Below are positions 1-51,833 of a stretch of 51,833 nt of DNA, piece by piece; positions within the stretch are counted from its first letter, which is position 1, and every line of letters starts with the position of its first letter. The stretch is from positions 1 to 51,833 of IMG/VR virus record IMGVR_UViG_3300013285_000003. The stretch is one strand, 5' to 3'. The notes under the pieces were generated by a model. The model made no database searches and was not told the origin of the DNA. It saw nothing but the letters and a program-made list of their open reading frames with translations. A program made the position numbers and the translations under genes. This DNA is from a virus. Its lineage: Duplodnaviria > Caudoviricetes.

Positions 1-123
1 CGTCGTAAAAATATTCATTGCTTGCTACATACTTGTTTTTAATTTCAATGACAGGTGATACCAAAACATCCACCGCTTTACACCAGTACGCATACCTCAA
101 AGACTTTGTTACAGCAAAAAACA
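1..123. repeat. Direct terminal repeat, copy 1 (123 bp); circular-assembly overlap
   Basis: 1-123 is identical to 51711-51833, and a minus-strand ORF reads in frame across the junction. Confidence 0.97.
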
Positions 124-397
124 CAACAGGCAATTTTTGGTTTAACAACTTTTCTTTTCGTTTGGCAACATGAATTGTTGGGTATGGACATAACTCACTT
201 GTCCAGTAACGCACCTCAACCTCCACAAATGCTACCCAGCTATGGCCTCGCTTGATGATTAGATCAACCTCGTACATAAGGAAGTCATAACCCCTAACGC
301 CCCACGCTGATTGCATATAGGCCTTCACAACATCTCTGCTGCGCTGGTCATTCTCATCAGAAAGTTTTTGGTCAAATGGCTTGGTGACTTCATTCAT
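1..397 (-). CDS. PD-(D/E)xK-like nuclease, 5' part; wraps the contig end and stops at 51670 (145 aa total)
   Basis: Not in the ORF track; hand translation MNEVTKPFDQKLSDENDQRSRDVVKAYMQSAWGVRGYDFLMYEVDLIIKRGHSWVAFVEVEVRYW...FYDVPINKFKLVKFKG; YEVDL...VEVEVR resembles the restriction-endonuclease-like core. Confidence 0.7.
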   Translation of the reverse strand, partial: MNEVTKPFDQKLSDENDQRSRDVVKAYMQSAWGVRGYDFLMYEVDLIIKRGHSWVAFVEVEVRYWTSELCPYPTIHVAKRKEKLLNQKLPVVFFAVTKSLRYAYWCKAVDVLVSPVIEIKNKYVASNEYFYD

Positions 398-404
398 GAG
401 TTTA

Positions 405-433
405 ATATTAAATTAAACAATAAGAAGTGTCAA
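405..433 (-). promoter_or_regulatory. Sigma70-type promoter TTGACA-17-TAATAT, probably giving a leaderless mRNA
   Basis: Minus strand TTGACA cttcttattgtttaatt TAATAT taaactc ATG; same layout as four promoters at 44.4-47.2 kb. Confidence 0.75.
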
Positions 434-891
434 CTATATTTATTTTTTAACCAGACCGCCATAAGTAAAGCATCAGCTCGCCCATGGTCTTTTTGTCGTG
501 TGAGGGGTGCCTCAGGAAACACGAAACGTGCAAGGTCTAGGCTTGCAACCTTCTCGGTGCCTATAAGACCGTGGTGCTTTTTCCACGTCTGTGGTGTTAC
601 TAAGACAAAGGTGTAGCCAGTTAGCTCTACCACGGCCTCTATGGAACCTGCAGCACGCATAAACTTCGAGGTGCTTGCAATACCCTGTTTGGGCATGCTG
701 TGAACGCTCTCAACGGCAATCATAGCCGTATCAAATGTTGAGACACAGCCACGCAGTGAGGTGTAGAGGGTACGAGCGCCGACCCGACCGTCGATGCTTT
801 GGATGTCGCCACAGCCAATGAACTCACCGTTGTGGTTGATAGCAGCCCAAGCACCTGAGGCCGAACCGGGATCAACGCCGATCCACACCAT
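430..891 (-). CDS. RuvC-like Holliday junction resolvase
   Basis: IGVDPG N-terminus, AVESV, VTPQTWKK, DHGRADALLMA acidic motifs. Confidence 0.85.
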   Translation of the reverse strand: MVWIGVDPGSASGAWAAINHNGEFIGCGDIQSIDGRVGARTLYTSLRGCVSTFDTAMIAVESVHSMPKQGIASTSKFMRAAGSIEAVVELTGYTFVLVTPQTWKKHHGLIGTEKVASLDLARFVFPEAPLTRQKDHGRADALLMAVWLKNKYS

Positions 892-1175
892 TACTGATTC
901 TGACTTGGTATACGGTTGCGGATCTTCTCCACCGCCTGCTGCAGCGCCACCCCCAACACTAGAGGCACATCCACGCCATCCAAATCTTCAATCATCTTCT
1001 CTACCACCATAGCGCAGGCATCTCGCTCAATCTTGACCGCCATCTTAGCGGCCTCAATTGACATGGTCATAATCTCTCTGCGCACGGCCTCAAGTTCGGT
1101 TGTTAATTCCTGCTCGGTGAATAGTTTGTTGCCAGTACCACGAGCCAAAAAACTTTTTTGAAAGTCACTCAACAT
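891..1175 (-). CDS. Hypothetical protein
   Basis: Coupled ORF in the replication operon; ERDACA motif shared with 51174-51428; start placed at MLSDFQK. Confidence 0.65.
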   Translation of the reverse strand: MLSDFQKSFLARGTGNKLFTEQELTTELEAVRREIMTMSIEAAKMAVKIERDACAMVVEKMIEDLDGVDVPLVLGVALQQAVEKIRNRIPSQNQ

Positions 1176-1383
1176 CTTCAGTTCTCCAATCCATGTGTAC
1201 GCCTCGATTACCAAGGCGCCATTGTTTTCTTACATCCTGATCCAGCGTAGACTCAGGATGCTTTTGCTGCCAACGCACCAAGAATGCATGCCCCTCATTG
1301 CGACTCTTAATCCGTAACTTAATCGCATGCCGCACAAGGCATTGGTGCCTAAACTCATCGGAATTGGTATCAATAATCGCCAT
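1165..1383 (-). CDS. Hypothetical protein
   Basis: 72 aa, overlaps both neighbours in the operon. Confidence 0.65.
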   Translation of the reverse strand: MAIIDTNSDEFRHQCLVRHAIKLRIKSRNEGHAFLVRWQQKHPESTLDQDVRKQWRLGNRGVHMDWRTEDVE

Positions 1384-2320
1384 CTACATCAAAGGGTGAA
1401 GGTAAGGCGCCATAGTTCTCGACAAACTGTTGACACTCCTTGTTATACCAAAATGAGTACCAGTCTTCAGCCTCACCATTGCGCTGCTTTTCGCACATCA
1501 AATAACAGTCAGGTGTTGTAGGGTCAACCTGACCGCCTGCAAGTATCTTATGCTCCTTGGCCTTGTTGCGCCAAATCAAAAACACATTATCCACCTGATC
1601 GGCAATTGAACCAGAACCCTTTAAGTCATTCTTGTTGGGCTTGATCTCATCACTAGACTGCTTGCGAATGTGGTGCACTAAGTGCACATGCACGTTATGG
1701 TCTCGAGCTAAAGAAGTCAGCTCATCGACAAAATGCTTTTGCTGGTTGTAGTCATCCTCACCTGACACGCATTTCATCAGCGAGTCAATAAAAATGTGAG
1801 TCACACCAAGCTGCACCGCACTATAGCGAGCCACAGAGATTACCTGCTGCATGTTTACAGTGCCCTGCTGGTCGTATAGCCACAATTTCTGTTCAGAGAA
1901 TGCTTTAAACCGATTCACAAGCTTGGTCATGTACGAGACCTTATTCGAAAATCTCGGCAGCTCTGGGTTCTCGCAAGAGAATTGCCGCAGCATACGAGAC
2001 AACGTGCGTACAGGCTTCATCTCAAACGACATGATGCAGACCTTATGGTCTTGCTTGATCAACCCTAAAGCGATCTGGCCTGTGATCATAGACTTGCCGC
2101 CACCGTTCTGTCCTGCATAAACCGTCACCTCGCCAGCCCGAAAGTTAAACGTCGACTCGGTCTTCATCCATGGCATGGTGCAAATTTGCTTAGGCTTTGG
2201 GTTTGCAACAGACTCAATGATCTCGTCTAGCCAGACATCAGCGGTACGAACCTTCTGCTGAGTGTCGGTCTCTCGCAGATATTCAGAGAAATCAATGTCA
2301 TCAGGCGATAAAATGCGCAT
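1370..2320 (-). CDS. SF4 (DnaB/T7 gp4-like) replicative helicase, no primase domain
   Basis: Walker A GQNGGGKS, SFEM, Walker B IFIDSL, HLVHHIRK, DLKGSGSIADQVDNV, EKQRNG. Confidence 0.9.
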   Translation of the reverse strand: MRILSPDDIDFSEYLRETDTQQKVRTADVWLDEIIESVANPKPKQICTMPWMKTESTFNFRAGEVTVYAGQNGGGKSMITGQIALGLIKQDHKVCIMSFEMKPVRTLSRMLRQFSCENPELPRFSNKVSYMTKLVNRFKAFSEQKLWLYDQQGTVNMQQVISVARYSAVQLGVTHIFIDSLMKCVSGEDDYNQQKHFVDELTSLARDHNVHVHLVHHIRKQSSDEIKPNKNDLKGSGSIADQVDNVFLIWRNKAKEHKILAGGQVDPTTPDCYLMCEKQRNGEAEDWYSFWYNKECQQFVENYGALPSPFDVDGDY

Positions 2321-2633
2321 AGCTGGCTCCTGTGTCGATTACTTCGTCACCGAGTACCGCAATCACTCTTTTTGCGTTCGCAGCTACAAGGGCGCTTAAA
2401 ACGTCTCTGGTGCGTACCTCATCGTTGCCAATGATATGCACTGTCAAACCAACGGCAAATCGCAAATCTAATAGGCGGATATTGTCCTCAGGCGCAATAA
2501 ACACCTCAGGCTTATCAGGACTGAAAACTTCCCAATTAAAATCCCACTTAGGATAGGCACGCAAATAAACCCAGATGGCATTAGGCTTTTTACCTGCTAA
2601 ACGCATTTTTATCAGATTCTCGTGGCCTTTCAT
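2301..2633 (-). CDS. Hypothetical protein between initiator and helicase
   Basis: 110 aa with overlapping start/stop codons; possible loader by position only. Confidence 0.65.
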   Translation of the reverse strand: MKGHENLIKMRLAGKKPNAIWVYLRAYPKWDFNWEVFSPDKPEVFIAPEDNIRLLDLRFAVGLTVHIIGNDEVRTRDVLSALVAANAKRVIAVLGDEVIDTGASYAHFIA

Positions 2634-3271
2634 ATCACCCTCCGAGTAAATGTGGGGCTGCTGCTTTCATCTTCCCAACGACGTTGATTGATGTAGGTCA
2701 TAGGCGCTGGCTCAAAGCCTGTTAACCATTGATCAGAATTCTTTAGGTTTCTAACGCTCATAAGGATTTGGTCTGCAACGTCATCCAAGTTATAACGTTT
2801 CCACTTAGCCTCGACCGCAGCCTTACCTACCTTGCGTTTAGATGCAGGCCATGTTTCCCAGAACTCTGCAAACCTAGTCGCTTGCGACGATATGTCTTTC
2901 TTCTGTATCTGTATCTGTATCTGATTAGGGTTATTTTCGGTAACCGATTCGGTTTTTTTAGGTCTTCCGCCACGCAAGCCAATCTCTCGGTTATTCCTAG
3001 CCTGAGCTTGGTATTTCAAGATTTCTGCTTGCGCACGGCGGTTGACGTAACCCTCATCTGTCTTTTCAAAGAACTCATTCAGCATCTGTTCCACAGGCTC
3101 AACATCTAACCGTACTTTACGAGCTACGGCCTTAATGTCCAAAGACAAAGGCTCTTCTGACATGTAGGATAAATCCAACAGTCGTCGGTAGACTAGGTCT
3201 TCGTACTCGTTCAAATGCGCTGTATGCGTTAAATAATCACCAATGTGGAACTTGTACCAAATCATTTTCAC
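2630..3271 (-). CDS. Replication initiator, YdaU/DUF1376-like
   Basis: WYKFHIGDYLTHTAHL..YRRLLD N-terminus, GGRPKK, low-complexity linker, FAEFWETWP..RKVGK..TYINQRRWEDE C-terminus. Confidence 0.85.
   Translation of the reverse strand: MKMIWYKFHIGDYLTHTAHLNEYEDLVYRRLLDLSYMSEEPLSLDIKAVARKVRLDVEPVEQMLNEFFEKTDEGYVNRRAQAEILKYQAQARNNREIGLRGGRPKKTESVTENNPNQIQIQIQKKDISSQATRFAEFWETWPASKRKVGKAAVEAKWKRYNLDDVADQILMSVRNLKNSDQWLTGFEPAPMTYINQRRWEDESSSPTFTRRVI
2903..2957. repeat. Putative origin iterons inside the initiator gene
   Basis: CTGTAT x3 followed by TTCGGT-AACCGATTCGGTT in the linker-coding part, the usual origin position in lambdoid initiators. Confidence 0.45.
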
Positions 3272-3471
3272 TCTCCAAATAAGTCGCTGCGAAGGTCACT
3301 ACGTTTTACTTTTCTTTTTGTTGCCTTTTCAATCAACACACAGAGTGCGGCACTCGGTGTAACTCGTCCTGCAATGATTAACGAAAACCATGTCCTGCTG
3401 ATACCCAATTGACTTGCCATATCCGCCTTAGAGCCTCGGGGCTGTTTTCTAAAAAACTCTTCTAGTGTCAT
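3268..3471 (-). CDS. Cro/YdaS-like HTH regulator
   Basis: MTLEEFF..GSKADMASQLGISRTWFSLIIAGRVTPS..IEKATKRKVKRSDLRSDLF. Confidence 0.85.
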   Translation of the reverse strand: MTLEEFFRKQPRGSKADMASQLGISRTWFSLIIAGRVTPSAALCVLIEKATKRKVKRSDLRSDLFGE

Positions 3472-3498
3472 AAGTACCCTTTTAGTTAAGTGTGGCAA

Positions 3499-3559
3499 TC
3501 ATACACCAAGGTTTAATTTAAACACAACAATTGTAATTTGATATTACATGTGCTAAAGT
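3499..3559. promoter_or_regulatory. Divergent promoter region with perfect inverted repeat GTTTAA-T-TTAAAC (3511-3523)
   Basis: Minus-strand TG-TATGAT extended -10 upstream of cro; plus-strand TTGTAA-17-TAAAGT; the palindrome lies between them. Confidence 0.6.
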
Positions 3560-3588
3560 AATATTTCCTTAAACTTGGAGCAGAGAAC

Positions 3589-3771
3589 ATGAACATAGAA
3601 CATCAACCCTATGCCCCTGCGTCAGCTACGAATGTACAGCGAACGTGGAAACGGGCATGCAACTGGATACCTCCGTCCAAAGACCCAGAAACCATTAAAA
3701 AATGGCTGTACTACCAAAGCTTGGCTTTGCAGTCGGCTGAACAATTTCAACTGAACAAGGAAATGAAATGA
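3589..3771 (+). CDS. Hypothetical protein
   Basis: GGAG SD, first gene of the short plus-strand operon. Confidence 0.65.
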   Translation: MNIEHQPYAPASATNVQRTWKRACNWIPPSKDPETIKKWLYYQSLALQSAEQFQLNKEMK

Positions 3772-3971
3772 CCCGCAAGAAAAAAATAAACAATTTTGAA
3801 AAACTTGTTATTGACATTTTGGACAGTCTTGACACGATTGTGCCAAAGGGCATGCTGGCAATAGAAGTGATCGGCGCTTTAGAGGCCGCAAAAAGCACTC
3901 TTACAAACCGATTAGTTACAGCGCAAAATTTACAAAGCCTTGTTAATGGGGTCTTAAATGAGCCAAGCTGA
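3768..3971 (+). CDS. Hypothetical protein
   Basis: ATGA overlap with the upstream gene. Confidence 0.65.
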   Translation: MTRKKKINNFEKLVIDILDSLDTIVPKGMLAIEVIGALEAAKSTLTNRLVTAQNLQSLVNGVLNEPS

Positions 3972-4170
3972 ACACCATCAAATGCAGTTAGAGAGAATGC
4001 AAATGCTTGAGGAGGCTCTAGAACGGGCTGAGGCAGGCGTTGCTAGTGAGGGCGACTGGAACATCATTCGTTTTGAATGCGGCACCCCTAAGCGCCCTAC
4101 AGTGATTTTAAAAACCATTTCTATCGGAGAACACCATGGGTTTAATAATCTCAGAAACACAGTCAGATAA
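3958..4170 (+). CDS. Hypothetical protein
   Basis: 70 aa overlapping ORF in the operon. Confidence 0.6.
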   Translation: MSQAEHHQMQLERMQMLEEALERAEAGVASEGDWNIIRFECGTPKRPTVILKTISIGEHHGFNNLRNTVR

Positions 4171-4807
4171 ATCTTATTCACGAGAGTTTGTCAAAGTACC
4201 CTTAGGCTCGCATTTAGCAAGGTGCTATGAACTTATTGACTTGGGCACTCAGTCGTATGAGTTTCAAGGCACACTCAAAGTCAGCAAAAAAGTAATGATC
4301 AAGTGGGAAATTCATTCTGAAGATGAGGATGGCAAAGGAACGTACACCGACAAGGGCGATCCTCTGTCACAGAGCGAAGAGTACACACTGTCGATGCACG
4401 AGAAGTCTAATTTGGGCGCATTGTTGCGCTCATGGCGTGGCAAAGACTTTACTGAGGAAGAGCGTAAGGCGTTCAACCTTAACAACATCCTCGGGGCATG
4501 GTGCATGCTTTCAATAATTCCCAAGACCAATGCCGCTGGCAAAGAGTTTAGGAACGTAGGCGGTGCGACTCCTGTACCCGCAATCATCAAGAAGGCAGGC
4601 CTACCCAAAGGCCACAACGAGCTGCGCACCTTCGACTTAGACAAGCCTGACATGGCCTTCTATGAAAGCTTTTCAGATGGCACTAAGGCCAAGATCAACA
4701 AAAGCCCAGAGTGGCAAGCGTTGAGTGGCAAACCACTTTCACTTGATGACCCAAATGCTATTAGTGGTGGTCTTGAAGACATGGATGACGATATACCTTT
4801 TAATTAG
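4136..4807 (+). CDS. Phage single-stranded DNA-binding protein-like
   Basis: HLARCYELIDLGTQ..EYTLSMHEKSNL..SWRG core with acidic tail DMDDDIPF. Confidence 0.7.
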   Translation: MGLIISETQSDKSYSREFVKVPLGSHLARCYELIDLGTQSYEFQGTLKVSKKVMIKWEIHSEDEDGKGTYTDKGDPLSQSEEYTLSMHEKSNLGALLRSWRGKDFTEEERKAFNLNNILGAWCMLSIIPKTNAAGKEFRNVGGATPVPAIIKKAGLPKGHNELRTFDLDKPDMAFYESFSDGTKAKINKSPEWQALSGKPLSLDDPNAISGGLEDMDDDIPFN

Positions 4808-4909
4808 AACGGGTCTTTAATGGCTGTATTCCAAGCACATGGGATATAGCATGATTCGTTCTAAATAAAATTTAAGTGCAAGATCAACGCTTTTAATTTG
4901 AGGAAGCTA

Positions 4910-5626
4910 ATGAATATTTTTTTAGACATTGAAACCGTACCAGCGCAAGACCCTGATGCAATTGTAATGCTGCGTGTAGAGGCCGATGAAGAGAAGTTAT
5001 TAATCAAGGCGCCGTCGAACTATAAAGACGAGGCCAAGATTAAAGAGTACATCCTTGCTAAACAGACTGAAATTGATACGGCCTTTGAAGAACGGTATCG
5101 CAAGACCTCATTTGATGGCGCCTATGGTCAGATTGCCTGCATTGGGTATGCGATCGATGATGAACCTGCTCAATCAGTCTGGAGCGGAATGTGGGACACA
5201 GACGAGAAATATGTATTAAACATATTTTTTAACATTTTGAATGAGGCATACAACCCAAACAATCAAATGCGGCCTACCTTTATTGGGCACAACCTCATTG
5301 GGTTTGACTTGCGTTTTATTCATCAGCGCTCTGTCATGCTGGGGGTTAAGCCGCCGTCGTTCATCCCATTCAAAACTAAACCTTGGGACACCACGGTATT
5401 TGACACCATGACTGACTGGGCAGGAGTAGGTAACCGAGTTAGCCTTGCCAAACTTTGCAAAATATTTGGCCTTGACGCTAAGGGTTCTGAGATTGGCGAA
5501 GAGATTGATGGCAGCAAAGTTTGGGACTTTGTAAAAGACGGTCGTATTGCAGACGTGGCTAAGTATTGCGAGGGTGATGTTGAGCGTACTCGTCAAGTGT
5601 ACAAACGTCTTAACTTTATTGAATAG
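4910..5626 (+). CDS. DEDD 3'-5' exonuclease (PolB-proofreading-like, standalone)
   Basis: FLDIET (ExoI), GHNLIGFDLRFI (ExoII), YCEGDV (ExoIII). Confidence 0.85.
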   Translation: MNIFLDIETVPAQDPDAIVMLRVEADEEKLLIKAPSNYKDEAKIKEYILAKQTEIDTAFEERYRKTSFDGAYGQIACIGYAIDDEPAQSVWSGMWDTDEKYVLNIFFNILNEAYNPNNQMRPTFIGHNLIGFDLRFIHQRSVMLGVKPPSFIPFKTKPWDTTVFDTMTDWAGVGNRVSLAKLCKIFGLDAKGSEIGEEIDGSKVWDFVKDGRIADVAKYCEGDVERTRQVYKRLNFIE

Positions 5627-5634
5627 GAACAATT

Positions 5635-5853
5635 ATGCTATCTGAAGAGCAAATCAAGCAAATCTATTTTGCTACCGACCATGAAGATCCTGAAGGTCTT
5701 CGGGCTGACGAAGTTGACATCTATGCATTTGCAAGAAAAGTCGAAGAGCATTTGAACGACGAGTCTGCCAAGAAAGAGCGAGCCAAGTGCATTAAATTTG
5801 TAACAAGCTTAAACTTAACAGTAGCTAAAGCACTCAACGACTGGCAGGGATAA
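5635..5853 (+). CDS. Hypothetical protein
   Basis: AGGA SD, 72 aa, last plus-strand gene. Confidence 0.65.
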   Translation: MLSEEQIKQIYFATDHEDPEGLRADEVDIYAFARKVEEHLNDESAKKERAKCIKFVTSLNLTVAKALNDWQG

Positions 5854-5889
5854 AAAAACCCCCCGATACGATTAAGTAAAGGGGGAAAA
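5852..5889. terminator. Intrinsic terminator between convergent operons
   Basis: A7-CCCCCC...GGGGG-AAAA; U-tract on the minus strand at the end of the late operon. Confidence 0.55.
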
Positions 5890-5912
5890 CAACCCTGAAC
5901 AGGTTGAGGAGA

Positions 5913-7874
5913 TTATCGCTGTCTAAACTGGTCTAAATACCAGTCTGGCACATTCGGTGTTTGTTTATAAGGATCAGCAGTACGAGCTTGATCTAGGCCA
6001 TACAGAATACCCAGAGAACTGAGTAAACCAGCTAAACCAGCGGCCTTAGGGATTGTTCGAGGGATAGTGCCCATAGCCCCAGATAACGCCCCTGCACCCG
6101 CAATCGTGGCTCCTGCTGTATCGCCTTGCTTTGCACGTTCGTAGCCTTCTAGCCCCATTAAAGCACCCGCACCACCCGATACTGCACCCATAGGGATGGG
6201 CGCCGTGCGAGCAGCTCTATTGGCAATTAAGGCACGGTTACTAGGTAACCCAGCTCGTGAGTCTCGCAAAAGAATCTCGGCTTGATTGATTGGTTCTGCA
6301 TGTTGGGATATGTGCGCACCTTCGCCTGTCATGAATTTATGAAGGTTTGTTTCGGCAGAACGCACGCCCGTTTGGCTTGCTGTGGCGTTAGCCTTAGCGG
6401 CCTCCCACGCTTGCTGGCGGCGAGCAAACTCTTGGTTTTCGGCTAACTGCCGTTGACGCTCGGCCTCTTGACGCAAAATCATTTGACGTTCTTGCTCAGC
6501 CGCCTGTGCCCGTGCCTCTGGGCTGTTTGCAAGGCGAGCACGTTCGGCAGCAGCAGCCTCTGCCTCACGATCCATTTCTGCGATAGTGCGAGCTGATAAC
6601 GCTACTCGGCCTGTTTTTGTGGTGGCATGCTCACCCAGTGCATCAACCATCAATTCAGGGTAGCGCAAAGGGGCTACACCAGACTCTGCAAGTTGGTTGA
6701 TACGAGCTTCACCCAAATCCGCACGCAACCGCAATTGGTGCGCAGTCATTTGTTGACCACGCTCACGAGCCAAGGCCGCTGCAGTAGTGCCAGAAGGAGT
6801 AGCATGCTGGACTTGGTCAATTAAAGGCACACCGCCCGTGATAGGGTCTGACGGCAGTACGGTTTGAACAGGTGAGTTTTGTATTCTAAACACTGGGGCT
6901 TGCTTGCCGCCGACATCAACGTACTGCCTGCGTGCGGCATCAACGCCCTGATTGGCTTCAGCCTGTAATTGAAGCTGGCGATCTAGCTCGGCACGGTGTT
7001 TCTCGGCCTCAAGGTCAAACACATTGCCTGCTGCACGACGCTCACCCAATCTCTCATACAACTCACGACGAGCTTGCTCAACAGCTTGCCCCTGTGGATG
7101 CATCATCTGAGTCTTAGTTAGCGGATTGCCAATCAAGCTACGAAACGGGTCATCGATTAAATCTCGGCTGTAATTCAGCGAGGTAGTATTAGGTGTCTTT
7201 TCTTTTGCGCCGAAAGGATTACGCACGTCCCCTGTCATTAAAGGCACGGCAGCGCCTGCGCCAGCCCCTGCACCGCCTGCAACTAGTTGACTGAAGGTAT
7301 CACCCTGACCACCCATTGAAGGCGGCTTGTAGGTCGATTGATCACCGTACTTGCGATCCCATGCAATACGTTCGGCCTCAGTGGCGTCTTTGCTAGGACG
7401 TGGGGGTGCAATAAAGCCCTCGGCGCCTTGCATGGGGTACATATTGTTAACAGTGCGAACATAGTTGCGAGTCTCGGCAGGCAACAAGCTTACGTCTCTA
7501 GTCTCAAAATATTTTGCAGCATTCCCCGGACCGTAGTTATAAGCTACTAGCGCATCAACTGGGTTTTTGTATGTCAACAGATTGTTCTTTAAAACCGCAA
7601 CACCGCCCCTGATGTTCTCATCAAGGTTGCTGGCATCGACCTTGAATCCCTTCGCTGTTGAGGGCATCAATTGCATCACACCCATGGCACGTTCTTTGTA
7701 CTTGGTCTCTGGGCCTTGGAGCACCGACTGATCGTCATTAAACTGTTTAAAACGGCTCTCTTGATGCGCAACAGCCAGCGCTAGGTTAGGATCAATACCT
7801 TGACGAGCGGCCTCGTCTGCGACCTTCTTTGCAATTTGAAGTTGGCTTGGGGTGAGCTTTGAAAAGTCGATCAT
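5913..7874 (-). CDS. Ejection/internal virion protein with N-terminal lytic transglycosylase (SLT)
   Basis: AVAHQESRF, AMGVMQLMPSTA, ALVAYNYGPG, ETRNYV; coiled coil and hydrophobic Gly/Ala C-terminus. Confidence 0.9.
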   Translation of the reverse strand: MIDFSKLTPSQLQIAKKVADEAARQGIDPNLALAVAHQESRFKQFNDDQSVLQGPETKYKERAMGVMQLMPSTAKGFKVDASNLDENIRGGVAVLKNNLLTYKNPVDALVAYNYGPGNAAKYFETRDVSLLPAETRNYVRTVNNMYPMQGAEGFIAPPRPSKDATEAERIAWDRKYGDQSTYKPPSMGGQGDTFSQLVAGGAGAGAGAAVPLMTGDVRNPFGAKEKTPNTTSLNYSRDLIDDPFRSLIGNPLTKTQMMHPQGQAVEQARRELYERLGERRAAGNVFDLEAEKHRAELDRQLQLQAEANQGVDAARRQYVDVGGKQAPVFRIQNSPVQTVLPSDPITGGVPLIDQVQHATPSGTTAAALARERGQQMTAHQLRLRADLGEARINQLAESGVAPLRYPELMVDALGEHATTKTGRVALSARTIAEMDREAEAAAAERARLANSPEARAQAAEQERQMILRQEAERQRQLAENQEFARRQQAWEAAKANATASQTGVRSAETNLHKFMTGEGAHISQHAEPINQAEILLRDSRAGLPSNRALIANRAARTAPIPMGAVSGGAGALMGLEGYERAKQGDTAGATIAGAGALSGAMGTIPRTIPKAAGLAGLLSSLGILYGLDQARTADPYKQTPNVPDWYLDQFRQR

Positions 7875-9649
7875 GGTTGTCTCCCAAGGGCTGAATTCAA
7901 TTGATCAAGAAGTGAACCTGTAGGCGCCGCTGTAGTAGCTGGTGCCTCACCGTATTGGTTTGCAATTTGCTGACGTGTATTTTCAAACTTAGTGTCAAAC
8001 TCTTGTTTCATCTTAGTGAAATAAGGTGACTGCAAAAACTGATCCCGATCGTTTGATTTTGTAGCAGACTTAAACTCTGTCCATGCTTTATGGAAGGCCA
8101 TGTCACGCTGGGCACGCAGTTGAAGGGCTTCGGATTTTAAACGAATAGCATCTGCTGAATCGCTCGGTAACGCATTGATGCTACCGATCAAACGACGCTC
8201 GCCATCACTGATTTGGCCTTGGCCTTTCATGTCAAGCTTGGCAAACGCTAATGAAATCTGAGCATACTTCTGCGCAGCAACGCTTAACAGGTCTCGACCA
8301 GTCTTGTCCACGCCTTGGAAGTAACCAATAAGCTGCGATGGGGCGAAGGCTACACCCTTAGCCTGAGCATCATTCATGTCTGATACGGCACGGAAAAATG
8401 CGGTTTTTAGTGTTGGGTCTTGCAAAGAATTAAACACTTTGGGGTTTGACTCAATGAGCGAGATTTGATCTTTTGCAAGCTTCTCAAGATCCATTGCACT
8501 AGTAAATGTATCAGTTACATTTTTACCAAATGCAGTATTAGATTCAGCCTCGCCTTTAGCACCTGCTTCAGCCCCAGCCAAAGAAACTTTTCTTTGTGCT
8601 TCAGTTTGAGGTGTACCATCAGTAAAGGTTGTAATCCGATTCTTTTTCAAAAATTCATTAATTTTGGCATCATCACCTTCATTAAGCAATTTTTGCCATT
8701 CTTGAGCCACACTCAAAGCAACCTTCTTCTCGCCATAGACACCAAAGTCAATTGTGGCAAAGTCAGTTTGTTTGAGTTTTGCTTGATTGATTGCTAAGTT
8801 GGCCTCATCAACCGCCGTCCTGCGAGCATTTAAGCGAAGCTCAGCTTGTTGAACACCAAACTTGGCTACATCCAATTGATAGGTGCGGAAGTCTTTTTGC
8901 ATGGCTGCAAGCTCTTTGAACATCGCCCCTTGTTCTGGAGAAATGTTCATAGCAAGAGCAACGTCCCTTTCACTAATTGGACGCATGGTGCTCAGGTTGC
9001 GTGCACCTAGTGGTGTCTGCACGACAGCTTGGTCAGTAGTCTGCATGATCCCAGCGTCAACTGCCGCAGGCGTAATATTAAAACCATAGTTTTCAATTTT
9101 GGCGCCAGTGGGGTTCTCGGCATCTGGCTTAGGCGTACCCATTGGTACAACATTAGGATTAACTGCCGCTGGAGCACCCTGTGGCGGTTGTGCGTTAAGC
9201 ATAGGTGGCTGTGCCGCAGCGGAAGGCTGTGCAGGTGCCTGAGGGCTAAACATGTTTTGCATCTGAGAGAACCCAGCCATCTTTTGCTTGATGCCTAAAC
9301 CCTTCTCTTCTAACTCAAGGCCTAATTTTTGTTGCGCAAATTGGCGCTCAAGATCTTTGTCTTGCTGGTCTGCCAGCACATCAGCCGCATTACCTAAAGC
9401 CTCAAATGCAGATCCAGTTTTGGTAGGTTTTAACAGGGCTGCGCTTAACTTCAGCATTTTTGGATCAAAAAATGGGGTTTGACGCTCAATTAACGTCTGC
9501 TTCATCTTTTGAATCTGATCGTCAAGAGTTAATCGACCCTTTTGAAGCTCAGCAACAGCTCCCATCACAGGATCAGTCACGGCGCCAGTTTGCGTAGCGC
9601 CTGCTTGAGCAGATGCTTGAGACAACGGAGATGTTTGGTCGACTGCCAT
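7871..9649 (-). CDS. Ejection/internal virion protein
   Basis: 592 aa helical, Q/A-rich; MKGQGQISDGER; typical podovirus position. Confidence 0.7.
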   Translation of the reverse strand: MAVDQTSPLSQASAQAGATQTGAVTDPVMGAVAELQKGRLTLDDQIQKMKQTLIERQTPFFDPKMLKLSAALLKPTKTGSAFEALGNAADVLADQQDKDLERQFAQQKLGLELEEKGLGIKQKMAGFSQMQNMFSPQAPAQPSAAAQPPMLNAQPPQGAPAAVNPNVVPMGTPKPDAENPTGAKIENYGFNITPAAVDAGIMQTTDQAVVQTPLGARNLSTMRPISERDVALAMNISPEQGAMFKELAAMQKDFRTYQLDVAKFGVQQAELRLNARRTAVDEANLAINQAKLKQTDFATIDFGVYGEKKVALSVAQEWQKLLNEGDDAKINEFLKKNRITTFTDGTPQTEAQRKVSLAGAEAGAKGEAESNTAFGKNVTDTFTSAMDLEKLAKDQISLIESNPKVFNSLQDPTLKTAFFRAVSDMNDAQAKGVAFAPSQLIGYFQGVDKTGRDLLSVAAQKYAQISLAFAKLDMKGQGQISDGERRLIGSINALPSDSADAIRLKSEALQLRAQRDMAFHKAWTEFKSATKSNDRDQFLQSPYFTKMKQEFDTKFENTRQQIANQYGEAPATTAAPTGSLLDQLNSALGRQP

Positions 9650-9660
9650 TATTTATTCCT

Positions 9661-10983
9661 TTACATTGCGGCATAGCCGTTATTCAATGAATCTGCCCAA
9701 GACATGCCAGTGCTTGGGTTTATGTTGCTTACCAGTGATGGGTCAATATTGGCAGCATAATCCGCACCAAATACGCTACCTGCATTGCTGGTGGTGTTGT
9801 AATCAACGGGACTAGAGCCAGAACCAATTCCCCTAAATAAATTACCAATATTGTTAGCAGCGCCTGACCAGTTAGGGCTTGCCAACAAGCTTGTTAGGCC
9901 AGAGATAGTTTGCAATGGCGATAGGCCTGTTGAATTTTGCGAAGCTGGTTGTGTGAGGCTTGAAGTCGTTGATGTCGGGATCTGATAACCACGCAACAAT
10001 TGCGATTGAGCGGTTGCTGCAGTTAACGGGAACATCTGTGCTGCTTGTGACAATTGTTGCTGTTGGCTACCTGCATTCAAAAGACCCGTTACATCATTCC
10101 AGCTCAAAGCACCTGTCTGTGAGGCTAAATTGCCGCCTGTGTTTGCAGCATTGATTAAGTTCTGTTGTTGTTGAGACGTTAAGTTGCCTTGGATTTGTCC
10201 AATTGAACTTAAATTTTGTTGTTGGGCATTTGTTAAGTTTCCTGCAATTTGACCCAATTGGCCTTGCAAGTTAGCACCAGCCTGAGCTTGTTGCATCGCT
10301 TGCTGGTAGCCAGTGTTTAAAGCGTTAGCTTGTTGACCTGTAATGCCTAAGGCCGCTTGGTTGAGCGTTTGACCTAATGCCTGAGCACCACGCTGAGATC
10401 CGAACTGACCAGCACCGACCACGCCAGCGGTGGTCTGTGGAGCGACGTTTTGCAGAATGTTCTGCTCGCCTAATGTACCGATCGAGTTAACTACGTTGCC
10501 AATATATGGCGACATATAGTTACCAACAGTATTGTAAGTAGGGTTAGCAGCCGAGTTTAAGTAAGGATTAGCTGCGCCCATAGCATCTTTGCTAAGAGCT
10601 GAATTTAAAGCGCCAGAGGCCGCTTGAGTAGGGTCGTAGTTACCGACCTGTCCAAGATAACCCATGCCCATATTCATGGCGGGTTTCCACGCTCCGGGCG
10701 TTTGCGCCGCTAAATCAAATCCTTGTGTTTGAAGAGGACTTGGCCCAGCAAACTGTGGGTTAGAATTTGCGCCTTTTTGGGCAAGGTTATTTAAATAATC
10801 AAGATAAAAACTAGGCGCTGTCGTCTGAGTTGTTTGACCACTTGTGACTAATGGAAGGCTGCCTCCCTGAAAAAAGTTCCCACTTGCACCGGAAGGAGCG
10901 GCAGGGGCAGCACCTATACCTGTACCCGCTCCAGCATTTGCTGGATTATTGTAAAAGCCGGCGTCAACAACAGGATTAACCAT
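9661..10983 (-). CDS. DNA-transfer/pilot-like internal virion protein
   Basis: Q/A/G/N-rich, YMSPYI, AGQFGSQRGAQ. Confidence 0.7.
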   Translation of the reverse strand: MVNPVVDAGFYNNPANAGAGTGIGAAPAAPSGASGNFFQGGSLPLVTSGQTTQTTAPSFYLDYLNNLAQKGANSNPQFAGPSPLQTQGFDLAAQTPGAWKPAMNMGMGYLGQVGNYDPTQAASGALNSALSKDAMGAANPYLNSAANPTYNTVGNYMSPYIGNVVNSIGTLGEQNILQNVAPQTTAGVVGAGQFGSQRGAQALGQTLNQAALGITGQQANALNTGYQQAMQQAQAGANLQGQLGQIAGNLTNAQQQNLSSIGQIQGNLTSQQQQNLINAANTGGNLASQTGALSWNDVTGLLNAGSQQQQLSQAAQMFPLTAATAQSQLLRGYQIPTSTTSSLTQPASQNSTGLSPLQTISGLTSLLASPNWSGAANNIGNLFRGIGSGSSPVDYNTTSNAGSVFGADYAANIDPSLVSNINPSTGMSWADSLNNGYAAM

Positions 10984-10985
10984 AA

Positions 10986-12611
10986 TTATTCCTTCTCAGT
11001 ATTTTTCATTGCTTCTTTGACATATTGTAATGGCAAAGCTTTAGGGGGGATTTTATCGTTTGGAGCGGATCTTTTATGCGACCGAACCGCTTCCCTGAAC
11101 TTATCTAAAAACTTGGCGCCAGCATCAGATGAGCCGTTTCCAAGTTGAGCCACGGTATCCGCATCCCAAACAAACTCACCATCTGCAAGCATTGCGGGGA
11201 TATCATCCGACTGACCGTCTCCCTTACCTTTTACATAGTGGCCTGTCGCACCTGTAATAAATTCAGGCACATGCCGCTTGTCACCGTCTTGAAATGACAT
11301 GCTCTGCATGATCATGCTAAGCAGGCGTGGGTCGATATCTTGAAGTTCTGGGTGCCTACCCATTGACTCTTTAATATAACCACCGTGCGCAGCATGCAAT
11401 CCACCCTCAAAAACTGATGATGGCTTGATGTCAGAGACATTAGAGTAATGAGATGGGTCAATATAAGTTAAAGGTTTATAGTCAATCAAACCACTTATAT
11501 TTGTGGTTGGTGCAGATCCTGTACTGATTAATTGTGGCGTCAAATTACCCATCGCCATACTACTAGAACCAGATCCACCGCCAGATCCACCTCCGACTCC
11601 GTTGCCCAATCCATTTAATGGATTATTTCCTGCACCCGATCCACCACCCGCACCGGGAGATCCACCACCCGATCCACCACCCAATAAACCGCCTAAAAGG
11701 CCTGCACCAGACAATCCCATTTTGGCGTACTTTAGTGCATCAGCAAGAGTTAATCCTGTGCCTGCTTGTGCACCATAACCGCCTAACGCACCTTGCTCAT
11801 ACTGCCCCATTAGCGCAGAGGCTTCAGCATCGGTTAAACCTCCGCTAAGGCCAGAAAATCCTGCTGCGCCTGTGGCTTCACCGCCTAAACCCATTAATGC
11901 TTCGGTGCCAGCAGCAGTCAACTCACCACTTGCTGAGATTAATCCCGTGTTTACTGCTTGATCTAGCGTCATACCCAGACCGCCAGCCAAATCAAAAGCT
12001 CCTTGCCCTGCTACGCTGGCAGCGGCATCAGCGGCTGTGAATGCACCAATATCACCACCAATTGTGCCTAGAACACCAGCACCTAATTCTCCAGCACCCG
12101 CAGCTCCTACAGCACCAGCACCTAAAGCGCCTGCAGCTAATCCACCCGAGCCAATAGCAGCAGCGGTAAGTAAGAATTTATGAAATAGCGGGTCTTTAGC
12201 TGTTGATCTCAAATCGTAGCCGATGTCACCAAACACCCCACCACCATGAACTGGGGCTTTCATGTAAGCAGCATCACCAATCGTGCCACCCACCATAGGG
12301 GTGCTAGTAGGCCGAGTAGTTTGTTCACCATTTGAATCTAAAAATAATAACTGTCCGTCACCGTTTGTGGCTTGACGAGGCGTATTAGCCGTAATCTTCT
12401 CGCCTTCTTTTACAATAGGGTTGAACGAGTTAACGTCCATGATTCCCTTGCGGGTTAAAATTGCTTTTAAACCTGAGTCGTCATAAAACTGAGTTGGCGT
12501 GCCTTCGTAGTTTGGTACCTCATGACGGGTGGTGTTGCTTATGTCATAGGGTGTATTTGACGCACCCATTAACGGGGTATAGCCGCCCTCACCGCCTGTG
12601 TAATCGCTCAT
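10986..12611 (-). CDS. Gly/Ala-rich internal virion protein with C-terminal GDGQSDDIPAMLADGEFV domain
   Basis: Hydrophobic Gly/Ala segments, FEGG/AAHGG motifs, conserved-looking C-terminal domain; ATGA overlap supports the start at 12611. Confidence 0.7.
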   Translation of the reverse strand: MSDYTGGEGGYTPLMGASNTPYDISNTTRHEVPNYEGTPTQFYDDSGLKAILTRKGIMDVNSFNPIVKEGEKITANTPRQATNGDGQLLFLDSNGEQTTRPTSTPMVGGTIGDAAYMKAPVHGGGVFGDIGYDLRSTAKDPLFHKFLLTAAAIGSGGLAAGALGAGAVGAAGAGELGAGVLGTIGGDIGAFTAADAAASVAGQGAFDLAGGLGMTLDQAVNTGLISASGELTAAGTEALMGLGGEATGAAGFSGLSGGLTDAEASALMGQYEQGALGGYGAQAGTGLTLADALKYAKMGLSGAGLLGGLLGGGSGGGSPGAGGGSGAGNNPLNGLGNGVGGGSGGGSGSSSMAMGNLTPQLISTGSAPTTNISGLIDYKPLTYIDPSHYSNVSDIKPSSVFEGGLHAAHGGYIKESMGRHPELQDIDPRLLSMIMQSMSFQDGDKRHVPEFITGATGHYVKGKGDGQSDDIPAMLADGEFVWDADTVAQLGNGSSDAGAKFLDKFREAVRSHKRSAPNDKIPPKALPLQYVKEAMKNTEKE

Positions 12612-12847
12612 GTTGTCGCCTTTATATCCATAATGCCAACTAGTGCTTGCGCCCAGTCTTGCCAAGTTTCAAACCCACGGCTGTCTGGCACACCTGAATT
12701 ACCAAAGTATCCAATACCAGATAGGCCATCTACCCATTCTTTCCAATCTTCTTCTTCAACCGTACCAAGTTGTTGTGCTGCAAATAACTCAGACATAAGA
12801 GGACAGTATTGATCCCACTCCATCCCACGAGGGTCGTAGACGATCAT
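12608..12847 (-). CDS. Small Trp-rich tail-module protein
   Basis: 79 aa, coupled to the nozzle gene. Confidence 0.65.
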   Translation of the reverse strand: MIVYDPRGMEWDQYCPLMSELFAAQQLGTVEEEDWKEWVDGLSGIGYFGNSGVPDSRGFETWQDWAQALVGIMDIKATT

Positions 12848-14616
12848 GGGTTGCCAGTGCTGCGCTCATCTCCACCCTCGGCAGACAAGAGAACTAAACC
12901 AGTCTCGTAATTACCATTGACTACGTTCGACCCAAACCTTAAACGCATCTCTCGACGCTGCTCACGCATATCGATCTTCAGAGTAGTAGGGTCAAAATAA
13001 TAAGGGTCGCTAGGATCATCATCATCATCAGCGTAGCCTTTACCAGTAACAATCAAGTACATCTGGCCAGACTGAACAAAGTCGGGTTCGACACGCTCAA
13101 GGCGTATCCACTTGTTAGGCCCCATCGGGGAGTTTTGCCCCGGACCGCCGTTCACCCAACCCAAAGAATTTGTCTCAAAGTAACTCTCGATCGCCGACTC
13201 TTGCGTGAGGTTCACCACGTTCGTACCAGTCTCGTGTTGCCACAACACATACTTTGATGAGCTATTAGGTTCATTGCCTGCCCAGATTGGACGTCGAAAC
13301 ACCTCGCTGAATACGCCTGCTGAACGACGTGCACCTAATGCCTGACCAGCGTCGTACCAAACTTGATCTCTCACGTTAAAGACGATTGCATCTGTGCACT
13401 CGGTAGCATTACCTTTAGGGTAAAACCACCAGATTTCACCCCATCTAGGCACCTTCGAAACCCATACTTTTTGACGTTGCGTGTAGTTCAGGTTATCAAA
13501 AAAGTAATTGATGTTCATGTTGTTCTTGATTTCAGACACAACACCGTTGTACATAAGAAATCGATCGACACCGCACCAAAAATACATGCCGTCGTATTCA
13601 ATCACTGAAGACGAAGAGAGCATCGAGCTTTGGCTGCTGATGATGTCATAGCGCCAATAAATAGTCGCTGCACCAACCGTCTGAGGAGCGTAGCTCACTC
13701 GGATCACAGAGTCTAGCGACCAAAACAAGCCAGAAGGTGAGGTTGTGCCGCCACGCAAGGGCAAACCTTTTACAATCTTGGTAGAGGCCACATTGTTAGC
13801 GTTAGCGTCTGCACCAACCCAGTTTTGAAAGTTACCTGCAGAGCTATTCTGAATCAACCCGTTGTTGCCATAAACAAACAAATATGGGTAGAGCATGACT
13901 ACGCCTCCAGATACATTGATCTGGTTGTCAAAGGTGAGCGTTTGTGTACCGCTTGAGGTGGCTGTTCCGCTAATAACTACGGTTGTAGAACCACTACCAA
14001 CTGTTGAGCTAATGACAAAAGACCCTGTAGGCAATCCAGCTCCCGTGACTAACTGTCCCGCATAGATCAAGGCATTTGTGCCAGTAATCACAAAGGTGCT
14101 ATTTGGCGTACCAATCGTCATCGTACCCGTAGCGCTGAATTTACCGACTTCAGTTAAAGCACCGCTGGGAAAATCCCCATAGAGGACAGGCGTATTTATT
14201 GTTGAGTCAATATGTTCTAGATTTCGCCCAGCATGCGCAATAAGCTTACTTTTACCTGCACCTGTTGAGTCAAAACCCACATCAAATTGCCACAAGTTAA
14301 CAGTGCTTGAAGTGAATCCCGTCATGCTAATGGTGGTCGGACCTGTCCCCACACCATCATCATCATCTGTTTGCCACATCTCTAAGCCAGCCGAGTAGCC
14401 AGAGTAAACGTAATTCAATCCGCTATCAGAACTCATAATCATGCCACGGCTAATACCCGAAGCGTTTTGAAAGATGCCCTTATAACCACCCATCTTTCTT
14501 GGGCGCCCACGTTGAAATCTCATCCACTTACCATCAACGTAAGTAGGTGCATCAAATAGCGTTCCATCCCGCTGGATGCCTGCCTTGATGTTTAGTGAGA
14601 TTACATTTGCGCTCAT
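12844..14616 (-). CDS. Tail nozzle/hub protein (P22 gp10 / T7 gp12-like)
   Basis: 590 aa beta-rich; GMYFWCGVDRFLMYNG, EIWWFYP, position. Confidence 0.7.
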   Translation of the reverse strand: MSANVISLNIKAGIQRDGTLFDAPTYVDGKWMRFQRGRPRKMGGYKGIFQNASGISRGMIMSSDSGLNYVYSGYSAGLEMWQTDDDDGVGTGPTTISMTGFTSSTVNLWQFDVGFDSTGAGKSKLIAHAGRNLEHIDSTINTPVLYGDFPSGALTEVGKFSATGTMTIGTPNSTFVITGTNALIYAGQLVTGAGLPTGSFVISSTVGSGSTTVVISGTATSSGTQTLTFDNQINVSGGVVMLYPYLFVYGNNGLIQNSSAGNFQNWVGADANANNVASTKIVKGLPLRGGTTSPSGLFWSLDSVIRVSYAPQTVGAATIYWRYDIISSQSSMLSSSSVIEYDGMYFWCGVDRFLMYNGVVSEIKNNMNINYFFDNLNYTQRQKVWVSKVPRWGEIWWFYPKGNATECTDAIVFNVRDQVWYDAGQALGARRSAGVFSEVFRRPIWAGNEPNSSSKYVLWQHETGTNVVNLTQESAIESYFETNSLGWVNGGPGQNSPMGPNKWIRLERVEPDFVQSGQMYLIVTGKGYADDDDDPSDPYYFDPTTLKIDMREQRREMRLRFGSNVVNGNYETGLVLLSAEGGDERSTGNP

Positions 14617-15836
14617 TAAAACGTGCCCCCACTGATGCCTGCGGGAACAAATAACCCAGCCGTAGTCAACGTCAAGGCATTTGCGCCATTTAATGCAAGA
14701 CCAATCTGATTGGTAGCAGGCTGATAAATACCCGTGTTGGTATTACCTGTGAAATTAATCGATGGTGTTGCTGCAGACCCCGTACCTACGGTGAGCGAGG
14801 TAATTGAGCCGCCAGAGGCCGAGCTTGAGTTGTAGACGTTTGTTCCATCACAGACAACAGTCAAAGTCTGGCCTTGAGGCACAGTAACCGTCGCAGCGCC
14901 AGAGGCCGAAGTCTTAAAAGTTAGCGAGTAAGACCCAGTCGTCTGGTTGTTTAAATAATAGATTTGAACCGTTGAAGGCAATACGATAATAACATTGCTA
15001 GTCAACACCCCGAAATACTCTTGTACAACGTTCGCATACTCAACCGCTGTAAGCGTGTAGGTGCCCGTTGTAACCGTCTTGGCTAGTTGGGTATAGGCAA
15101 ATACGTTTGAGCGCCCATAGGCGAACGTAGAGTACCCATTGACGCCATTAGATACAACAACGAGCGACTCAGTTAACTGAAGTTGCTGACTAGAGTTTGT
15201 ATCAATCGTATTTGTGCCGCTAGGGGTCAGAGTAACAATACCCGAGCCACCGTTGCGGATCATTACAAACCAACCGTTGCCCACCGTTGAGGCCAAGGGT
15301 AGGGTAATTGTGCCAACACCTGATGACCAGACCAAAAACTGAGAACGGTAGGTATTATTCAAAACAACACTTGAGAACAATGCGCTTTCAGCATATTGCT
15401 GGTTAAGCGTTGTGTTAATTGCTGTTAAACCATATCCCGCAAGCGCCGCAGCATTGGCGGCGGAAGTTCCAGCCCCAAAAGTAACAGTAGACCAAGTGCC
15501 ATTGTTTGTAGTGTTATCCGTTAAAAAGATGTATTGAGCAACGCCTGAGGCAATCGCAATAATTGTATTGCCTGAAATATCAGTAACAGTAAAAGACGTG
15601 GCGCCAATGTTTTGAATCAGCACGCTTTGGCCTGTGCTTACTTGTAACGCAGAAGGCAAATAAAGTTTCAAGCTTGAGGCCGAGGCCGTGACTTGAATGA
15701 TGTTGGCAACCACATTGGCATTGTTGCCGTTGATAGGCCATTGTAAAAAGGTATCAGCAGCAAGCGTGAGGCTCTCATACCCAACTTGACTTGGGCTAAG
15801 GGTCTGACCAGTAAATGGGTCGGTATATGTGCTCAT
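14616..15836 (-). CDS. Tail fibre/spike-base protein
   Basis: T/S/G-rich beta repeats, PSINFTGNTNTGIYQP motif. Confidence 0.65.
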   Translation of the reverse strand: MSTYTDPFTGQTLSPSQVGYESLTLAADTFLQWPINGNNANVVANIIQVTASASSLKLYLPSALQVSTGQSVLIQNIGATSFTVTDISGNTIIAIASGVAQYIFLTDNTTNNGTWSTVTFGAGTSAANAAALAGYGLTAINTTLNQQYAESALFSSVVLNNTYRSQFLVWSSGVGTITLPLASTVGNGWFVMIRNGGSGIVTLTPSGTNTIDTNSSQQLQLTESLVVVSNGVNGYSTFAYGRSNVFAYTQLAKTVTTGTYTLTAVEYANVVQEYFGVLTSNVIIVLPSTVQIYYLNNQTTGSYSLTFKTSASGAATVTVPQGQTLTVVCDGTNVYNSSSASGGSITSLTVGTGSAATPSINFTGNTNTGIYQPATNQIGLALNGANALTLTTAGLFVPAGISGGTF

Positions 15837-15844
15837 GTTGACTC

Positions 15845-16477
15845 CTATGAATCCACGGCAATAGCCTGACGATCACCCACTCGAGTAACGTCTTCCGCTT
15901 TCAGTGCCGCAAGTGCTTCTTGATACTTTTGTTGGAAAATCTGGCGTGCATCGTTCTTTAAAAACGGCATTGCTTGCAGCAGTGTTCCAAAAAGCATCGC
16001 ATTTGGAGCGTTTTGGGTGATCCAGTTAGTTTGATTTGATGAAGACAACGGCTCAAGGCGCTCATAATAAAGAACCTCAAAAGGGTAGGCCTTATCTGGA
16101 GTCGGTGCAACCAACCAATGATCATAGTCATAGTCCGCATAAAACAGCGGTAGGCCAGTCGTTGTAGCGTCTGGGGTATACGACTTCAGGTACTCGTATT
16201 TGCGCAGCAACACGGGGCTTTTAGAGCCATTTGATGAAACTTCCATAGAGGTTGTCTTACGCCACCGAGCAGGCTTTTGAATGACAGGGTTGCCAATAGT
16301 CATGGTGGACTCAACAACTTGCATTTGGCCTAGCGTTTTGATCTGTTGAGCAATCTCAAATTCTGCAAGGGTGATAAAGGTTCGGATGGCCTCAACCACA
16401 GCCGCATCACGACGCTCTAGGTACTGGAGCACCATGGTATTCAAACTGTCGTAGGTCATTACCCAAGAGACGGTCAT
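15845..16477 (-). CDS. Head-tail adaptor / tail tubular protein A-like
   Basis: MTYDSL..FITLAE, P.FYA, VAPTPD, TNWITQNAP.AMLFGTL. Confidence 0.7.
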   Translation of the reverse strand: MTVSWVMTYDSLNTMVLQYLERRDAAVVEAIRTFITLAEFEIAQQIKTLGQMQVVESTMTIGNPVIQKPARWRKTTSMEVSSNGSKSPVLLRKYEYLKSYTPDATTTGLPLFYADYDYDHWLVAPTPDKAYPFEVLYYERLEPLSSSNQTNWITQNAPNAMLFGTLLQAMPFLKNDARQIFQQKYQEALAALKAEDVTRVGDRQAIAVDS

Positions 16478-16482
16478 AGCAA

Positions 16483-17019
16483 TTATCCAATCATTGAGGT
16501 AGCTTTCAGTTTAACTGCTGCAACACGGTTCAGCCAGCCTGTGCCGTACACAGAAAACGTGTCAAGGCTGCGGTAAAACGCTTCTTTTTCTGCGCTAAAC
16601 TTTTCAATCAGCACAGCAGGGTCAACCGCCCACACAGCTGCCATCGTAATGGGTCCTAGTCCACCATCAGGCGTTGTACCCACAGCAGTTTGTAAAATCT
16701 TAATAGAGCGCCCCGGACCCGCATTGACACCCATATCGAACACTAAGTAATCAATACCGTTTGGCAGCTTATCGCCTTGCACAACGTCCCAATACTTTTT
16801 CTTGTACAGGGGTTCTACGTCAGCAGCGGTGAGCTTACGCATATCATCGTGCGTGACTTGATGCCCAACGTGCTGTTCCCAGTTGTACTGCGTCACGCCA
16901 AGCATGGTCGAGCCTTTACGCCCGTCTGGTAGCTTGTTGCCGTTATCACGCTCGTCGTCAGTGAAGCCACCTTCACTTTTAAGCATCTGTTCAAATGCTT
17001 GCTGCCAATTTTTAACCAT
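16483..17019 (-). CDS. Endolysin, glycoside hydrolase family 108 with peptidoglycan-binding domain
   Basis: SEGGF, TMLGVTQ, YKKKYWD, FDMGVNAGPGR, LQTAVG..DGGLGP.T, GWLNRV. Confidence 0.9.
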   Translation of the reverse strand: MVKNWQQAFEQMLKSEGGFTDDERDNGNKLPDGRKGSTMLGVTQYNWEQHVGHQVTHDDMRKLTAADVEPLYKKKYWDVVQGDKLPNGIDYLVFDMGVNAGPGRSIKILQTAVGTTPDGGLGPITMAAVWAVDPAVLIEKFSAEKEAFYRSLDTFSVYGTGWLNRVAAVKLKATSMIG

Positions 17020-17470
17020 GATTTGCATACACCCCATGAAATTTGTTTCGAGCTTCAGTAACCACTAATTCTGCAAGTTCTAAATCAGCATACAAACCAA
17101 GATGCATACTTTTGTTATTTACTTGCAGCCGAACTTGATACTTTCCACACTTGTGCAACCGGACACCCTTTATATTAGACATAGAATTTGTATTGGCATT
17201 TCTATTCCACGCATTTTGAGAAAGAGATACTTCCCTTAAATTATCAATTTTGTTGTTTGTGGGGTTTCCGTCAATGTGGTCAATTTGTTTAGGCAAATAA
17301 CCGTGATGCATTAAAAAGACAATACGGTGAACAAAATAATTTTGCCCTTTTATGTTAGCTCGCAAATGCCCAAAACGATTTGGTGCTTTCATCACTTTAT
17401 TGTTTTTCTTGCGTATTAAATTGCCGTCTTGATATTCAAACAATTCTAGACATTCTTTTTGATGAATCAT
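17012..17470 (-). mobile_element. HNH-AP2 homing endonuclease gene
   Basis: VHRIVF..IDHIDGNPTNNKIDNLR..N; AP2-like KGVR..KYQVRL..HLGLY; AT-rich insertion in the lysis cassette. Confidence 0.85.
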
Positions 17471-17583
17471 GTCTGACTCCATAGTATTTTGCGAACTAAA
17501 AAACATATAACTCGTTCGGGTGTGGGTTTGTATAGCCATTTCTTCACCCTCTCGTATTCACGCAAGATGGCTTCATCGGTCAC
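17467..17583 (-). CDS. Small ORF (38 aa)
   Basis: GTGA and ATGA overlaps at both ends; hand translation MTDEAILREYERVKKWLYKPTPERVICFLVRKILWSQT. Confidence 0.45.
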   Translation of the reverse strand: MTDEAILREYERVKKWLYKPTPERVICFLVRKILWSQT

Positions 17584-17792
17584 TTTTGGTCATCCTTCCC
17601 AATTTTTATCCCAGCGATCGTGCCTACAAATGCGCCAACCACCATGTTGAACGCCGGATTTATTAATTTAAACACTTCAGCGTTGTCCACCCGTGCATCA
17701 AACAGACCAATCAATACAACAGCTACCGTAGACAACAACACAATTGATAGTGAGATACAACAAATAATCGTTATTTGATCTGCGACTTTCAT
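17580..17792 (-). CDS. Two-TM membrane protein (holin/antiholin candidate)
   Basis: Two hydrophobic segments, PAFNMVVGAFVG; ATGA overlap with Rz. Confidence 0.6.
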   Translation of the reverse strand: MKVADQITIICCISLSIVLLSTVAVVLIGLFDARVDNAEVFKLINPAFNMVVGAFVGTIAGIKIGKDDQK

Positions 17793-18199
17793 TTGATACT
17801 CCGCACCCAATTCTGTAACTCTGTTAGTTGGAGCGTGGTTTCAGCACAGCGTCTAACAAGTCCTGCGTCGGGGGCGGGGCGAGCAGGGCAGGCGGTGGGC
17901 TTGGAAACGGTGGGCACACTACCGCTACTGGCACTGGTGTCGAGCAGCCGCTCACCATAATAACTATGCACAGCAGACAAACGAGCCTCATATTGATTTG
18001 CGATTGCAGTTGATATAGTTTCATGCTCTTTCACCTTTGCTTGGTTGATGACTTCCTGTGCCTTGCCCACGGCGGCAACTTCTGCTTGGTACGCTACTAG
18101 CTTTTTGTGTTCGTGATTCCAGCCCATAAAGTACATGACAGCGCACAGGGCTAGGGCTGCGCCAATTTTAATCAGTAGAGTGCTTGGCAGTGGAAACAT
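17789..18199 (-). CDS. Inner-membrane spanin (Rz-like)
   Basis: N-terminal TM, coiled coil, LQNWVR end, embedded lipoprotein gene. Confidence 0.8.
   Translation of the reverse strand: MFPLPSTLLIKIGAALALCAVMYFMGWNHEHKKLVAYQAEVAAVGKAQEVINQAKVKEHETISTAIANQYEARLSAVHSYYGERLLDTSASSGSVPTVSKPTACPARPAPDAGLVRRCAETTLQLTELQNWVRSIK
17824..17991 (-). CDS. Outer-membrane spanin lipoprotein (Rz1-like), embedded in Rz
   Basis: MRLVCLLCIVIMVSG-C lipobox followed by Pro-rich CPPFPSPPPALLAPPP. Confidence 0.8.
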   Translation of the reverse strand: MRLVCLLCIVIMVSGCSTPVPVAVVCPPFPSPPPALLAPPPTQDLLDAVLKPRSN

Positions 18200-18420
18200 T
18201 ACGTTGGCTCCGTATCTTTTTTAGCCCACACAGACGCACCACCCGAGGCTGAGACAATTCCAAGGCTCTCTGCAAGCTCTCTCAAGCTCACAGCGCCGTG
18301 CATGACTACTTGGTAACCTGCCACGCAAAGCACCGCCAAAAGGCTGATTAACCACGCCACACGGGCGATATCAAAAGTCTGGTTGTCTTTGCCAGTGAGC
18401 AGGTGCGTAAAGATGTTCAT
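18199..18420 (-). CDS. Holin candidate
   Basis: 73 aa, two TM segments, charged C-terminus. Confidence 0.65.
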   Translation of the reverse strand: MNIFTHLLTGKDNQTFDIARVAWLISLLAVLCVAGYQVVMHGAVSLRELAESLGIVSASGGASVWAKKDTEPT

Positions 18421-18491
18421 CAGAACTTAGCCATCATGCGCCACAACCAAGCTGTAAACGCTTGCCACTCTGCTTTTAAGTATTCAATCAT
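18420..18491 (-). CDS. 23-aa amphipathic micro-ORF
   Basis: MIEYLKAEWQAFTAWLWRMMAKF; ATGA overlap upstream and TGATG overlap downstream. Confidence 0.5.
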   Translation of the reverse strand: MIEYLKAEWQAFTAWLWRMMAKF

Positions 18492-18745
18492 TTGTCTACC
18501 TTTTGGTCAATTTTGTCGTACAGTTTAACGATCATCTGTTCAACACGATCAAAGCGTTTATCCATCTGGGCTTCAAGCGTTTCCATTTCAGACTTCTTGA
18601 CGTAAGTTTCACTAACGTGCAGGCGCAAGTCGGCAATGTCTGCCTTGAGTTCTTTGACAGAATCCCACAGTTGGCGAGCAAACCAGCCAATAACAGCTAA
18701 AGCAGCGCCACCACCAATATTGATAAGATTCTGCCAGTCCATCAT
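18488..18745 (-). CDS. TM + coiled-coil lysis-cassette protein
   Basis: N-terminal TM, then YVKKSE..RFDRVE..KLYDKID heptads. Confidence 0.7.
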   Translation of the reverse strand: MMDWQNLINIGGGAALAVIGWFARQLWDSVKELKADIADLRLHVSETYVKKSEMETLEAQMDKRFDRVEQMIVKLYDKIDQKVDK

Positions 18746-18873
18746 TCTGCCTCAGATTCTTTAGCTTTTGTTGCTTCTGCTTGGATAGCTGTGATTAAGT
18801 TCACCACTTCAGCGTAGGGCTTGTTACCAAGGTAACCTAAGATTGCGTTAATTAGTTCGATTGAGATATTCAT
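18742..18873 (-). CDS. Small protein (43 aa)
   Basis: MNISIELINAILGYLGNKPYAEVVNLITAIQAEA...; coupled at both ends. Confidence 0.65.
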   Translation of the reverse strand: MNISIELINAILGYLGNKPYAEVVNLITAIQAEATKAKESEAE

Positions 18874-18983
18874 TATTTACCCTTGAAAATTGCAAAAATA
18901 ACCCACGGTATTAACCACACACTACACAGCAGCACTACTGGTAAAAGTAGCACCGCTGCGATAGGTACTAAATACTTATCCAC
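18873..18983 (-). CDS. 36-aa membrane peptide
   Basis: GTG start, MDKYLVPIAAVLLLPVVLLCSVWLIPWVIFAIFKGK, TAATG overlap. Confidence 0.5.
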   Translation of the reverse strand: MDKYLVPIAAVLLLPVVLLCSVWLIPWVIFAIFKGK

Positions 18984-19117
18984 GCTGATCCGTTGTAAAA
19001 CTCCATGAGCGCTGTATCAATATTGAAGCGCATCATCCCCGCCTGTGGTGTCGGACGTTGAGCCGTTGTGCCAGCAGGGTATTGCAAGTAGTCTACGTTT
19101 TGGATTTCAAGAGCCAT
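18968..19117 (-). CDS. 49-aa standalone fibre module (GTTAQRP domain only)
   Basis: MALEIQNVDYLQYPAGTTAQRPTPQAGMMRFNIDTALMEFYNGSAWISI, a paralogue of the N-terminus of 19121-20029. Confidence 0.75.
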   Translation of the reverse strand: MALEIQNVDYLQYPAGTTAQRPTPQAGMMRFNIDTALMEFYNGSAWISI

Positions 19118-19120
19118 GAT

Positions 19121-20029
19121 TTACGCCGTGTAGGAACCTGAAGCGTTGAATTTCAACACAGTATTTGATCCGTTTGTTGTGATGACTGGTGAGCCTGTCG
19201 TTGTACCAGAATAGCGGTTAGTTGGTATTGACAAAATCACTACGCCTGAGCCGCCATTGCCTGCTGGAAATGCAGAGTAAATTCCACCACCACCACCACC
19301 TAAATTTACCGTTCCATTTGTTGCATTTGCGTTATTTCCACCATTTCCGCCGCCACCCGTACCACCTGCACCGCCGCTTGCAATACCTCCACCACCGCCA
19401 CCGCCGCCATAAGTAATTGCCGTACCAGTTATTGAGTTAGAAATTCCTGCGCCACCTGCGTAACCGTTTGAGCCACCGGGGTTTGTTCCGCCTGCTGCAC
19501 CCGCACCACCTCCACCGCCACCGCCACCACTAGCACCTACAACGCTGCCACCAGAATTGCCTTGACCAGATATACCAACGCCTCCCGGTCCGTCTGCGTA
19601 ACCCGCACCACCACCAGAACCGCCGCCTTTCCCTGATGACGCAGCCGAGCTATAAATAGACCCGCCGCCGCCAACCGAATAAACAGACCCAAATAAACTA
19701 TTTGACCCGTTAGCGCTAGGATTCCCTGCGCCTGAACCCCCTGCGCCCACCGTTACTGTGTAAACAGTACCAATTTGTACGGGCGTTGATCCTGATAAAA
19801 CTCCGCCAGCACCGCCGCCGCCTGATGCACCGCCGCCGCCCCCAGAAACAATAAGATAATCAATAGCATAATAAACACCAGTTGCTAACCAAATCGTACC
19901 GTTGTAATACTCAAGCAAGCTAGTTGTTGAGTTAAAGCGTGTCATGCCAGCCGCAGGCGCAGTGGGGCGTTGTGCCGTTGTACCGTTCGGCATCAAAACA
20001 TAATCGGTTCCTGCGACAACTAGAGCCAT
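19121..20029 (-). CDS. Glycine-rich tail fibre / receptor-binding protein
   Basis: GTTAQRP N-module, IDYLIVSGGGGG...GGSGVVIL glycine-rich domain. Confidence 0.8.
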   Translation of the reverse strand: MALVVAGTDYVLMPNGTTAQRPTAPAAGMTRFNSTTSLLEYYNGTIWLATGVYYAIDYLIVSGGGGGASGGGGAGGVLSGSTPVQIGTVYTVTVGAGGSGAGNPSANGSNSLFGSVYSVGGGGSIYSSAASSGKGGGSGGGAGYADGPGGVGISGQGNSGGSVVGASGGGGGGGGAGAAGGTNPGGSNGYAGGAGISNSITGTAITYGGGGGGGGIASGGAGGTGGGGNGGNNANATNGTVNLGGGGGGIYSAFPAGNGGSGVVILSIPTNRYSGTTTGSPVITTNGSNTVLKFNASGSYTA

Positions 20030-20042
20030 GATCTTTCCTTAA

Positions 20043-20393
20043 TTAAGCAACAACCAATTCTTTCCACGAAGTCGTGGCCTCAATCCACTCATACGCTTTA
20101 CCGTCAGCAGGCATAGCTACAGGCGCTTCCCACAAGAACGTCTTTGGGCTAAGTACCCATGATGCGTAAGGCTGAGGTGCGTAGAAAACGTCTGCTACGG
20201 GGTCGTAGTGGTAGCCAATTCCGGCAAAGTTTCCACGAAGAGGTGTGCCCTCTGGATGCTGATTACCGTGTGTGCGGTATGAAGTTTGTAACCATTGACC
20301 CGGTGAAGAGTCAACGAACGTATCAAAGAATTCTGGTTCAGCAACGATGACTGAAACTACTTTACCGTCAACTACTTTTGCAAAATGACCCAT
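20043..20393 (-). CDS. Fibre-associated protein (chaperone-like)
   Basis: MGHFAKV..WLQTSY..LRGNFAGIGY.YD..FYAPQPYASW; usually adjacent to glycine-rich fibres (recall). Confidence 0.7.
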   Translation of the reverse strand: MGHFAKVVDGKVVSVIVAEPEFFDTFVDSSPGQWLQTSYRTHGNQHPEGTPLRGNFAGIGYHYDPVADVFYAPQPYASWVLSPKTFLWEAPVAMPADGKAYEWIEATTSWKELVVA

Positions 20394-20396
20394 TAT

Positions 20397-20576
20397 TTAC
20401 TCCGTATATGAGGCCAATTGAGCCTCTGTTGGTTCTGAATTACTGTTAGTCCACGATTTAATGTAATCACCTTTACCGTTGCTATCGTTTTGCAACAGAA
20501 TTGTTCCAACAAAAGGCGCAAAATCTGATTTATCAAGTGTTGGATATAGCTTCATAATTTTTTCATACAAAGACAC
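20397..20576 (-). CDS. XkdW-like fibre assembly protein
   Basis: GTG start; LYP..DF..ILLQNDSNGKGDYIKSW...PTEAQL. Confidence 0.65.
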   Translation of the reverse strand: MSLYEKIMKLYPTLDKSDFAPFVGTILLQNDSNGKGDYIKSWTNSNSEPTEAQLASYTE

Positions 20577-21181
20577 TATGCACTCCTTGCTAAAAATGCT
20601 TGAAAATATGTATTTAATGCGCCACCAGCAAAGGATGTTGTTCCTGAGCCATTCATATACCCGTAGGCTTCTAAATAGTCTGTTGATCCGTTGCAAAATA
20701 CTAATGCGCTAACAACCGAAGCTAAATTTCCAGTTCCGCTAGTAATAACTATTGACCCTTGTTTAAATTGACCACCATTCTTATATATGTAAACGTTTGT
20801 TTGTTGAGCGTTAATTGTTCCACCAGCTAAAAGCGCAATATTTACTTGATAATACCCAGCAACAGTTGGTGTAAATCTGTAATTTGTCGTATTGTCGTAA
20901 TTTGAATTTGTGTCAAATTCTTTAGTTCCACATTGTATTTTTGTAAACGTTAAAGCACTAACAGATTGATTAGATGCAAGATAAGCACTAAATGCAGGAC
21001 CAGTCCCGCTAAACGTAGATGTTGTAACAAGAATAGATGACCACACACTACCATTCCACGCCTCCAATTGACCAAGCGTAGTGTTCCACCCTAATTGCCC
21101 TGCTAATGGGCTTGATGGTCTACCTGCTGTTGTCCATTGCGCTGGTGCTACGCCAGTCGTACCGCCGATATAACTAGGCAT
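20576..21181 (-). CDS. Tail fibre with C1q/TNF-like head
   Basis: WTTAGRP N-module; PAFSAY..EFDTNSNYD..RFTPTVAGYYQV..YKNG..NGSTDYLE. Confidence 0.75.
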   Translation of the reverse strand: MPSYIGGTTGVAPAQWTTAGRPSSPLAGQLGWNTTLGQLEAWNGSVWSSILVTTSTFSGTGPAFSAYLASNQSVSALTFTKIQCGTKEFDTNSNYDNTTNYRFTPTVAGYYQVNIALLAGGTINAQQTNVYIYKNGGQFKQGSIVITSGTGNLASVVSALVFCNGSTDYLEAYGYMNGSGTTSFAGGALNTYFQAFLARSA

Positions 21182-21182
21182 A

Positions 21183-21404
21183 TTAAGTCCCCGAAGTAGA
21201 AGCCAATAAGTAGTAAGTCACACCGCCAATAACAACGGGAATTTTATTAGTCACCGTGTTGACCACCGAAGCCGAAGCCGCAGCCGAGGCCAAGATAGTT
21301 GCAGTTGCAGCAGGTAGCGTCAGTACGACGTTGCTTGCCGTGTCTACAGCGTTCACCGCAACCGTGCCGCCGCTTGGGGCTTTTAATGAAATTTGACCAG
21401 CCAT
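21183..21404 (-). CDS. Short fibre segment
   Basis: ISLKAPSGGTV..LTLPAATAT, IPVVIGGVTYYL. Confidence 0.65.
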   Translation of the reverse strand: MAGQISLKAPSGGTVAVNAVDTASNVVLTLPAATATILASAAASASVVNTVTNKIPVVIGGVTYYLLASTSGT

Positions 21405-21413
21405 AATTATTCC

Positions 21414-21743
21414 TTAAATAATCGCCCAAACTGAACCAGAGGGAATTGTTACCACAGCACCCGCCGCAATGGCGATTGGGCCAGTGCTCATGGCGTTAAT
21501 CCCAGAAGGTATCGAATAGCTGTTGTTCACCGTCTGACCGTTTTGCACAAAGATCGTGTCGCCACCGCCGCCTGTTGCTCCATTGCCGATTGAGACCACT
21601 GCGCCTGTGCCATCTTTTGTGTAAATGACACGGTCGGCAGTGTTGATAGCAATCTCGCCCGTAAGCATATTGCCAGTCGTCGGCACGTTCGTTGACGTCG
21701 TGCTGTAGTAAGGTCTAATTGGCGTGAACCCACTCTGACTCAT
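21414..21743 (-). CDS. Fibre adaptor (Mtd-N-like N-terminus; C-terminal module shared with the 761-aa fibre)
   Basis: GEIAINTADRVIYTKDG; NSYSIPSGINAMSTGPIAIAAGAVVTIPSGSVWAII. Confidence 0.7.
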   Translation of the reverse strand: MSQSGFTPIRPYYSTTSTNVPTTGNMLTGEIAINTADRVIYTKDGTGAVVSIGNGATGGGGDTIFVQNGQTVNNSYSIPSGINAMSTGPIAIAAGAVVTIPSGSVWAII

Positions 21744-21753
21744 AATTTATCCT

Positions 21754-24039
21754 TTAAACCACAACCCATACGCTGCCTGACGATACGGTGACGACGACAC
21801 CGCTCGCAATCGTCATCGGACCAGCGCTCACAGCGTTATACCCAGTTGCAATTGTGTAACTAGTATTCACCGTGGCATTGTTTACAGTCAAGCCATTGAT
21901 CGAGGTATGCACCTGAGCCTGTAACTCGCCAGTGCTTGGCTTGTACAGCAGGTTTGCGTTACCGGTGTAGATCGTTGAGACCGAGCCTGAAGTTGCAGCA
22001 GCAAACGTCGGATAGAGATTTGAAGCGGTCGCCGTATCGTTAGATAGCGTTACACCACCCGCAGGTGTCACCCAAGTCGGCGCACTTGCACCATTCGATG
22101 TCAGCACCTGACCTGCTGTACCTGCTGCCGTTAAGGCCAGAGCAGATGCCGAGGAGTAAGGCACTGCACCTGCAACCGCCGTCAGGGAGGCGTTTGTGCC
22201 GCCATTCGCTAACGCCAAATTACCCGCTAAAGTCACTGCACCGCTCGTGGCTGTGCTAGGTGTAAAGCCAGTTGTACCAGCGCTAAATGTAGTAACGCCA
22301 GACGCTGGAGCTGGTTGCCAAGAAGGCAAGCCTGCGGTCAAGGTCAAAATGTAGCCGTTCGTGCTTGAAGGCAAGAACGTCGTTGCACCAGCGCCTGACT
22401 GGTAAGGCAAGGAACCTGCGGCACCGCCTGCAAGATTAGTGGACGTACCAACCGCTAGACTTGACTGACTCGCCCAAGTAGGTGAGGCTGCACCCGCAGA
22501 GAGTAAGACCTGACTCGATGTGCCTGCCGCAGAATAAGCATGAGCTGTTCCTGTACCATACCCCACACCACCATTAGTTGGCGTCGCAGAGCTATTTGTA
22601 CCGCCTTGCGCAATTGCGAGCGTACCGCTAGTAACTTGTGAGGCTGAAATTGCAATCGGTGTTGATGCAGCCAGAGTTAACTGACCCTGAGCATTGACCG
22701 TGAAGTTTGCCACGCTCGAGGCTGAGCCATACGACGCAGCAGTCACAGCGGTGTTAGCCACAGCCACAGTGACTGCAGCCGAGCCGTTGTAGCTCGTTCC
22801 TGACAGTCCAGTGCCTATCGTGAGCGCATTAGAGGCTGTTGCCGTGACCGTGGTTGACCCACCGAGGCTAACAGCGCTGCCGTTAATCGTGATGGCAGAG
22901 TTGGTCAACGATGCGTTGGCAATGTTGGTCAACGTGTTGTTTGCACCGCTGATTGTTTTGTTCGTCAGCGCCTGCGTGCCTGTCAACGTAGCAACGACCG
23001 TTGTGTCTATGTCAATTGTGCCAGCCGTGGTGATCGGGCCACCCAACAAGCCAACGCCAGTCGCTACCGAAGTCACGCCCGTCGAGCCTGTGCTCAGTAC
23101 GCTCCAAGCGCCATTTGTGTAGGCTTCAAACTGAGTGAGTGTGGTGTTGTAACGCAGTATGCCGTTCGTCGGAGATGCGGTACGTTGTGCGGTGGTGCCA
23201 ACAGGAACGACCACGCCGCCTGTGCCGGGCAACGTCGGGTTCGCCGCAATTGCCACCGTCGCAATCGATCCGACATTGGTGACGTTGATCTGGCTCGTTG
23301 TACCACTTACTGACGTGACCGCACCGTCGCCGATCCCGAACGTCTGCCACGAGCCTGCGTAGTAGCCCTCAAAACGGGCTGTATCAGTGTTGTATCGAAT
23401 TTGACCAGTGGTAGCCCCACGCTGTGCGGTCGTGCCGTTAGGCAGCGTTATACCAGCGGTGCCGGGGGCGATAAAGTTACTCGCCAAGCTAATTGTTGGC
23501 GTCGATGAGCCGTTGCCGCCTGTTACACCAATCTGATTACCTGTACCCGTTAAGGTGACAGGCGACAGTGTGGTGCCTGAGCCAAGCGCCAACAGACCCG
23601 TGCCAGATGCGTTTGCAATCGCCTGCGCAAGACCAGTCAGTTGAAATGTTGGATTGGCTGCGATCCCATTACCGTCAGTGACCGAGATGCCGTTACCGCT
23701 CGTAGAAAGCGTGCGAGCAGTGATAGTGTTTGCAGCGGTCTTAACAATGACACCGTTGCCAGCAAGCTCTAATGAGTAAGCCGTACCATTGAAAGAAATT
23801 GTGTAAGCGCCCTGAGCGCCGCCGTCGGTGATGCCAAGACCAATACCTGCCGAAAAGTATCGGCTGTTAGGCAAAGTTGTTTGTAAACCAACCGTCAAAA
23901 ATGTTTGCGTTTGACTTGGTGATGCTGAAATTGCAGCCGTAGTCGTTTGAACCGTGACGCCATTTTGCTGAATAGGCACAAGCTCCTGACCAGTGATGGC
24001 GCCTGCGGTCGGTAACTGATTGATTTGGATATTTGCCAT
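21754..24039 (-). CDS. Long tail fibre protein
   Basis: 761 aa T/S/G/A-rich, two GTTAQR modules, LAIAQGGTN and GQVLTSNG repeats. Confidence 0.85.
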   Translation of the reverse strand: MANIQINQLPTAGAITGQELVPIQQNGVTVQTTTAAISASPSQTQTFLTVGLQTTLPNSRYFSAGIGLGITDGGAQGAYTISFNGTAYSLELAGNGVIVKTAANTITARTLSTSGNGISVTDGNGIAANPTFQLTGLAQAIANASGTGLLALGSGTTLSPVTLTGTGNQIGVTGGNGSSTPTISLASNFIAPGTAGITLPNGTTAQRGATTGQIRYNTDTARFEGYYAGSWQTFGIGDGAVTSVSGTTSQINVTNVGSIATVAIAANPTLPGTGGVVVPVGTTAQRTASPTNGILRYNTTLTQFEAYTNGAWSVLSTGSTGVTSVATGVGLLGGPITTAGTIDIDTTVVATLTGTQALTNKTISGANNTLTNIANASLTNSAITINGSAVSLGGSTTVTATASNALTIGTGLSGTSYNGSAAVTVAVANTAVTAASYGSASSVANFTVNAQGQLTLAASTPIAISASQVTSGTLAIAQGGTNSSATPTNGGVGYGTGTAHAYSAAGTSSQVLLSAGAASPTWASQSSLAVGTSTNLAGGAAGSLPYQSGAGATTFLPSSTNGYILTLTAGLPSWQPAPASGVTTFSAGTTGFTPSTATSGAVTLAGNLALANGGTNASLTAVAGAVPYSSASALALTAAGTAGQVLTSNGASAPTWVTPAGGVTLSNDTATASNLYPTFAAATSGSVSTIYTGNANLLYKPSTGELQAQVHTSINGLTVNNATVNTSYTIATGYNAVSAGPMTIASGVVVTVSSGSVWVVV

Positions 24040-24392
24040 TATTCGCTCGGACTGGGGCTTAATGTATCGAGGTTGCCGTTGTTCTCTGGGTTCTGCGTAT
24101 TTTGCGCTGGCGACAAGTCGTAGCTGTTAATACCGCCAGTGACAATTGCGTTAGGCACCACTGCGACGCTGAGGTCAGGCCGAGGAAACCGAAGGTTAAT
24201 CCTTTCGGTTTTTCTAGCCGCTAAACGATATGGATCTCGCTGGTCTTGACAGCCTTGGTCACAGACTCGGAGGCCGGGAAAGTTAAAGTCCGCCATCAAC
24301 ACTGAGAACGCACGCTTCATTTTGCACCGATCGCATACAGCGATTGCAAGTGAGGCCATTCCAGAGGTGTTGAGAAATCTAGGCATGATCAA
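24039..24392 (-). CDS. Cys-rich (Zn-binding) virion-module protein
   Basis: AVCDRC...GLRVCDQGC.D.RDP. Confidence 0.65.
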   Translation of the reverse strand: MIMPRFLNTSGMASLAIAVCDRCKMKRAFSVLMADFNFPGLRVCDQGCQDQRDPYRLAARKTERINLRFPRPDLSVAVVPNAIVTGGINSYDLSPAQNTQNPENNGNLDTLSPSPSE

Positions 24393-25462
24393 CGTGTATA
24401 GACTGAAATGTTAGGCGCAAAGTAAATTGGCGACTTGTCTCGCTCTTCTTGCTCAGCGTCGTACAAGTATTTATCCGCCATCTTCTCAAGGTACGAAATC
24501 CGATCTGGCTGCACGTTAGGCATCTCTAATGCCATCCTATGAGCGAGACCAAACACCACCGCCTCGTACCAGCGTTGTGGGATCTCAAGCTCATTGGTCA
24601 ATGCACCCACGTCATCAATCTGTCTTGAGTACCAGATCACAATCTGCACAAAGGCAGAGGAGGGCGTAGGCCAAACGTAAAACGTAGGTTGAGGAATTGT
24701 GCGGTCAAACCAGTATTGGTACGGCTGGTTTCCCGTAAAGTTCTTGTTTGGCAGGTTGGTGTAGTCATCACGATTTAAACGTGACATCTGAATCTCTCGG
24801 CTGTTGTTGCCAAAGAAAAGCTCACGCAAACCCAAGATTGTGCCGTTGTAGGAGCGGATGCGGTAATAGTTGACGGATTGACCGGGATCAATATCCTGCC
24901 AAACCCACTGGTTATCTTTGACCGTCACCGTGCCTGCGTCATAGAGCGTGTTCCACGTCACCCCATCCACCGAATACTCGTAGAGGTATGACCAGTCCGC
25001 CAAGCCACCGCCAGCAATGTATGGCAAGATACCGATCGAGCCTATGTACTGAGGGTTGTTTGTGCCGTAATTGACCGCAATGTTTCCATTTGACGCAGTC
25101 TGTTGACACCATGTGCTTGTGTTGTCATCGTATACGTTGGCAATCACGCCACCTGCAGACGAGGTGTATGCACCAGTAGGCTGATCCATTGTGCGGTAGA
25201 GCACATTGAGAGCATCTACAGCCCCCTTAGGCAGCGAATAGATGTATTGGTCGGCCTTGGTGCCCAACACGAGCTTGTTGATCGCCCAGTATTGAATGCC
25301 ACGGTTTGCAAGGTTTGACAGCCAGAAGTATAAAGACTCTCGTGCGGATAACAATTGTTCCGAAGTCAGTTCTTCAGCCAACTTACCACAGCGACGAGCA
25401 CCGTGGTCAATAAGCGTTTGGACTGTAATTACGGTCTGACCAAATGTACCCGAATAAGCCAT
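24389..25462 (-). CDS. Head-tail connector/adaptor with inserted beta domain
   Basis: ARESL..LANRGI..W, RDDYTNLPNK..GNQPYQYWFDR, VWPTP, IPQRWYEAVVFGLA. Confidence 0.7.
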   Translation of the reverse strand: MAYSGTFGQTVITVQTLIDHGARRCGKLAEELTSEQLLSARESLYFWLSNLANRGIQYWAINKLVLGTKADQYIYSLPKGAVDALNVLYRTMDQPTGAYTSSAGGVIANVYDDNTSTWCQQTASNGNIAVNYGTNNPQYIGSIGILPYIAGGGLADWSYLYEYSVDGVTWNTLYDAGTVTVKDNQWVWQDIDPGQSVNYYRIRSYNGTILGLRELFFGNNSREIQMSRLNRDDYTNLPNKNFTGNQPYQYWFDRTIPQPTFYVWPTPSSAFVQIVIWYSRQIDDVGALTNELEIPQRWYEAVVFGLAHRMALEMPNVQPDRISYLEKMADKYLYDAEQEERDKSPIYFAPNISVYTR

Positions 25463-25471
25463 GCCAATCCT

Positions 25472-25720
25472 TTACCAGCCAGAACAATTCCATCTTTTCA
25501 TTGAAGCTCGAGCACGACTTCCTTTTTCACTTTTCTCAGCTACAGGAGCCATCCTTGCGCAAAATGAATCCTTGCGTGCGCCCCCTTCAGGCTGGGGTGC
25601 TTTTAGATGACTTCCTGTCTCACGATTATACTTCGCACGACCCTTTTCGGTAAGCCCTGCGCCTCGTTCAACAGAGAACTTTTCACCTCGACCAACCGCT
25701 AAAGATGGGTTTTTTGCCAT
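25472..25720 (-). CDS. Small basic conserved phage protein
   Basis: GLTEKGRAKYNRETGSHLKAP..RKDSFCARM..RWNC. Confidence 0.75.
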   Translation of the reverse strand: MAKNPSLAVGRGEKFSVERGAGLTEKGRAKYNRETGSHLKAPQPEGGARKDSFCARMAPVAEKSEKGSRARASMKRWNCSGW

Positions 25721-25723
25721 AAG

Positions 25724-26026
25724 TCACCAACAAGATTTTTTAGCTGAACCACCGTTTTTCATTTTGGCAGTTTTTGCAGATTGCTTAAAGTCAGCAGCAC
25801 TTGGTGCACCTTTACTTCCTGCCTTACGCATATGTTCACCTGAGCCATGAGCAATCCGCTCTTGCTTAGCATGAATATTTGCGTACAAGCCACCTTCTTT
25901 TAACTTCTTTCCCTCATCGGCTTTGGCAAATTCTTTACCAACTTTTTGAGGAACTCCGCCATACCCACCTTTTGTGTGTGCGGCAATTTCCATTAACTTA
26001 TGTTGTGCAGGTGTTTTGCTTGGCAT
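25724..26026 (-). CDS. Small basic protein: two modules joined at LKEGG, ending MKNGG
   Basis: MPSKTPAQHKLMEIAAH..VGKEFAKAD / GLYANIHAKQERIAHGSGEHMRK. Confidence 0.75.
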   Translation of the reverse strand: MPSKTPAQHKLMEIAAHTKGGYGGVPQKVGKEFAKADEGKKLKEGGLYANIHAKQERIAHGSGEHMRKAGSKGAPSAADFKQSAKTAKMKNGGSAKKSCW

Positions 26027-26030
26027 GATG

Positions 26031-28688
26031 TTAGGCCTGTGACTCTTGCCAGCTCAGACGAGCTAGAATTGTTGATGGAGTAACTGCGGTGTTAGTAGCA
26101 ACCACATACAGAATGTCTGGCCCGTCAGGGTACTGACCCGCATAACTTGTAGGTACGGTGTTTGTTAAACCACCGCCTAAAATTGCGTTACCAATACCCG
26201 CCACGGAGGTCAGATCCAAGGTCGTTTGACCCGAACTGTTTGTGAAAGCCGCTGCAATTGACTCGCCACCCGTAAAGGTTGCGGTCGTGGACGTTTGCGA
26301 AGCCACTTGAACAATAGAGCTTGTGACTGTATTGTTTTGAGTAGGCGATGTAAAAGAAGTCCAACTCGGTGAGCCGCCGTTAGTGTACCCATTCAGATTT
26401 AACTGAATCAGGAAAGCACCGGAAGTCACCACGCCCAACTCACGCAGTTGTAACTGCAAACGATTAATGACTTCTTTGTTTCCGAGCACACCCGTTTGAC
26501 CGTTATCAACCGAAGGGGCTACCCGAATTGCTAAGATAGGCACCGTAGCACCCGCAGGCACGCTCACCGCAGAAGTTGTACCAAAATTATAGATCAGCGA
26601 TACGTCCTGACTAAACCCACCGTCCATCACTACTGAAGAACCCCAGTGCGAGATGACCGCTACCGAGTCAGGCGGAGCGTACTCAACCGACACGGGTGGC
26701 GTAGCGTTTGTTGCAGGGAATGCAGCGGTGAACGCTGAGGCTGCACCACCGCCCGTTGCGCCACGAATGCAGCCTGTGAACTGATCGTATGCCAAGCCTG
26801 ATTGAGCCGCCGTAGTGATGCCTGAGTAGGTGATGTATTCAATTGCACCACCACTCGCCGCTGCGGTAACTTTAAGCGTACCTCCTGCAGGATTAAAGCC
26901 CACTGAGCTCACGACTGGAATCGTATTCACACCGCTCGTGATTGAGGCGTACAGATTAGTCACTGCTGCTTGACCGCTTGACTCGTAACGTGAAGGCAGG
27001 TTGCCCGAGCGCATGTAGGCTTGGTACTGAATGTTGTTGCTTTGAAAAGCATACATGTACGCAATAGCACCGCCTGTCGTGCGCAAACCGAAGCGTGCAA
27101 CACCCGCACCGTACCAAGAGTAGTCAATAAACCACATTTGGTTCTTGGTAAGGTCTAGCGTATAGCCCGATGATCCTGTGCCATCTAGCGGGTCAAACCA
27201 CTGCGACTGGGGCACTTTTAAATCAATTGTTTTTGAAACCAACGCATTTGCGATTGTCTGACCACGATACTCTGGACTGATAAATAGAGACGTATCACTT
27301 GCAATATTTAGCACACGATATGACTGACCACGGATCACAATGTAATCGCTCGGGGTCAGTTGATTCGTAAATACAGTGCCTGTGCCCGTAACCGTGCCGT
27401 TACCTTGTGTGACCGAAACTGTTCCACTCAATTGATTAACCGAGTTACGCAACACGGCATATAAGGTCTGTCCATCAAACTGGAAGAACAGCCCGTTTTG
27501 TGCGTCAAAGAAACCGAGCTTGTTGCTTGAGCCGTACCACGCATATGGACTTACGCTCACAGGTAGCCCAGTGCTAGTTAAGGCAGGGCTTGCGCTAGGA
27601 ATAATTCCGTTTGCGGCAACATACGTTAATGACGTGGCGGTTGGAACAGAGGCAACTTTAAAAATACCGTTGTAGGCTGCGACTGAGGCCGTTGTAACTT
27701 GAATGAAAGAATTGACCGTCATGTTGTGCGCCCAGCGGGTCGTCACAGTCACGGTCGTATTTGAGCCGTTGTTGGTCACCGAGGTCACAAACAAACGTGG
27801 CTTCATGATCGAACCAGTCGAAAATTGAATGCCTTTCCCGGATTGGTAGCGGAAGTAGCGACGGGTCTGGCGCATCATCTGCTGATTCGGTACCGAAGCA
27901 CCCGCCGTGAAATTAACCGAGCCGTCATAAGCCCGTGTCTCAACATAACCCGAGGGGCGTGCGTAGACGTTTACCTGAGCGCTGGCTGAAGTGGTGACCG
28001 TGCCAGAAGCCCCCGTAGAAGCGATCGTGAATTGCGTTGCCGTTGGTACGGTAGCAACTACCCAAGCACCGTTGACCCCTGTTCCACCCGTTGTGCCAAC
28101 GATATAGACCAGTGAGCCTTGCGACAACCCATGCGAATATAAAGTGTTAACCGTAATCGCAGTACCACTAGTCACAATTGCTGTAGTGCTTGCAGTAGCA
28201 ACAGCAAAGCCTGCGTTGGTATAAAAATATCCTACATAAACGTAAGTAGCAGTAGCGTTGTATTGGTTACCAGTGGCGACCACGTTGGTGGTGACAATTG
28301 TAAAAGACGTACCACCAGTAGAGGCCGTGACGTACCACCAACCGTTTGCGTTGGTGTCTAGGCAGTCTTCTAAGAACACAGGAGTTCCAATAGCGACCGT
28401 GGCGGTTGTTGAAACTATTACCGTGGTCGTGCCGTTACCTGTAACGGCGGTAACAGGGATAGGTGCGTTTTGGTTATACCAGCAGGACTGACGGTTGTTT
28501 TCAAGGTCAAGCTGCTCCCACTTGCTCGGCTGCTGACCGTACTCAAAATCGGTATCAATCAGGGATTGGGGTTGTGAAATGCGCAGCTTATCAACAGGAT
28601 CGTAAGCGCCAGATCTTTGTGATGTTTGAATGCGTAATTGATTATCCGTATTGGAGGTCGGGCCAGTATAGGAGACGATTTGAGCCAT
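26031..28688 (-). CDS. Large beta-rich virion protein (head spike/fibre candidate)
   Basis: 885 aa; repeated HGL..G..V.I.G...NG.W.V..VPTAT.FT units, RQTRRYFRYQSGKG, IDYSWYGAG. Confidence 0.65.
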   Translation of the reverse strand: MAQIVSYTGPTSNTDNQLRIQTSQRSGAYDPVDKLRISQPQSLIDTDFEYGQQPSKWEQLDLENNRQSCWYNQNAPIPVTAVTGNGTTTVIVSTTATVAIGTPVFLEDCLDTNANGWWYVTASTGGTSFTIVTTNVVATGNQYNATATYVYVGYFYTNAGFAVATASTTAIVTSGTAITVNTLYSHGLSQGSLVYIVGTTGGTGVNGAWVVATVPTATQFTIASTGASGTVTTSASAQVNVYARPSGYVETRAYDGSVNFTAGASVPNQQMMRQTRRYFRYQSGKGIQFSTGSIMKPRLFVTSVTNNGSNTTVTVTTRWAHNMTVNSFIQVTTASVAAYNGIFKVASVPTATSLTYVAANGIIPSASPALTSTGLPVSVSPYAWYGSSNKLGFFDAQNGLFFQFDGQTLYAVLRNSVNQLSGTVSVTQGNGTVTGTGTVFTNQLTPSDYIVIRGQSYRVLNIASDTSLFISPEYRGQTIANALVSKTIDLKVPQSQWFDPLDGTGSSGYTLDLTKNQMWFIDYSWYGAGVARFGLRTTGGAIAYMYAFQSNNIQYQAYMRSGNLPSRYESSGQAAVTNLYASITSGVNTIPVVSSVGFNPAGGTLKVTAAASGGAIEYITYSGITTAAQSGLAYDQFTGCIRGATGGGAASAFTAAFPATNATPPVSVEYAPPDSVAVISHWGSSVVMDGGFSQDVSLIYNFGTTSAVSVPAGATVPILAIRVAPSVDNGQTGVLGNKEVINRLQLQLRELGVVTSGAFLIQLNLNGYTNGGSPSWTSFTSPTQNNTVTSSIVQVASQTSTTATFTGGESIAAAFTNSSGQTTLDLTSVAGIGNAILGGGLTNTVPTSYAGQYPDGPDILYVVATNTAVTPSTILARLSWQESQA

Positions 28689-28731
28689 TTTTAAACCTTT
28701 AGAGTAAAGCAGGGGCATCAGCCCCCACCTT

Positions 28732-30249
28732 TTACTTCTTCATTGAACCGCCACGACGGCGAGCAGGCACAACAGTGGTCGAAGCTTCACGCTCACGATC
28801 GCTGATAGCACCCACGCCTTTGCTGTTGATCTGTTGCATTGCACGACGCTCTGCATCCGATACAGCGCCTTGACCCATAAGTTTATCTTTCAAATAACCC
28901 ATGCCCTGCATTGCCTTGCGAGGCAAGTACATCAATGCATCATCAACACCCTTCGACATTGCAAGGTTGTCTGCCGTTTGACGAGCATAGTGATTGTCAT
29001 AATCACGATTTTGTTGATCCATAACAGCACGATCACGCTCGCTCATTACCCCACCATATTGTTTGCGTGCAACCCTACCGCCTTTCTTTTTCATCACTAA
29101 CTGTGGTTGACCTATACCTGCCATATTATTTTTATATTCAGGCGAAGCTAAGATGCTTTGACGAATAGTGTCGGCTGAAGCGCCACGGTTTGCTGCAATA
29201 CCAGTAGGATCAGGCGCACGACCTAACATACTTCCATAAAGAGAATTGATGTCTTCTCCACCTGCTTTTAACATAGGTGACACATCAAACTCGCTATAGT
29301 CAGGAGCAACGCCGTTATTTCTTGCATTTTCTAGCATGGTGTTCATGCGGTCAGCATTTGCTTGTCCTGCTGCTACATATGCCGGATCTTGATATTTTGG
29401 ATCTGCCATATTGGGCATATTATCAACAAATTGACCGCCCATTGCCTTATGAGCTACGCTGCCACCCTTTTTATAAGTGCCAGTTAACTCAGTAATGCGG
29501 ATTGGTTTAGCAGCAGGCTTTTGCTTCATTGCTACAGGAGCGCCTGAACTAACTTTTCCCCCCGTAGCAAAATGTTTTTTTGCGGAACCACCTTTCTTGT
29601 ACCCACCGCCGTTAGCCTTTGCTACGCCACCAGTTTTAAAGCCACCACCGTTACCGAGCTTTACGCCCTTGGTATTAGCAGATGAACGATCGCCTTTCTC
29701 GCCATCCACTACCTTGGTATTGCTAAATTCGCCACCTTGGTCTTGAGTCTTGATAATGCCACCGTCTTTGTAGCCACCTTGACCATCAACCACGCCCCCA
29801 GTATTCATCTTGCCGCCTTTCTTGAGCTTAAGTTCGGTGCCTTTACCGCCCTTGTGCTCCTGTGCGTCATGCTCTTTAAAGGCCTTCTTGATCATGGCCT
29901 TGTCTTGCGACATGTCGGCCTTCATCTCGGCTTTGGTCTCGGCCTTGCCGCCTTCCTTAGCCATCATTGCGCTAGGCATAGGCTTTTTAGCCATCATGGC
30001 TTGGCGACGGGCACCCATTGAGGGTTTGCCGGGCGAAGCCACTGGTGTGTTCATTGCAGGACGTCCCACCAAAGCAGGATTCATTGCAAGAGCGCCCATA
30101 GCACCGCCATCAGCCATCTTCTTGTGCCCAGCCTTGTCGATGCTATCCATCTTCATCTTCTTGTTGGACACATGACCACCTTTCTTGAGTTTCAAGATTA
30201 CTGAAGGCTCGGTGGTTTCCATCTTCACCATTGGTTTGAACTGTCCCAT
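28732..30249 (-). CDS. Basic low-complexity protein with ~15 xxxGG motifs and a DUF4214-like insert
   Basis: LKKGG, MADGG, AKEGG, YKDGG, FKTGG, YKKGG, FATGG and others; INSLYGSMLGRAPDPTG..ILASPEY. Confidence 0.8.
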   Translation of the reverse strand: MGQFKPMVKMETTEPSVILKLKKGGHVSNKKMKMDSIDKAGHKKMADGGAMGALAMNPALVGRPAMNTPVASPGKPSMGARRQAMMAKKPMPSAMMAKEGGKAETKAEMKADMSQDKAMIKKAFKEHDAQEHKGGKGTELKLKKGGKMNTGGVVDGQGGYKDGGIIKTQDQGGEFSNTKVVDGEKGDRSSANTKGVKLGNGGGFKTGGVAKANGGGYKKGGSAKKHFATGGKVSSGAPVAMKQKPAAKPIRITELTGTYKKGGSVAHKAMGGQFVDNMPNMADPKYQDPAYVAAGQANADRMNTMLENARNNGVAPDYSEFDVSPMLKAGGEDINSLYGSMLGRAPDPTGIAANRGASADTIRQSILASPEYKNNMAGIGQPQLVMKKKGGRVARKQYGGVMSERDRAVMDQQNRDYDNHYARQTADNLAMSKGVDDALMYLPRKAMQGMGYLKDKLMGQGAVSDAERRAMQQINSKGVGAISDREREASTTVVPARRRGGSMKK

Positions 30250-30262
30250 GTCAATCTCCTAA

Positions 30263-31234
30263 TTAGGCTTGAGTGACGCCAAGGGCGCCAGTACGGGTTG
30301 CGTTCGGGCCGATTGCAATTGCTGGCAGCATCAAACCGACAACAAGACGCTTGATGCCATCAGGGGCACTCGATGGACTGAATGTTCCACGAACGTCACC
30401 AGTGGTGGTAGTTGCCGTAGTTGTAACAGCAGCAGCGAACGTACCAGAATCAATTGCGAAACCGTTGTTCCAACCAACGTGGCAGATGTAGGCGCCATCA
30501 GTAACACGAATTGGAAAACCAAACAATTGAGTAGTTCCAACCGTTACTGCGGTAACTGAAGCGCCTGCACCAGAAATAGTGGTGATTTGATAAAACGCTT
30601 TTTTACCGTTTGTCGTAGCCGCCGCAACAGAAGTAATTACCTCGCTCATGGCCTGACCGTAGTAATCATAACCAGAGATTGTGTAAGCACGAGCTGTACC
30701 GCCAGTTACCAATGAAACCGATAAAACACGAGGGCAATCTAATTGAAATACAGCTACACCATCTGCACGAGTAAATGATTTAACACCTGCACCTGCAGTC
30801 AACGTCAAGTTACCTGCAGCAGCAGGTGTTTGCGTTGCAGCAATGTTTGAAGTCGAAGAGGTTTGTGGAACAATGTCAAAAACGTAAATACGACCTAACG
30901 GCCCGACGCCGACGTCCATTGGGGCAGGGTCGCCAAGCAATGCATTGCCTGAACCGTAGATTGTGATTGCGCCAGTCGCTGAAGACGATGCGCTGACCGT
31001 GTATGTACCCACGCCGCCTGTACCTGTACCGAATGCGGTGACGTATGAACCTGCAGTTACACCAGTGCCTGATACAAATTGACCAAGAACAATTGGATCA
31101 CCCGACAGCAATTGTGTGACCGTCATGGTGGTAGTAGTAATCGAACCTGCAACAGTGTTTGCAATAGCACTGGGCGCAATACCCATAAAGGTTTGCGCAG
31201 AGCCTAAAAATAGGTCGTCTGAAAATTGAGGCAT
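30263..31234 (-). CDS. Virion structural protein (capsid decoration-like)
   Basis: T/A/G-rich, follows the capsid gene; [29 protein letters not shown]. Confidence 0.65.
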
Positions 31235-31271
31235 TTTAAATCTCCTGTGGCTTGAACCACTCGGTGAGTAG

Positions 31272-31299
31272 AAAAAAGGGCGGATATTTCACCGCCCCC
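31272..31299 (-). terminator. Intrinsic terminator after the capsid gene
   Basis: GGGCGG-tgaaatat-CCGCCC-TTTTTT. Confidence 0.8.
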
Positions 31300-31309
31300 T
31301 TATTGGCGT

Positions 31310-32224
31310 TTACACGCCCGGTGTGCCGTACATCGCACGTGGATCCGTGAAACCAACCTGATAACGCTCTGTTGCTTTATAGCGCATCGAGTCGGTTTCA
31401 AAATCGCCTTCCATGGTCTTCTCAAGCTTACGACGCATCAAGAGCTTCATGCCCTCGGGTGCATCGGTCTGAACCCACCATGCTGTCGAGCTAGTCAGAC
31501 GGCTTAGAACAGCGGCACCCTCGTCCAGCAAGCCGATAGACTTAACTGGGTTGATGTCGTTGTTAGCTGTACCAGCACGCAACACAGACTTCAACAGAAC
31601 TTCGGCTTGGAAGATGTTGCCGGGAGCGACGACAATTTGACGTGGCACCAAGCGAATCTTTTTACCGTTGTTGTCCACCGCTTGGCGGATCTGAATAAGC
31701 ATCTGCTCTAGCGAGGTCTGTGAAAGGTTAGCAGCAGTAGTCAGCAAGTTGCTGAATGTGCCGTTAACGATTGGGTGAGCGTTAGAGCTTAACTGCACTC
31801 CATCGCCGCCGGGGTATGCGCTGTTAAACGCACGGTTGAGAATGTTAGCCGACAATGTCTCTTTCGTCTCAATGAGCGACTGAGCCAGATGACGTGCATA
31901 CACTTGACCGATACGGATGTGATCGCCGTCCTCAACCAGCACCTTGGTCAACGCAAAGGCTAAGCCATAGACGTTGTATACATAGCGCTGCAGAAAGAGC
32001 ACGCCGCCCTGTTGATACGACACAGGAGTGCCATCAGGAAGTTGTGGGGCTGCGCCAAAACCGTAAAGAACAGGTTCTTCATGGTAGTTGCGTGGAATGC
32101 CCTGTTCTTCACGGAACACTCGTGACCATTCGTCGGTTCGCTGGTCGTAGACACCGTCAAAACATTCATTAAGAATGGGTTCGACAATGCTACGAAAGTC
32201 GGTACTGCGCATTGGAGCTGCCAT
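31310..32224 (-). CDS. Major capsid protein (HK97 fold, Mu gpT-like)
   Basis: EEPVLYGFGAAP, YGLAFALTKVLVED, GGDGVQLSSNAHP, DFETDSMRYKATERY..GFTDPRAMYG. Confidence 0.9.
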   Translation of the reverse strand: MAAPMRSTDFRSIVEPILNECFDGVYDQRTDEWSRVFREEQGIPRNYHEEPVLYGFGAAPQLPDGTPVSYQQGGVLFLQRYVYNVYGLAFALTKVLVEDGDHIRIGQVYARHLAQSLIETKETLSANILNRAFNSAYPGGDGVQLSSNAHPIVNGTFSNLLTTAANLSQTSLEQMLIQIRQAVDNNGKKIRLVPRQIVVAPGNIFQAEVLLKSVLRAGTANNDINPVKSIGLLDEGAAVLSRLTSSTAWWVQTDAPEGMKLLMRRKLEKTMEGDFETDSMRYKATERYQVGFTDPRAMYGTPGV

Positions 32225-32237
32225 TTGTCATCTCCCT

Positions 32238-32825
32238 TTAGATAGCGTTAACGGTTGAAATGAACTGTGGCTTGCTGACCTGAACACGAACGATCACATA
32301 GGGGTCACCCCACGCATTGTCCGCATAAGGTGCGAGATCCACAATACGAAACTGTCCAGCGCTTCCTGATCCAACGAGTGATGCCGACAAAGTAGCTTGT
32401 GATAGACCAGTGGTAGTAGAGCCAGCAGAGAAGTTGCTCAAGTTCGCTTCGTTACCAATTGAAGTTTGAGCCATTGTTGCATCAGTCTGGATTTCATAAA
32501 CGATTTGTTGGTCGTTGTAGAAATAAGCAATGCAGCTACCTGCGATATAAGTAGTGCTTGCAGGCCAGTAGTTAGAGACACGACGACGTCCAGTTGTATC
32601 AGTCCACTCGCAACCTGCGAAGGCGCCAGAGACTAAACCGCTGTTGGTGGTTGTATCAAGGACTGGCAAAATGACGCCAGCGTTAGGGCTGTATTGAACA
32701 GCTTGACCTTTCAGGATAGCAGTTGCATAACCTGAAGTGATGCCGCCAGCGAGCGCCTGAGCACGATCCAAACCAGAAGGATGGAACGCAGGACGAAGGC
32801 CGAACGGAGCAGAAGTTGCACTCAT
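32238..32825 (-). CDS. Capsid-associated (cement/decoration) protein
   Basis: SAPFGLRP N-terminus, GAFAGCEWTD, VYEIQ, GSTTTGLS; directly before the capsid gene. Confidence 0.7.
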   Translation of the reverse strand: MSATSAPFGLRPAFHPSGLDRAQALAGGITSGYATAILKGQAVQYSPNAGVILPVLDTTTNSGLVSGAFAGCEWTDTTGRRRVSNYWPASTTYIAGSCIAYFYNDQQIVYEIQTDATMAQTSIGNEANLSNFSAGSTTTGLSQATLSASLVGSGSAGQFRIVDLAPYADNAWGDPYVIVRVQVSKPQFISTVNAI

Positions 32826-32851
32826 AAATAACTCCTAATTCGTTTAAAAAT

Positions 32852-33391
32852 CTACCCAGCAAATACTGGAGCAGATACGGGTTTGTCTATCTCGCCCAAT
32901 CCCTCGCCTTCTATGCGACCTAGACTACGTCCAGAACTATCACGCCCATGAACCTGCTCTGCTTGAAGGCGAATTTTGTTCGCTTCCTCCAGCGGAGCCT
33001 CATGATGAAAGTGCGCCATAACATCCTGATAAAGATCCATCGGGATTTTATAGAGCAACATTTCGTTGCACGCAATAAAACCAACATGCTCGCCAGCTTT
33101 AACTCGATGATTCTCAAACCCGGGATACTCATCCGCTTTCACGGGAACGTAACCAAGTCGCATCCTCTTATCAATACTGTCGTAACTATTAGTTGTCGAT
33201 AACCAGCAAAGGTGCCATCCCGGTGTCTCTGGGACGTTGGGCAATGCGCTTTGTGTCCACTCGTCTTTCCACATCTTGCGACGTTCATCAGCCGATACGA
33301 ACGAATCCTCTGGAGCGTCTCGAGTACGATCAAGACTTGAGCGGCTTTCACGCCCACCAGCAGATAATGATTTCTTTAAACGTGAGTCCAT
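32852..33391 (-). CDS. Conserved head-module protein
   Basis: LPNVPETPGWHLCWLS, RMRLGYVPVKADE, MLLYKIP. Confidence 0.7.
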   Translation of the reverse strand: MDSRLKKSLSAGGRESRSSLDRTRDAPEDSFVSADERRKMWKDEWTQSALPNVPETPGWHLCWLSTTNSYDSIDKRMRLGYVPVKADEYPGFENHRVKAGEHVGFIACNEMLLYKIPMDLYQDVMAHFHHEAPLEEANKIRLQAEQVHGRDSSGRSLGRIEGEGLGEIDKPVSAPVFAG

Positions 33392-33393
33392 TC

Positions 33394-34380
33394 TTAGCTC
33401 CTATTACCTTGGTTAAGGCGTGCCTCAGTGGCATACCGTTTAATCATGCGATTTTTCTTTACTGGGTCGTCCCACATGCCTGCATCTTTCATGGCTCTCA
33501 CCTGATCGGGTGATAGGGTGAAGGTATTTCGCCCTGCACTATTAGATGTTTCTCGACCTGTACTAGTAACCGCACTCCGAGGTCTTTGTCGCTGCTGAAT
33601 AGGTTCACTGTTTTCACTAGTATAGCGGTGAGGTAACAAATCTTGCAAGCGGTTGTCAAGTTCTTCCCAATACTCTCGTGTTTTGGGGTTAAAACCCTCT
33701 GACGCTAGTGCTTGATCTACCTCTAAAGCTAGTTTTGAGTCAGCATCTCGGTGAGCTGGGTCGTACCAAGGGGTCTTGGACATCCAGTTAGCCGCATAGC
33801 GTTGCGTAATAGCATCAGGCACAGGCTTTTGGGCTGGTGCAGGTGCTTCTTGCAGGCGTTCGGCATAACTCACCAATTGCTCACGATTATTTGTCGCTTC
33901 TCGCCACATTTCCTGAGCGCTGGTCATTAAATCACCATTGCCAGTCTCTGTAGCCTCTTTCATTTTCGATCGAGCGAAAGAAATGCGTGCCTCTTGGTCT
34001 TCAATTGCTTTTTTAATTTGGTGGTTGTCGTGGCCTTGCGTTTTGCGTTCAACAACGGACACTCGTTCACGCAATTCTTGGTTTTCACGCTGCAACATCT
34101 GCAGTCGAACGTCTTTCTCGGCCTGCACTTGTTTGTGATAGTCCTTGCGAGTGCGGCGTTTTAGGCGTTTTGCGTCTCGCAATGCTTCTGCATCAGGGTC
34201 AACTGAGCCATTAGCATCGATTTCCGCCTGTGCAGCGGCCTCATCGGCCTCATCGCTGTCATCATGCGCAGCAACTTGGGGTGAGGGTATGTCGTTGGGA
34301 AGACTGACAACGGCTGAACCGTCTGCAGCCTCTTCGATAGCCATAACTTCTTCGGCTTTTGGAGTGTTTTCAGTAGCCAT
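33394..34380 (-). CDS. Capsid scaffolding protein
   Basis: Acidic N-terminus, coiled coil, WMSKTPWY, EYWEELDNRL, TLSPDQVRAMK C-terminus. Confidence 0.75.
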   Translation of the reverse strand: MATENTPKAEEVMAIEEAADGSAVVSLPNDIPSPQVAAHDDSDEADEAAAQAEIDANGSVDPDAEALRDAKRLKRRTRKDYHKQVQAEKDVRLQMLQRENQELRERVSVVERKTQGHDNHQIKKAIEDQEARISFARSKMKEATETGNGDLMTSAQEMWREATNNREQLVSYAERLQEAPAPAQKPVPDAITQRYAANWMSKTPWYDPAHRDADSKLALEVDQALASEGFNPKTREYWEELDNRLQDLLPHRYTSENSEPIQQRQRPRSAVTSTGRETSNSAGRNTFTLSPDQVRAMKDAGMWDDPVKKNRMIKRYATEARLNQGNRS

Positions 34381-34805
34381 TAGATAAACGCCTTCATAGT
34401 TAAGGGATTACCAGTAACCTTTGCGATAATCTCGTGGTCGTTTAAGATCATAAACAGGGCTGGCTCGTCTTCACCGGCAATGCTCACCTCCCAACGGTCA
34501 CCGCCCCACTTAGGGACTCGCAAATAGTCTCCGATTTCGCACCATGAACCCTCAGGCCACGGCGCCATGGTATCTCGCTGTTTAAAGGCGAGGGGGCCAA
34601 TCGCAATAACCTTGGCTACCATGTTGTTCCATTTTTCGGTTTCTCGAGTTTCCTCGACCAAAATAATCCCCGCTTTAGTCGTCTTGTCCTTTGAGCGGCG
34701 CAATTGCACCAAAATTCGTGCTCCAAGGGGTGTCGCTTCGGGGTCTACAGCAGGAAATGCATCCCGCATATCAGCGGCGTAATCCGCTCCCGTTTCAACA
34801 GTCAT
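34380..34805 (-). CDS. GroES/Cpn10-like co-chaperonin
   Basis: PLGARILV, KTTKAGIILV mobile loop, AKVIAIGP, CEIGD, ILNDHEIIAKV. Confidence 0.9.
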   Translation of the reverse strand: MTVETGADYAADMRDAFPAVDPEATPLGARILVQLRRSKDKTTKAGIILVEETRETEKWNNMVAKVIAIGPLAFKQRDTMAPWPEGSWCEIGDYLRVPKWGGDRWEVSIAGEDEPALFMILNDHEIIAKVTGNPLTMKAFI

Positions 34806-34980
34806 CTTCGTCTTCCTTTAGTAAGTTGTTAAGTATGTCAAGAGACATCTGCAACCCTGAATACTCTCCGACTAGTCGTTGGTACGAGTTGAAGTCGCTC
34901 GCAGATCCATTGGCGAGGGACGCCGCTATATCCGCTTGTCTGACCGCTATCGCAGCAATGAAGTCAGAGACGTATTTCAT
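34795..34980 (-). CDS. Small head-module protein
   Basis: LANGSASDFNSYQRLVGEYSGL, coupled to GroES. Confidence 0.7.
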   Translation of the reverse strand: MKYVSDFIAAIAVRQADIAASLANGSASDFNSYQRLVGEYSGLQMSLDILNNLLKEDEDDC

Positions 34981-35156
34981 GCGTTACGTTTCTCAATGAC
35001 AACTTTAGTGGTGAAATTCCCGTGGTCAGAATTGGCCTTGGGCAAAGTCGCTGCTCCTTTCTCTTTGAGTTCACTGCCTGTTACCCATGCGCCAGCCGCC
35101 ATACGGGTATGCTGACGCACATTTTCTTGCTGAAGATCTTTGTCGTTTGTTGCCAT
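34977..35156 (-). CDS. Small protein (59 aa)
   Basis: AGGAG SD; MATNDKDLQQENVRQHTRMAAGAWV...; ATGA overlap. Confidence 0.6.
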   Translation of the reverse strand: MATNDKDLQQENVRQHTRMAAGAWVTGSELKEKGAATLPKANSDHGNFTTKVVIEKRNA

Positions 35157-35165
35157 GATTAACTC

Positions 35166-37691
35166 CTAAAGGTTGCTTTGGGCTACTTCGTTAAGTTTGA
35201 CTGCGGTTTCTGCTTGCTCTTTACGCAATTTGGCCTCGTCAACCGTCAGCTCCGCAGTCTTAATCCGCTCTTGCGTTAGGTTGTTCTCGGCATTCATTGC
35301 CACTTCAATCTGCTGACCTTGGGCTTTCTGAGCAAGCTCAGCCTGCAGGGCTTGTACTTTGTATTGCAAATCTGCTTGGTCTTTGGCGGCACGACGTTGT
35401 GTCTCAGCCATTGAGGCCTGCAGAATGGCTTGCGACTCCGCATCAGGCGGAGTTTGCATCTGCATCATTTGCTGGCGCATCTGCATCATCTGTTGCTGCA
35501 GTTGGGCAAGGATTGGCATGACTTTGACAAACACTTGTTGAGTATCCAATTGCATATGCTCAGAGGCAACCGCCATGGCCTCGTCAATCTTGTGAGCCAC
35601 CTTGCTCTCTTCGTACTTAGACAGGTCGATATCAGTGCCGTGAGTAACGTAGCCATTCATGCGTCCTTGATACCAGAGCATCATGTGTTGCTTGATGTGC
35701 TCTAGAACTTGTGGGGTGTACACAGGAGCGATCGCAGGGTTAGCACCAAGGTGAGGGTCTACCGCAAATGCCAAGTGCGTCTGGATGTGCGCTAATTGAT
35801 CCTGACGTGGGTAAGCATAAGCCATCTTACCCAATGCCATGGCTGCGTTCTCATCGGCTGCGTTCATCTCTTGCGGTTTAGCAGCGTTGGGGATCAGCTC
35901 ATTGGCGTTGGCAATCTTCAATTGCTTCATCACTCGAGCTACCACTGCACGGCGATCAAACTGCTCAGGAAATGTTTGCGCAAGTTGCAAGACGGACTGC
36001 ATCTGCGTGGTGCGCTGTGTTTCAGAAAAGATGTGGGGATCAGATACTGGGATCACGTCTGAGTTGCGACGGAAGTCCTCCTTAGTGATCTTTAGATCCT
36101 CAACCATATCGCCCTTGCGCTGTTCATCTAGATACCAGCGGTTGATGCGGCCTAGCACCTGCAAGACCCGACGCTGCGACTCATGCAGGCGTGCGTGGAT
36201 GGCAGAAAACACTACAGCGCCTTGCTCGATCAGCGCTTGAGTCGTGCCCACGGGCATATTAGAGTTAACGTCGGCAATCTTTTCTTCGGCGGTGGTGACG
36301 ACACCCTTGGCGGCGGTGTCCAAGTAACCCATCAGACTAAACAGCACTTGGCTAGGTGGGTTAAAGGGCATAGGCATGGCAATCTTACGAATGTCATCTA
36401 CCCCGGGGGCGCTCTCAATTTCTGTGACTTGGGTTACTTCAATTTCTGCAGTTTGCCCACTGACTCGGGCGCCCTTAAGTTTCAGCATGGTGGCTGAGTT
36501 ATTGATGTGAGCAGTATCCAAAAGAGCACGAAGGGCACCAGTAAGAGCAGCAGACAACCCACCAATAAGATGAGGAAGACCGATCGCATAAGCACCTCGC
36601 CATGGGATAAACTTGAATTCAATCAACCAATCAAGCTTGGTCATCGTCTCGTCGCCAAACTCCCAGTTGCGGTAGCAGCCGAGCACTTTGTTCTCTAGCT
36701 CGTCGACCATCAGAATGTAGGGGGCGGACTCGCCATCAGCGTATGAGTCTTCATCAATTTCAAGCCATGTGTAGATGTGATAGACACGGCGTAGGCCGTC
36801 CTCATTGTCTTGGTAGGTCTTACCCTCAATCTTCTCATTAGCCTGCTCAGATTTGGTTTGCTCAGGTTCTGAGGTAGCTCGTAGATAATCGATGTTGCGG
36901 TACAGGCCACGAGCAATACGGGCTTTAAACTCCCACTCACTGATGTCGTGCACCTCGGTCACTCGCTGGGCAGTGTAGAAGTTGGCAGCAGCAAATGGCA
37001 GCAACACGTTATCAATGGCGACAAACTCAGCACAAGGACGGCGTTTCTTGTCGTCCCAATACATCTTCATAAACTGTGAGCCACCTAGAGGTAGCTGCGT
37101 AAGCAATTGCTCGGTCTCGTCTTTGTATTCTTCGATCTGCTCGGTGAGCTGCCAGTTGATATAGTCACGCTTGCGCTCAGCGGTGGCGGTCTTCTCTTCT
37201 GTGACCTCGCCGATGATCTTGGTACGGGCTGGACCGTCAGGAGGAAATAGCTCTTTAATTGCTCGAGAGGCGAAGTCGACACAGGCCTCAGCCATGACAG
37301 GGTGAACGACACGACTGGCGCCCATGAAGTTGGCGCCGCCCGGTGCGTCATCACCCAGCCCCGTTCTGCGCAACCCCTCCGCATACTGCTTGTCTCTTTT
37401 CTCTCTATCTTGCCGATCCTTGTCAATCAGGTCTAAGTAACGTGACCCGATCTTCTCAAGGTCGTACAAGTTCATCGTTTCAGCGAGGTTCTCGTAGAAG
37501 TCCTCTTCGTCAGCTGGGCCACGGAACGAGTCTTCCATCCGCACAATGGCAGAACCGTCAGGCAACTCCTCAATCTCGGCCTCTTCGTCAGGCAGGTCAA
37601 CAATCATGCCGCCCTCTGGCGTTGATTCCATCCCATCAATGAATCGCCCGTATTCTGGGTCTACTGGCATTTCAGGCATAGTTGATCTCAT
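35166..37691 (-). CDS. Portal protein (P22-like, Q-rich C-terminal barrel)
   Basis: GASRVVHPVMAEACVDF, LPLGGSQFMKMYWD, FKFIPWRGAYAIGLPHLIGGL, PVGTTQALIEQG, PVSDPHIFS. Confidence 0.9.
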   Translation of the reverse strand: MRSTMPEMPVDPEYGRFIDGMESTPEGGMIVDLPDEEAEIEELPDGSAIVRMEDSFRGPADEEDFYENLAETMNLYDLEKIGSRYLDLIDKDRQDREKRDKQYAEGLRRTGLGDDAPGGANFMGASRVVHPVMAEACVDFASRAIKELFPPDGPARTKIIGEVTEEKTATAERKRDYINWQLTEQIEEYKDETEQLLTQLPLGGSQFMKMYWDDKKRRPCAEFVAIDNVLLPFAAANFYTAQRVTEVHDISEWEFKARIARGLYRNIDYLRATSEPEQTKSEQANEKIEGKTYQDNEDGLRRVYHIYTWLEIDEDSYADGESAPYILMVDELENKVLGCYRNWEFGDETMTKLDWLIEFKFIPWRGAYAIGLPHLIGGLSAALTGALRALLDTAHINNSATMLKLKGARVSGQTAEIEVTQVTEIESAPGVDDIRKIAMPMPFNPPSQVLFSLMGYLDTAAKGVVTTAEEKIADVNSNMPVGTTQALIEQGAVVFSAIHARLHESQRRVLQVLGRINRWYLDEQRKGDMVEDLKITKEDFRRNSDVIPVSDPHIFSETQRTTQMQSVLQLAQTFPEQFDRRAVVARVMKQLKIANANELIPNAAKPQEMNAADENAAMALGKMAYAYPRQDQLAHIQTHLAFAVDPHLGANPAIAPVYTPQVLEHIKQHMMLWYQGRMNGYVTHGTDIDLSKYEESKVAHKIDEAMAVASEHMQLDTQQVFVKVMPILAQLQQQMMQMRQQMMQMQTPPDAESQAILQASMAETQRRAAKDQADLQYKVQALQAELAQKAQGQQIEVAMNAENNLTQERIKTAELTVDEAKLRKEQAETAVKLNEVAQSNL

Positions 37692-38377
37692 TTGATGGGA
37701 TTTAATTGATCTGGCGATCGACGCATGAGGCTATTGATGAAATCAATAATGCCAGAGTTTGGGTTGGACATAGTATTAGGGACTGCTTTCATGGCGCCCT
37801 TAGCCGCACCGAGTGCTAGGGTAGGCGCTACAAAGGAAGACACCAACTCACCCATGGGGTGCTCAGCTTCAGTAATAATCCCGTATTCACGCATGAGGTT
37901 CTTGAGGTGCTCGGAAGACATGTATGTTGGCTCGCTTGGTGGGCGGGTAATACCACTTACCACAGGGGGCGCTGCCAGCGGGTCTTGGTCAAGGTTCTTG
38001 TATCTGCCCTTGTTGGAGTGCAGCATCTCGCTCTCTTTATATGAGGGCGTTGAGTTCAGCATATCAATAAGATCTATGGGTGACATTGATGCCAGCCCTT
38101 TGAGGAACAGATCAGGCAATGTGCGTGCGTCGTAGCTTTGAATCTCTTTTGCCAAACCCTCTGGTAAGTAATCAAAGATAGATTTGCCGTATTGCTTAGG
38201 CTCAGGCGCCCTGTTCTGCAATGCCTCAACCTGCAAGGTAGGACTCAACCCTTGGTGCGAATATGACTCGCTAAAGGGTTTGATTGAGACATCACCGTAA
38301 ACATCAGGCTCACGAGACAATCCTTGAAAAGGTCTGTTCAAGTCGTAGCCTAGCAGATCATTGATGGAGTTAGCCAT
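37688..38377 (-). CDS. Hypothetical protein between TerL and portal
   Basis: 229 aa, overlaps both neighbours. Confidence 0.65.
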   Translation of the reverse strand: MANSINDLLGYDLNRPFQGLSREPDVYGDVSIKPFSESYSHQGLSPTLQVEALQNRAPEPKQYGKSIFDYLPEGLAKEIQSYDARTLPDLFLKGLASMSPIDLIDMLNSTPSYKESEMLHSNKGRYKNLDQDPLAAPPVVSGITRPPSEPTYMSSEHLKNLMREYGIITEAEHPMGELVSSFVAPTLALGAAKGAMKAVPNTMSNPNSGIIDFINSLMRRSPDQLNPIK

Positions 38378-40520
38378 ATTCGGCCTCGTGTTGTTTGACT
38401 AGCATGGCGTGGGTCATCTCGTGGATGTCGCCGTTGTCTAGTGCGTGGTCAAATAATGAGCGCATGATATCGCCGCCGTCTTTAACGTGCTGTGAATCAA
38501 AGGTCTCATAGCGAGCACTGCCACCTGCAGGCTCTGGCGTCATACCACCAATTTGTGAGTGTACAGCGCCACCCTTAGCCTTAGTGATGCTTGGCTCATT
38601 AGGGTCGTAAGTACCACGGTTGCCAATGGCTGACTTCAATTGGCGCTCAGGCTCAAGCATGATGTACTCGTGCGGTGTACCAGTCTTGTGTGGATCAGCG
38701 AGGTGGATATAACCGTAACCTGCGTCCTTGACCTCATCTGCCCACTGCTTTGGCATGACCTCTGGAAACTCTTTGCTACCTTTGGCAAACGTCTGTTGCG
38801 CCCAGTCGAGCATTGCCTGATCGTCCAACATCAAAGGGTTCTTTGCGTTGCTGTAGACGGGCATTACGTTCGTGCCTTCTCTAAACTCACCATTACGGCT
38901 TTTGACGTTGTGCGCTGCAGGTTGATAAGTCGGATTGTCCGTCAACCAAGTTGCATGACCGCTAATTGTTGGGTCAACGCCACCAGCCCTAAACTGATCA
39001 AAATCTTTGGTGGTTATATGAAAAAGCTTTTTAGGGTCGCCAGATTCTGTTCGTATTGGGCTACCGCTTAGCCATCGTGCAAGGTTCTCCTCTGCATCAA
39101 GTTTGCTCAATGCACCAAAAGCTTTTTTAACGCCTCCTGCCTGCATATGCTCAACCTGACCGCCGTCTTTGCGTTGTAGGCCAGTCGTGCGCACGTCAGG
39201 CATGCCTTCTTTTTTGTACCAAGGTAGCAACGTACCTTCGCCCGTCTCAATCTGTTTGAGCACCTCGGCACGAATGTTGGCAGGGTTGGGTTGCTTGCCT
39301 TGTTGTTGCAGGGTGTAGGCGTATTGTTTCTCAAGCAGATCGAGTGCATCACCTCGAGGAGATCTGAGTCCAGTTAACTCGCCACCACCAAACCAGCGGC
39401 CTGCCTGAGCCATACCGCCCGGCAAACCCAACTCCTTAGCAATCCCAAGCAAGCCCTGCTCACCTGCGTTGTACTCCGTGTTGCCAAACCCACCTGCCTC
39501 ATTAAAGTACGGATGGTAACGGCTACCTTGCGACTGGCCTGCCGCCTCATGGACATCAAGCACCACAGACTTACCAAAGTCACCAGCCTTCTGGGTGCCG
39601 TAGGTTGGAATCTTATAGTTGGTCGGAATGTTTGCAAGGTTGTGCTCACGCAAGTCCACGTTGTTCTCAAGGACGTTCTGCACCCCCGTGCGGTGGATGG
39701 GCATCAATGGTAAGCCCATACCAAATTGCTTTTTGAACTCAGCCATCTGCTTAGCAACTGTTGCCTCGTCTAAGGGTAATCCCTGAGCGTTCATGTTGCG
39801 CAAGAACTGACCAACCGCCATCTCATTCATAATTGAGTTGCGTGCCGAGGCAGGTGCAAGACTATGTATCCAGCTATCAAACTTAGATGCAGGCATCCCA
39901 GCCTCTAGCACCGCCTGTTTAATTGGGTAGAGCGAGGCATAGAACGATTCGCCCCCAAGTGGCAGGCCACGCATGATCTGTTTCTTTATTAGCTCACGGT
40001 TCTCAGGGTCGTTGTATAGCTCCTCAACGTGCGAAATATTGGCACGAGTAGGAATGTCTCGAGTAAATGATGATTGCTCAACCCCGGGGAAACCCTCAAG
40101 GGCATTTTTAATCGACGATCGATCGAAGGCTTGCAGTTCAGGCTTAGGCGGTACCCATGGTTCAGTAGCTTGGTCAAGAAACTCATTGGCCTTACGCTTA
40201 CGCTCCTCTACCACTTCGAGCGTATTCCTTAACCTTGATGGGGCGCTCTCGCTATAAGATGCGTCAGCCAAGTCACCATAAGTCTTTTGTAAAGCTGGCT
40301 TATGGACACGTTCCCAGTCTAGCTTTTTGGTCGCTTGCGTTGTGGCTCTCTTCAACACTTCAGCCTCAGACATCTTTGGGTTAGCCCCAGAGATTTTGTC
40401 AGCCAGCCTACGCATTGTTGAGTTTAAAACCTCAGGGCTATAAGCCAACGGAGCCACCGCCTCTATCAGGTGCTCGGGCAGATCAAACACGTTCTTGATG
40501 ATTTTCTTAACGTCTGCCAT
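38370..40520 (-). CDS. Polyvalent protein: HhH-glycosylase-like domain + ADP-ribosyltransferase-like (ART-PolyVal-type) domain
   Basis: aa ~185-380 FY..APASARNS..K..Y..VVLDVH..Y..AKELGL...AQAGRW; aa ~478-646 GDPKKLFHIT..FDQF..WLTDNP..NVMPVY..NPL..AGY..EYIMLEPERQLKSAIGNRGTYDP. Confidence 0.7.
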   Translation of the reverse strand: MADVKKIIKNVFDLPEHLIEAVAPLAYSPEVLNSTMRRLADKISGANPKMSEAEVLKRATTQATKKLDWERVHKPALQKTYGDLADASYSESAPSRLRNTLEVVEERKRKANEFLDQATEPWVPPKPELQAFDRSSIKNALEGFPGVEQSSFTRDIPTRANISHVEELYNDPENRELIKKQIMRGLPLGGESFYASLYPIKQAVLEAGMPASKFDSWIHSLAPASARNSIMNEMAVGQFLRNMNAQGLPLDEATVAKQMAEFKKQFGMGLPLMPIHRTGVQNVLENNVDLREHNLANIPTNYKIPTYGTQKAGDFGKSVVLDVHEAAGQSQGSRYHPYFNEAGGFGNTEYNAGEQGLLGIAKELGLPGGMAQAGRWFGGGELTGLRSPRGDALDLLEKQYAYTLQQQGKQPNPANIRAEVLKQIETGEGTLLPWYKKEGMPDVRTTGLQRKDGGQVEHMQAGGVKKAFGALSKLDAEENLARWLSGSPIRTESGDPKKLFHITTKDFDQFRAGGVDPTISGHATWLTDNPTYQPAAHNVKSRNGEFREGTNVMPVYSNAKNPLMLDDQAMLDWAQQTFAKGSKEFPEVMPKQWADEVKDAGYGYIHLADPHKTGTPHEYIMLEPERQLKSAIGNRGTYDPNEPSITKAKGGAVHSQIGGMTPEPAGGSARYETFDSQHVKDGGDIMRSLFDHALDNGDIHEMTHAMLVKQHEAEYG

Positions 40521-40523
40521 AGG

Positions 40524-41933
40524 TCACGCCGAGTAGGGGTTGGTACGCTTGGGTTTGACGTCAGCGTAGTCATCGTCATCATAACGTGGCTCAGGGTCAA
40601 TCTGCAAGAAACCCATATCTTTCAATAGCCTGATGGCCTGCGTGGTGCTATCCACATAGTCATCATGGGTGGAGTCAGGAAAACTACAGATCTGGCTCAA
40701 AAACCCCTCAGCCCAGTCTCGGACGTAACCCTTGCGCACGCTCGACTCGGGTAGCCAGACCCGACCTGTGGCGAAGATGGAGGCGGTGATCTGCAGGCGC
40801 TGCATCTTATCCGCCCGACCGGGGTTCCAACTCCGCACAGGCAGGTGGGCACGCTGCAGCTCCTGAATAAGCGAGATGCCTGCCGCCTTGTCCTCCACTA
40901 GTATCAGGTCAGGCCGCTTAGCCGTCTTGCCCTCACCATAGCTCACCTTGAACTCCTCAATTACCTTGGGCTTAAGGTCAGGGAAAGTCAAGTGCTCAGC
41001 CCAGCAGTCGATCAGTAGCACCGACATGGGGGCGTCTTGAGGCTTGAATACACCCCACGTTGTCATAGCAGTGGGATCGTTGTAGGTCTTCTCACTGAAT
41101 GCGCAGTCATAGCTTTGGATTATGAACTCGAAGTCAGGGAAGGGCTTGTCGGCAGGATAGAGCTTGAACATATCACGACTCACCACCTTGCCGTCTTCCA
41201 GATCCACGATCTGACCGAGCACCTCTTGTTCGTACAGCTTGCTGCCCTTGTATTGCTCAAGTTGGTTGCTGAACGTCGAGGCTAGGTTCTTAATATTGTC
41301 GTAGGTCGAGGCTCGATCAATGATGACGTCGTCACCCTCTCTACCCACCAGCTCAAGGATCAGATCCTTCGGTCGTGGCGTGGTGGTCACAATCACTCGA
41401 GGTCGGTCACCCAGACGCAAGCCCATCATCATCATATCCCACGCCTCGCCAGCGCCGAGGTATTGCATAGCTGCTAACTCGTCAGCCCAACAGAAGTGGA
41501 ACTGCGGACCACGCAGCCGCTCATACGAGTCACCCGAGATGCCTCTAATAGTAGAGCCGTTCACCAACGTGATCTGGTGATCCTGCTTGTTGTAGTCTTT
41601 GACCAGCTCCTTGGGTATGCAGGCCAGTAAGCCCGACGCTCCCTCGATGCAGGTATGCTTTAAATCGTTGCTGGTAGGGGCTAGGACGAGCGATCGGCTC
41701 TCAGGGTGTATCCATGCCCACCACCACAGCGCCTCGGCGGCACAGCGTGTTTTACCAGCCCCACGACCTGCTAACAGCATCCACACCGTCCAATCGGATT
41801 CCAGTGGGGGCGGAACCTGATGCTTGTGGGCGCCACCAATCCACTCGAGGTGGGCAAGTATGGCAATACGATCGTAGTCAGGCAGGCGCTCGTAGTCCTT
41901 CAGTAGATCGTCGTCGAGCAGCTCAGCCAGCAC
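40524..41933 (-). CDS. terL: Terminase large subunit
   Basis: LAGRGAGKTR Walker A, RLRGPQF..WADE, VTTTPRP, QSYDCA, VEDKAAG, HDDYVDS. Confidence 0.95.
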   Translation of the reverse strand: MLAELLDDDLLKDYERLPDYDRIAILAHLEWIGGAHKHQVPPPLESDWTVWMLLAGRGAGKTRCAAEALWWWAWIHPESRSLVLAPTSNDLKHTCIEGASGLLACIPKELVKDYNKQDHQITLVNGSTIRGISGDSYERLRGPQFHFCWADELAAMQYLGAGEAWDMMMMGLRLGDRPRVIVTTTPRPKDLILELVGREGDDVIIDRASTYDNIKNLASTFSNQLEQYKGSKLYEQEVLGQIVDLEDGKVVSRDMFKLYPADKPFPDFEFIIQSYDCAFSEKTYNDPTAMTTWGVFKPQDAPMSVLLIDCWAEHLTFPDLKPKVIEEFKVSYGEGKTAKRPDLILVEDKAAGISLIQELQRAHLPVRSWNPGRADKMQRLQITASIFATGRVWLPESSVRKGYVRDWAEGFLSQICSFPDSTHDDYVDSTTQAIRLLKDMGFLQIDPEPRYDDDDYADVKPKRTNPYSA

Positions 41934-42432
41934 GAGTCTTTAACTCAAGGTTCTTAATGACTTCAGCCAAGCGAGTCGTTGAGATATCTGAGGTGGTGAT
42001 CGGCGCCCCTCCCTCTACACCTTCATGCGCTAGTCGCTCGCCGTACTTCTTAGGCCGCAACTTCATGGCAGTCCACTTGCGTGCGTCAATGCGTTGCTTT
42101 TGCCATGCGAGGTATGTCATATCAAGTGTGGTGCGACCCTTCTCATCAGTGTAGGAAGGTGGCTCCTCGTCCGCAATCTTGAGGATCTGGTCGGCATTGG
42201 TATCGGCCTGCTCTTCTCTTGCTCTCGTGTATTTCTCAAGAAAGTCAGGATGGCTAAATAACCATGAGTACACTGTCTGCTGACTAGGGAACTCATCCTC
42301 TCTACAGATTTGTGCGAGTGACTCACCATTACTTAGCCTTGCGCAAATAGTCTCTGCAATGGCGTCGGTGTACTTTGATGGCCTACCCATTGGGTTGCCA
42401 GTAGTTTTGCGTTTAGGTTTTGGCTCAGACAT
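41923..42432 (-). CDS. terS: Terminase small subunit (Sf6/P22-like)
   Basis: GRPSKYT..ICARLSNGESLAQIC..TVYSWL..YTRARE..RIDARKW..PKKYG. Confidence 0.9.
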   Translation of the reverse strand: MSEPKPKRKTTGNPMGRPSKYTDAIAETICARLSNGESLAQICREDEFPSQQTVYSWLFSHPDFLEKYTRAREEQADTNADQILKIADEEPPSYTDEKGRTTLDMTYLAWQKQRIDARKWTAMKLRPKKYGERLAHEGVEGGAPITTSDISTTRLAEVIKNLELKTRAG

Positions 42433-42459
42433 GTTTTCAGCCCTCAGCTATTAGATAAG

Positions 42460-42663
42460 CTATTTTATCCCTAATCTACGATTCCATCTATCGGCAGCAT
42501 TTTGGGGACTGTCTTGCGACCACATTTGACAACCACATTCAAAATTAGGACATAGCACTCGCCAGTGTGTGTTTTTGCGCTGAGGTTCAAGCTTGGGTTT
42601 GTTGTCGCACAGGGGGCACGGCTTTAATCCTGCGGTAATTGCACTTAATTCTGCTGCTTTCAT
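42460..42663 (-). CDS. Lar-like (restriction alleviation) Zn-finger protein
   Basis: LKPCPLC...VLCPNFECG...AADRWNRR; AAGGGA SD before ATG 42663. Confidence 0.7.
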   Translation of the reverse strand: MKAAELSAITAGLKPCPLCDNKPKLEPQRKNTHWRVLCPNFECGCQMWSQDSPQNAADRWNRRLGIK

Positions 42664-42684
42664 GTCATCCCTTATGAACCGTTG

Positions 42685-42899
42685 GTGGTGAATCCTGAAG
42701 TGAGCACAGCCTATACCGTAGAGAATGTCTATGGTTTTCCGCTTATGCTCAAAACGATTGTGTCCGTTGTATGGAGCCACCTTCGTTCGCACTGTCCAGA
42801 CTTCTACGCATTACTGCGCTACCGCCTCGGCTCTAGACTTTCGCCCACCGCCCCCGCTTTAGGCTTGCTCGTGTAACGGGGTTTTGTATTAGCCACCAC
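42685..42899 (-). ncRNA. Putative ~215-nt multibranch structured RNA
   Basis: Closing helix GTGGTGG/TCACCAC around five hairpins, two with GNRA loops; several G-U pairs fix the strand. Confidence 0.6.
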
Positions 42900-42934
42900 T
42901 GACGTGCCGCATGGCGATCGTATTTGGATTCAAT

Positions 42935-43050
42935 AAAAAAAACCGCTTTAATCCATGCCCCGAGGAAAAGCAGTCTTTATGGGACTGACCCCCTTGCGGG
43001 GCGGGACATAGATTAAAACGGTCTTTATTCATCGGTTTTCCAGTCCGACT
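42935..43050 (-). ncRNA. Structured leader/attenuator: 5' hairpin, then a 21-bp stem with two inner hairpins and a U-tract (c4-like architecture)
   Basis: 43002-43022 pairs with 42942-42962 (3 G-U); inner CCCC-GCAA-GGGG and CAGTC/GACTG; U-tract follows. Confidence 0.7.
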
Positions 43051-43060
43051 ACATACTGCT

Positions 43061-43090
43061 ATTTTATCAACATAAATCAACACAGGTCAA
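43061..43090 (-). promoter_or_regulatory. Candidate late promoter TTGACC-18-(TGA)TAAAAT
   Basis: Extended -10 directly upstream of the structured leader and the lar-terS-terL operon. Confidence 0.55.
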
Positions 43091-43332
43091 GCGTCATCCT
43101 CATCTACAGAAAACCATTGCCAAAAAACAACAGGCGTTGACTCTCCGACATATGCGCCCTCGACGTTAAAGTCAATCCACTCATGCGCCTCATCCTCTGT
43201 CATGCCTGTCTGCATAAAGTGCTCAACCATCTTGTCGCCATCATACACGGCTCGCTCGACCTTCTTGCCATCTGGGTGTCAGACATCGCTGATACCCACC
43301 ATAGCGTCGTCTAATCCGTCAAAAAAAATCAT
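43087..43332 (-). pseudogene. Small conserved phage gene interrupted by an in-frame TGA at codon 18
   Basis: GGAGG SD; MIFFDGLDDAMVGISDV*HPDGKKVERAVYDGDKMVE..EAHEWIDFNVEGAYVGESTPVVF. Confidence 0.7.
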
Positions 43333-43349
43333 ATGTCCTCCGAGTTAAG

Positions 43350-43616
43350 TGGTGGCGAGCTACTAGCTGCAGTGCAGGGAGGCGCATACGACCATACCAC
43401 TGATACCACCATCCGCTTTCGCAGACCAACACGGCTAGGCGCTACCTTTTCGCATTGATTTGTGGGTAGCCATGTCATACCCCTTTGGACTCAGATCAAT
43501 GCTGCTCGTCAGCCAATAACGCCTATGCGTGTTAATCCTCGTCTTTCCGAAGCGTCAGCCCCTAAAGCTAGGGCATTTGGTAGCTCGGCTGGTCGTGTGC
43601 CCTTACCTTGCTACCT
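43350..43616 (-). ncRNA. Tandem small structured RNA elements
   Basis: Pseudoknot GGTAGC/GCTACC + GGGCA/TGCCC; CTTCG-GAAAGA-CGAGG hairpin; long nested stem 43424-43537; GAAA hairpin; TGGTGG/CCACCA-closed junction. Confidence 0.55.
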
Positions 43617-43663
43617 TCGGTTGCTAACACCGCAAACCGATTCGGTTACAGCACAAAACCGAT

Positions 43664-43744
43664 TCAGATAAAACATAAGAATACAAAACACACTGCAAGG
43701 CCGACAAACCCTGCGGCCTCAGACCAGAGATTATATTCTCGCAT
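43664..43744 (-). CDS. 26-aa membrane peptide
   Basis: MREYNLWSEAAGFVGLAVCFVFLCFI, 2 nt after the upstream stop. Confidence 0.45.
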   Translation of the reverse strand: MREYNLWSEAAGFVGLAVCFVFLCFI

Positions 43745-43746
43745 GA

Positions 43747-43977
43747 TTAAACCCTCACAGCAATGGCGTGTTCAATGTCTGAAATGATTTGAGCATTCAA
43801 CTTGCGAGTAAGCCAAGGTGCGGCGTTACCACTGCGATCGAGCACCTCAAACTCGCACTCAAAATGGTCTTGTGCATCCCAATCGCTCGGAGCACTACGG
43901 CCTTGGCCTCTGTGCCACTTGGCGCCGATTACGTCAATGATGCAGGGTATGCCTGCGACACGGTGATTAAATTGCAT
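43747..43977 (-). CDS. Early hypothetical protein
   Basis: RVAGIPCII..SDWD..EFEVLDRSG..APWLTRKL. Confidence 0.65.
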   Translation of the reverse strand: MQFNHRVAGIPCIIDVIGAKWHRGQGRSAPSDWDAQDHFECEFEVLDRSGNAAPWLTRKLNAQIISDIEHAIAVRV

Positions 43978-43987
43978 GACAGGTCTT

Positions 43988-44332
43988 CTAGTTGTTGTAT
44001 TGATGGAATTCAGTCTTGATCCAGTCAGCGCACTGTGCAGCGGTGCCAACCAAACCGCATTGAGGGCTAAACAGTGATTTGCAGCGCTCGATGACAATGT
44101 ACTTGTCCTGATAACTAGACCACTGAATCTGGAAGCGTGCATCACGACGAGTAACTGTGTGGGTACCACCAAGGTCTGACAGGTCTAGCTCCTGACCTTC
44201 AGCGAGCGCTTCAATGGCCTCGAGGTCTTTCGCCTCGTAGCCGTTATCCTCAGAAAAAAAATCCAGCGCCACCAGTTTGCTCTCGGCTGGCTCGTAACCG
44301 TCGCTCCAAACTACTAAAAATTGTTTGTTCAT
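43988..44332 (-). CDS. Early hypothetical protein
   Basis: Own promoter and leader, AAGGGA SD, MNKQFLVVW. Confidence 0.7.
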   Translation of the reverse strand: MNKQFLVVWSDGYEPAESKLVALDFFSEDNGYEAKDLEAIEALAEGQELDLSDLGGTHTVTRRDARFQIQWSSYQDKYIVIERCKSLFSPQCGLVGTAAQCADWIKTEFHQYNN

Positions 44333-44373
44333 TTTTATTCCCTTTCTCTGTCCGATCAATTGACCGTGATTTA

Positions 44374-44402
44374 ATATTAACTTAAACAAATGAATCGTGC
44401 AA
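44374..44402 (-). promoter_or_regulatory. Early promoter TTGCAC-17-TAATAT
   Basis: Repeated promoter with GTTTAAGTTAATATTAAATC. Confidence 0.8.
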
Positions 44403-44426
44403 GGGGGTGATTAGCCCCCTGTTGTT

Positions 44427-45617
44427 TTATTGCACCTTGCAGCGTGTTAGCACGGTTTGCTTGCGACCATCACGGTCGTTCTGTGCCTTGACTGTGCCCT
44501 TGAGCGTAACGGTCTCGCCTACTTCTAAAACGTTGTTGGATGCAAACCAGACCAAACTATTGCCTGCAGCGTCAGCCAGCACGAACAAGAAGGTAGTGCC
44601 GTAGTCAGTCTCAAAGCTGTTGCGCTTGAGCACGGTAACCTCAACCAGCAGCTTATCGCCTACATTGCCGACATACTCGTTTGACTTCACAACAACGCTG
44701 CGTGCGGCCTGATCTTCTGTGGCACGAGCGTGCGCTGCAATGATCGATACGACATAACCAACGTAGCGAGCCGTTATAACGTCCGTGGCGAGCAAACTGC
44801 GCACGTTGTGGGCGTAGCTACCATTGTCGCCAGCAAAGTGCTCCAGCGCCCATTTAACAAGTTCCTGAGCCTGTTCCTGCAGGGCTGCAGCCTCAGCGTA
44901 GATCTGACGACGAGCCTCGATCTCTGCGTCTGTAGGCTGGATTGGTGGGGCAAACAGAAAGCCACGCACCTCGTTGCCTGTCGTCAGCAATGATGCCTGA
45001 CCGCCTGATTTCTCAGCGTAAGCCTCGGCCTGCTTAGTGCCGACGTAGCCAAAGCGCTTGGTAAAGGCCAAACCTAAAGCCACTGCGAAGTCGACAGGCA
45101 CCACGTTCTCGCCACGCAAACCATAGCCACCCTCTTCGTCGCCAAACGAGCCGATCGACCAGAACCAGTCAATATTCTTGGTGGGGTCAACGCCAAAGAA
45201 GTCCTTCAAGCACTGGCGACCAACGAGTTTATAGCCCTCGTCGTCTTTGAACAGGAAGGTTTGCTTACGAAAGCGTGAGGTGCTGCAGTGGTCACAACGT
45301 GAGGCCACGGTGAAGTATTCATCAGGCACAACCTGATCAGGCACTGTATTAATGATTGGGTCAAAGCCGACAGTGTGGTCGAGCGTAGCAACGAAAGTGT
45401 AGGCACCGAACTTCAGTGGCTCGTAGCTCAACACGATGCGCAAGAATTTCTCGTGCTGGTCTTCGCCGAGGTTGTTCTTGGTAGTCTTGACGAAAGGGGT
45501 GGTAGACTCGATTACCACTGGCGCCACGCCCAGAGCTGCGGCCTTCTTGTTAGCCTTAGCAATCTTGGACTGAACCAAGTCCAAAAAGCTGGGGGAGATT
45601 TCGATAGTCTTTTGCAT
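44427..45617 (-). CDS. Early protein with Zn-ribbon and C-terminal OB-fold-like domain
   Basis: CDHC..R.RK..VGRQCLKDF; YVGNVGDK..DAAGNSLVWFAS..VGETVTLKGTVK..KQTVLTRCK. Confidence 0.75.
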   Translation of the reverse strand: MQKTIEISPSFLDLVQSKIAKANKKAAALGVAPVVIESTTPFVKTTKNNLGEDQHEKFLRIVLSYEPLKFGAYTFVATLDHTVGFDPIINTVPDQVVPDEYFTVASRCDHCSTSRFRKQTFLFKDDEGYKLVGRQCLKDFFGVDPTKNIDWFWSIGSFGDEEGGYGLRGENVVPVDFAVALGLAFTKRFGYVGTKQAEAYAEKSGGQASLLTTGNEVRGFLFAPPIQPTDAEIEARRQIYAEAAALQEQAQELVKWALEHFAGDNGSYAHNVRSLLATDVITARYVGYVVSIIAAHARATEDQAARSVVVKSNEYVGNVGDKLLVEVTVLKRNSFETDYGTTFLFVLADAAGNSLVWFASNNVLEVGETVTLKGTVKAQNDRDGRKQTVLTRCKVQ

Positions 45618-45661
45618 GATGTTTTCCTGTTCTCTGTCCTGAGTAACGTCTCAGTGATTTA

Positions 45662-45691
45662 ATATTAACTTAAATTGTCTAGTCTCGTCAA
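45662..45691 (-). promoter_or_regulatory. Early promoter TTGACG-18-TAATAT
   Basis: Repeated promoter with TTTAAGTTAATATTAAATC. Confidence 0.75.
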
Positions 45692-45723
45692 ATTATTTTG
45701 TAGGGGGTTTCCCTAAGTGTTGT

Positions 45724-45743
45724 AAAAAAGCCCCCGAAGGGGC
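45724..45743 (-). terminator. Intrinsic terminator
   Basis: GCCCC-TTCG-GGGGC-TTTTTT. Confidence 0.85.
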
Positions 45744-45750
45744 GGTTGGT

Positions 45751-46077
45751 TTAGTGTTCAAAGGCCACGCACACTGTGCAACCCGATCGCTGGCAGTCGT
45801 GGTTCTTTTTGTACCTGCTGGCGCCAAAGTCAATTGGGTCTACAGAATCGAAGTATTCAATGTCGTAGCCTTCGTCATCGATATGGCAGATCTCATCCTT
45901 GCCAATCCAAGAGTCTGCAGCGGCAATCACAAATGTGGCCTCACCACCAGCGTTTAACGACTCTTCAATTTGAGCTGCGACCAGCAACACTTCAGCGTCA
46001 GTAAAAGTCTTTTGTTTATGCAAATCAGACAAGTGGTCACGGATTTCTTTCAAGCCTTTGGCGTTTACGGTTTTCAT
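45751..46077 (-). CDS. Early hypothetical protein
   Basis: AGGA SD after a hairpin; C-terminal HDCQRSGCTVC. Confidence 0.7.
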   Translation of the reverse strand: MKTVNAKGLKEIRDHLSDLHKQKTFTDAEVLLVAAQIEESLNAGGEATFVIAAADSWIGKDEICHIDDEGYDIEYFDSVDPIDFGASRYKKNHDCQRSGCTVCVAFEH

Positions 46078-46110
46078 ATCACTTTCCTAGCCCCTCTAGG
46101 GGGCGGTTGA

Positions 46111-46416
46111 TTAGACTTCGTTTGTGATCGCTAACAGTTGCTGAATCTTCTCATTCAACTTAGTGATTTCGTTCTCAGCCTTGGCACGCACCGATTGAAT
46201 CTCGGCCTTCAGCGCATCGACTGCATGAGCTTGAATGGCGTTGCGATCAAAAAAGGTGCACTTAACGACATCTGCCGAACCAACTAGGGTGTAACCGTAG
46301 TCGCTCAAGTCGTTGGTGCTAAACGTAAACCATTTAAGGTTGTTAGGGTTGCTGAGGTCAGACACATCAATGCAATCAAGAGCGTGTTGCGAGACCAAGA
46401 TATGAAGAGTAGTCAT
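46111..46416 (-). CDS. Early hypothetical protein
   Basis: AGGA SD after a hairpin; C-terminal coiled coil ending IQQLLAIT. Confidence 0.7.
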   Translation of the reverse strand: MTTLHILVSQHALDCIDVSDLSNPNNLKWFTFSTNDLSDYGYTLVGSADVVKCTFFDRNAIQAHAVDALKAEIQSVRAKAENEITKLNEKIQQLLAITNEV

Positions 46417-46450
46417 TTTAAATTCCTAAGCCCCCGTAGGGGCAGTGAGA

Positions 46451-46765
46451 TTAACGTGAGGTAACTTTTACAGAAAAAACGGCACAGACTTTGGTGTAGG
46501 CCACCAACTCATCGGCGGTGATGCCACGGTCAGCGCAAAGCTTTTTGTAGTCAACGGTTGAGCGATTGGCTTCAACTACTGTGGCTTTAAACATTGCACC
46601 TTCGTAAGTCTTATCGCCATTAGGCAGGGTGGCAGCATTCTTGATATCGTCTTTGATAGCATCGGCTTCTTTGGTCAGCTCAGAAATTTGAGCCAACAAG
46701 CTACCCAGTACGTCAACTTCTGAGATTTGCAGAGCAGAAACTTCAAGAGTAGAGATTGCGTTCAT
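46451..46765 (-). CDS. Early coiled-coil protein
   Basis: VDVLGSLLAQISELTKEADAIKDDIK..YEGAMFKATV..RSTVDYKKL. Confidence 0.7.
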   Translation of the reverse strand: MNAISTLEVSALQISEVDVLGSLLAQISELTKEADAIKDDIKNAATLPNGDKTYEGAMFKATVVEANRSTVDYKKLCADRGITADELVAYTKVCAVFSVKVTSR

Positions 46766-46806
46766 GTCACTTCCTTTTTCAATGTCCTGCATATCGCAGT
46801 GATTTA

Positions 46807-46835
46807 ATATTAACTTAAACAATCAAGCAGTGCAA
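46807..46835 (-). promoter_or_regulatory. Early promoter TTGCAC-17-TAATAT
   Basis: Repeated promoter with GTTTAAGTTAATATTAAATC. Confidence 0.8.
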
Positions 46836-46855
46836 GGGGGTTGCCCCCCTATTTT

Positions 46856-47104
46856 TTAAAGTATTCCGTAAATTGGTGTGTGTTCTGCAACATAGACAAA
46901 TTCAGCTAGAGCAGGCGACAGGTCTTTAAATGCTGCATTAGCCTGTGCCTCGGTATCAAACTTCTGATAACCAATTGCACGCTTAAAGTCCAGCTTGGCC
47001 TTAGATAACTGTGGACGAGTCATAGCTGGTGTTAGTTTTAACAATTGCTCACCAAGCTTTTGATCCCGTACTGCTAAGGCGTAATACGATTTACCGTGAT
47101 GCAT
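46856..47104 (-). CDS. Early hypothetical protein
   Basis: Own promoter and leader, AAGGA SD, MHHGKSYYAL. Confidence 0.7.
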   Translation of the reverse strand: MHHGKSYYALAVRDQKLGEQLLKLTPAMTRPQLSKAKLDFKRAIGYQKFDTEAQANAAFKDLSPALAEFVYVAEHTPIYGIL

Positions 47105-47145
47105 GATATTTCCTTTTCTCTGTCCGATCACTTGACCGTAATGTA

Positions 47146-47174
47146 ATATTAAATTAAACGAGTGGAGGTGTCAA
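47146..47174 (-). promoter_or_regulatory. Early promoter TTGACA-17-TAATAT
   Basis: Repeated promoter with GTTTAATTTAATATTA. Confidence 0.8.
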
Positions 47175-47229
47175 CACCTAAATGCAAATTATTTTCTAGG
47201 TGTTTACCCTTACTGTTGTTTTTATGCAA

Positions 47230-47772
47230 TTACACAACAAGCGTGCAATTCTCTTTTGGAAGGATCAAGCCAAAGTCATTGGTGAACAGACTATTAGTCA
47301 TGTAGCGGTAAATGTTGACCTTGCGTTTACTGGACTCCTTCCAAGTATTTTGGTGGCTGATACCGTTGCGCTCGCCTACTCTCACCCAGCCCATCTGACG
47401 CCAGAAGAGGTTAGAGGGTAGGTCATCCGCACAACCGCACGCAAAGTCGTCTATACCCCTCAGGTTGCCATGCGAGATGCCAGCGCTTAGTAATGCCTTG
47501 CCTCGAGCGATCAACCTAGCATCGGCCTGTAAACAGATCTGGTTGACCTTTGAGGGGTTGCCGTAGCTAAACATCACAAACCCCACGAGGTCGCCGTTCT
47601 CTTCGCAGACAAATAGCTGATCATTACAAGTCAGGCTCCAGCGTTTACCAGTCTTGACTCCAGTCACTGCAGCCGCATAGGCCATCTTGGGGATGAATCC
47701 CAGACACATAGACTCTTTGTTCGCCAGAGAGACAACGTAGGCGATGTCGTCCAGCGTGGCCTTGCGAATCAT
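47230..47772 (-). CDS. GNAT-family acetyltransferase
   Basis: MIRKATLDD, LFVCEENGDLVGFV, ARLIARGKALL (motif A-like), LPSNLFWRQMGW (motif B). Confidence 0.8.
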   Translation of the reverse strand: MIRKATLDDIAYVVSLANKESMCLGFIPKMAYAAAVTGVKTGKRWSLTCNDQLFVCEENGDLVGFVMFSYGNPSKVNQICLQADARLIARGKALLSAGISHGNLRGIDDFACGCADDLPSNLFWRQMGWVRVGERNGISHQNTWKESSKRKVNIYRYMTNSLFTNDFGLILPKENCTLVV

Positions 47773-48026
47773 CCCAGCAGCCTCTCGATCGTAACGTTCA
47801 GTGCGTCTAGCTCATCCATCTTTTTAATTGCCCACGCCCTCTTCTGTCCGTGCCAACCCATGAAGGCGCCTTGATGGCAGTCCTTACAGAGCGCCACACA
47901 GGTGTACTGGCGGTGTTGTTTAATATGGTGGGCATCAGAGGGTGGGGGAGCGTCGCAAACGCTGCAGGGCAGCTCCTTGACCTGTCCTATGTGTACTCGC
48001 TGCTTTGCGTTCAGTTTGTTATTCAT
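47769..48026 (-). CDS. Small HNH-like Zn-binding nuclease (Ref/DUF968-like)
   Basis: PCSVC..SDAHHI..VALCKDCHQG..GWHG. Confidence 0.7.
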   Translation of the reverse strand: MNNKLNAKQRVHIGQVKELPCSVCDAPPPSDAHHIKQHRQYTCVALCKDCHQGAFMGWHGQKRAWAIKKMDELDALNVTIERLLG

Positions 48027-49051
48027 GCCCTGCTCATCTCGTAAATTGAACTGCGGATGGCCTCAAGGGCGTCAGCCTTTTCTTTGATGATCTTGTGATA
48101 ATTCGAGCGCTGCACGTCCAGCAACATCTTGTACTCATCATCCGCCAGCATAGCCACCCTCTCGTTTAGCTCGTCACCATTCTTGACGATCTGAAAAGGA
48201 TCAATATTAAAACCGCTTTTCTCAAGAGTCAGTTTGCAGCGTGCGTCATAGAACAGCAAGGTGTTGTGCATCACGCACTCATAGAAACGGTTAGCCATGA
48301 AAGCATAGTTAGAGTGAGTGTGCTCATCCTCGAGATATAGGCTGTAGCGATAGTCGTATAGTCTGAGTCCAAATGGCTCGAACAAATCAATCTCTTTCTC
48401 ATACCACTGCAGCTTTTCAATAAACTTGGCCTTAATGCCAGCGGCCTGATACTTCAAGTGGTTCTTTCTTGACGAGCTGACAAACAAATTAGCGCTGTTG
48501 TAATCCAACATGTCTTTAATTCGGTGCTTTCTGAACGTGCCGTAGTAGACAACGTCACTTGAGCGCTTTACGTTTGCAGTGTTGTTGAAAGTAATCTCAT
48601 CAAATATGAGTGCGTTGAGGTTGACAGTGTGCCACTCATCAATCCAGTCATTCAATTTCTTTTCATTGATATTCTTGCCCAGTATCCAGTGCCGATAGCC
48701 AGAGCGTGGGTTATTGCAGATCATGTTGTACGGACGGTTATATTTCAATAACCACTTGCGCAACAGTATGTTGTCCTCGACGTCATGGTCGTTAATCAGC
48801 CAAAACATCTTGGCCTCATTATTGGCGACTAGAATGTCTAGGTATGCGTTGTACTTCATGTAAGGCGACGCATAGGCGCAGATGATCACGTCGTACTGTT
48901 TATCGATCACGCTAGGTATCTGCGACACATGACTGATCAGGTCGGCGCCTAGATAATCTGCAATGATCTGTGAATTCTTGATGTGCACAATCGACGACGG
49001 TGCATTGCAGTCGATTACTTTCTCACACGATTCAATAATTAGAATGTTCAT
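48023..49051 (-). CDS. GT-B glycosyltransferase resembling T4 DNA beta-glucosyltransferase
   Basis: Colinear with T4 BGT as recalled: MNILII, YDVII, FWLIND, DVVYYGTFR..R, NRFYE..LFYD, VKNGDELNERV, LLDVQ; 342 aa vs 351 aa. Confidence 0.75.
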   Translation of the reverse strand: MNILIIESCEKVIDCNAPSSIVHIKNSQIIADYLGADLISHVSQIPSVIDKQYDVIICAYASPYMKYNAYLDILVANNEAKMFWLINDHDVEDNILLRKWLLKYNRPYNMICNNPRSGYRHWILGKNINEKKLNDWIDEWHTVNLNALIFDEITFNNTANVKRSSDVVYYGTFRKHRIKDMLDYNSANLFVSSSRKNHLKYQAAGIKAKFIEKLQWYEKEIDLFEPFGLRLYDYRYSLYLEDEHTHSNYAFMANRFYECVMHNTLLFYDARCKLTLEKSGFNIDPFQIVKNGDELNERVAMLADDEYKMLLDVQRSNYHKIIKEKADALEAIRSSIYEMSRA

Positions 49052-49377
49052 AGCGCCATCTTGTCAGTCATTCGGTTGTTGGCCTGCTCTGTTCTCCACA
49101 CTTCCACTCTGGCCTGTGCTGCAATCAGATCCCAGCGTAGCGCCTCTTCAATCTGTACGGCCTCACGCAGCCCCTCGAGTAGTGCTATGTACTCAGGATC
49201 TGCATAGGCCTCACGTTCTTGGGCACCGATCGTGGATTCCATTGAACGTTTCATGCAGATGGCTTTGAGTGATTTTCGATACTCTTCCATATAAATTCTA
49301 TTGCCCTTCGCTGCGCTAAATTTTTTTGCGTTCTTGATGATGTAGTCAATCGCTTTGTGTGGATCTCTCTCGTTCAT
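49048..49377 (-). CDS. Conserved helical phage protein (UvsY-like candidate)
   Basis: AQEREAYADPEY..LRW..VEVWRTEQANNR. Confidence 0.6.
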   Translation of the reverse strand: MNERDPHKAIDYIIKNAKKFSAAKGNRIYMEEYRKSLKAICMKRSMESTIGAQEREAYADPEYIALLEGLREAVQIEEALRWDLIAAQARVEVWRTEQANNRMTDKMAL

Positions 49378-49516
49378 TACGTTTCTCCTTTTCTTTAATC
49401 ATGGCCTCTGCTGCGTCGTAACAAGCTTTTGCATCAGCTTGGTAATCACCCTCGTTCCCTAAACAAGACAACATTGCAAATGCTGCAAATAGGTCTATCA
49501 AGTCTTCGTTATTCAC
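49346..49516 (-). CDS. Small protein (56 aa)
   Basis: DLFAAFAM...CYDAAEAMIKE, a common small-phage-protein pattern; hand translated. Confidence 0.55.
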   Translation of the reverse strand: MNNEDLIDLFAAFAMLSCLGNEGDYQADAKACYDAAEAMIKEKEKRNERERSTQSD

Positions 49517-49604
49517 CAAGCCACCACCTTAAAAATAGTATGAGTGCGCACCATGCGCCATAGAACCAAAGCATCCAGTCACCCAACTCATGAGGAATGT
49601 TCAT
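49509..49604 (-). CDS. 31-aa Trp-rich membrane peptide
   Basis: MNIPHELGDWMLWFYGAWCALILFLRWWLGE; ATGA overlap. Confidence 0.5.
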   Translation of the reverse strand: MNIPHELGDWMLWFYGAWCALILFLRWWLGE

Positions 49605-49888
49605 AGAAAGCCGTGGTCAATTTTAAACAAGGGTGTCTTCATACCATCAGGAATCTCAGGGGCGGTACCGCTATGCTCAAAGAATGCCGCACACGCATGA
49701 AGTTTTAATTGCTCAATCAATCCAGCAGAATGGTTGTAGGCCATGGCTGACTTCACAAGATCGTTATTGTTTTCCATGATGTCTTCAACTACTTTAATCT
49801 GTTGTAGCAACATAAGCTGCACGGCCTGAATGCGTTCTAACTTGCGTCGCTGTTCGTTTATAACTTTTACTTCGTTTAATGGTTTCAT
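49601..49888 (-). CDS. Hypothetical protein
   Basis: GGAGG SD, ATGA overlap. Confidence 0.65.
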   Translation of the reverse strand: MKPLNEVKVINEQRRKLERIQAVQLMLLQQIKVVEDIMENNNDLVKSAMAYNHSAGLIEQLKLHACAAFFEHSGTAPEIPDGMKTPLFKIDHGFL

Positions 49889-50100
49889 TCCTCCACCCCA
49901 TCAATCCAGTTATCCAGTTTGCGATGCATCCACTGGCGGCGATCCTCTGCTGTGGTAATGACCTTATCATCGACAATCACTTTCGTCTTGTTTGCCATCT
50001 CTGCCTCAAACCGCTCGCCTTTTTCAAATGTGATTCTTTTGGAATGGCTGATCACGTCAACGACCATGCCTGTTAGATTGATTGCTGTTTCGTGGTTCAT
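49885..50100 (-). CDS. Hypothetical protein
   Basis: GGAG SD, ATGA overlap. Confidence 0.65.
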   Translation of the reverse strand: MNHETAINLTGMVVDVISHSKRITFEKGERFEAEMANKTKVIVDDKVITTAEDRRQWMHRKLDNWIDGVEE

Positions 50101-50687
50101 GTGTTTTTCTCCTTTAATGTTGATTCAATAGTACGGGCGATCAAAATAAAATCTGCAATATTTACATCATCTCTTGTGTACTGCGTATACAAGTCGTTAT
50201 AGGTTTCTGAAAGATCATCATCCGTCAGACCGACCCATTCTTTGCGTGGTGGTGCGGTGTATAAGTCATGCAAACCATCAGGCAAACTTTTAACTTTTAT
50301 ACTTCGTGGTGTTTCTATCCAATACCCTTTTTTGACACGAATTTGAGCAACAGGCTCTTGCTCAGGCTGTGATGCGTCATGTATATGCCCGTATTCGTAC
50401 ATTGAAGATAATCTCAATGGTTTATTTTGCTCAGGCTTGGCTAACGGGTGAAACTGTGAATAAAACATTTCTTGCACCGAATCAGGTCTGTTATAGCAAG
50501 CAACAACGTGTGTACCTTCAGGCGTTACATCAACACCTATGTCTACTGGCGGTAACGGCTTTTCGTAATTGGCTAACTCTTGCTCAAATGCTGAAATCAG
50601 TTCTAACTTTTCTGTTGCTTGTTCATCATCATGCGTTCGTAACAATTTAATAATGTTTAGCACTTGCTGCATAATTTCACGATTCAT
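50097..50687 (-). CDS. Mosaic hypothetical protein
   Basis: AKPEQ/QPEQEPVA and LYTAPPRKEWVGLTD modules. Confidence 0.65.
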   Translation of the reverse strand: MNREIMQQVLNIIKLLRTHDDEQATEKLELISAFEQELANYEKPLPPVDIGVDVTPEGTHVVACYNRPDSVQEMFYSQFHPLAKPEQNKPLRLSSMYEYGHIHDASQPEQEPVAQIRVKKGYWIETPRSIKVKSLPDGLHDLYTAPPRKEWVGLTDDDLSETYNDLYTQYTRDDVNIADFILIARTIESTLKEKNT

Positions 50688-50923
50688 TTCGTCACCTCTG
50701 CTTTAGCGATTGCTGCTTGTGCAATACGTTGCGCCCTTGCCCCGTTTGTCCATGCATCGTATGTTTCGTTTGCTATTTCTTTCAACGCCTCAAGCAACTC
50801 TTGATTAACCTCATGCAGGCGGCGAAGTTCGGCTGCGGCTTGTGGATTTGGGAACATCGACTCCATCTGTTCAAGAAAAGAAGCAATGCGTTCTGCGTAG
50901 GATTTTGGTTTTGCGTCTGTCAT
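50684..50923 (-). CDS. Hypothetical protein
   Basis: AAELRRLHEVNQELLEALK..AAIAKAE. Confidence 0.65.
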   Translation of the reverse strand: MTDAKPKSYAERIASFLEQMESMFPNPQAAAELRRLHEVNQELLEALKEIANETYDAWTNGARAQRIAQAAIAKAEVTK

Positions 50924-51177
50924 TTCGTCACCTCGTCTAGTGCGTAAAGTTTTGTACCTGACGGAAAAGAATGCTCATAATTTGCAATCATATAAACGCT
51001 GTCATCACTAAATGGATGGTTATGATCGACTATAGCAACAGGCTTCAACGCTTTCAACTCACGGGCTGCGGCGAGTGCTTCGCTCACTTCTCTCAACGTG
51101 TGTGGATATTGCCCATGTGACTCAAACAAAAGTTTGGTTTTGTAAAGCGCATCAATGATTGTGTCTATTCGGCTCAT
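50920..51177 (-). CDS. Hypothetical protein
   Basis: ATGA overlaps; KPVA..GTKLYAL. Confidence 0.65.
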   Translation of the reverse strand: MSRIDTIIDALYKTKLLFESHGQYPHTLREVSEALAAARELKALKPVAIVDHNHPFSDDSVYMIANYEHSFPSGTKLYALDEVTK

Positions 51178-51428
51178 TTCTCACCCCTCTCACGAATTGA
51201 TTTAGCACAAGCATCGGCAATCGGTGCGTCGTACTTTTCCAAGTCATCCAAAAACTTTGCCCAGTCATCACACAACTTCGCACAAGCCTCACGCTCATCT
51301 TGGCGCACAAGCTCGGCAAAGCGTTCGACAATACTTGTGTACCAACCTTCGTCAAACCAAATTTCATTTCCTTCATCTTCAATGTCAAAACCTGCTTGTC
51401 TAGCCAACTTTTTTAACCGTTCGTTCAT
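51174..51428 (-). CDS. Hypothetical protein
   Basis: MNERLKKLARQAG..ERFAELVRQDEREACAKLC. Confidence 0.65.
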   Translation of the reverse strand: MNERLKKLARQAGFDIEDEGNEIWFDEGWYTSIVERFAELVRQDEREACAKLCDDWAKFLDDLEKYDAPIADACAKSIRERGEK

Positions 51429-51673
51429 TTCACTCCCCCACTCATCGCACGATCAACCTCAGCATCCACTTGCTGCTCCGTTGCCATGAACATCTGCCCT
51501 GTGTACTTTTTTAGCCAACGGTAGCGCAATGCATCTTTAGCTATGTTGGGTGCCAAGCTAATTGTGTTGTCAAGCAACTTATGCAGCGATTCAATCTCTG
51601 CGTTTTGCAGCCTGATATGAGCGTTAAGTTCGTCAATATGAGTCTGCATCTCTCTTTGCTCTTTCATGCTCAT
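51425..51673 (-). CDS. Hypothetical protein
   Basis: KDALRYRWLK..VDAEVDRAM. Confidence 0.65.
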   Translation of the reverse strand: MSMKEQREMQTHIDELNAHIRLQNAEIESLHKLLDNTISLAPNIAKDALRYRWLKKYTGQMFMATEQQVDAEVDRAMSGGVK

Positions 51674-51833
51674 CCTTTAAATTTCACTAGTTTAAATTTA
51701 TTGATTGGTACGTCGTAAAAATATTCATTGCTTGCTACATACTTGTTTTTAATTTCAATGACAGGTGATACCAAAACATCCACCGCTTTACACCAGTACG
51801 CATACCTCAAAGACTTTGTTACAGCAAAAAACA
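51670..51833 (-). CDS. 3' part of the junction-spanning nuclease gene (starts at 397)
   Basis: In-frame continuation ...FYDVPINKFKLVKFKG, with the TGA overlapping the ATG at 51673. Confidence 0.7.
   Translation of the reverse strand, partial: FFAVTKSLRYAYWCKAVDVLVSPVIEIKNKYVASNEYFYDVPINKFKLVKFKG
51711..51833. repeat. Direct terminal repeat, copy 2 (123 bp)
   Basis: Identical to 1-123. Confidence 0.97.

Follow-up and report, generated by a model that had tools for sequence, protein, structure and literature searches.

A short Gly-Gly motif recurs in three products of the head module of a complete podovirus-like phage genome, which makes up the whole stretch of DNA analysed here (51.8 kb, hereafter the window), and the comparison of homologues shows this motif to be real, selected at the protein level, and specific to the junctions between predicted modules. 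We tentatively favour reading it as a junction-specific connector of beads-on-a-string putative virion cargo proteins.

The organisation, loading, and release of head proteins are known for only a few model phages. In the lineage described here, the examined joints of modular putative virion proteins share a single short, conserved Gly-Gly connector, and a whole unannotated protein family, represented by a 505-aa protein, is built out of it. As a hinge, the connector would serve cargo modules as a natural plug-and-play linker and would explain the exchange of effector cassettes; as a cleavage or docking code, it would represent a maturation or loading system new to tailed phages and allow packaged effectors to be sought from sequence alone. 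In both cases, a concrete prediction for mass spectrometry follows from the motif.

Definition and distribution of the motif

GG runs were counted in 65 ORFs and compared to 2000 composition-preserving shuffles per ORF. The Gly-Gly signal originally predicted across the head-module proteins proved real but limited to three products, i.e., the 505-aa, 716-aa, and 100-aa proteins. The 505-aa protein contains 20 GG runs versus 8.5 expected (z 5.3), a count reached by 0 of the 2000 shuffles, the 716-aa protein contains 11 versus 5.5 (p 0.006), and the 100-aa protein 4 versus 1.6 (p 0.03), which alone is not significant after 65 tests. No enrichment was detected by the same shuffles for the major capsid protein (31310..32224, minus strand; Phage_capsid_4 in Pfam; 2 versus 1.7), the portal protein (35166..37691, minus strand; phrog_1216; 4 versus 2.1), the 895-aa protein (10 versus 8.1), or the 323-aa protein (2 versus 5.0), and the scaffold-like protein had no GG run. 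The internal protein at 10986-12665 (19% Gly), which had been regarded as part of the signal, has GG runs at chance level (18 versus 16.2, p 0.31).

The motif follows the consensus hydrophobic-[K/A]-x-G-G-x-[V/I], and a compound form, GG-x-V-(x)-H-x2-3-GG, is common to the 505-aa and 716-aa proteins; the respective regular expression had 3 matches in 30 structural proteins, with 0.01 expected. When the proteome was scanned with a PSSM of the 505-aa family, the two best scores outside the 505-aa protein both fell in the 100-aa protein, whereas the 716-aa connectors scored only 2.4, -0.3, -0.8, -2.4, and -3.1. Hence, the 505 and 716 flavours are related via the compound element and are not identical. 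Gly codons within GG runs show the usage of all Gly codons and motif codons vary freely, i.e., the motif is not a DNA repeat. The lineage is described as an aquatic podovirus lineage and is very abundant in metagenomes; at E ≤ 1e-5, the capsid search retrieved 6915 protein clusters, the membership of one of which reaches 2401.

Placement of the motif in three protein families

The 505-aa protein (28732..30249, minus strand) had no family match in Pfam, PHROG, or NCBIfam and, judged by its homologues (more than 4573 at E ≤ 0.001 among 8000 scored candidates), founds a new, very large metagenomic family, and its gene holds the same place in all 25 related loci that span at least 14 kb. The protein, rich in Met, Lys, and Gly, has a basic character (pI about 10) and a net charge of +36, which stays at +36 to +41 across the family. 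All 15 pentapeptides named in the original prediction were found (aa 24, 48, 100, 145, 151, 163, 207, 220, 230, 262, 271, 330, 390, 399, and 500), along with five further GG runs, and 16 of the 20 runs lie in aa 1-280 (29410..30249, minus strand), a half of the protein that is conserved yet predicted to be disordered (pLDDT below 50 at aa 10-21, 23-74, 88-240, and 249-278). In an alignment of 47 family sequences, half of the 30 invariant columns (15) are Gly, 13 of these within GG runs, and GG represents the most conserved positions among homologues of 50-60% identity despite the predicted disorder. The first 25 residues (30175-30249, minus strand), which end in LKLKKGG, are nearly invariant in the alignment (M1-G25); beyond them, the median identity is 52%, compared to 94% for the major capsid protein in the same loci (58 ORFs). 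A compound double-GG element, GGSVAHKAMGG (aa 262-272; 29434..29466, minus strand), was matched by the regular expression where the conserved N-terminal half gives way to the variable C-terminal part; for 79 of 201 homologues, the end of the top HSP falls at aa 260-279. The variable region beyond (aa 285-476; 28822..29397, minus strand) is left uncovered by most homologues and is partly helical in the predicted model (helices at 294-312, 334-341, 359-375, 404-458, and 465-476; pLDDT up to 79).

At its C-terminus, the 505-aa protein carries a basic-GG cap, RRRGGSMKK (aa 497-505; 28735..28761, minus strand), which is conserved in the family: GG occurs within the last 10 residues of 115 out of 120 members, in the form [K/R][K/R][R/Y]GG plus 2-6 residues, and 77 of the 120 have Cys in the last five. 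Basic-GG 2-6 residues before the C-terminus was also found in 22 of 120 members of the 716 family. Segments between GG runs of the 505-aa protein comprise 3-50 residues and are predicted to be disordered, with some units only 5-8 residues apart (YKKGG, FKTGG). Unit number and spacing differ between homologues, and one and the same site may have GG, GGG, or GGGG.

The 716-aa gene (38370..40520; the gene and the features within it are on the minus strand) lies between the genes for the terminase large subunit (40524-41933) and the portal, as it does in related loci, and its product is supported as having the predicted architecture of a packaged polyvalent effector protein. The family (162 homologues) combines a conserved core with variable cassettes, and relatives of 459-1250 aa carry ART-PolyVal, PcfJ, LPD23, ParB_N, GDSL lipase, and DUF3990 in varying order. 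Based on the AF2 model and the family alignment, the core (aa 25-450; 39171..40448) is a conserved all-alpha, DUF7178-like domain; its Atlas features reach 0.92-0.93 to DUF7178 clusters, and PF23802 was matched in one relative (L066, E 1e-10). The GG runs inside the core (aa 189, 343, 368, and 378) are structural and invariant, in a context unlike that of the connectors. RKDGG and MQAGG (aa 453 and 462), KAKGG (650), and VKDGG (682) are all present where they had been placed before. The first two lie in connector 1 (aa 450-465, QRKDGGQVEHMQAGGV; 39126..39173), a compound double-GG element that links the core domain to the ART cassette; AF2 confidence of the N-domain falls from 74 to 35 at aa 451, and 51 of 112 BLAST homology breakpoints of the protein are located at aa 451-470. 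The predicted ART-PolyVal ADP-ribosyltransferase domain (aa 492-637; 38610..39047; PF18760, E 1e-10, 43 bits versus a cut-off of 31.2) is followed by connector 2 (aa 647-668: KAKGGAVHSQIGG...PAGG; 38517..38582), and a GG run was found 11-13 residues past the Pfam ART-PolyVal envelope in 10 of 10 proteins checked. FRAGG inside the ART domain (aa 513), previously raised as a caveat, is intrinsic to the domain, as its context is unlike that of the connectors and relatives have FFKPGG or QFLPGG at the same place. VKDGG (aa 679-683) and the helical C-terminal tail module behind it (aa 684-716; predicted helices 685-696 and 699-714) occupy 38373..38486, and the joint HVKDGGDIM is identical in three proteins (P0124, P0125, and P0126). 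Double-GG joints attach ART cassettes to one or the other flank of the core domain, and P0263, whose SLT-bearing backbone is unrelated, carries an ART cassette too. A tblastn search of the 716-aa protein against 50,697 phage records hit the ART region only, in nine records, with no cultured relative carrying the protein among them.

The 100-aa protein (25724..26026, minus strand; phrog_16759 on aa 1-44, phrog_16028 on aa 45-90) is a basic two-module protein composed of an N-module (aa 1-44), the LKEGG joint (aa 42-46), a LYANIHAK module (aa 47-88), MKNGG, and a 7-aa tail (SAKKSCW); both motifs, at 45 and 92, are where they were expected. An 82-aa DUF6321 protein (25472..25720, minus strand; PF19846, E 2e-15) is encoded separately in the window, and in relatives a [M/L]K[E/D]GG joint connects DUF6321 to the 100-aa protein within one fused product. 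GG is located no more than 7 aa upstream of the fused DUF6321 modules in 44 of 44 cases, versus 11% at control positions, and precedes the module in 0 of 16 stand-alone genes. LYANIHAK modules have such an upstream GG in 84 of 131 cases, versus 8.8% at controls, and 51 of 65 C-terminal LYANIHAK modules end without GG. The module architectures A, B, C, AB, ABC, AC, BC, and BBB were observed, with insertions and deletions falling exactly between two GGs, and Pro directly follows GG at most LYANIHAK-DUF6321 (B|C) joints.

Overall, a GG is no more than 3 aa away from 26.6% of 10,886 homology breakpoints, versus 9.9% at random, these and the junction counts being drawn from related sequences whose events are not independent. 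In the 716-aa and 100-aa/DUF6321 families, the motif sits where predicted modules are swapped, inserted, fused, or split; it is kept where both flanking modules are unchanged and lost when a module stands alone. The drop in AF2 confidence at aa 451, the breakpoints clustering behind it, and the GG runs past the ART domain bear out the predicted placement at domain boundaries more strongly than had been claimed.

Connector, cleavage site, or docking motif

As a connector, the motif would occupy disordered stretches that separate modules, each exchangeable on its own, in products of head-module genes, and a Gly-Gly hinge with conserved flanks would keep small modules structurally independent and swappable. 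Such a hinge may also hold the chain extended, which would be favourable for a chain stored in the capsid and leaving it via the tail. The 505-aa protein would be the extreme case, i.e., a long polycationic disordered chain consisting mostly of connectors behind a near-invariant N-terminal peptide of 25 residues, and is most likely located inside the head with the DNA, with which it would be associated. We infer that the connectors function as hinges and stay uncut; the variation between GG, GGG, and GGGG at a given site is as expected of a hinge. Also in favour of the connector reading are the enrichment and conservation of GG, its placement at junctions, the exchange of modules at the motif, Pro after GG at most B|C joints, the lack of any protease match in the profile searches, and the positive charge kept across the 505 family.

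A plain hinge needs no conserved flanks (hydrophobic residue and Lys before GG, Val two after) and no His and Met inside the compound element, and these features count against the connector reading, as does the C-terminal basic-GG motif of the 505 and 716 families, which joins no folded modules and is more reminiscent of a signal for recognition or capping. By analogy, a plain hinge is also disfavoured by the joints of viral polyproteins and polymorphic toxins, which, where their sequence is conserved, usually serve for processing. The weak PSSM scores of the 716-aa connectors and the non-independence of the breakpoint and junction counts weigh against the connector reading as well.

It is possible, though rather unlikely, that the connectors are putative cleavage sites of a Gly-Gly-specific protease, either phage-encoded and unrecognised or host-encoded. 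Cleavage would free the ART and other cassettes, remove the conserved leader at the N-terminus and the cap at the C-terminus, and break the 505-aa precursor down to small basic peptides. This would agree with the junction-specific placement and the apparent equivalence of fused and split gene forms, with the invariant GG and conserved upstream residues, with the N-terminal ~23-25 residues ending in LKLKKGG, and with the C-terminal basic-GG plus short tail, which recalls the capped last repeat of polyubiquitin. The polyvalent-protein survey (PMC5512222) predicts that peptidase domains release domains of polyvalent proteins by proteolysis, and no such peptidase domain is seen in the proteins described here. 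No protease was detected in the window with Pfam and NCBIfam at E ≤ 0.01 (58 and 30 ORFs, respectively) or with PHROGs at E ≤ 0.001 (51 ORFs), sequence profiles found no peptidase in the multi-module proteins of 91 relatives, and the predicted 716-aa model had no fold match; this absence is weak evidence, as it comes from sequence profiles and leaves room for a novel protease among the roughly 35 ORFs to which no function could be assigned. Cutting between GG units 5-8 residues apart would leave pentapeptides, and GG-specific papain-like enzymes handle Pro after GG, as found at most B|C joints, poorly. Hence, cleavage (GG|X) at every GG fits the data poorly. Moreover, the hydrophobic residue is at P5 (L/Y/F/M-K-x-G-G) and not at P4 as in the adenovirus consensus. 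We likewise consider it doubtful that an unrecognised Gly-Gly maturation protease cuts the connectors such that packaged effectors are freed and the 505-aa precursor is converted to small basic core peptides, which would make this lineage the first tailed phages with an adenovirus-, African swine fever virus-, or polyubiquitin-style code.

That the connectors or the N-terminal peptide of the 505-aa protein bind the capsid interior, the scaffold, or the portal and thereby load proteins into the prohead is improbable. Conserved short motifs that are multivalent in a disordered chain would suit docking, as would the contrast between the 505-aa N-terminus and the remainder of the protein, and the Val two after GG together with the His-containing compound element resembles a short docking strand; however, no structural support was obtained, and all 16 stand-alone DUF6321 genes and 51 of 65 terminal LYANIHAK modules do without the motif, which is thus not a tag needed by each cargo. 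Of the cleavage and/or capsid-targeting code originally proposed, the conserved boundary signal, the head-module setting, and the polyvalent architecture of the 716-aa protein stand, but profiles revealed no protease, and targeting is disfavoured by the same stand-alone copies.

Very improbable is an evolutionary scar, in which repeat expansion and illegitimate recombination at a common joint left a footprint that serves no purpose in the protein: module exchange does take place exactly at the motif, whose units vary in number and spacing, yet GG forms the most conserved columns, motif codons vary freely, and the motif is kept between unchanged modules and lost precisely in stand-alone ones. 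Compositional chance in Gly-rich proteins, which holds for the 10986-12665 protein and would cover the many GG runs, at chance level, of a 302-aa protein (32% Gly), is refuted for the 505-aa, 716-aa, and 100-aa proteins by the shuffles, the compound element, and the junction statistics, leaving it a negligible probability.

Relation to known systems

Core proteins of adenovirus and African swine fever virus are matured by clan CE cysteine proteases at Gly-Gly-X, the adenovirus-type substrate consensus being (M/I/L)-x-G-G|x, and polyubiquitin precursors are likewise processed at Gly-Gly. The phage motif resembles the viral sites in its invariant Gly-Gly after a hydrophobic residue at virion-protein boundaries, with basic products possible. 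It differs in that no such protease was found by profiles in this phage, the hydrophobic residue lies upstream by one more position, Pro frequently occupies P1', neighbouring units can be just 5 residues apart, and cleavage is putative. The residues beyond the last GG in 115 of 120 members of the 505 family are similar to polyubiquitin by resemblance only. Polyubiquitin-like beta-grasp modules were rejected, as the inter-GG segments are short and predicted to be disordered and no ubiquitin-like Pfam family was matched. A double-glycine leader (C39 peptidase/ABC transporter) was rejected as well, given that the motif is internal and repeated and that profile searches detected no C39 or transporter family.

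Internal proteins of T4 carry an N-terminal capsid-targeting sequence that is removed by the prohead protease. Here, too, basic proteins are encoded with head genes and a conserved peptide at the N-terminus leads up to a putative processing point, but profiles found no prohead protease, an (L/I)xE site is missing, and the GG motif is internal and repeated instead of a single N-terminal tag, with stand-alone modules lacking it. Cargo-loading peptides of encapsulins load cargo into an HK97-fold shell and share with the motif a short, Gly-rich form in disordered segments of proteins enclosed by such a shell; the GG motif is junction-specific and not terminal, its binding is hypothetical, and tagging of every cargo was not observed among the DUF6321 (0 of 16 with GG) and C-terminal LYANIHAK modules (51 of 65 without). 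In polymorphic toxins, short conserved motifs also mark the exchange point of variable cassettes (VENN in CdiA, DPxGL in Rhs), albeit with another sequence and setting, whereas the phage motif occurs at several joints per protein in putative virion proteins.

Iyer, Burroughs, Anand, de Souza, and Aravind (2017, PMC5512222) have described phage polyvalent proteins, which travel in the virion and enter the host along with the DNA, and MuF-type fusions with packaged effectors; in their text, the words "linker" and "glycine" each occur 0 times. The polyvalent protein of phage F116 showed no GG excess (13 versus 12.8). The 716-aa protein differs from such proteins in that its core is a DUF7178-like all-alpha domain and not MuF, no peptidase domain is present, and its cassettes are separated by the conserved double Gly-Gly element. 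It shares with them ART-PolyVal, the position between terminase and portal among virion and packaging genes, and a conserved core with variable cassettes, i.e., several unrelated domains whose combinations vary among relatives.

Gly-Gly runs in the proteins of the window

Gly-Gly (GG) runs were counted in 65 ORFs and compared with 2000 shuffles per ORF. The 505-aa protein (28732-30249, minus strand) contained 20 runs against 8.5 expected, with 0 of 2000 shuffles as high. The 716-aa protein with its ART-PolyVal ADP-ribosyltransferase domain (38370-40520, minus strand) contained 11 against 5.5 (p 0.006), and the 100-aa protein (25724-26026, minus strand) 4 against 1.6 (p 0.03, weak taken alone). 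No excess was detected by shuffling in the capsid, portal, scaffold-like, 895-aa, and 323-aa proteins; hence, the signal is that of three proteins and not of the head module at large. The protein at 10986-12665 carried 18 runs against 16.2 expected (p 0.31), and its best score in the position matrix described below was 2.7. Owing to this score and the chance-level count, its GG sites were excluded from the signal. Every motif listed in the original prediction was present in the window proteins. The enrichment reached significance in three proteins, and its placement at domain boundaries is real, but its extension to head-module proteins generally and to the 10986-12665 protein was not upheld.

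The connector motif (hydrophobic-[K/A]-x-G-G-x-[V/I]) was scored at all 145 GG sites of the proteome with a position matrix for which the more distant 505-aa homologues supplied 608 distinct GG contexts as training set. Outside the 505-aa protein, the two best scores both belonged to the 100-aa protein (MKNGG, 12.5; LKEGG, 5.0), and the best site in any further protein scored 4.1. The connectors of the 716-aa protein reached only 2.4 to -3.1 and are therefore regarded as a different flavour, so that the proposed profile scan linked the 100-aa protein to the 505-aa protein but left the 716-aa protein low. A tie between the 716-aa and 505-aa proteins is instead provided by a compound element, GG-x-[V/I]-(x)-H-x2-3-GG, with three occurrences in 30 structural-module proteins compared to 0.01 predicted by shuffles (505-aa protein, aa 262; 716-aa protein, aa 453 and aa 650). 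Among 120 homologues of each protein, the element was also seen in 26 (505-aa family) and in 32 (716-aa family; 52 instances).

Gly-Gly elements at module joints

The 716-aa protein has 162 homologues (120 listed), which have in common an all-alpha core of about 425 residues. Its AF2 model was of moderate to high confidence at aa 25-450, followed by a drop from 74 to 35 at aa 451. Since the ART region was modelled poorly (pLDDT < 50 over aa 451-683), ART limits were taken from Pfam. With the model as query, Foldseek found nothing in the PDB at E ≤ 0.001 (the best E was 0.32), and the best VIA-align wide match (Z 6.2) covered residues 25-79 only. In the ESM Atlas, the N-domain led to DUF7178 clusters, and DUF7178 was confirmed in relatives by Pfam. 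Outside the core, the family is variable, with lengths from 396 to 1250 aa and cassettes (including ART-PolyVal, PcfJ, LPD23, ParB_N, GDSL lipase, and DUF3990) found on either side of the core.

The double GG element occurs at many cassette joints; one homologue alone (P0123) has QRKDGGQVEHMQAGG, LKAEGGSVEHMQAGG, and LYAEGGSVEHMQAGG. Eleven to 13 residues beyond the ART-PolyVal envelope, a GG run was found in 10/10 proteins examined, a set that excludes P0165 with its partial ART match and some further ART-bearing relatives. One of the ten, P0263, is built on an unrelated, SLT-bearing backbone. Across the family, 26.6% of BLAST homology breakpoints (n = 10,886, drawn from related sequences and thus non-independent events) lay within three residues of a GG, compared to 9.9% of random positions; for the 716-aa protein itself, 51 of 112 breakpoints fell at aa 451-470. 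The predicted position of GG at domain boundaries was borne out by these breakpoints and by the ART envelopes. As for the caveat that FRAGG lies inside the ART domain, this run and the four GG runs of the core are invariant and structural, GG being preceded by Pro, Leu, or Phe, and all five fall outside the connector class. The polyvalent protein of phage F116, which has the ART domain in common with the 716-aa protein, showed no GG excess, which makes the connector characteristic of this phage world rather than of polyvalent proteins generally.

The 100-aa protein consists of two modules joined at LKEGG, phrog_16759 (aa 1-44) and phrog_16028 (aa 45-90), and an exhaustive profile search retrieved 1652 relatives. 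With module A denoting the N-module of the 100-aa protein, B the LYANIHAK module, and C DUF6321, the architectures were B (122), C (28), AB (15), ABC (15), A (13), BC (9), AC (8), and BBB (1). Counterparts of the 100-aa protein and of the 82-aa DUF6321 protein (25472-25720, minus strand) are separate genes in some related loci (such as L018) and are fused in others (such as L022 and L049; 174 aa, KLKDGG joint). Module B is absent from L031 precisely from one GG to the next, and in P0243 an extra module is inserted precisely between two GGs. Wherever module C was preceded by anything, a GG was found at most seven residues upstream (44/44, against 11% at control positions), and where it formed its own gene, a GG was upstream in 0/16. 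Module B had an upstream GG in 84 of 131 cases, against 8.8% at controls. At the protein end, 51 of 65 B modules terminate without GG, and the remaining 14 end in MK-x-GG and a seven-residue tail closing with Cys-Trp, like the 100-aa protein of the window. Some giant polyvalent proteins likewise end in B and C (P0263: SLT, ART, B, C). Among 13 such multi-module relatives, GG excess was mixed (4/13 at p ≤ 0.001, 5/13 at p < 0.05).

Module B was also encountered as a stand-alone 48-aa gene flanked by the scaffold and capsid genes in the T7-like pelagiphage Bylgja (Pelagibacter phage; L087, 1510-1656). It matched 84 phage records, mostly of marine podoviruses (cyanopodoviruses, pelagiphages, and roseophages), and some matches fall under genes that carry a ribonucleotide reductase annotation.

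No Pfam, PHROG, or NCBIfam family matched the 505-aa protein, and more than 4573 homologues were found at E ≤ 0.001 among 8000 scored candidates. In a tblastn search of 50,697 phage records, in which the low-complexity filter of BLAST may hide others, MW202545.1 was the sole relative. Conservation is concentrated in the N-terminal half: aa 1-25 are almost invariant and end in LKLKKGG, and in a 47-sequence alignment Gly occupied 15 of 30 invariant columns, 13 of them within GG runs. Gly codons in GG runs had the same proportions as those elsewhere and flanking codons vary, indicating that the motif is maintained in the protein and does not reflect a repeat in the DNA. AlphaFold with the same alignment left aa 1-280 mostly unstructured (pLDDT < 50) and confined predicted helices to the variable C-terminal part. 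The compound element at aa 262-272 marks where the homology of most relatives ends; for 79 of 201 homologues, the top HSP stopped within aa 260-279. At the C-terminus, 115 of 120 members have a basic-GG motif with another 2-6 residues after it. The family is basic (pI ~10, net +36 to +41) and, going by the models, constitutes a new disordered basic protein family. Met makes up 7.5% of the 505-aa protein (5-8% in homologues), with frequent M-x-K or A-M-M-A-K runs.

Possible roles of the connector

Any explanation has to account for an invariant GG with conserved flanks in a disordered chain, present only if something follows it, as well as for one element between many module pairs, a short-capped terminal version, and one protein that is nearly all connector. 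The most likely reading, put forward tentatively, is that of a dedicated connector of beads-on-a-string cargo proteins that may remain uncut. The GG hinge would keep modules independent and exchangeable and the chain extended, and the 505-aa protein would act as a long polycation inside the head. An uncut connector agrees with the Pro immediately after GG at most B-C joints, the varying number of glycines at a given site, the close spacing of GG units (5-8 residues), and the lack of a detectable protease. A hinge alone, however, leaves the conserved flanking residues, the His of the compound element, and the C-terminal cap unexplained. Processing of the connectors by a GG-specific protease would account well for exactly these features and is a possible, if somewhat unlikely, alternative: a protease was sought with the sequence profiles of Pfam, PHROGs, and NCBIfam and none was found, although a novel one could be encoded among the about 35 window ORFs of unknown function.

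A loading tag is improbable; stand-alone modules lack the motif, which weakens this reading. Of the proposed shared cleavage and/or capsid-targeting code, the shared code at module joints stands, cleavage is putative, and the targeting part is disfavoured. Even so, the 505-aa protein could use its near-invariant N-terminal peptide for docking. A complex prediction that paired its aa 1-60 with the capsid protein (22-row alignment) gave a score of 0.00 without control runs and speaks neither for nor against this. Sequence and profile searches of solved structures with the capsid protein, the 100-aa protein, and the 505-family profile gave no matches. A recombination scar fits the conservation data poorly and is very improbable. 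With its GG followed by hydrophobic residues, the connector is reminiscent of the mobile loop of GroES, and the phage itself encodes a GroES-like protein (34380-34805), but a link to it is highly implausible because relatives with the same GroES gene have no GG protein. Compositional chance, equally at odds with the conservation data, is practically negligible.

The architecture of the 716-aa family matches that of the polyvalent proteins of Iyer et al. (2017; PMC5512222); compared with the proteins described there, the 716-aa protein has a different anchor domain and lacks a peptidase. By architecture and context, it is assigned to the polyvalent-protein class, with packaging being putative. 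Likeness of the connector to the GG-X processing of adenovirus and African swine fever virus and to polyubiquitin precursors is limited to the motif and its positions, and it was not placed with these systems because a search for the protease that defines them found none. Its resemblance to the capsid-targeting sequence of T4 and to encapsulin loading peptides is only loose. In the titles and abstract beginnings of the papers listed, no description of a Gly-Gly connector, a prohead GG cleavage system, or the 505-aa family was found, and searches by name returned no literature on DUF6321, DUF3008, or DUF7178. A universal Gly-Gly connector in polyvalent or packaged phage proteins appears to be previously undescribed.

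Head module and lineage of the phage

The 51,833-base window is a complete phage genome bounded by direct terminal repeats. The genes in the region of the GG proteins are all encoded on the minus strand and run, in transcription order: small terminase (41923-42432), large terminase (40524-41933), 716-aa protein, a 229-aa ORF (37688-38377), portal (35166-37691), GroES-like protein (34380-34805; Cpn10, E 2.7e-7), a 328-aa scaffold-like protein, a 179-aa and a 195-aa protein, major capsid protein (31310-32224), 323-aa protein, 505-aa protein, 895-aa virion structural protein (26031-28718; phrog_5838), 100-aa protein, 82-aa protein, and SU10-type adaptor (24389-25462). In 25/25 related contigs of at least 14 kb, the 505-aa gene follows the capsid gene, with one decoration-like ORF between, and precedes the small basic proteins and the adaptor. 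Its product had a median identity of 52% to relatives, against 94% for the capsid protein of the same loci.

The closest public record, MW202545.1 (uncultured spring-water phage), is syntenic with the window genome, and more distant versions of the head module occur in Caulobacter phage KcrB, Roseobacter phage CRP-901, and Pelagibacter phage HTVC027P. The cultured phages KcrB and HTVC027P, with the same head module, have no GG protein and no GG excess. Capsid protein identity was 89-96% across 43 distinct related contigs (loci L007-L086), compared to 50-79% for neighbouring head genes, and a capsid protein search returned 6915 clusters, one holding 2401 member sequences. By these sequence matches, the phage belongs to a very abundant, capsid-conserved lineage.

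The GroES-like gene lies inside the head module, with the portal on one side and the scaffold-like gene on the other, and this order is kept in all related loci, KcrB, and HTVC027P. The 229-aa ORF overlaps both the 716-aa and the portal gene by a few bases; it had no family match and no BLAST counterpart in 80 related loci, and may have split off from the polyvalent protein as a cassette. The 179-aa protein led only to unnamed viral clusters in the ESM Atlas. The 895-aa protein is specific to the window genome at its position; in relatives, the slot that separates the GG-repeat gene from the small basic proteins is taken by a ~140-aa or ~260-aa ORF. A Cys close to the C-terminus is conserved in three small basic families (...KSCW, ...NCSGW, and ...GGRAC; 25472-26026, minus strand; P0242-P0391), and a Cys within the last five residues was found in 77/120 members of the 505 family and 28/150 of the 100-aa family. 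Two SU10_adaptor-like proteins are encoded (24389-25462 and 15845-16477, both minus strand), and in the 357-aa one, aa 100-203 form an F5/8 type C (discoidin-like) insertion that scored below the Pfam cut-off. A Lar-like restriction-alleviation protein (42460-42792, minus strand; E 4.5e-6, just under the Pfam cut-off) is encoded upstream of the terminase genes, and an HNH endonuclease (17012-17539, minus strand) adjoins the GH108 endolysin. A replication initiation protein of the NGO0469 family (4136-4807, plus strand; NCBIfam E 1e-54) is encoded on the strand opposite to the structural genes.

Follow-up and report, generated by a model that had tools for sequence, protein, structure and literature searches.

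A conserved pseudoknotted RNA at the head of the late genes in a group of uncultured freshwater phages

The window considered here, that is, the whole stretch of 51,833 nt that was analysed, is a complete virus record of 51.8 kb with terminal repeats present, and nearly all of its genes are carried by the minus strand. Matches to PHROG and Pfam families reveal a lambdoid gene order, comprising a repressor-like HTH gene, replication genes, a RuvC-like resolvase gene and the late genes, with small early genes continuing over about 8 kb across the record ends after the resolvase gene. The late genes open with a lar-like gene, the ATG of which occupies 42663-42661, followed by terS, terL and the structural genes in a one-strand operon of about 37 kb. 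The genes that frame the locus are as follows.

3268-3498: HTH repressor-like gene (PHROG/Pfam match)
430-891: RuvC-like resolvase gene, after the replication initiation and helicase genes (PHROG/Pfam match)
42460..42663, minus strand: lar-like gene of 67 aa, the first late gene (Pfam Lar_restr_allev, 32.1 bits against a cut-off of 28.6)
42432-41923, minus strand: terS (Sf6_terminase)
41933-40524, minus strand: terL (Terminase_6N)

The RNA element described in this article lies exactly at the junction of early and late genes and directly precedes the lar-like gene, terS and terL on the same strand, in agreement with the first-pass annotation, which had placed a structured RNA at the head of the late operon. 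That annotation had also seen no recognisable Q, and a PHROG scan of the 27 early ORFs gave the same result: none belongs to a Q-like or other antiterminator family, 12 of them match no family at all, and a small N- or Q-like protein that escapes family searches may still be encoded. The gene immediately upstream is not conserved among relatives and differs from locus to locus. The window contains neither a tRNA nor a tmRNA gene, and the sole contig from metatranscriptome run X20, 151 nt long, falls over the lar-like gene (42464-42611), outside the RNA element.

Upstream of the RNA, the minus strand carries a series of transcription signals and leader hairpins.

43061..43090, minus strand: sigma-70-like promoter, TTGACC and TAAAAT separated by 18 nt, with TG; 10 of 12 consensus matches
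43032..43048, minus strand: leader hairpin 1 (TCGG-ACTGGAAAA-CCGA), with a loop, (C/G)UGGAAA, conserved among relatives
42942..43022, minus strand: long branched leader hairpin, an outer stem of about 21 bp enclosing the hairpins CCCC-GCAA-GGGG and CAGTC...GACTG
42935..42942, minus strand: U-run of 8 T directly after the long hairpin, forming an intrinsic-terminator-like end of the leader

These signals belong to a conserved cassette, in this order: the near-consensus sigma-70 promoter, the small hairpin, the long branched hairpin with its U-run, the RNA and the first late gene. In the window, the promoter overlaps the stop codon of the upstream ORF. Of 97 related loci, all distinct and each covered for 240 nt ahead of the RNA, 46 have a promoter-like site at a distance of 137-231 nt from it. 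Frequently the site is TTGACA-16-TATAAT or TATACT, matched perfectly or nearly so, between -137 and -200; by chance, about 0.1 promoter-like sites would be expected in 240 nt on one strand, as estimated from the shuffles of the window search. The leader hairpins are conserved in an alignment of 22 sequences, with compensatory changes in 19 of the 24 predicted pairs. In 89 of the 97 loci, the RNA is preceded at a distance of 4-28 nt by a T-run; the eight that lack it are the L110 group and a few others. The cassette travels as a block, being found after terS-terL in loci L086 and L098 and after a TerS-like gene in L160, and loci L008 and L010-12 have the same upstream gene, promoter, leader and U-run but carry, between these and terS, another sequence that is about 260-280 nt long and free of ORFs. 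A repeated promoter for a phage polymerase was considered and rejected, since the P0 loop of the RNA and leader hairpin 1 each occur as a single copy in the window.

The element had first been drawn on the minus strand between 42899 and 42685 as a closing helix enclosing five arms, and the minimum free energy fold of that single sequence (-69.6 kcal/mol) reproduces the drawing exactly. The single-sequence fold support is weak, with z = -2.18 and 4 of 200 shuffles equally stable, while the plus-strand fold of the same element gives z = -1.49. Comparative analysis sets different limits: the true unit begins about 20 nt upstream of the earlier start, with hairpin P0, and ends a few nucleotides past the earlier end, which by measurement lies 21 nt before the lar ATG, close to the 20 nt originally reported. 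The conserved RNA is about 200-250 nt long, and about 240 nt in the window.

Searches of reference collections returned no relatives. At the gathering threshold, Rfam 15 gave no match over the whole window; with E up to 10, the region 42300-43400 gave three chance-level matches, all in the upstream leader and none inside 42685-42899; and with E up to 1, four related loci (26 kb) gave none. No riboswitch, ribozyme, T-box or RNase P model of Rfam 15 matches the RNA element, nor do the phage-associated motifs c4 and Proteo-phage-1, in line with the initial statement that the RNA could not be assigned to a family. In blastn searches, the window leader has no match in 50,697 GenBank phage records or in E. 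coli genomes, and one type-B and one type-A RNA have none in the same 50,697 records. Several look-alikes were rejected as well: words resembling RNase P RNA stand in the wrong order, the UGGU/ACCA resemblance to a T-box and the words AGAAGUC and CCAGAG of the hairpin ribozyme are, like RNase P, accompanied by no Rfam match, and the strand that the hairpin ribozyme requires is here a variable word.

Relatives were recognised in uncultured viral sequence. Among 116 loci with TerS relatives found in IMG/VR, of which 80 were kept, the RNA region could be aligned by nhmmer in 11, where TerS is only 45-97% identical, and the upstream leader alone is common to four further loci. The family was then collected with an exact 21-base pattern taken from two conserved stretches, which matches at least 119 IMG/VR viral stretches and yields 99 distinct extracts. 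Applied to 185,579 species genomes, the pattern gave 11 matches, among which inspection identified one genuine member, a contig of a Dechloromonas sp. MAG (L209), and ten chance occurrences inside unrelated sequence; no Rfam family lies at any of the 11 sites. Metagenome contigs from sediment, freshwater and lakes carry the same or a related sequence. A covariance model of 227 positions built from the alignment (R1) finds one match per locus in 100 pattern-derived loci, always in the sense of the genes (100/100), and one copy of the RNA in the window; on the window and the 80 TerS loci it gives 12 matches and no more distant members. The RNA is real, conserved and pseudoknotted, and it heads the late genes in a group of uncultured freshwater phages.

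The structure was examined in an alignment (A1) of 100 RNAs, the window and 99 related viral loci, corresponding to 93 distinct rows. RNAalifold recovers three helices from it, namely P0, P2 and a long-range helix forming a pseudoknot with the CGG/CCG stem. The revised model comprises 43 pairs, distributed over P0, P2, P3, PK1, P5, P6, the UGGU:ACCA pairing, a small inner helix and a weak hairpin. Its parts are listed below, together with two features that are specific to certain lineages; columns are those of the alignment.

42679..42918, minus strand: whole conserved RNA domain within its revised limits (covariance-model match 42676-42924, 124.7 bits, E 5e-36)
42892..42915, minus strand: P0 hairpin, stem GCC(A)/(T)GGC, with conserved TGCGGYACGTCRGTGG in the loop; columns 9-12:32-35
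Columns 15-17:22-24: small inner helix
42852..42881, minus strand: P2 hairpin (CCCCGT/GCGGGG), with conserved loop TTACACGAGCAAGCCTAAA; columns 47-52:71-76
42828..42850, minus strand: P3 stem CGG/CCG, enclosing TGGGCGAAAGTCTAGAG; columns 78-80:98-100
42794..42838, minus strand: pseudoknot PK1, GTCTAGA (42838-42832, in the P3 loop) paired with TCTGGAC (42800-42794); columns 90-96:138-144
42806..42819, minus strand: insertion hairpin GCGCA-GTAA-TGCGT, the tip of the former arm 3, with letters in 5 of 93 rows
Columns 147-150:162-165: weak hairpin
42753..42787, minus strand: former arm 4 (AACGA ... TCGTT), a variable, lineage-specific stem closing the GGCTCC-Y1 loop
42702..42750, minus strand: P5 (GAGCATA/TGTGCTC), enclosing a conserved internal loop and P6; columns 196-201:235-240
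42734-42716: P6 hairpin inside P5; columns 210-217:222-228

In the 43-pair model, 91.7% of the cells are paired, compared with 34-45% when the partners are slid by 1-3 columns, and covariation among the homologues, the comparison that had been proposed for the original drawing, amounts to 0.274 for the revised model against about 0.06 for the slid controls. On each of the five measures, all 500 column shuffles stay below the model; the slid controls carry more weight than the shuffles, because kinship alone can let related sequences exceed shuffled ones. All four pairs of P0 covary, with up to four pair types each (for example, CG:59 UA:24 UG:5 AU:4 GC:1 and CG:65 AU:11 GC:11 UA:6). P2 is 99.6% paired and five of its six pairs covary, for example as UA:52 CG:35. 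P3 is 100% paired, with CG:58, GC:27, AU:5 and others, while PK1 is 98.9% paired and includes three covarying pairs (UA:35 AU:12 CG:12; CG:84 GC:6; CG:80 UA:10). The pair types of P5 and P6 include AU:50/GC:13 and CG:45/UA:15. G-U pairs make up 412 of 3732 paired cells (11%), and the pairing amounts to 91.7% on the sense strand versus 82.9% on the complement, so the structure belongs to the gene-sense transcript, as the early suggestion of selection at the RNA level on the transcribed strand had implied.

Measured on the same alignment, the 60 pairs of the original drawing are paired in 73.1% of the cells and covary at 0.103, against 0.04-0.07 for slid controls, and only part of the five-arm drawing is backed by the comparative data. 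The first arm is P2, and the fifth arm with its inner hairpin is P5/P6. In the second arm, the outer CGG/CCG persists as P3, whereas the inner TGGGC/GTCTA fails, its pair 85-90 being broken in 60 of the 62 rows with letters there; a C-to-G change at column 91 is compensated at column 143 (GC:6), yet breaks the drawn pair 84-91. The AGGC/GTCT stem of the third arm is lost (pairs 103-138 and 104-137 broken in 91 of 93 rows), and its GTAA hairpin is an insertion. As a general feature, the fourth arm has to be abandoned, being an insertion of the window type that is replaced in relatives mostly by gaps or other stems; 88 of 93 rows are gapped across the GTAA hairpin and this arm. The outer pairs of the closing helix do not hold (27-271 broken in 59 and 32-266 in 35 of 93 rows), but UGGU:ACCA (28-31:267-270) is retained and never varies. 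P0 was absent from the drawing, and its 3' strand overlaps the former closing helix. A closing helix formed by the 5' flank and the 3' tail is no better for own than for mismatched partners (-12.57 vs -12.5 kcal/mol).

About 30 unpaired bases of the core vary little or not at all, in addition to 21 that the search pattern had fixed. The columns of these 21 are invariant because the family was collected with that exact pattern; L048, a member found without it, varies in the P2 loop. The constraint does not lie in a protein. ORFs starting at the conserved (A/G/C)TGGCTCC extend over 11-101 codons, read the 3' strand of P5 in differing frames and begin with ATG in 70, CTG in 11 and GTG in 4 of 85 cases. 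A leader peptide was rejected, since frame, length and start codon all vary between phages; the 110-aa GTG ORF of the window (42460-42792) is this frame joined to lar by chance. Conserved coding across the region, an outcome that would have spoken against an RNA, is therefore not observed.

The 3' part of the RNA includes two related segments, D1 and D2, each ending in a copy of a word termed Y.

42764..42792, minus strand: segment D1, GTGC (42792-42789) ... GGCTCC (42778-42773) ... Y1 CAACGG (42769-42764)
42679..42707, minus strand: segment D2, GTGC (42707-42704) ... CACCA (42690-42686) ... Y2 CAACGG (42684-42679)

Across the family, D1 takes the form GUGC ... ACAU-GGCUCC-(G)-Y1 and D2 the form GUGC ... 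ACAU-(U)CACC-(A)-Y2, and the TGGT of the P0 loop (42898-42895) is a possible pairing partner for the ACCA of D2. The word Y, 6-11 nt long, is hypervariable between phages, with 42 distinct words, yet it is the same at Y1 and Y2: in 87 of 90 RNAs, the stretch common to the two copies is 6 nt or longer, with a median of 8 and a maximum of 11 nt, and the copies stand at an identical offset in 61 and are displaced by one base in 29. Sharing of at least 8 nt occurs in 46 of the 90 own pairs, as opposed to 6 of 2377 cross-phage control pairs. The copies are direct repeats 60-88 bp apart. In the L087 group (10 of 100 rows), D1, D2 and Y are jointly absent and the core is kept, an observation that counts against a leader acting in cis; in these RNAs, a purine-rich spacer of about 100 nt precedes the next gene.

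The GCAC at columns 196-199 has two covarying partners, the GUGC at 237-240 within P5 and the GUGC at 147-150. Pairing with the latter is 99.2% complete (UA:50/CG:13), and both pairings covary at the same columns. The P5 pairing is favoured by a median of 3.1 kcal/mol, by more than 2 in 41 of 62 RNAs and within 2 in 20 of 62, so the alternative pairing may be only a folding intermediate. When folding is constrained to one or the other GCAC pairing, the unpaired fraction of the 20 nt after CACC is 0.52 vs 0.47; such folds do not show that the choice of pairing alters access to this stretch, which counts against the cis-leader reading.

No consistent complementary site for Y exists as a general feature within the RNA, where duplex energies are weak and scattered. 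Partners in the upstream 260 nt (-7.55 vs -6.9 for shuffled words) and in the downstream 150 nt (-5.6 vs -4.94) are barely better than chance, and the reverse complement of Y is absent from the loci and from two whole records (38 and 34 kb). Certain lineages do have a partner: words of the AAGCA type have UGCUUU beside P5, CGGCAG has CUGUCG, and AAGGGG has a C-run on the 5' side of P0. The general cause of Y1 = Y2 may therefore be competition between D1 and D2 for lineage-specific partners. A resemblance to the template and variable repeats of a DGR was rejected, the differences not being adenine-specific, as was one to the target-site duplication of an inserted element, because the supposed element contains core parts common to all members. 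To our knowledge, identity-type covariation without a common complementary strand is not a described feature of riboswitches or attenuators.

Downstream of the RNA, the distance from CACC to the start of the first ORF (45 aa or more) is at most 30 nt in 44 of 86 loci, at most 45 nt in 58 and more than 45 nt in 28. The nearness speaks for a cis-acting leader, but it is to be expected anyway in a compact phage genome, and the 28 more distant starts count against that reading. Only 15 of the 86 first genes belong to a Pfam family, with about 10 families represented and 71 genes without any: Lar in 2, TerS in 4, HNH in 3, and HTH, ERF, PAPS reductase, methylase, HSDR_N and TerL in 1 each. Downstream genes of so many families fit control at the level of the operon rather than of a specific gene; their diversity points to no ligand, which likewise counts against the cis-leader reading. 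In the 39 kb downstream, terminator-like sites are not in excess (15 vs 18.6+/-5.0 and 12 vs 18.9+/-4.0 in shuffles).

On present evidence, the best explanation, held tentatively, is that the element serves as a cis-acting leader RNA of the late transcription unit, covering packaging and structural genes, with a sensor-like core and a D1/D2 platform. As the second half of the conserved cassette, the RNA would be produced only when transcription passes the leader terminator. Its compact pseudoknotted core, formed by P0, P2, P3/PK1 and P5/P6, would bind a conserved partner, for which a small ligand or a host machine, either the ribosome or RNA polymerase, is a candidate. D1 and D2, which bear the same phage-specific word, would compete for the single GCAC partner, and the state of the core would decide which of them is docked, the D2 copy lying just before the start of the first gene. 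The docked segment would set the translation of that gene and, via coupling and polarity, the output of the 37-kb operon. The existence and structure of the RNA, the cassette, both partners of GCAC and the identity of Y1 with Y2 are shown, whereas action in cis, binding of a partner and gating of expression are inferred. A more daring proposal, to which rather little probability is assigned, is that the RNA represents a new kind of regulatory RNA for a late switch operating without Q, in which a pseudoknotted sensor core is combined with a decoy, D1/Y1, mimicking D2/Y2 at the first late gene. The core signal could then be a metabolite or the state of the ribosome or RNA polymerase, and selection would hold the decoy D1/Y1 identical to D2/Y2.

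Other explanations have been weighed against the cis-acting leader. It is conceivable, if somewhat unlikely, that a stable, trans-acting phage ncRNA is freed from the late transcript, as a scaffold for packaging or assembly or as an anti-defence decoy, with the cassette acting as its expression unit. The size, the pseudoknots and the many invariant unpaired bases resemble those of ribonucleoproteins and large ncRNAs, the RNA lies within the packaging module, before terS or after terL, and the L087 subgroup has its long spacer before the next gene. However, the RNA mostly has no terminator of its own, the next start codon following within 45 nt in 58 of 86 loci, and no complementary hypervariable loop pair of the phi29 pRNA type was seen.

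Processive antitermination, in which the nascent RNA would bind polymerase and make it resist pausing, Rho and terminators, had been suggested initially by analogy with the put RNAs of HK022, which are cis-acting antiterminators; the EAR element of Bacillus offers a similar precedent. An RNA heading a one-strand operon of about 37 kb would suit such a role, as would the lack of a recognised Q-like gene among the 27 early ORFs and of a conserved gene upstream, and strong conservation of the RNA next to poorly conserved proteins (TerS only 45-60% identical) is what a host-polymerase partner would lead one to expect. Nevertheless, put-like and EAR-like elements precede the terminators that they suppress. 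Here the one strong terminator-like signal stands 5' of the RNA, so that a put-like action at that signal is disfavoured; terminator-like sites are not enriched along the late operon; the place expected for a nut- or put-type signal is occupied by the small hairpin of the leader itself; and neither Y1 = Y2 nor the two GUGC partners would be accounted for. Read-through of the leader terminator would be attributed more simply to a factor, for example N- or Q-like, acting at the promoter or at the promoter-proximal hairpin. Antitermination by the RNA, at sites farther downstream or against Rho, is considered unlikely, even with a further precedent in the cis-acting antiterminator RNA reported for the conjugative element Tn916 (PMC11658703).

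A self-cleaving or processing ribozyme, cutting transcripts that read through from early into late genes and defining where late mRNA begins at its 5' end, is very improbable: the core is pseudoknotted and rich in invariant bases, and small ribozymes are common in phage genomes, but no Rfam 15 ribozyme matches even at E up to 10 or 1, and the RNA is larger than known small self-cleavers. Least probable of all is a DNA-level site at which the Y copies and their constant neighbours bind a phage protein, such as the terminase small subunit at pac or a late regulator, for although the direct repeats adjoin packaging genes and the word, the 3' domain and the gene block downstream change jointly, the helices covary with G-U on the sense strand only, flanking proteins differ between loci with similar cores, and the repeat-free subgroup keeps the core. 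The probability that remains after these readings is left to explanations that have not been thought of.

The timing of late genes in tailed phages outside the lambdoid, T4 and T7 groups is largely unknown, and here a large conserved RNA occupies the early/late control point in at least 119 uncultured viral stretches. Should the RNA respond to a signal, or act on the machinery of transcription or translation, it would represent a new class of regulatory RNA and a control module both compact and portable; as no more than a stable ncRNA, it is still a well-supported addition to the short list of large ornate RNAs. The identity of an internal word with the word that follows the RNA presents a directly testable puzzle.

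Among known systems, the late cassette of lambda (PR', the '6S' leader, tR' and Q) likewise combines a strong sigma-70 promoter, a leader ending in a hairpin and U-run, and a long late operon, and the gene order of the window is lambda-like. Unlike in lambda, no Q-like protein is recognised, no upstream gene is conserved, and a pseudoknotted RNA of 200-250 nt stands between the terminator and the first gene, a position for which we know of no counterpart RNA in lambda. The put, EAR and Tn916/ICE RNAs are likewise conserved, structured, sense-strand leaders of long mobile-element operons for which no dedicated protein is found, whereas the RNA described here follows the leader terminator and is roughly three times as large as put, the comparison with put being one of position and size. 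Riboswitches share the multi-helix pseudoknotted core, the invariant unpaired bases (21 of them fixed here by the pattern), the 5'-UTR position and, in GCAC, a segment with two partners; they differ in that no Rfam riboswitch matches, the downstream genes share no pathway, and the RNA follows a terminator and contains none. The phi29 pRNA, like the RNA described here, is a phage RNA with a size in the range of about 170-240 nt and a gene close to packaging functions; its rings depend on complementary, covarying loop pairs. Here, by contrast, the hypervariable words are copies of each other, not complements, and have no complementary partner in the loci or two whole records, and mutual-information and complement scans of the alignment return only the helices listed above and no loop pair of the pRNA type.

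In its origin, the family resembles raiA, ROOL, GOLLD, OLE and the IMG/VR candidates, which are likewise comparative finds, mostly uncultured and ornate, with no known function. Mining of IMG/VR is reported to have yielded 8495 candidate RNAs with lengths of 29-151 nt, a putative large terminase lying downstream of 14 of them (PMC10690425), and the passages considered from a preprint on coevolutionary mining (10.64898/2026.09.22.753630) make no mention of terminase or late operons. Full-text searches of the literature gave no description of such an element, and Rfam 15 holds no match; the RNA is therefore rated as a new family among structured phage leader RNAs, fragments of which may be present among the DNAVirus_N candidates of PMC10690425, whose longest model is 151 nt, and its unusual trait is the identity-type covariation of the two words that it carries.

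In three related viral loci (L086, L098 and L160), the entire promoter-leader-terminator-RNA unit is located 3' of terS-terL, or of a TerS-like gene, and is followed by two ORFs, one small and the other of about 1100 aa, so that the "late promoter" is not always situated before the terminase genes. In another related locus, the terL-type gene (large terminase subunit; L196:967-3276) carries Hint/intein-type domains (Pfam Intein_splicing and Vint).

The U-run terminator upstream of the RNA is absent from a sub-lineage of six loci (L110, L115, L128, L167, L185 and L106), where it is replaced, about 7-10 nt 5' of the 5' hairpin P0, by a C-rich run (e.g., CCTCCCCCCT) complementary to the locus's own Y word, AAGGGGAAA, the phage-specific word present twice in the RNA. 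Two other loci, L008 and L010, match the window in the gene 5' of the promoter, the promoter itself, the leader hairpins and the U-run, and then carry a stretch unlike the window's RNA:

L008:2505-2765 and L010:1990-2270, ORF-free stretch of about 260-280 nt before terS

The folding energy of this stretch gave an MFE z of -1.11, no Rfam match was obtained, and a search with the covariance model of the RNA (R1) did not find it. It contains a few look-alike words (ACACGACAGCAA, GCGTGGTAGG and TATCACCC), and may represent either a distant relative of the RNA or an analogous leader.

The remaining features in and around the cassette of the window are as follows:

42460-42792, minus strand, 110-aa GTG ORF, the lar frame prolonged 5' across the 3' half of the RNA
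43032-43048, minus strand, small leader hairpin directly 3' of the promoter (columns 55-73 of leader alignment A3)
43087-43344, minus strand, phrog_13182-like gene immediately 5' of the late promoter, with a C-terminal match to phrog_13182
about 43280-43745, minus strand, ORF-poor gap of ~470 nt between a 141-aa ORF (43747-44172) and the phrog_13182-like gene

The frame of the GTG ORF is not kept in relatives. The phrog_13182-like gene is broken across two frames, a 21-aa piece followed by a 63-aa piece, and is a single intact 81-aa ORF in the near-identical relative L004; the split in the window is due either to a frameshift or to misassembly. On both strands, the stop-to-stop frames of the gap are all short, none exceeding 70 aa, and they gave no match to a family; the gap may constitute a further non-coding feature.

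The small leader hairpin is present in one copy in the window, and its loop, (C/G)UGGAAA, is kept across the 22 compared leaders. In terms of known systems, this hairpin occupies the place expected for a nut/boxB-type signal.
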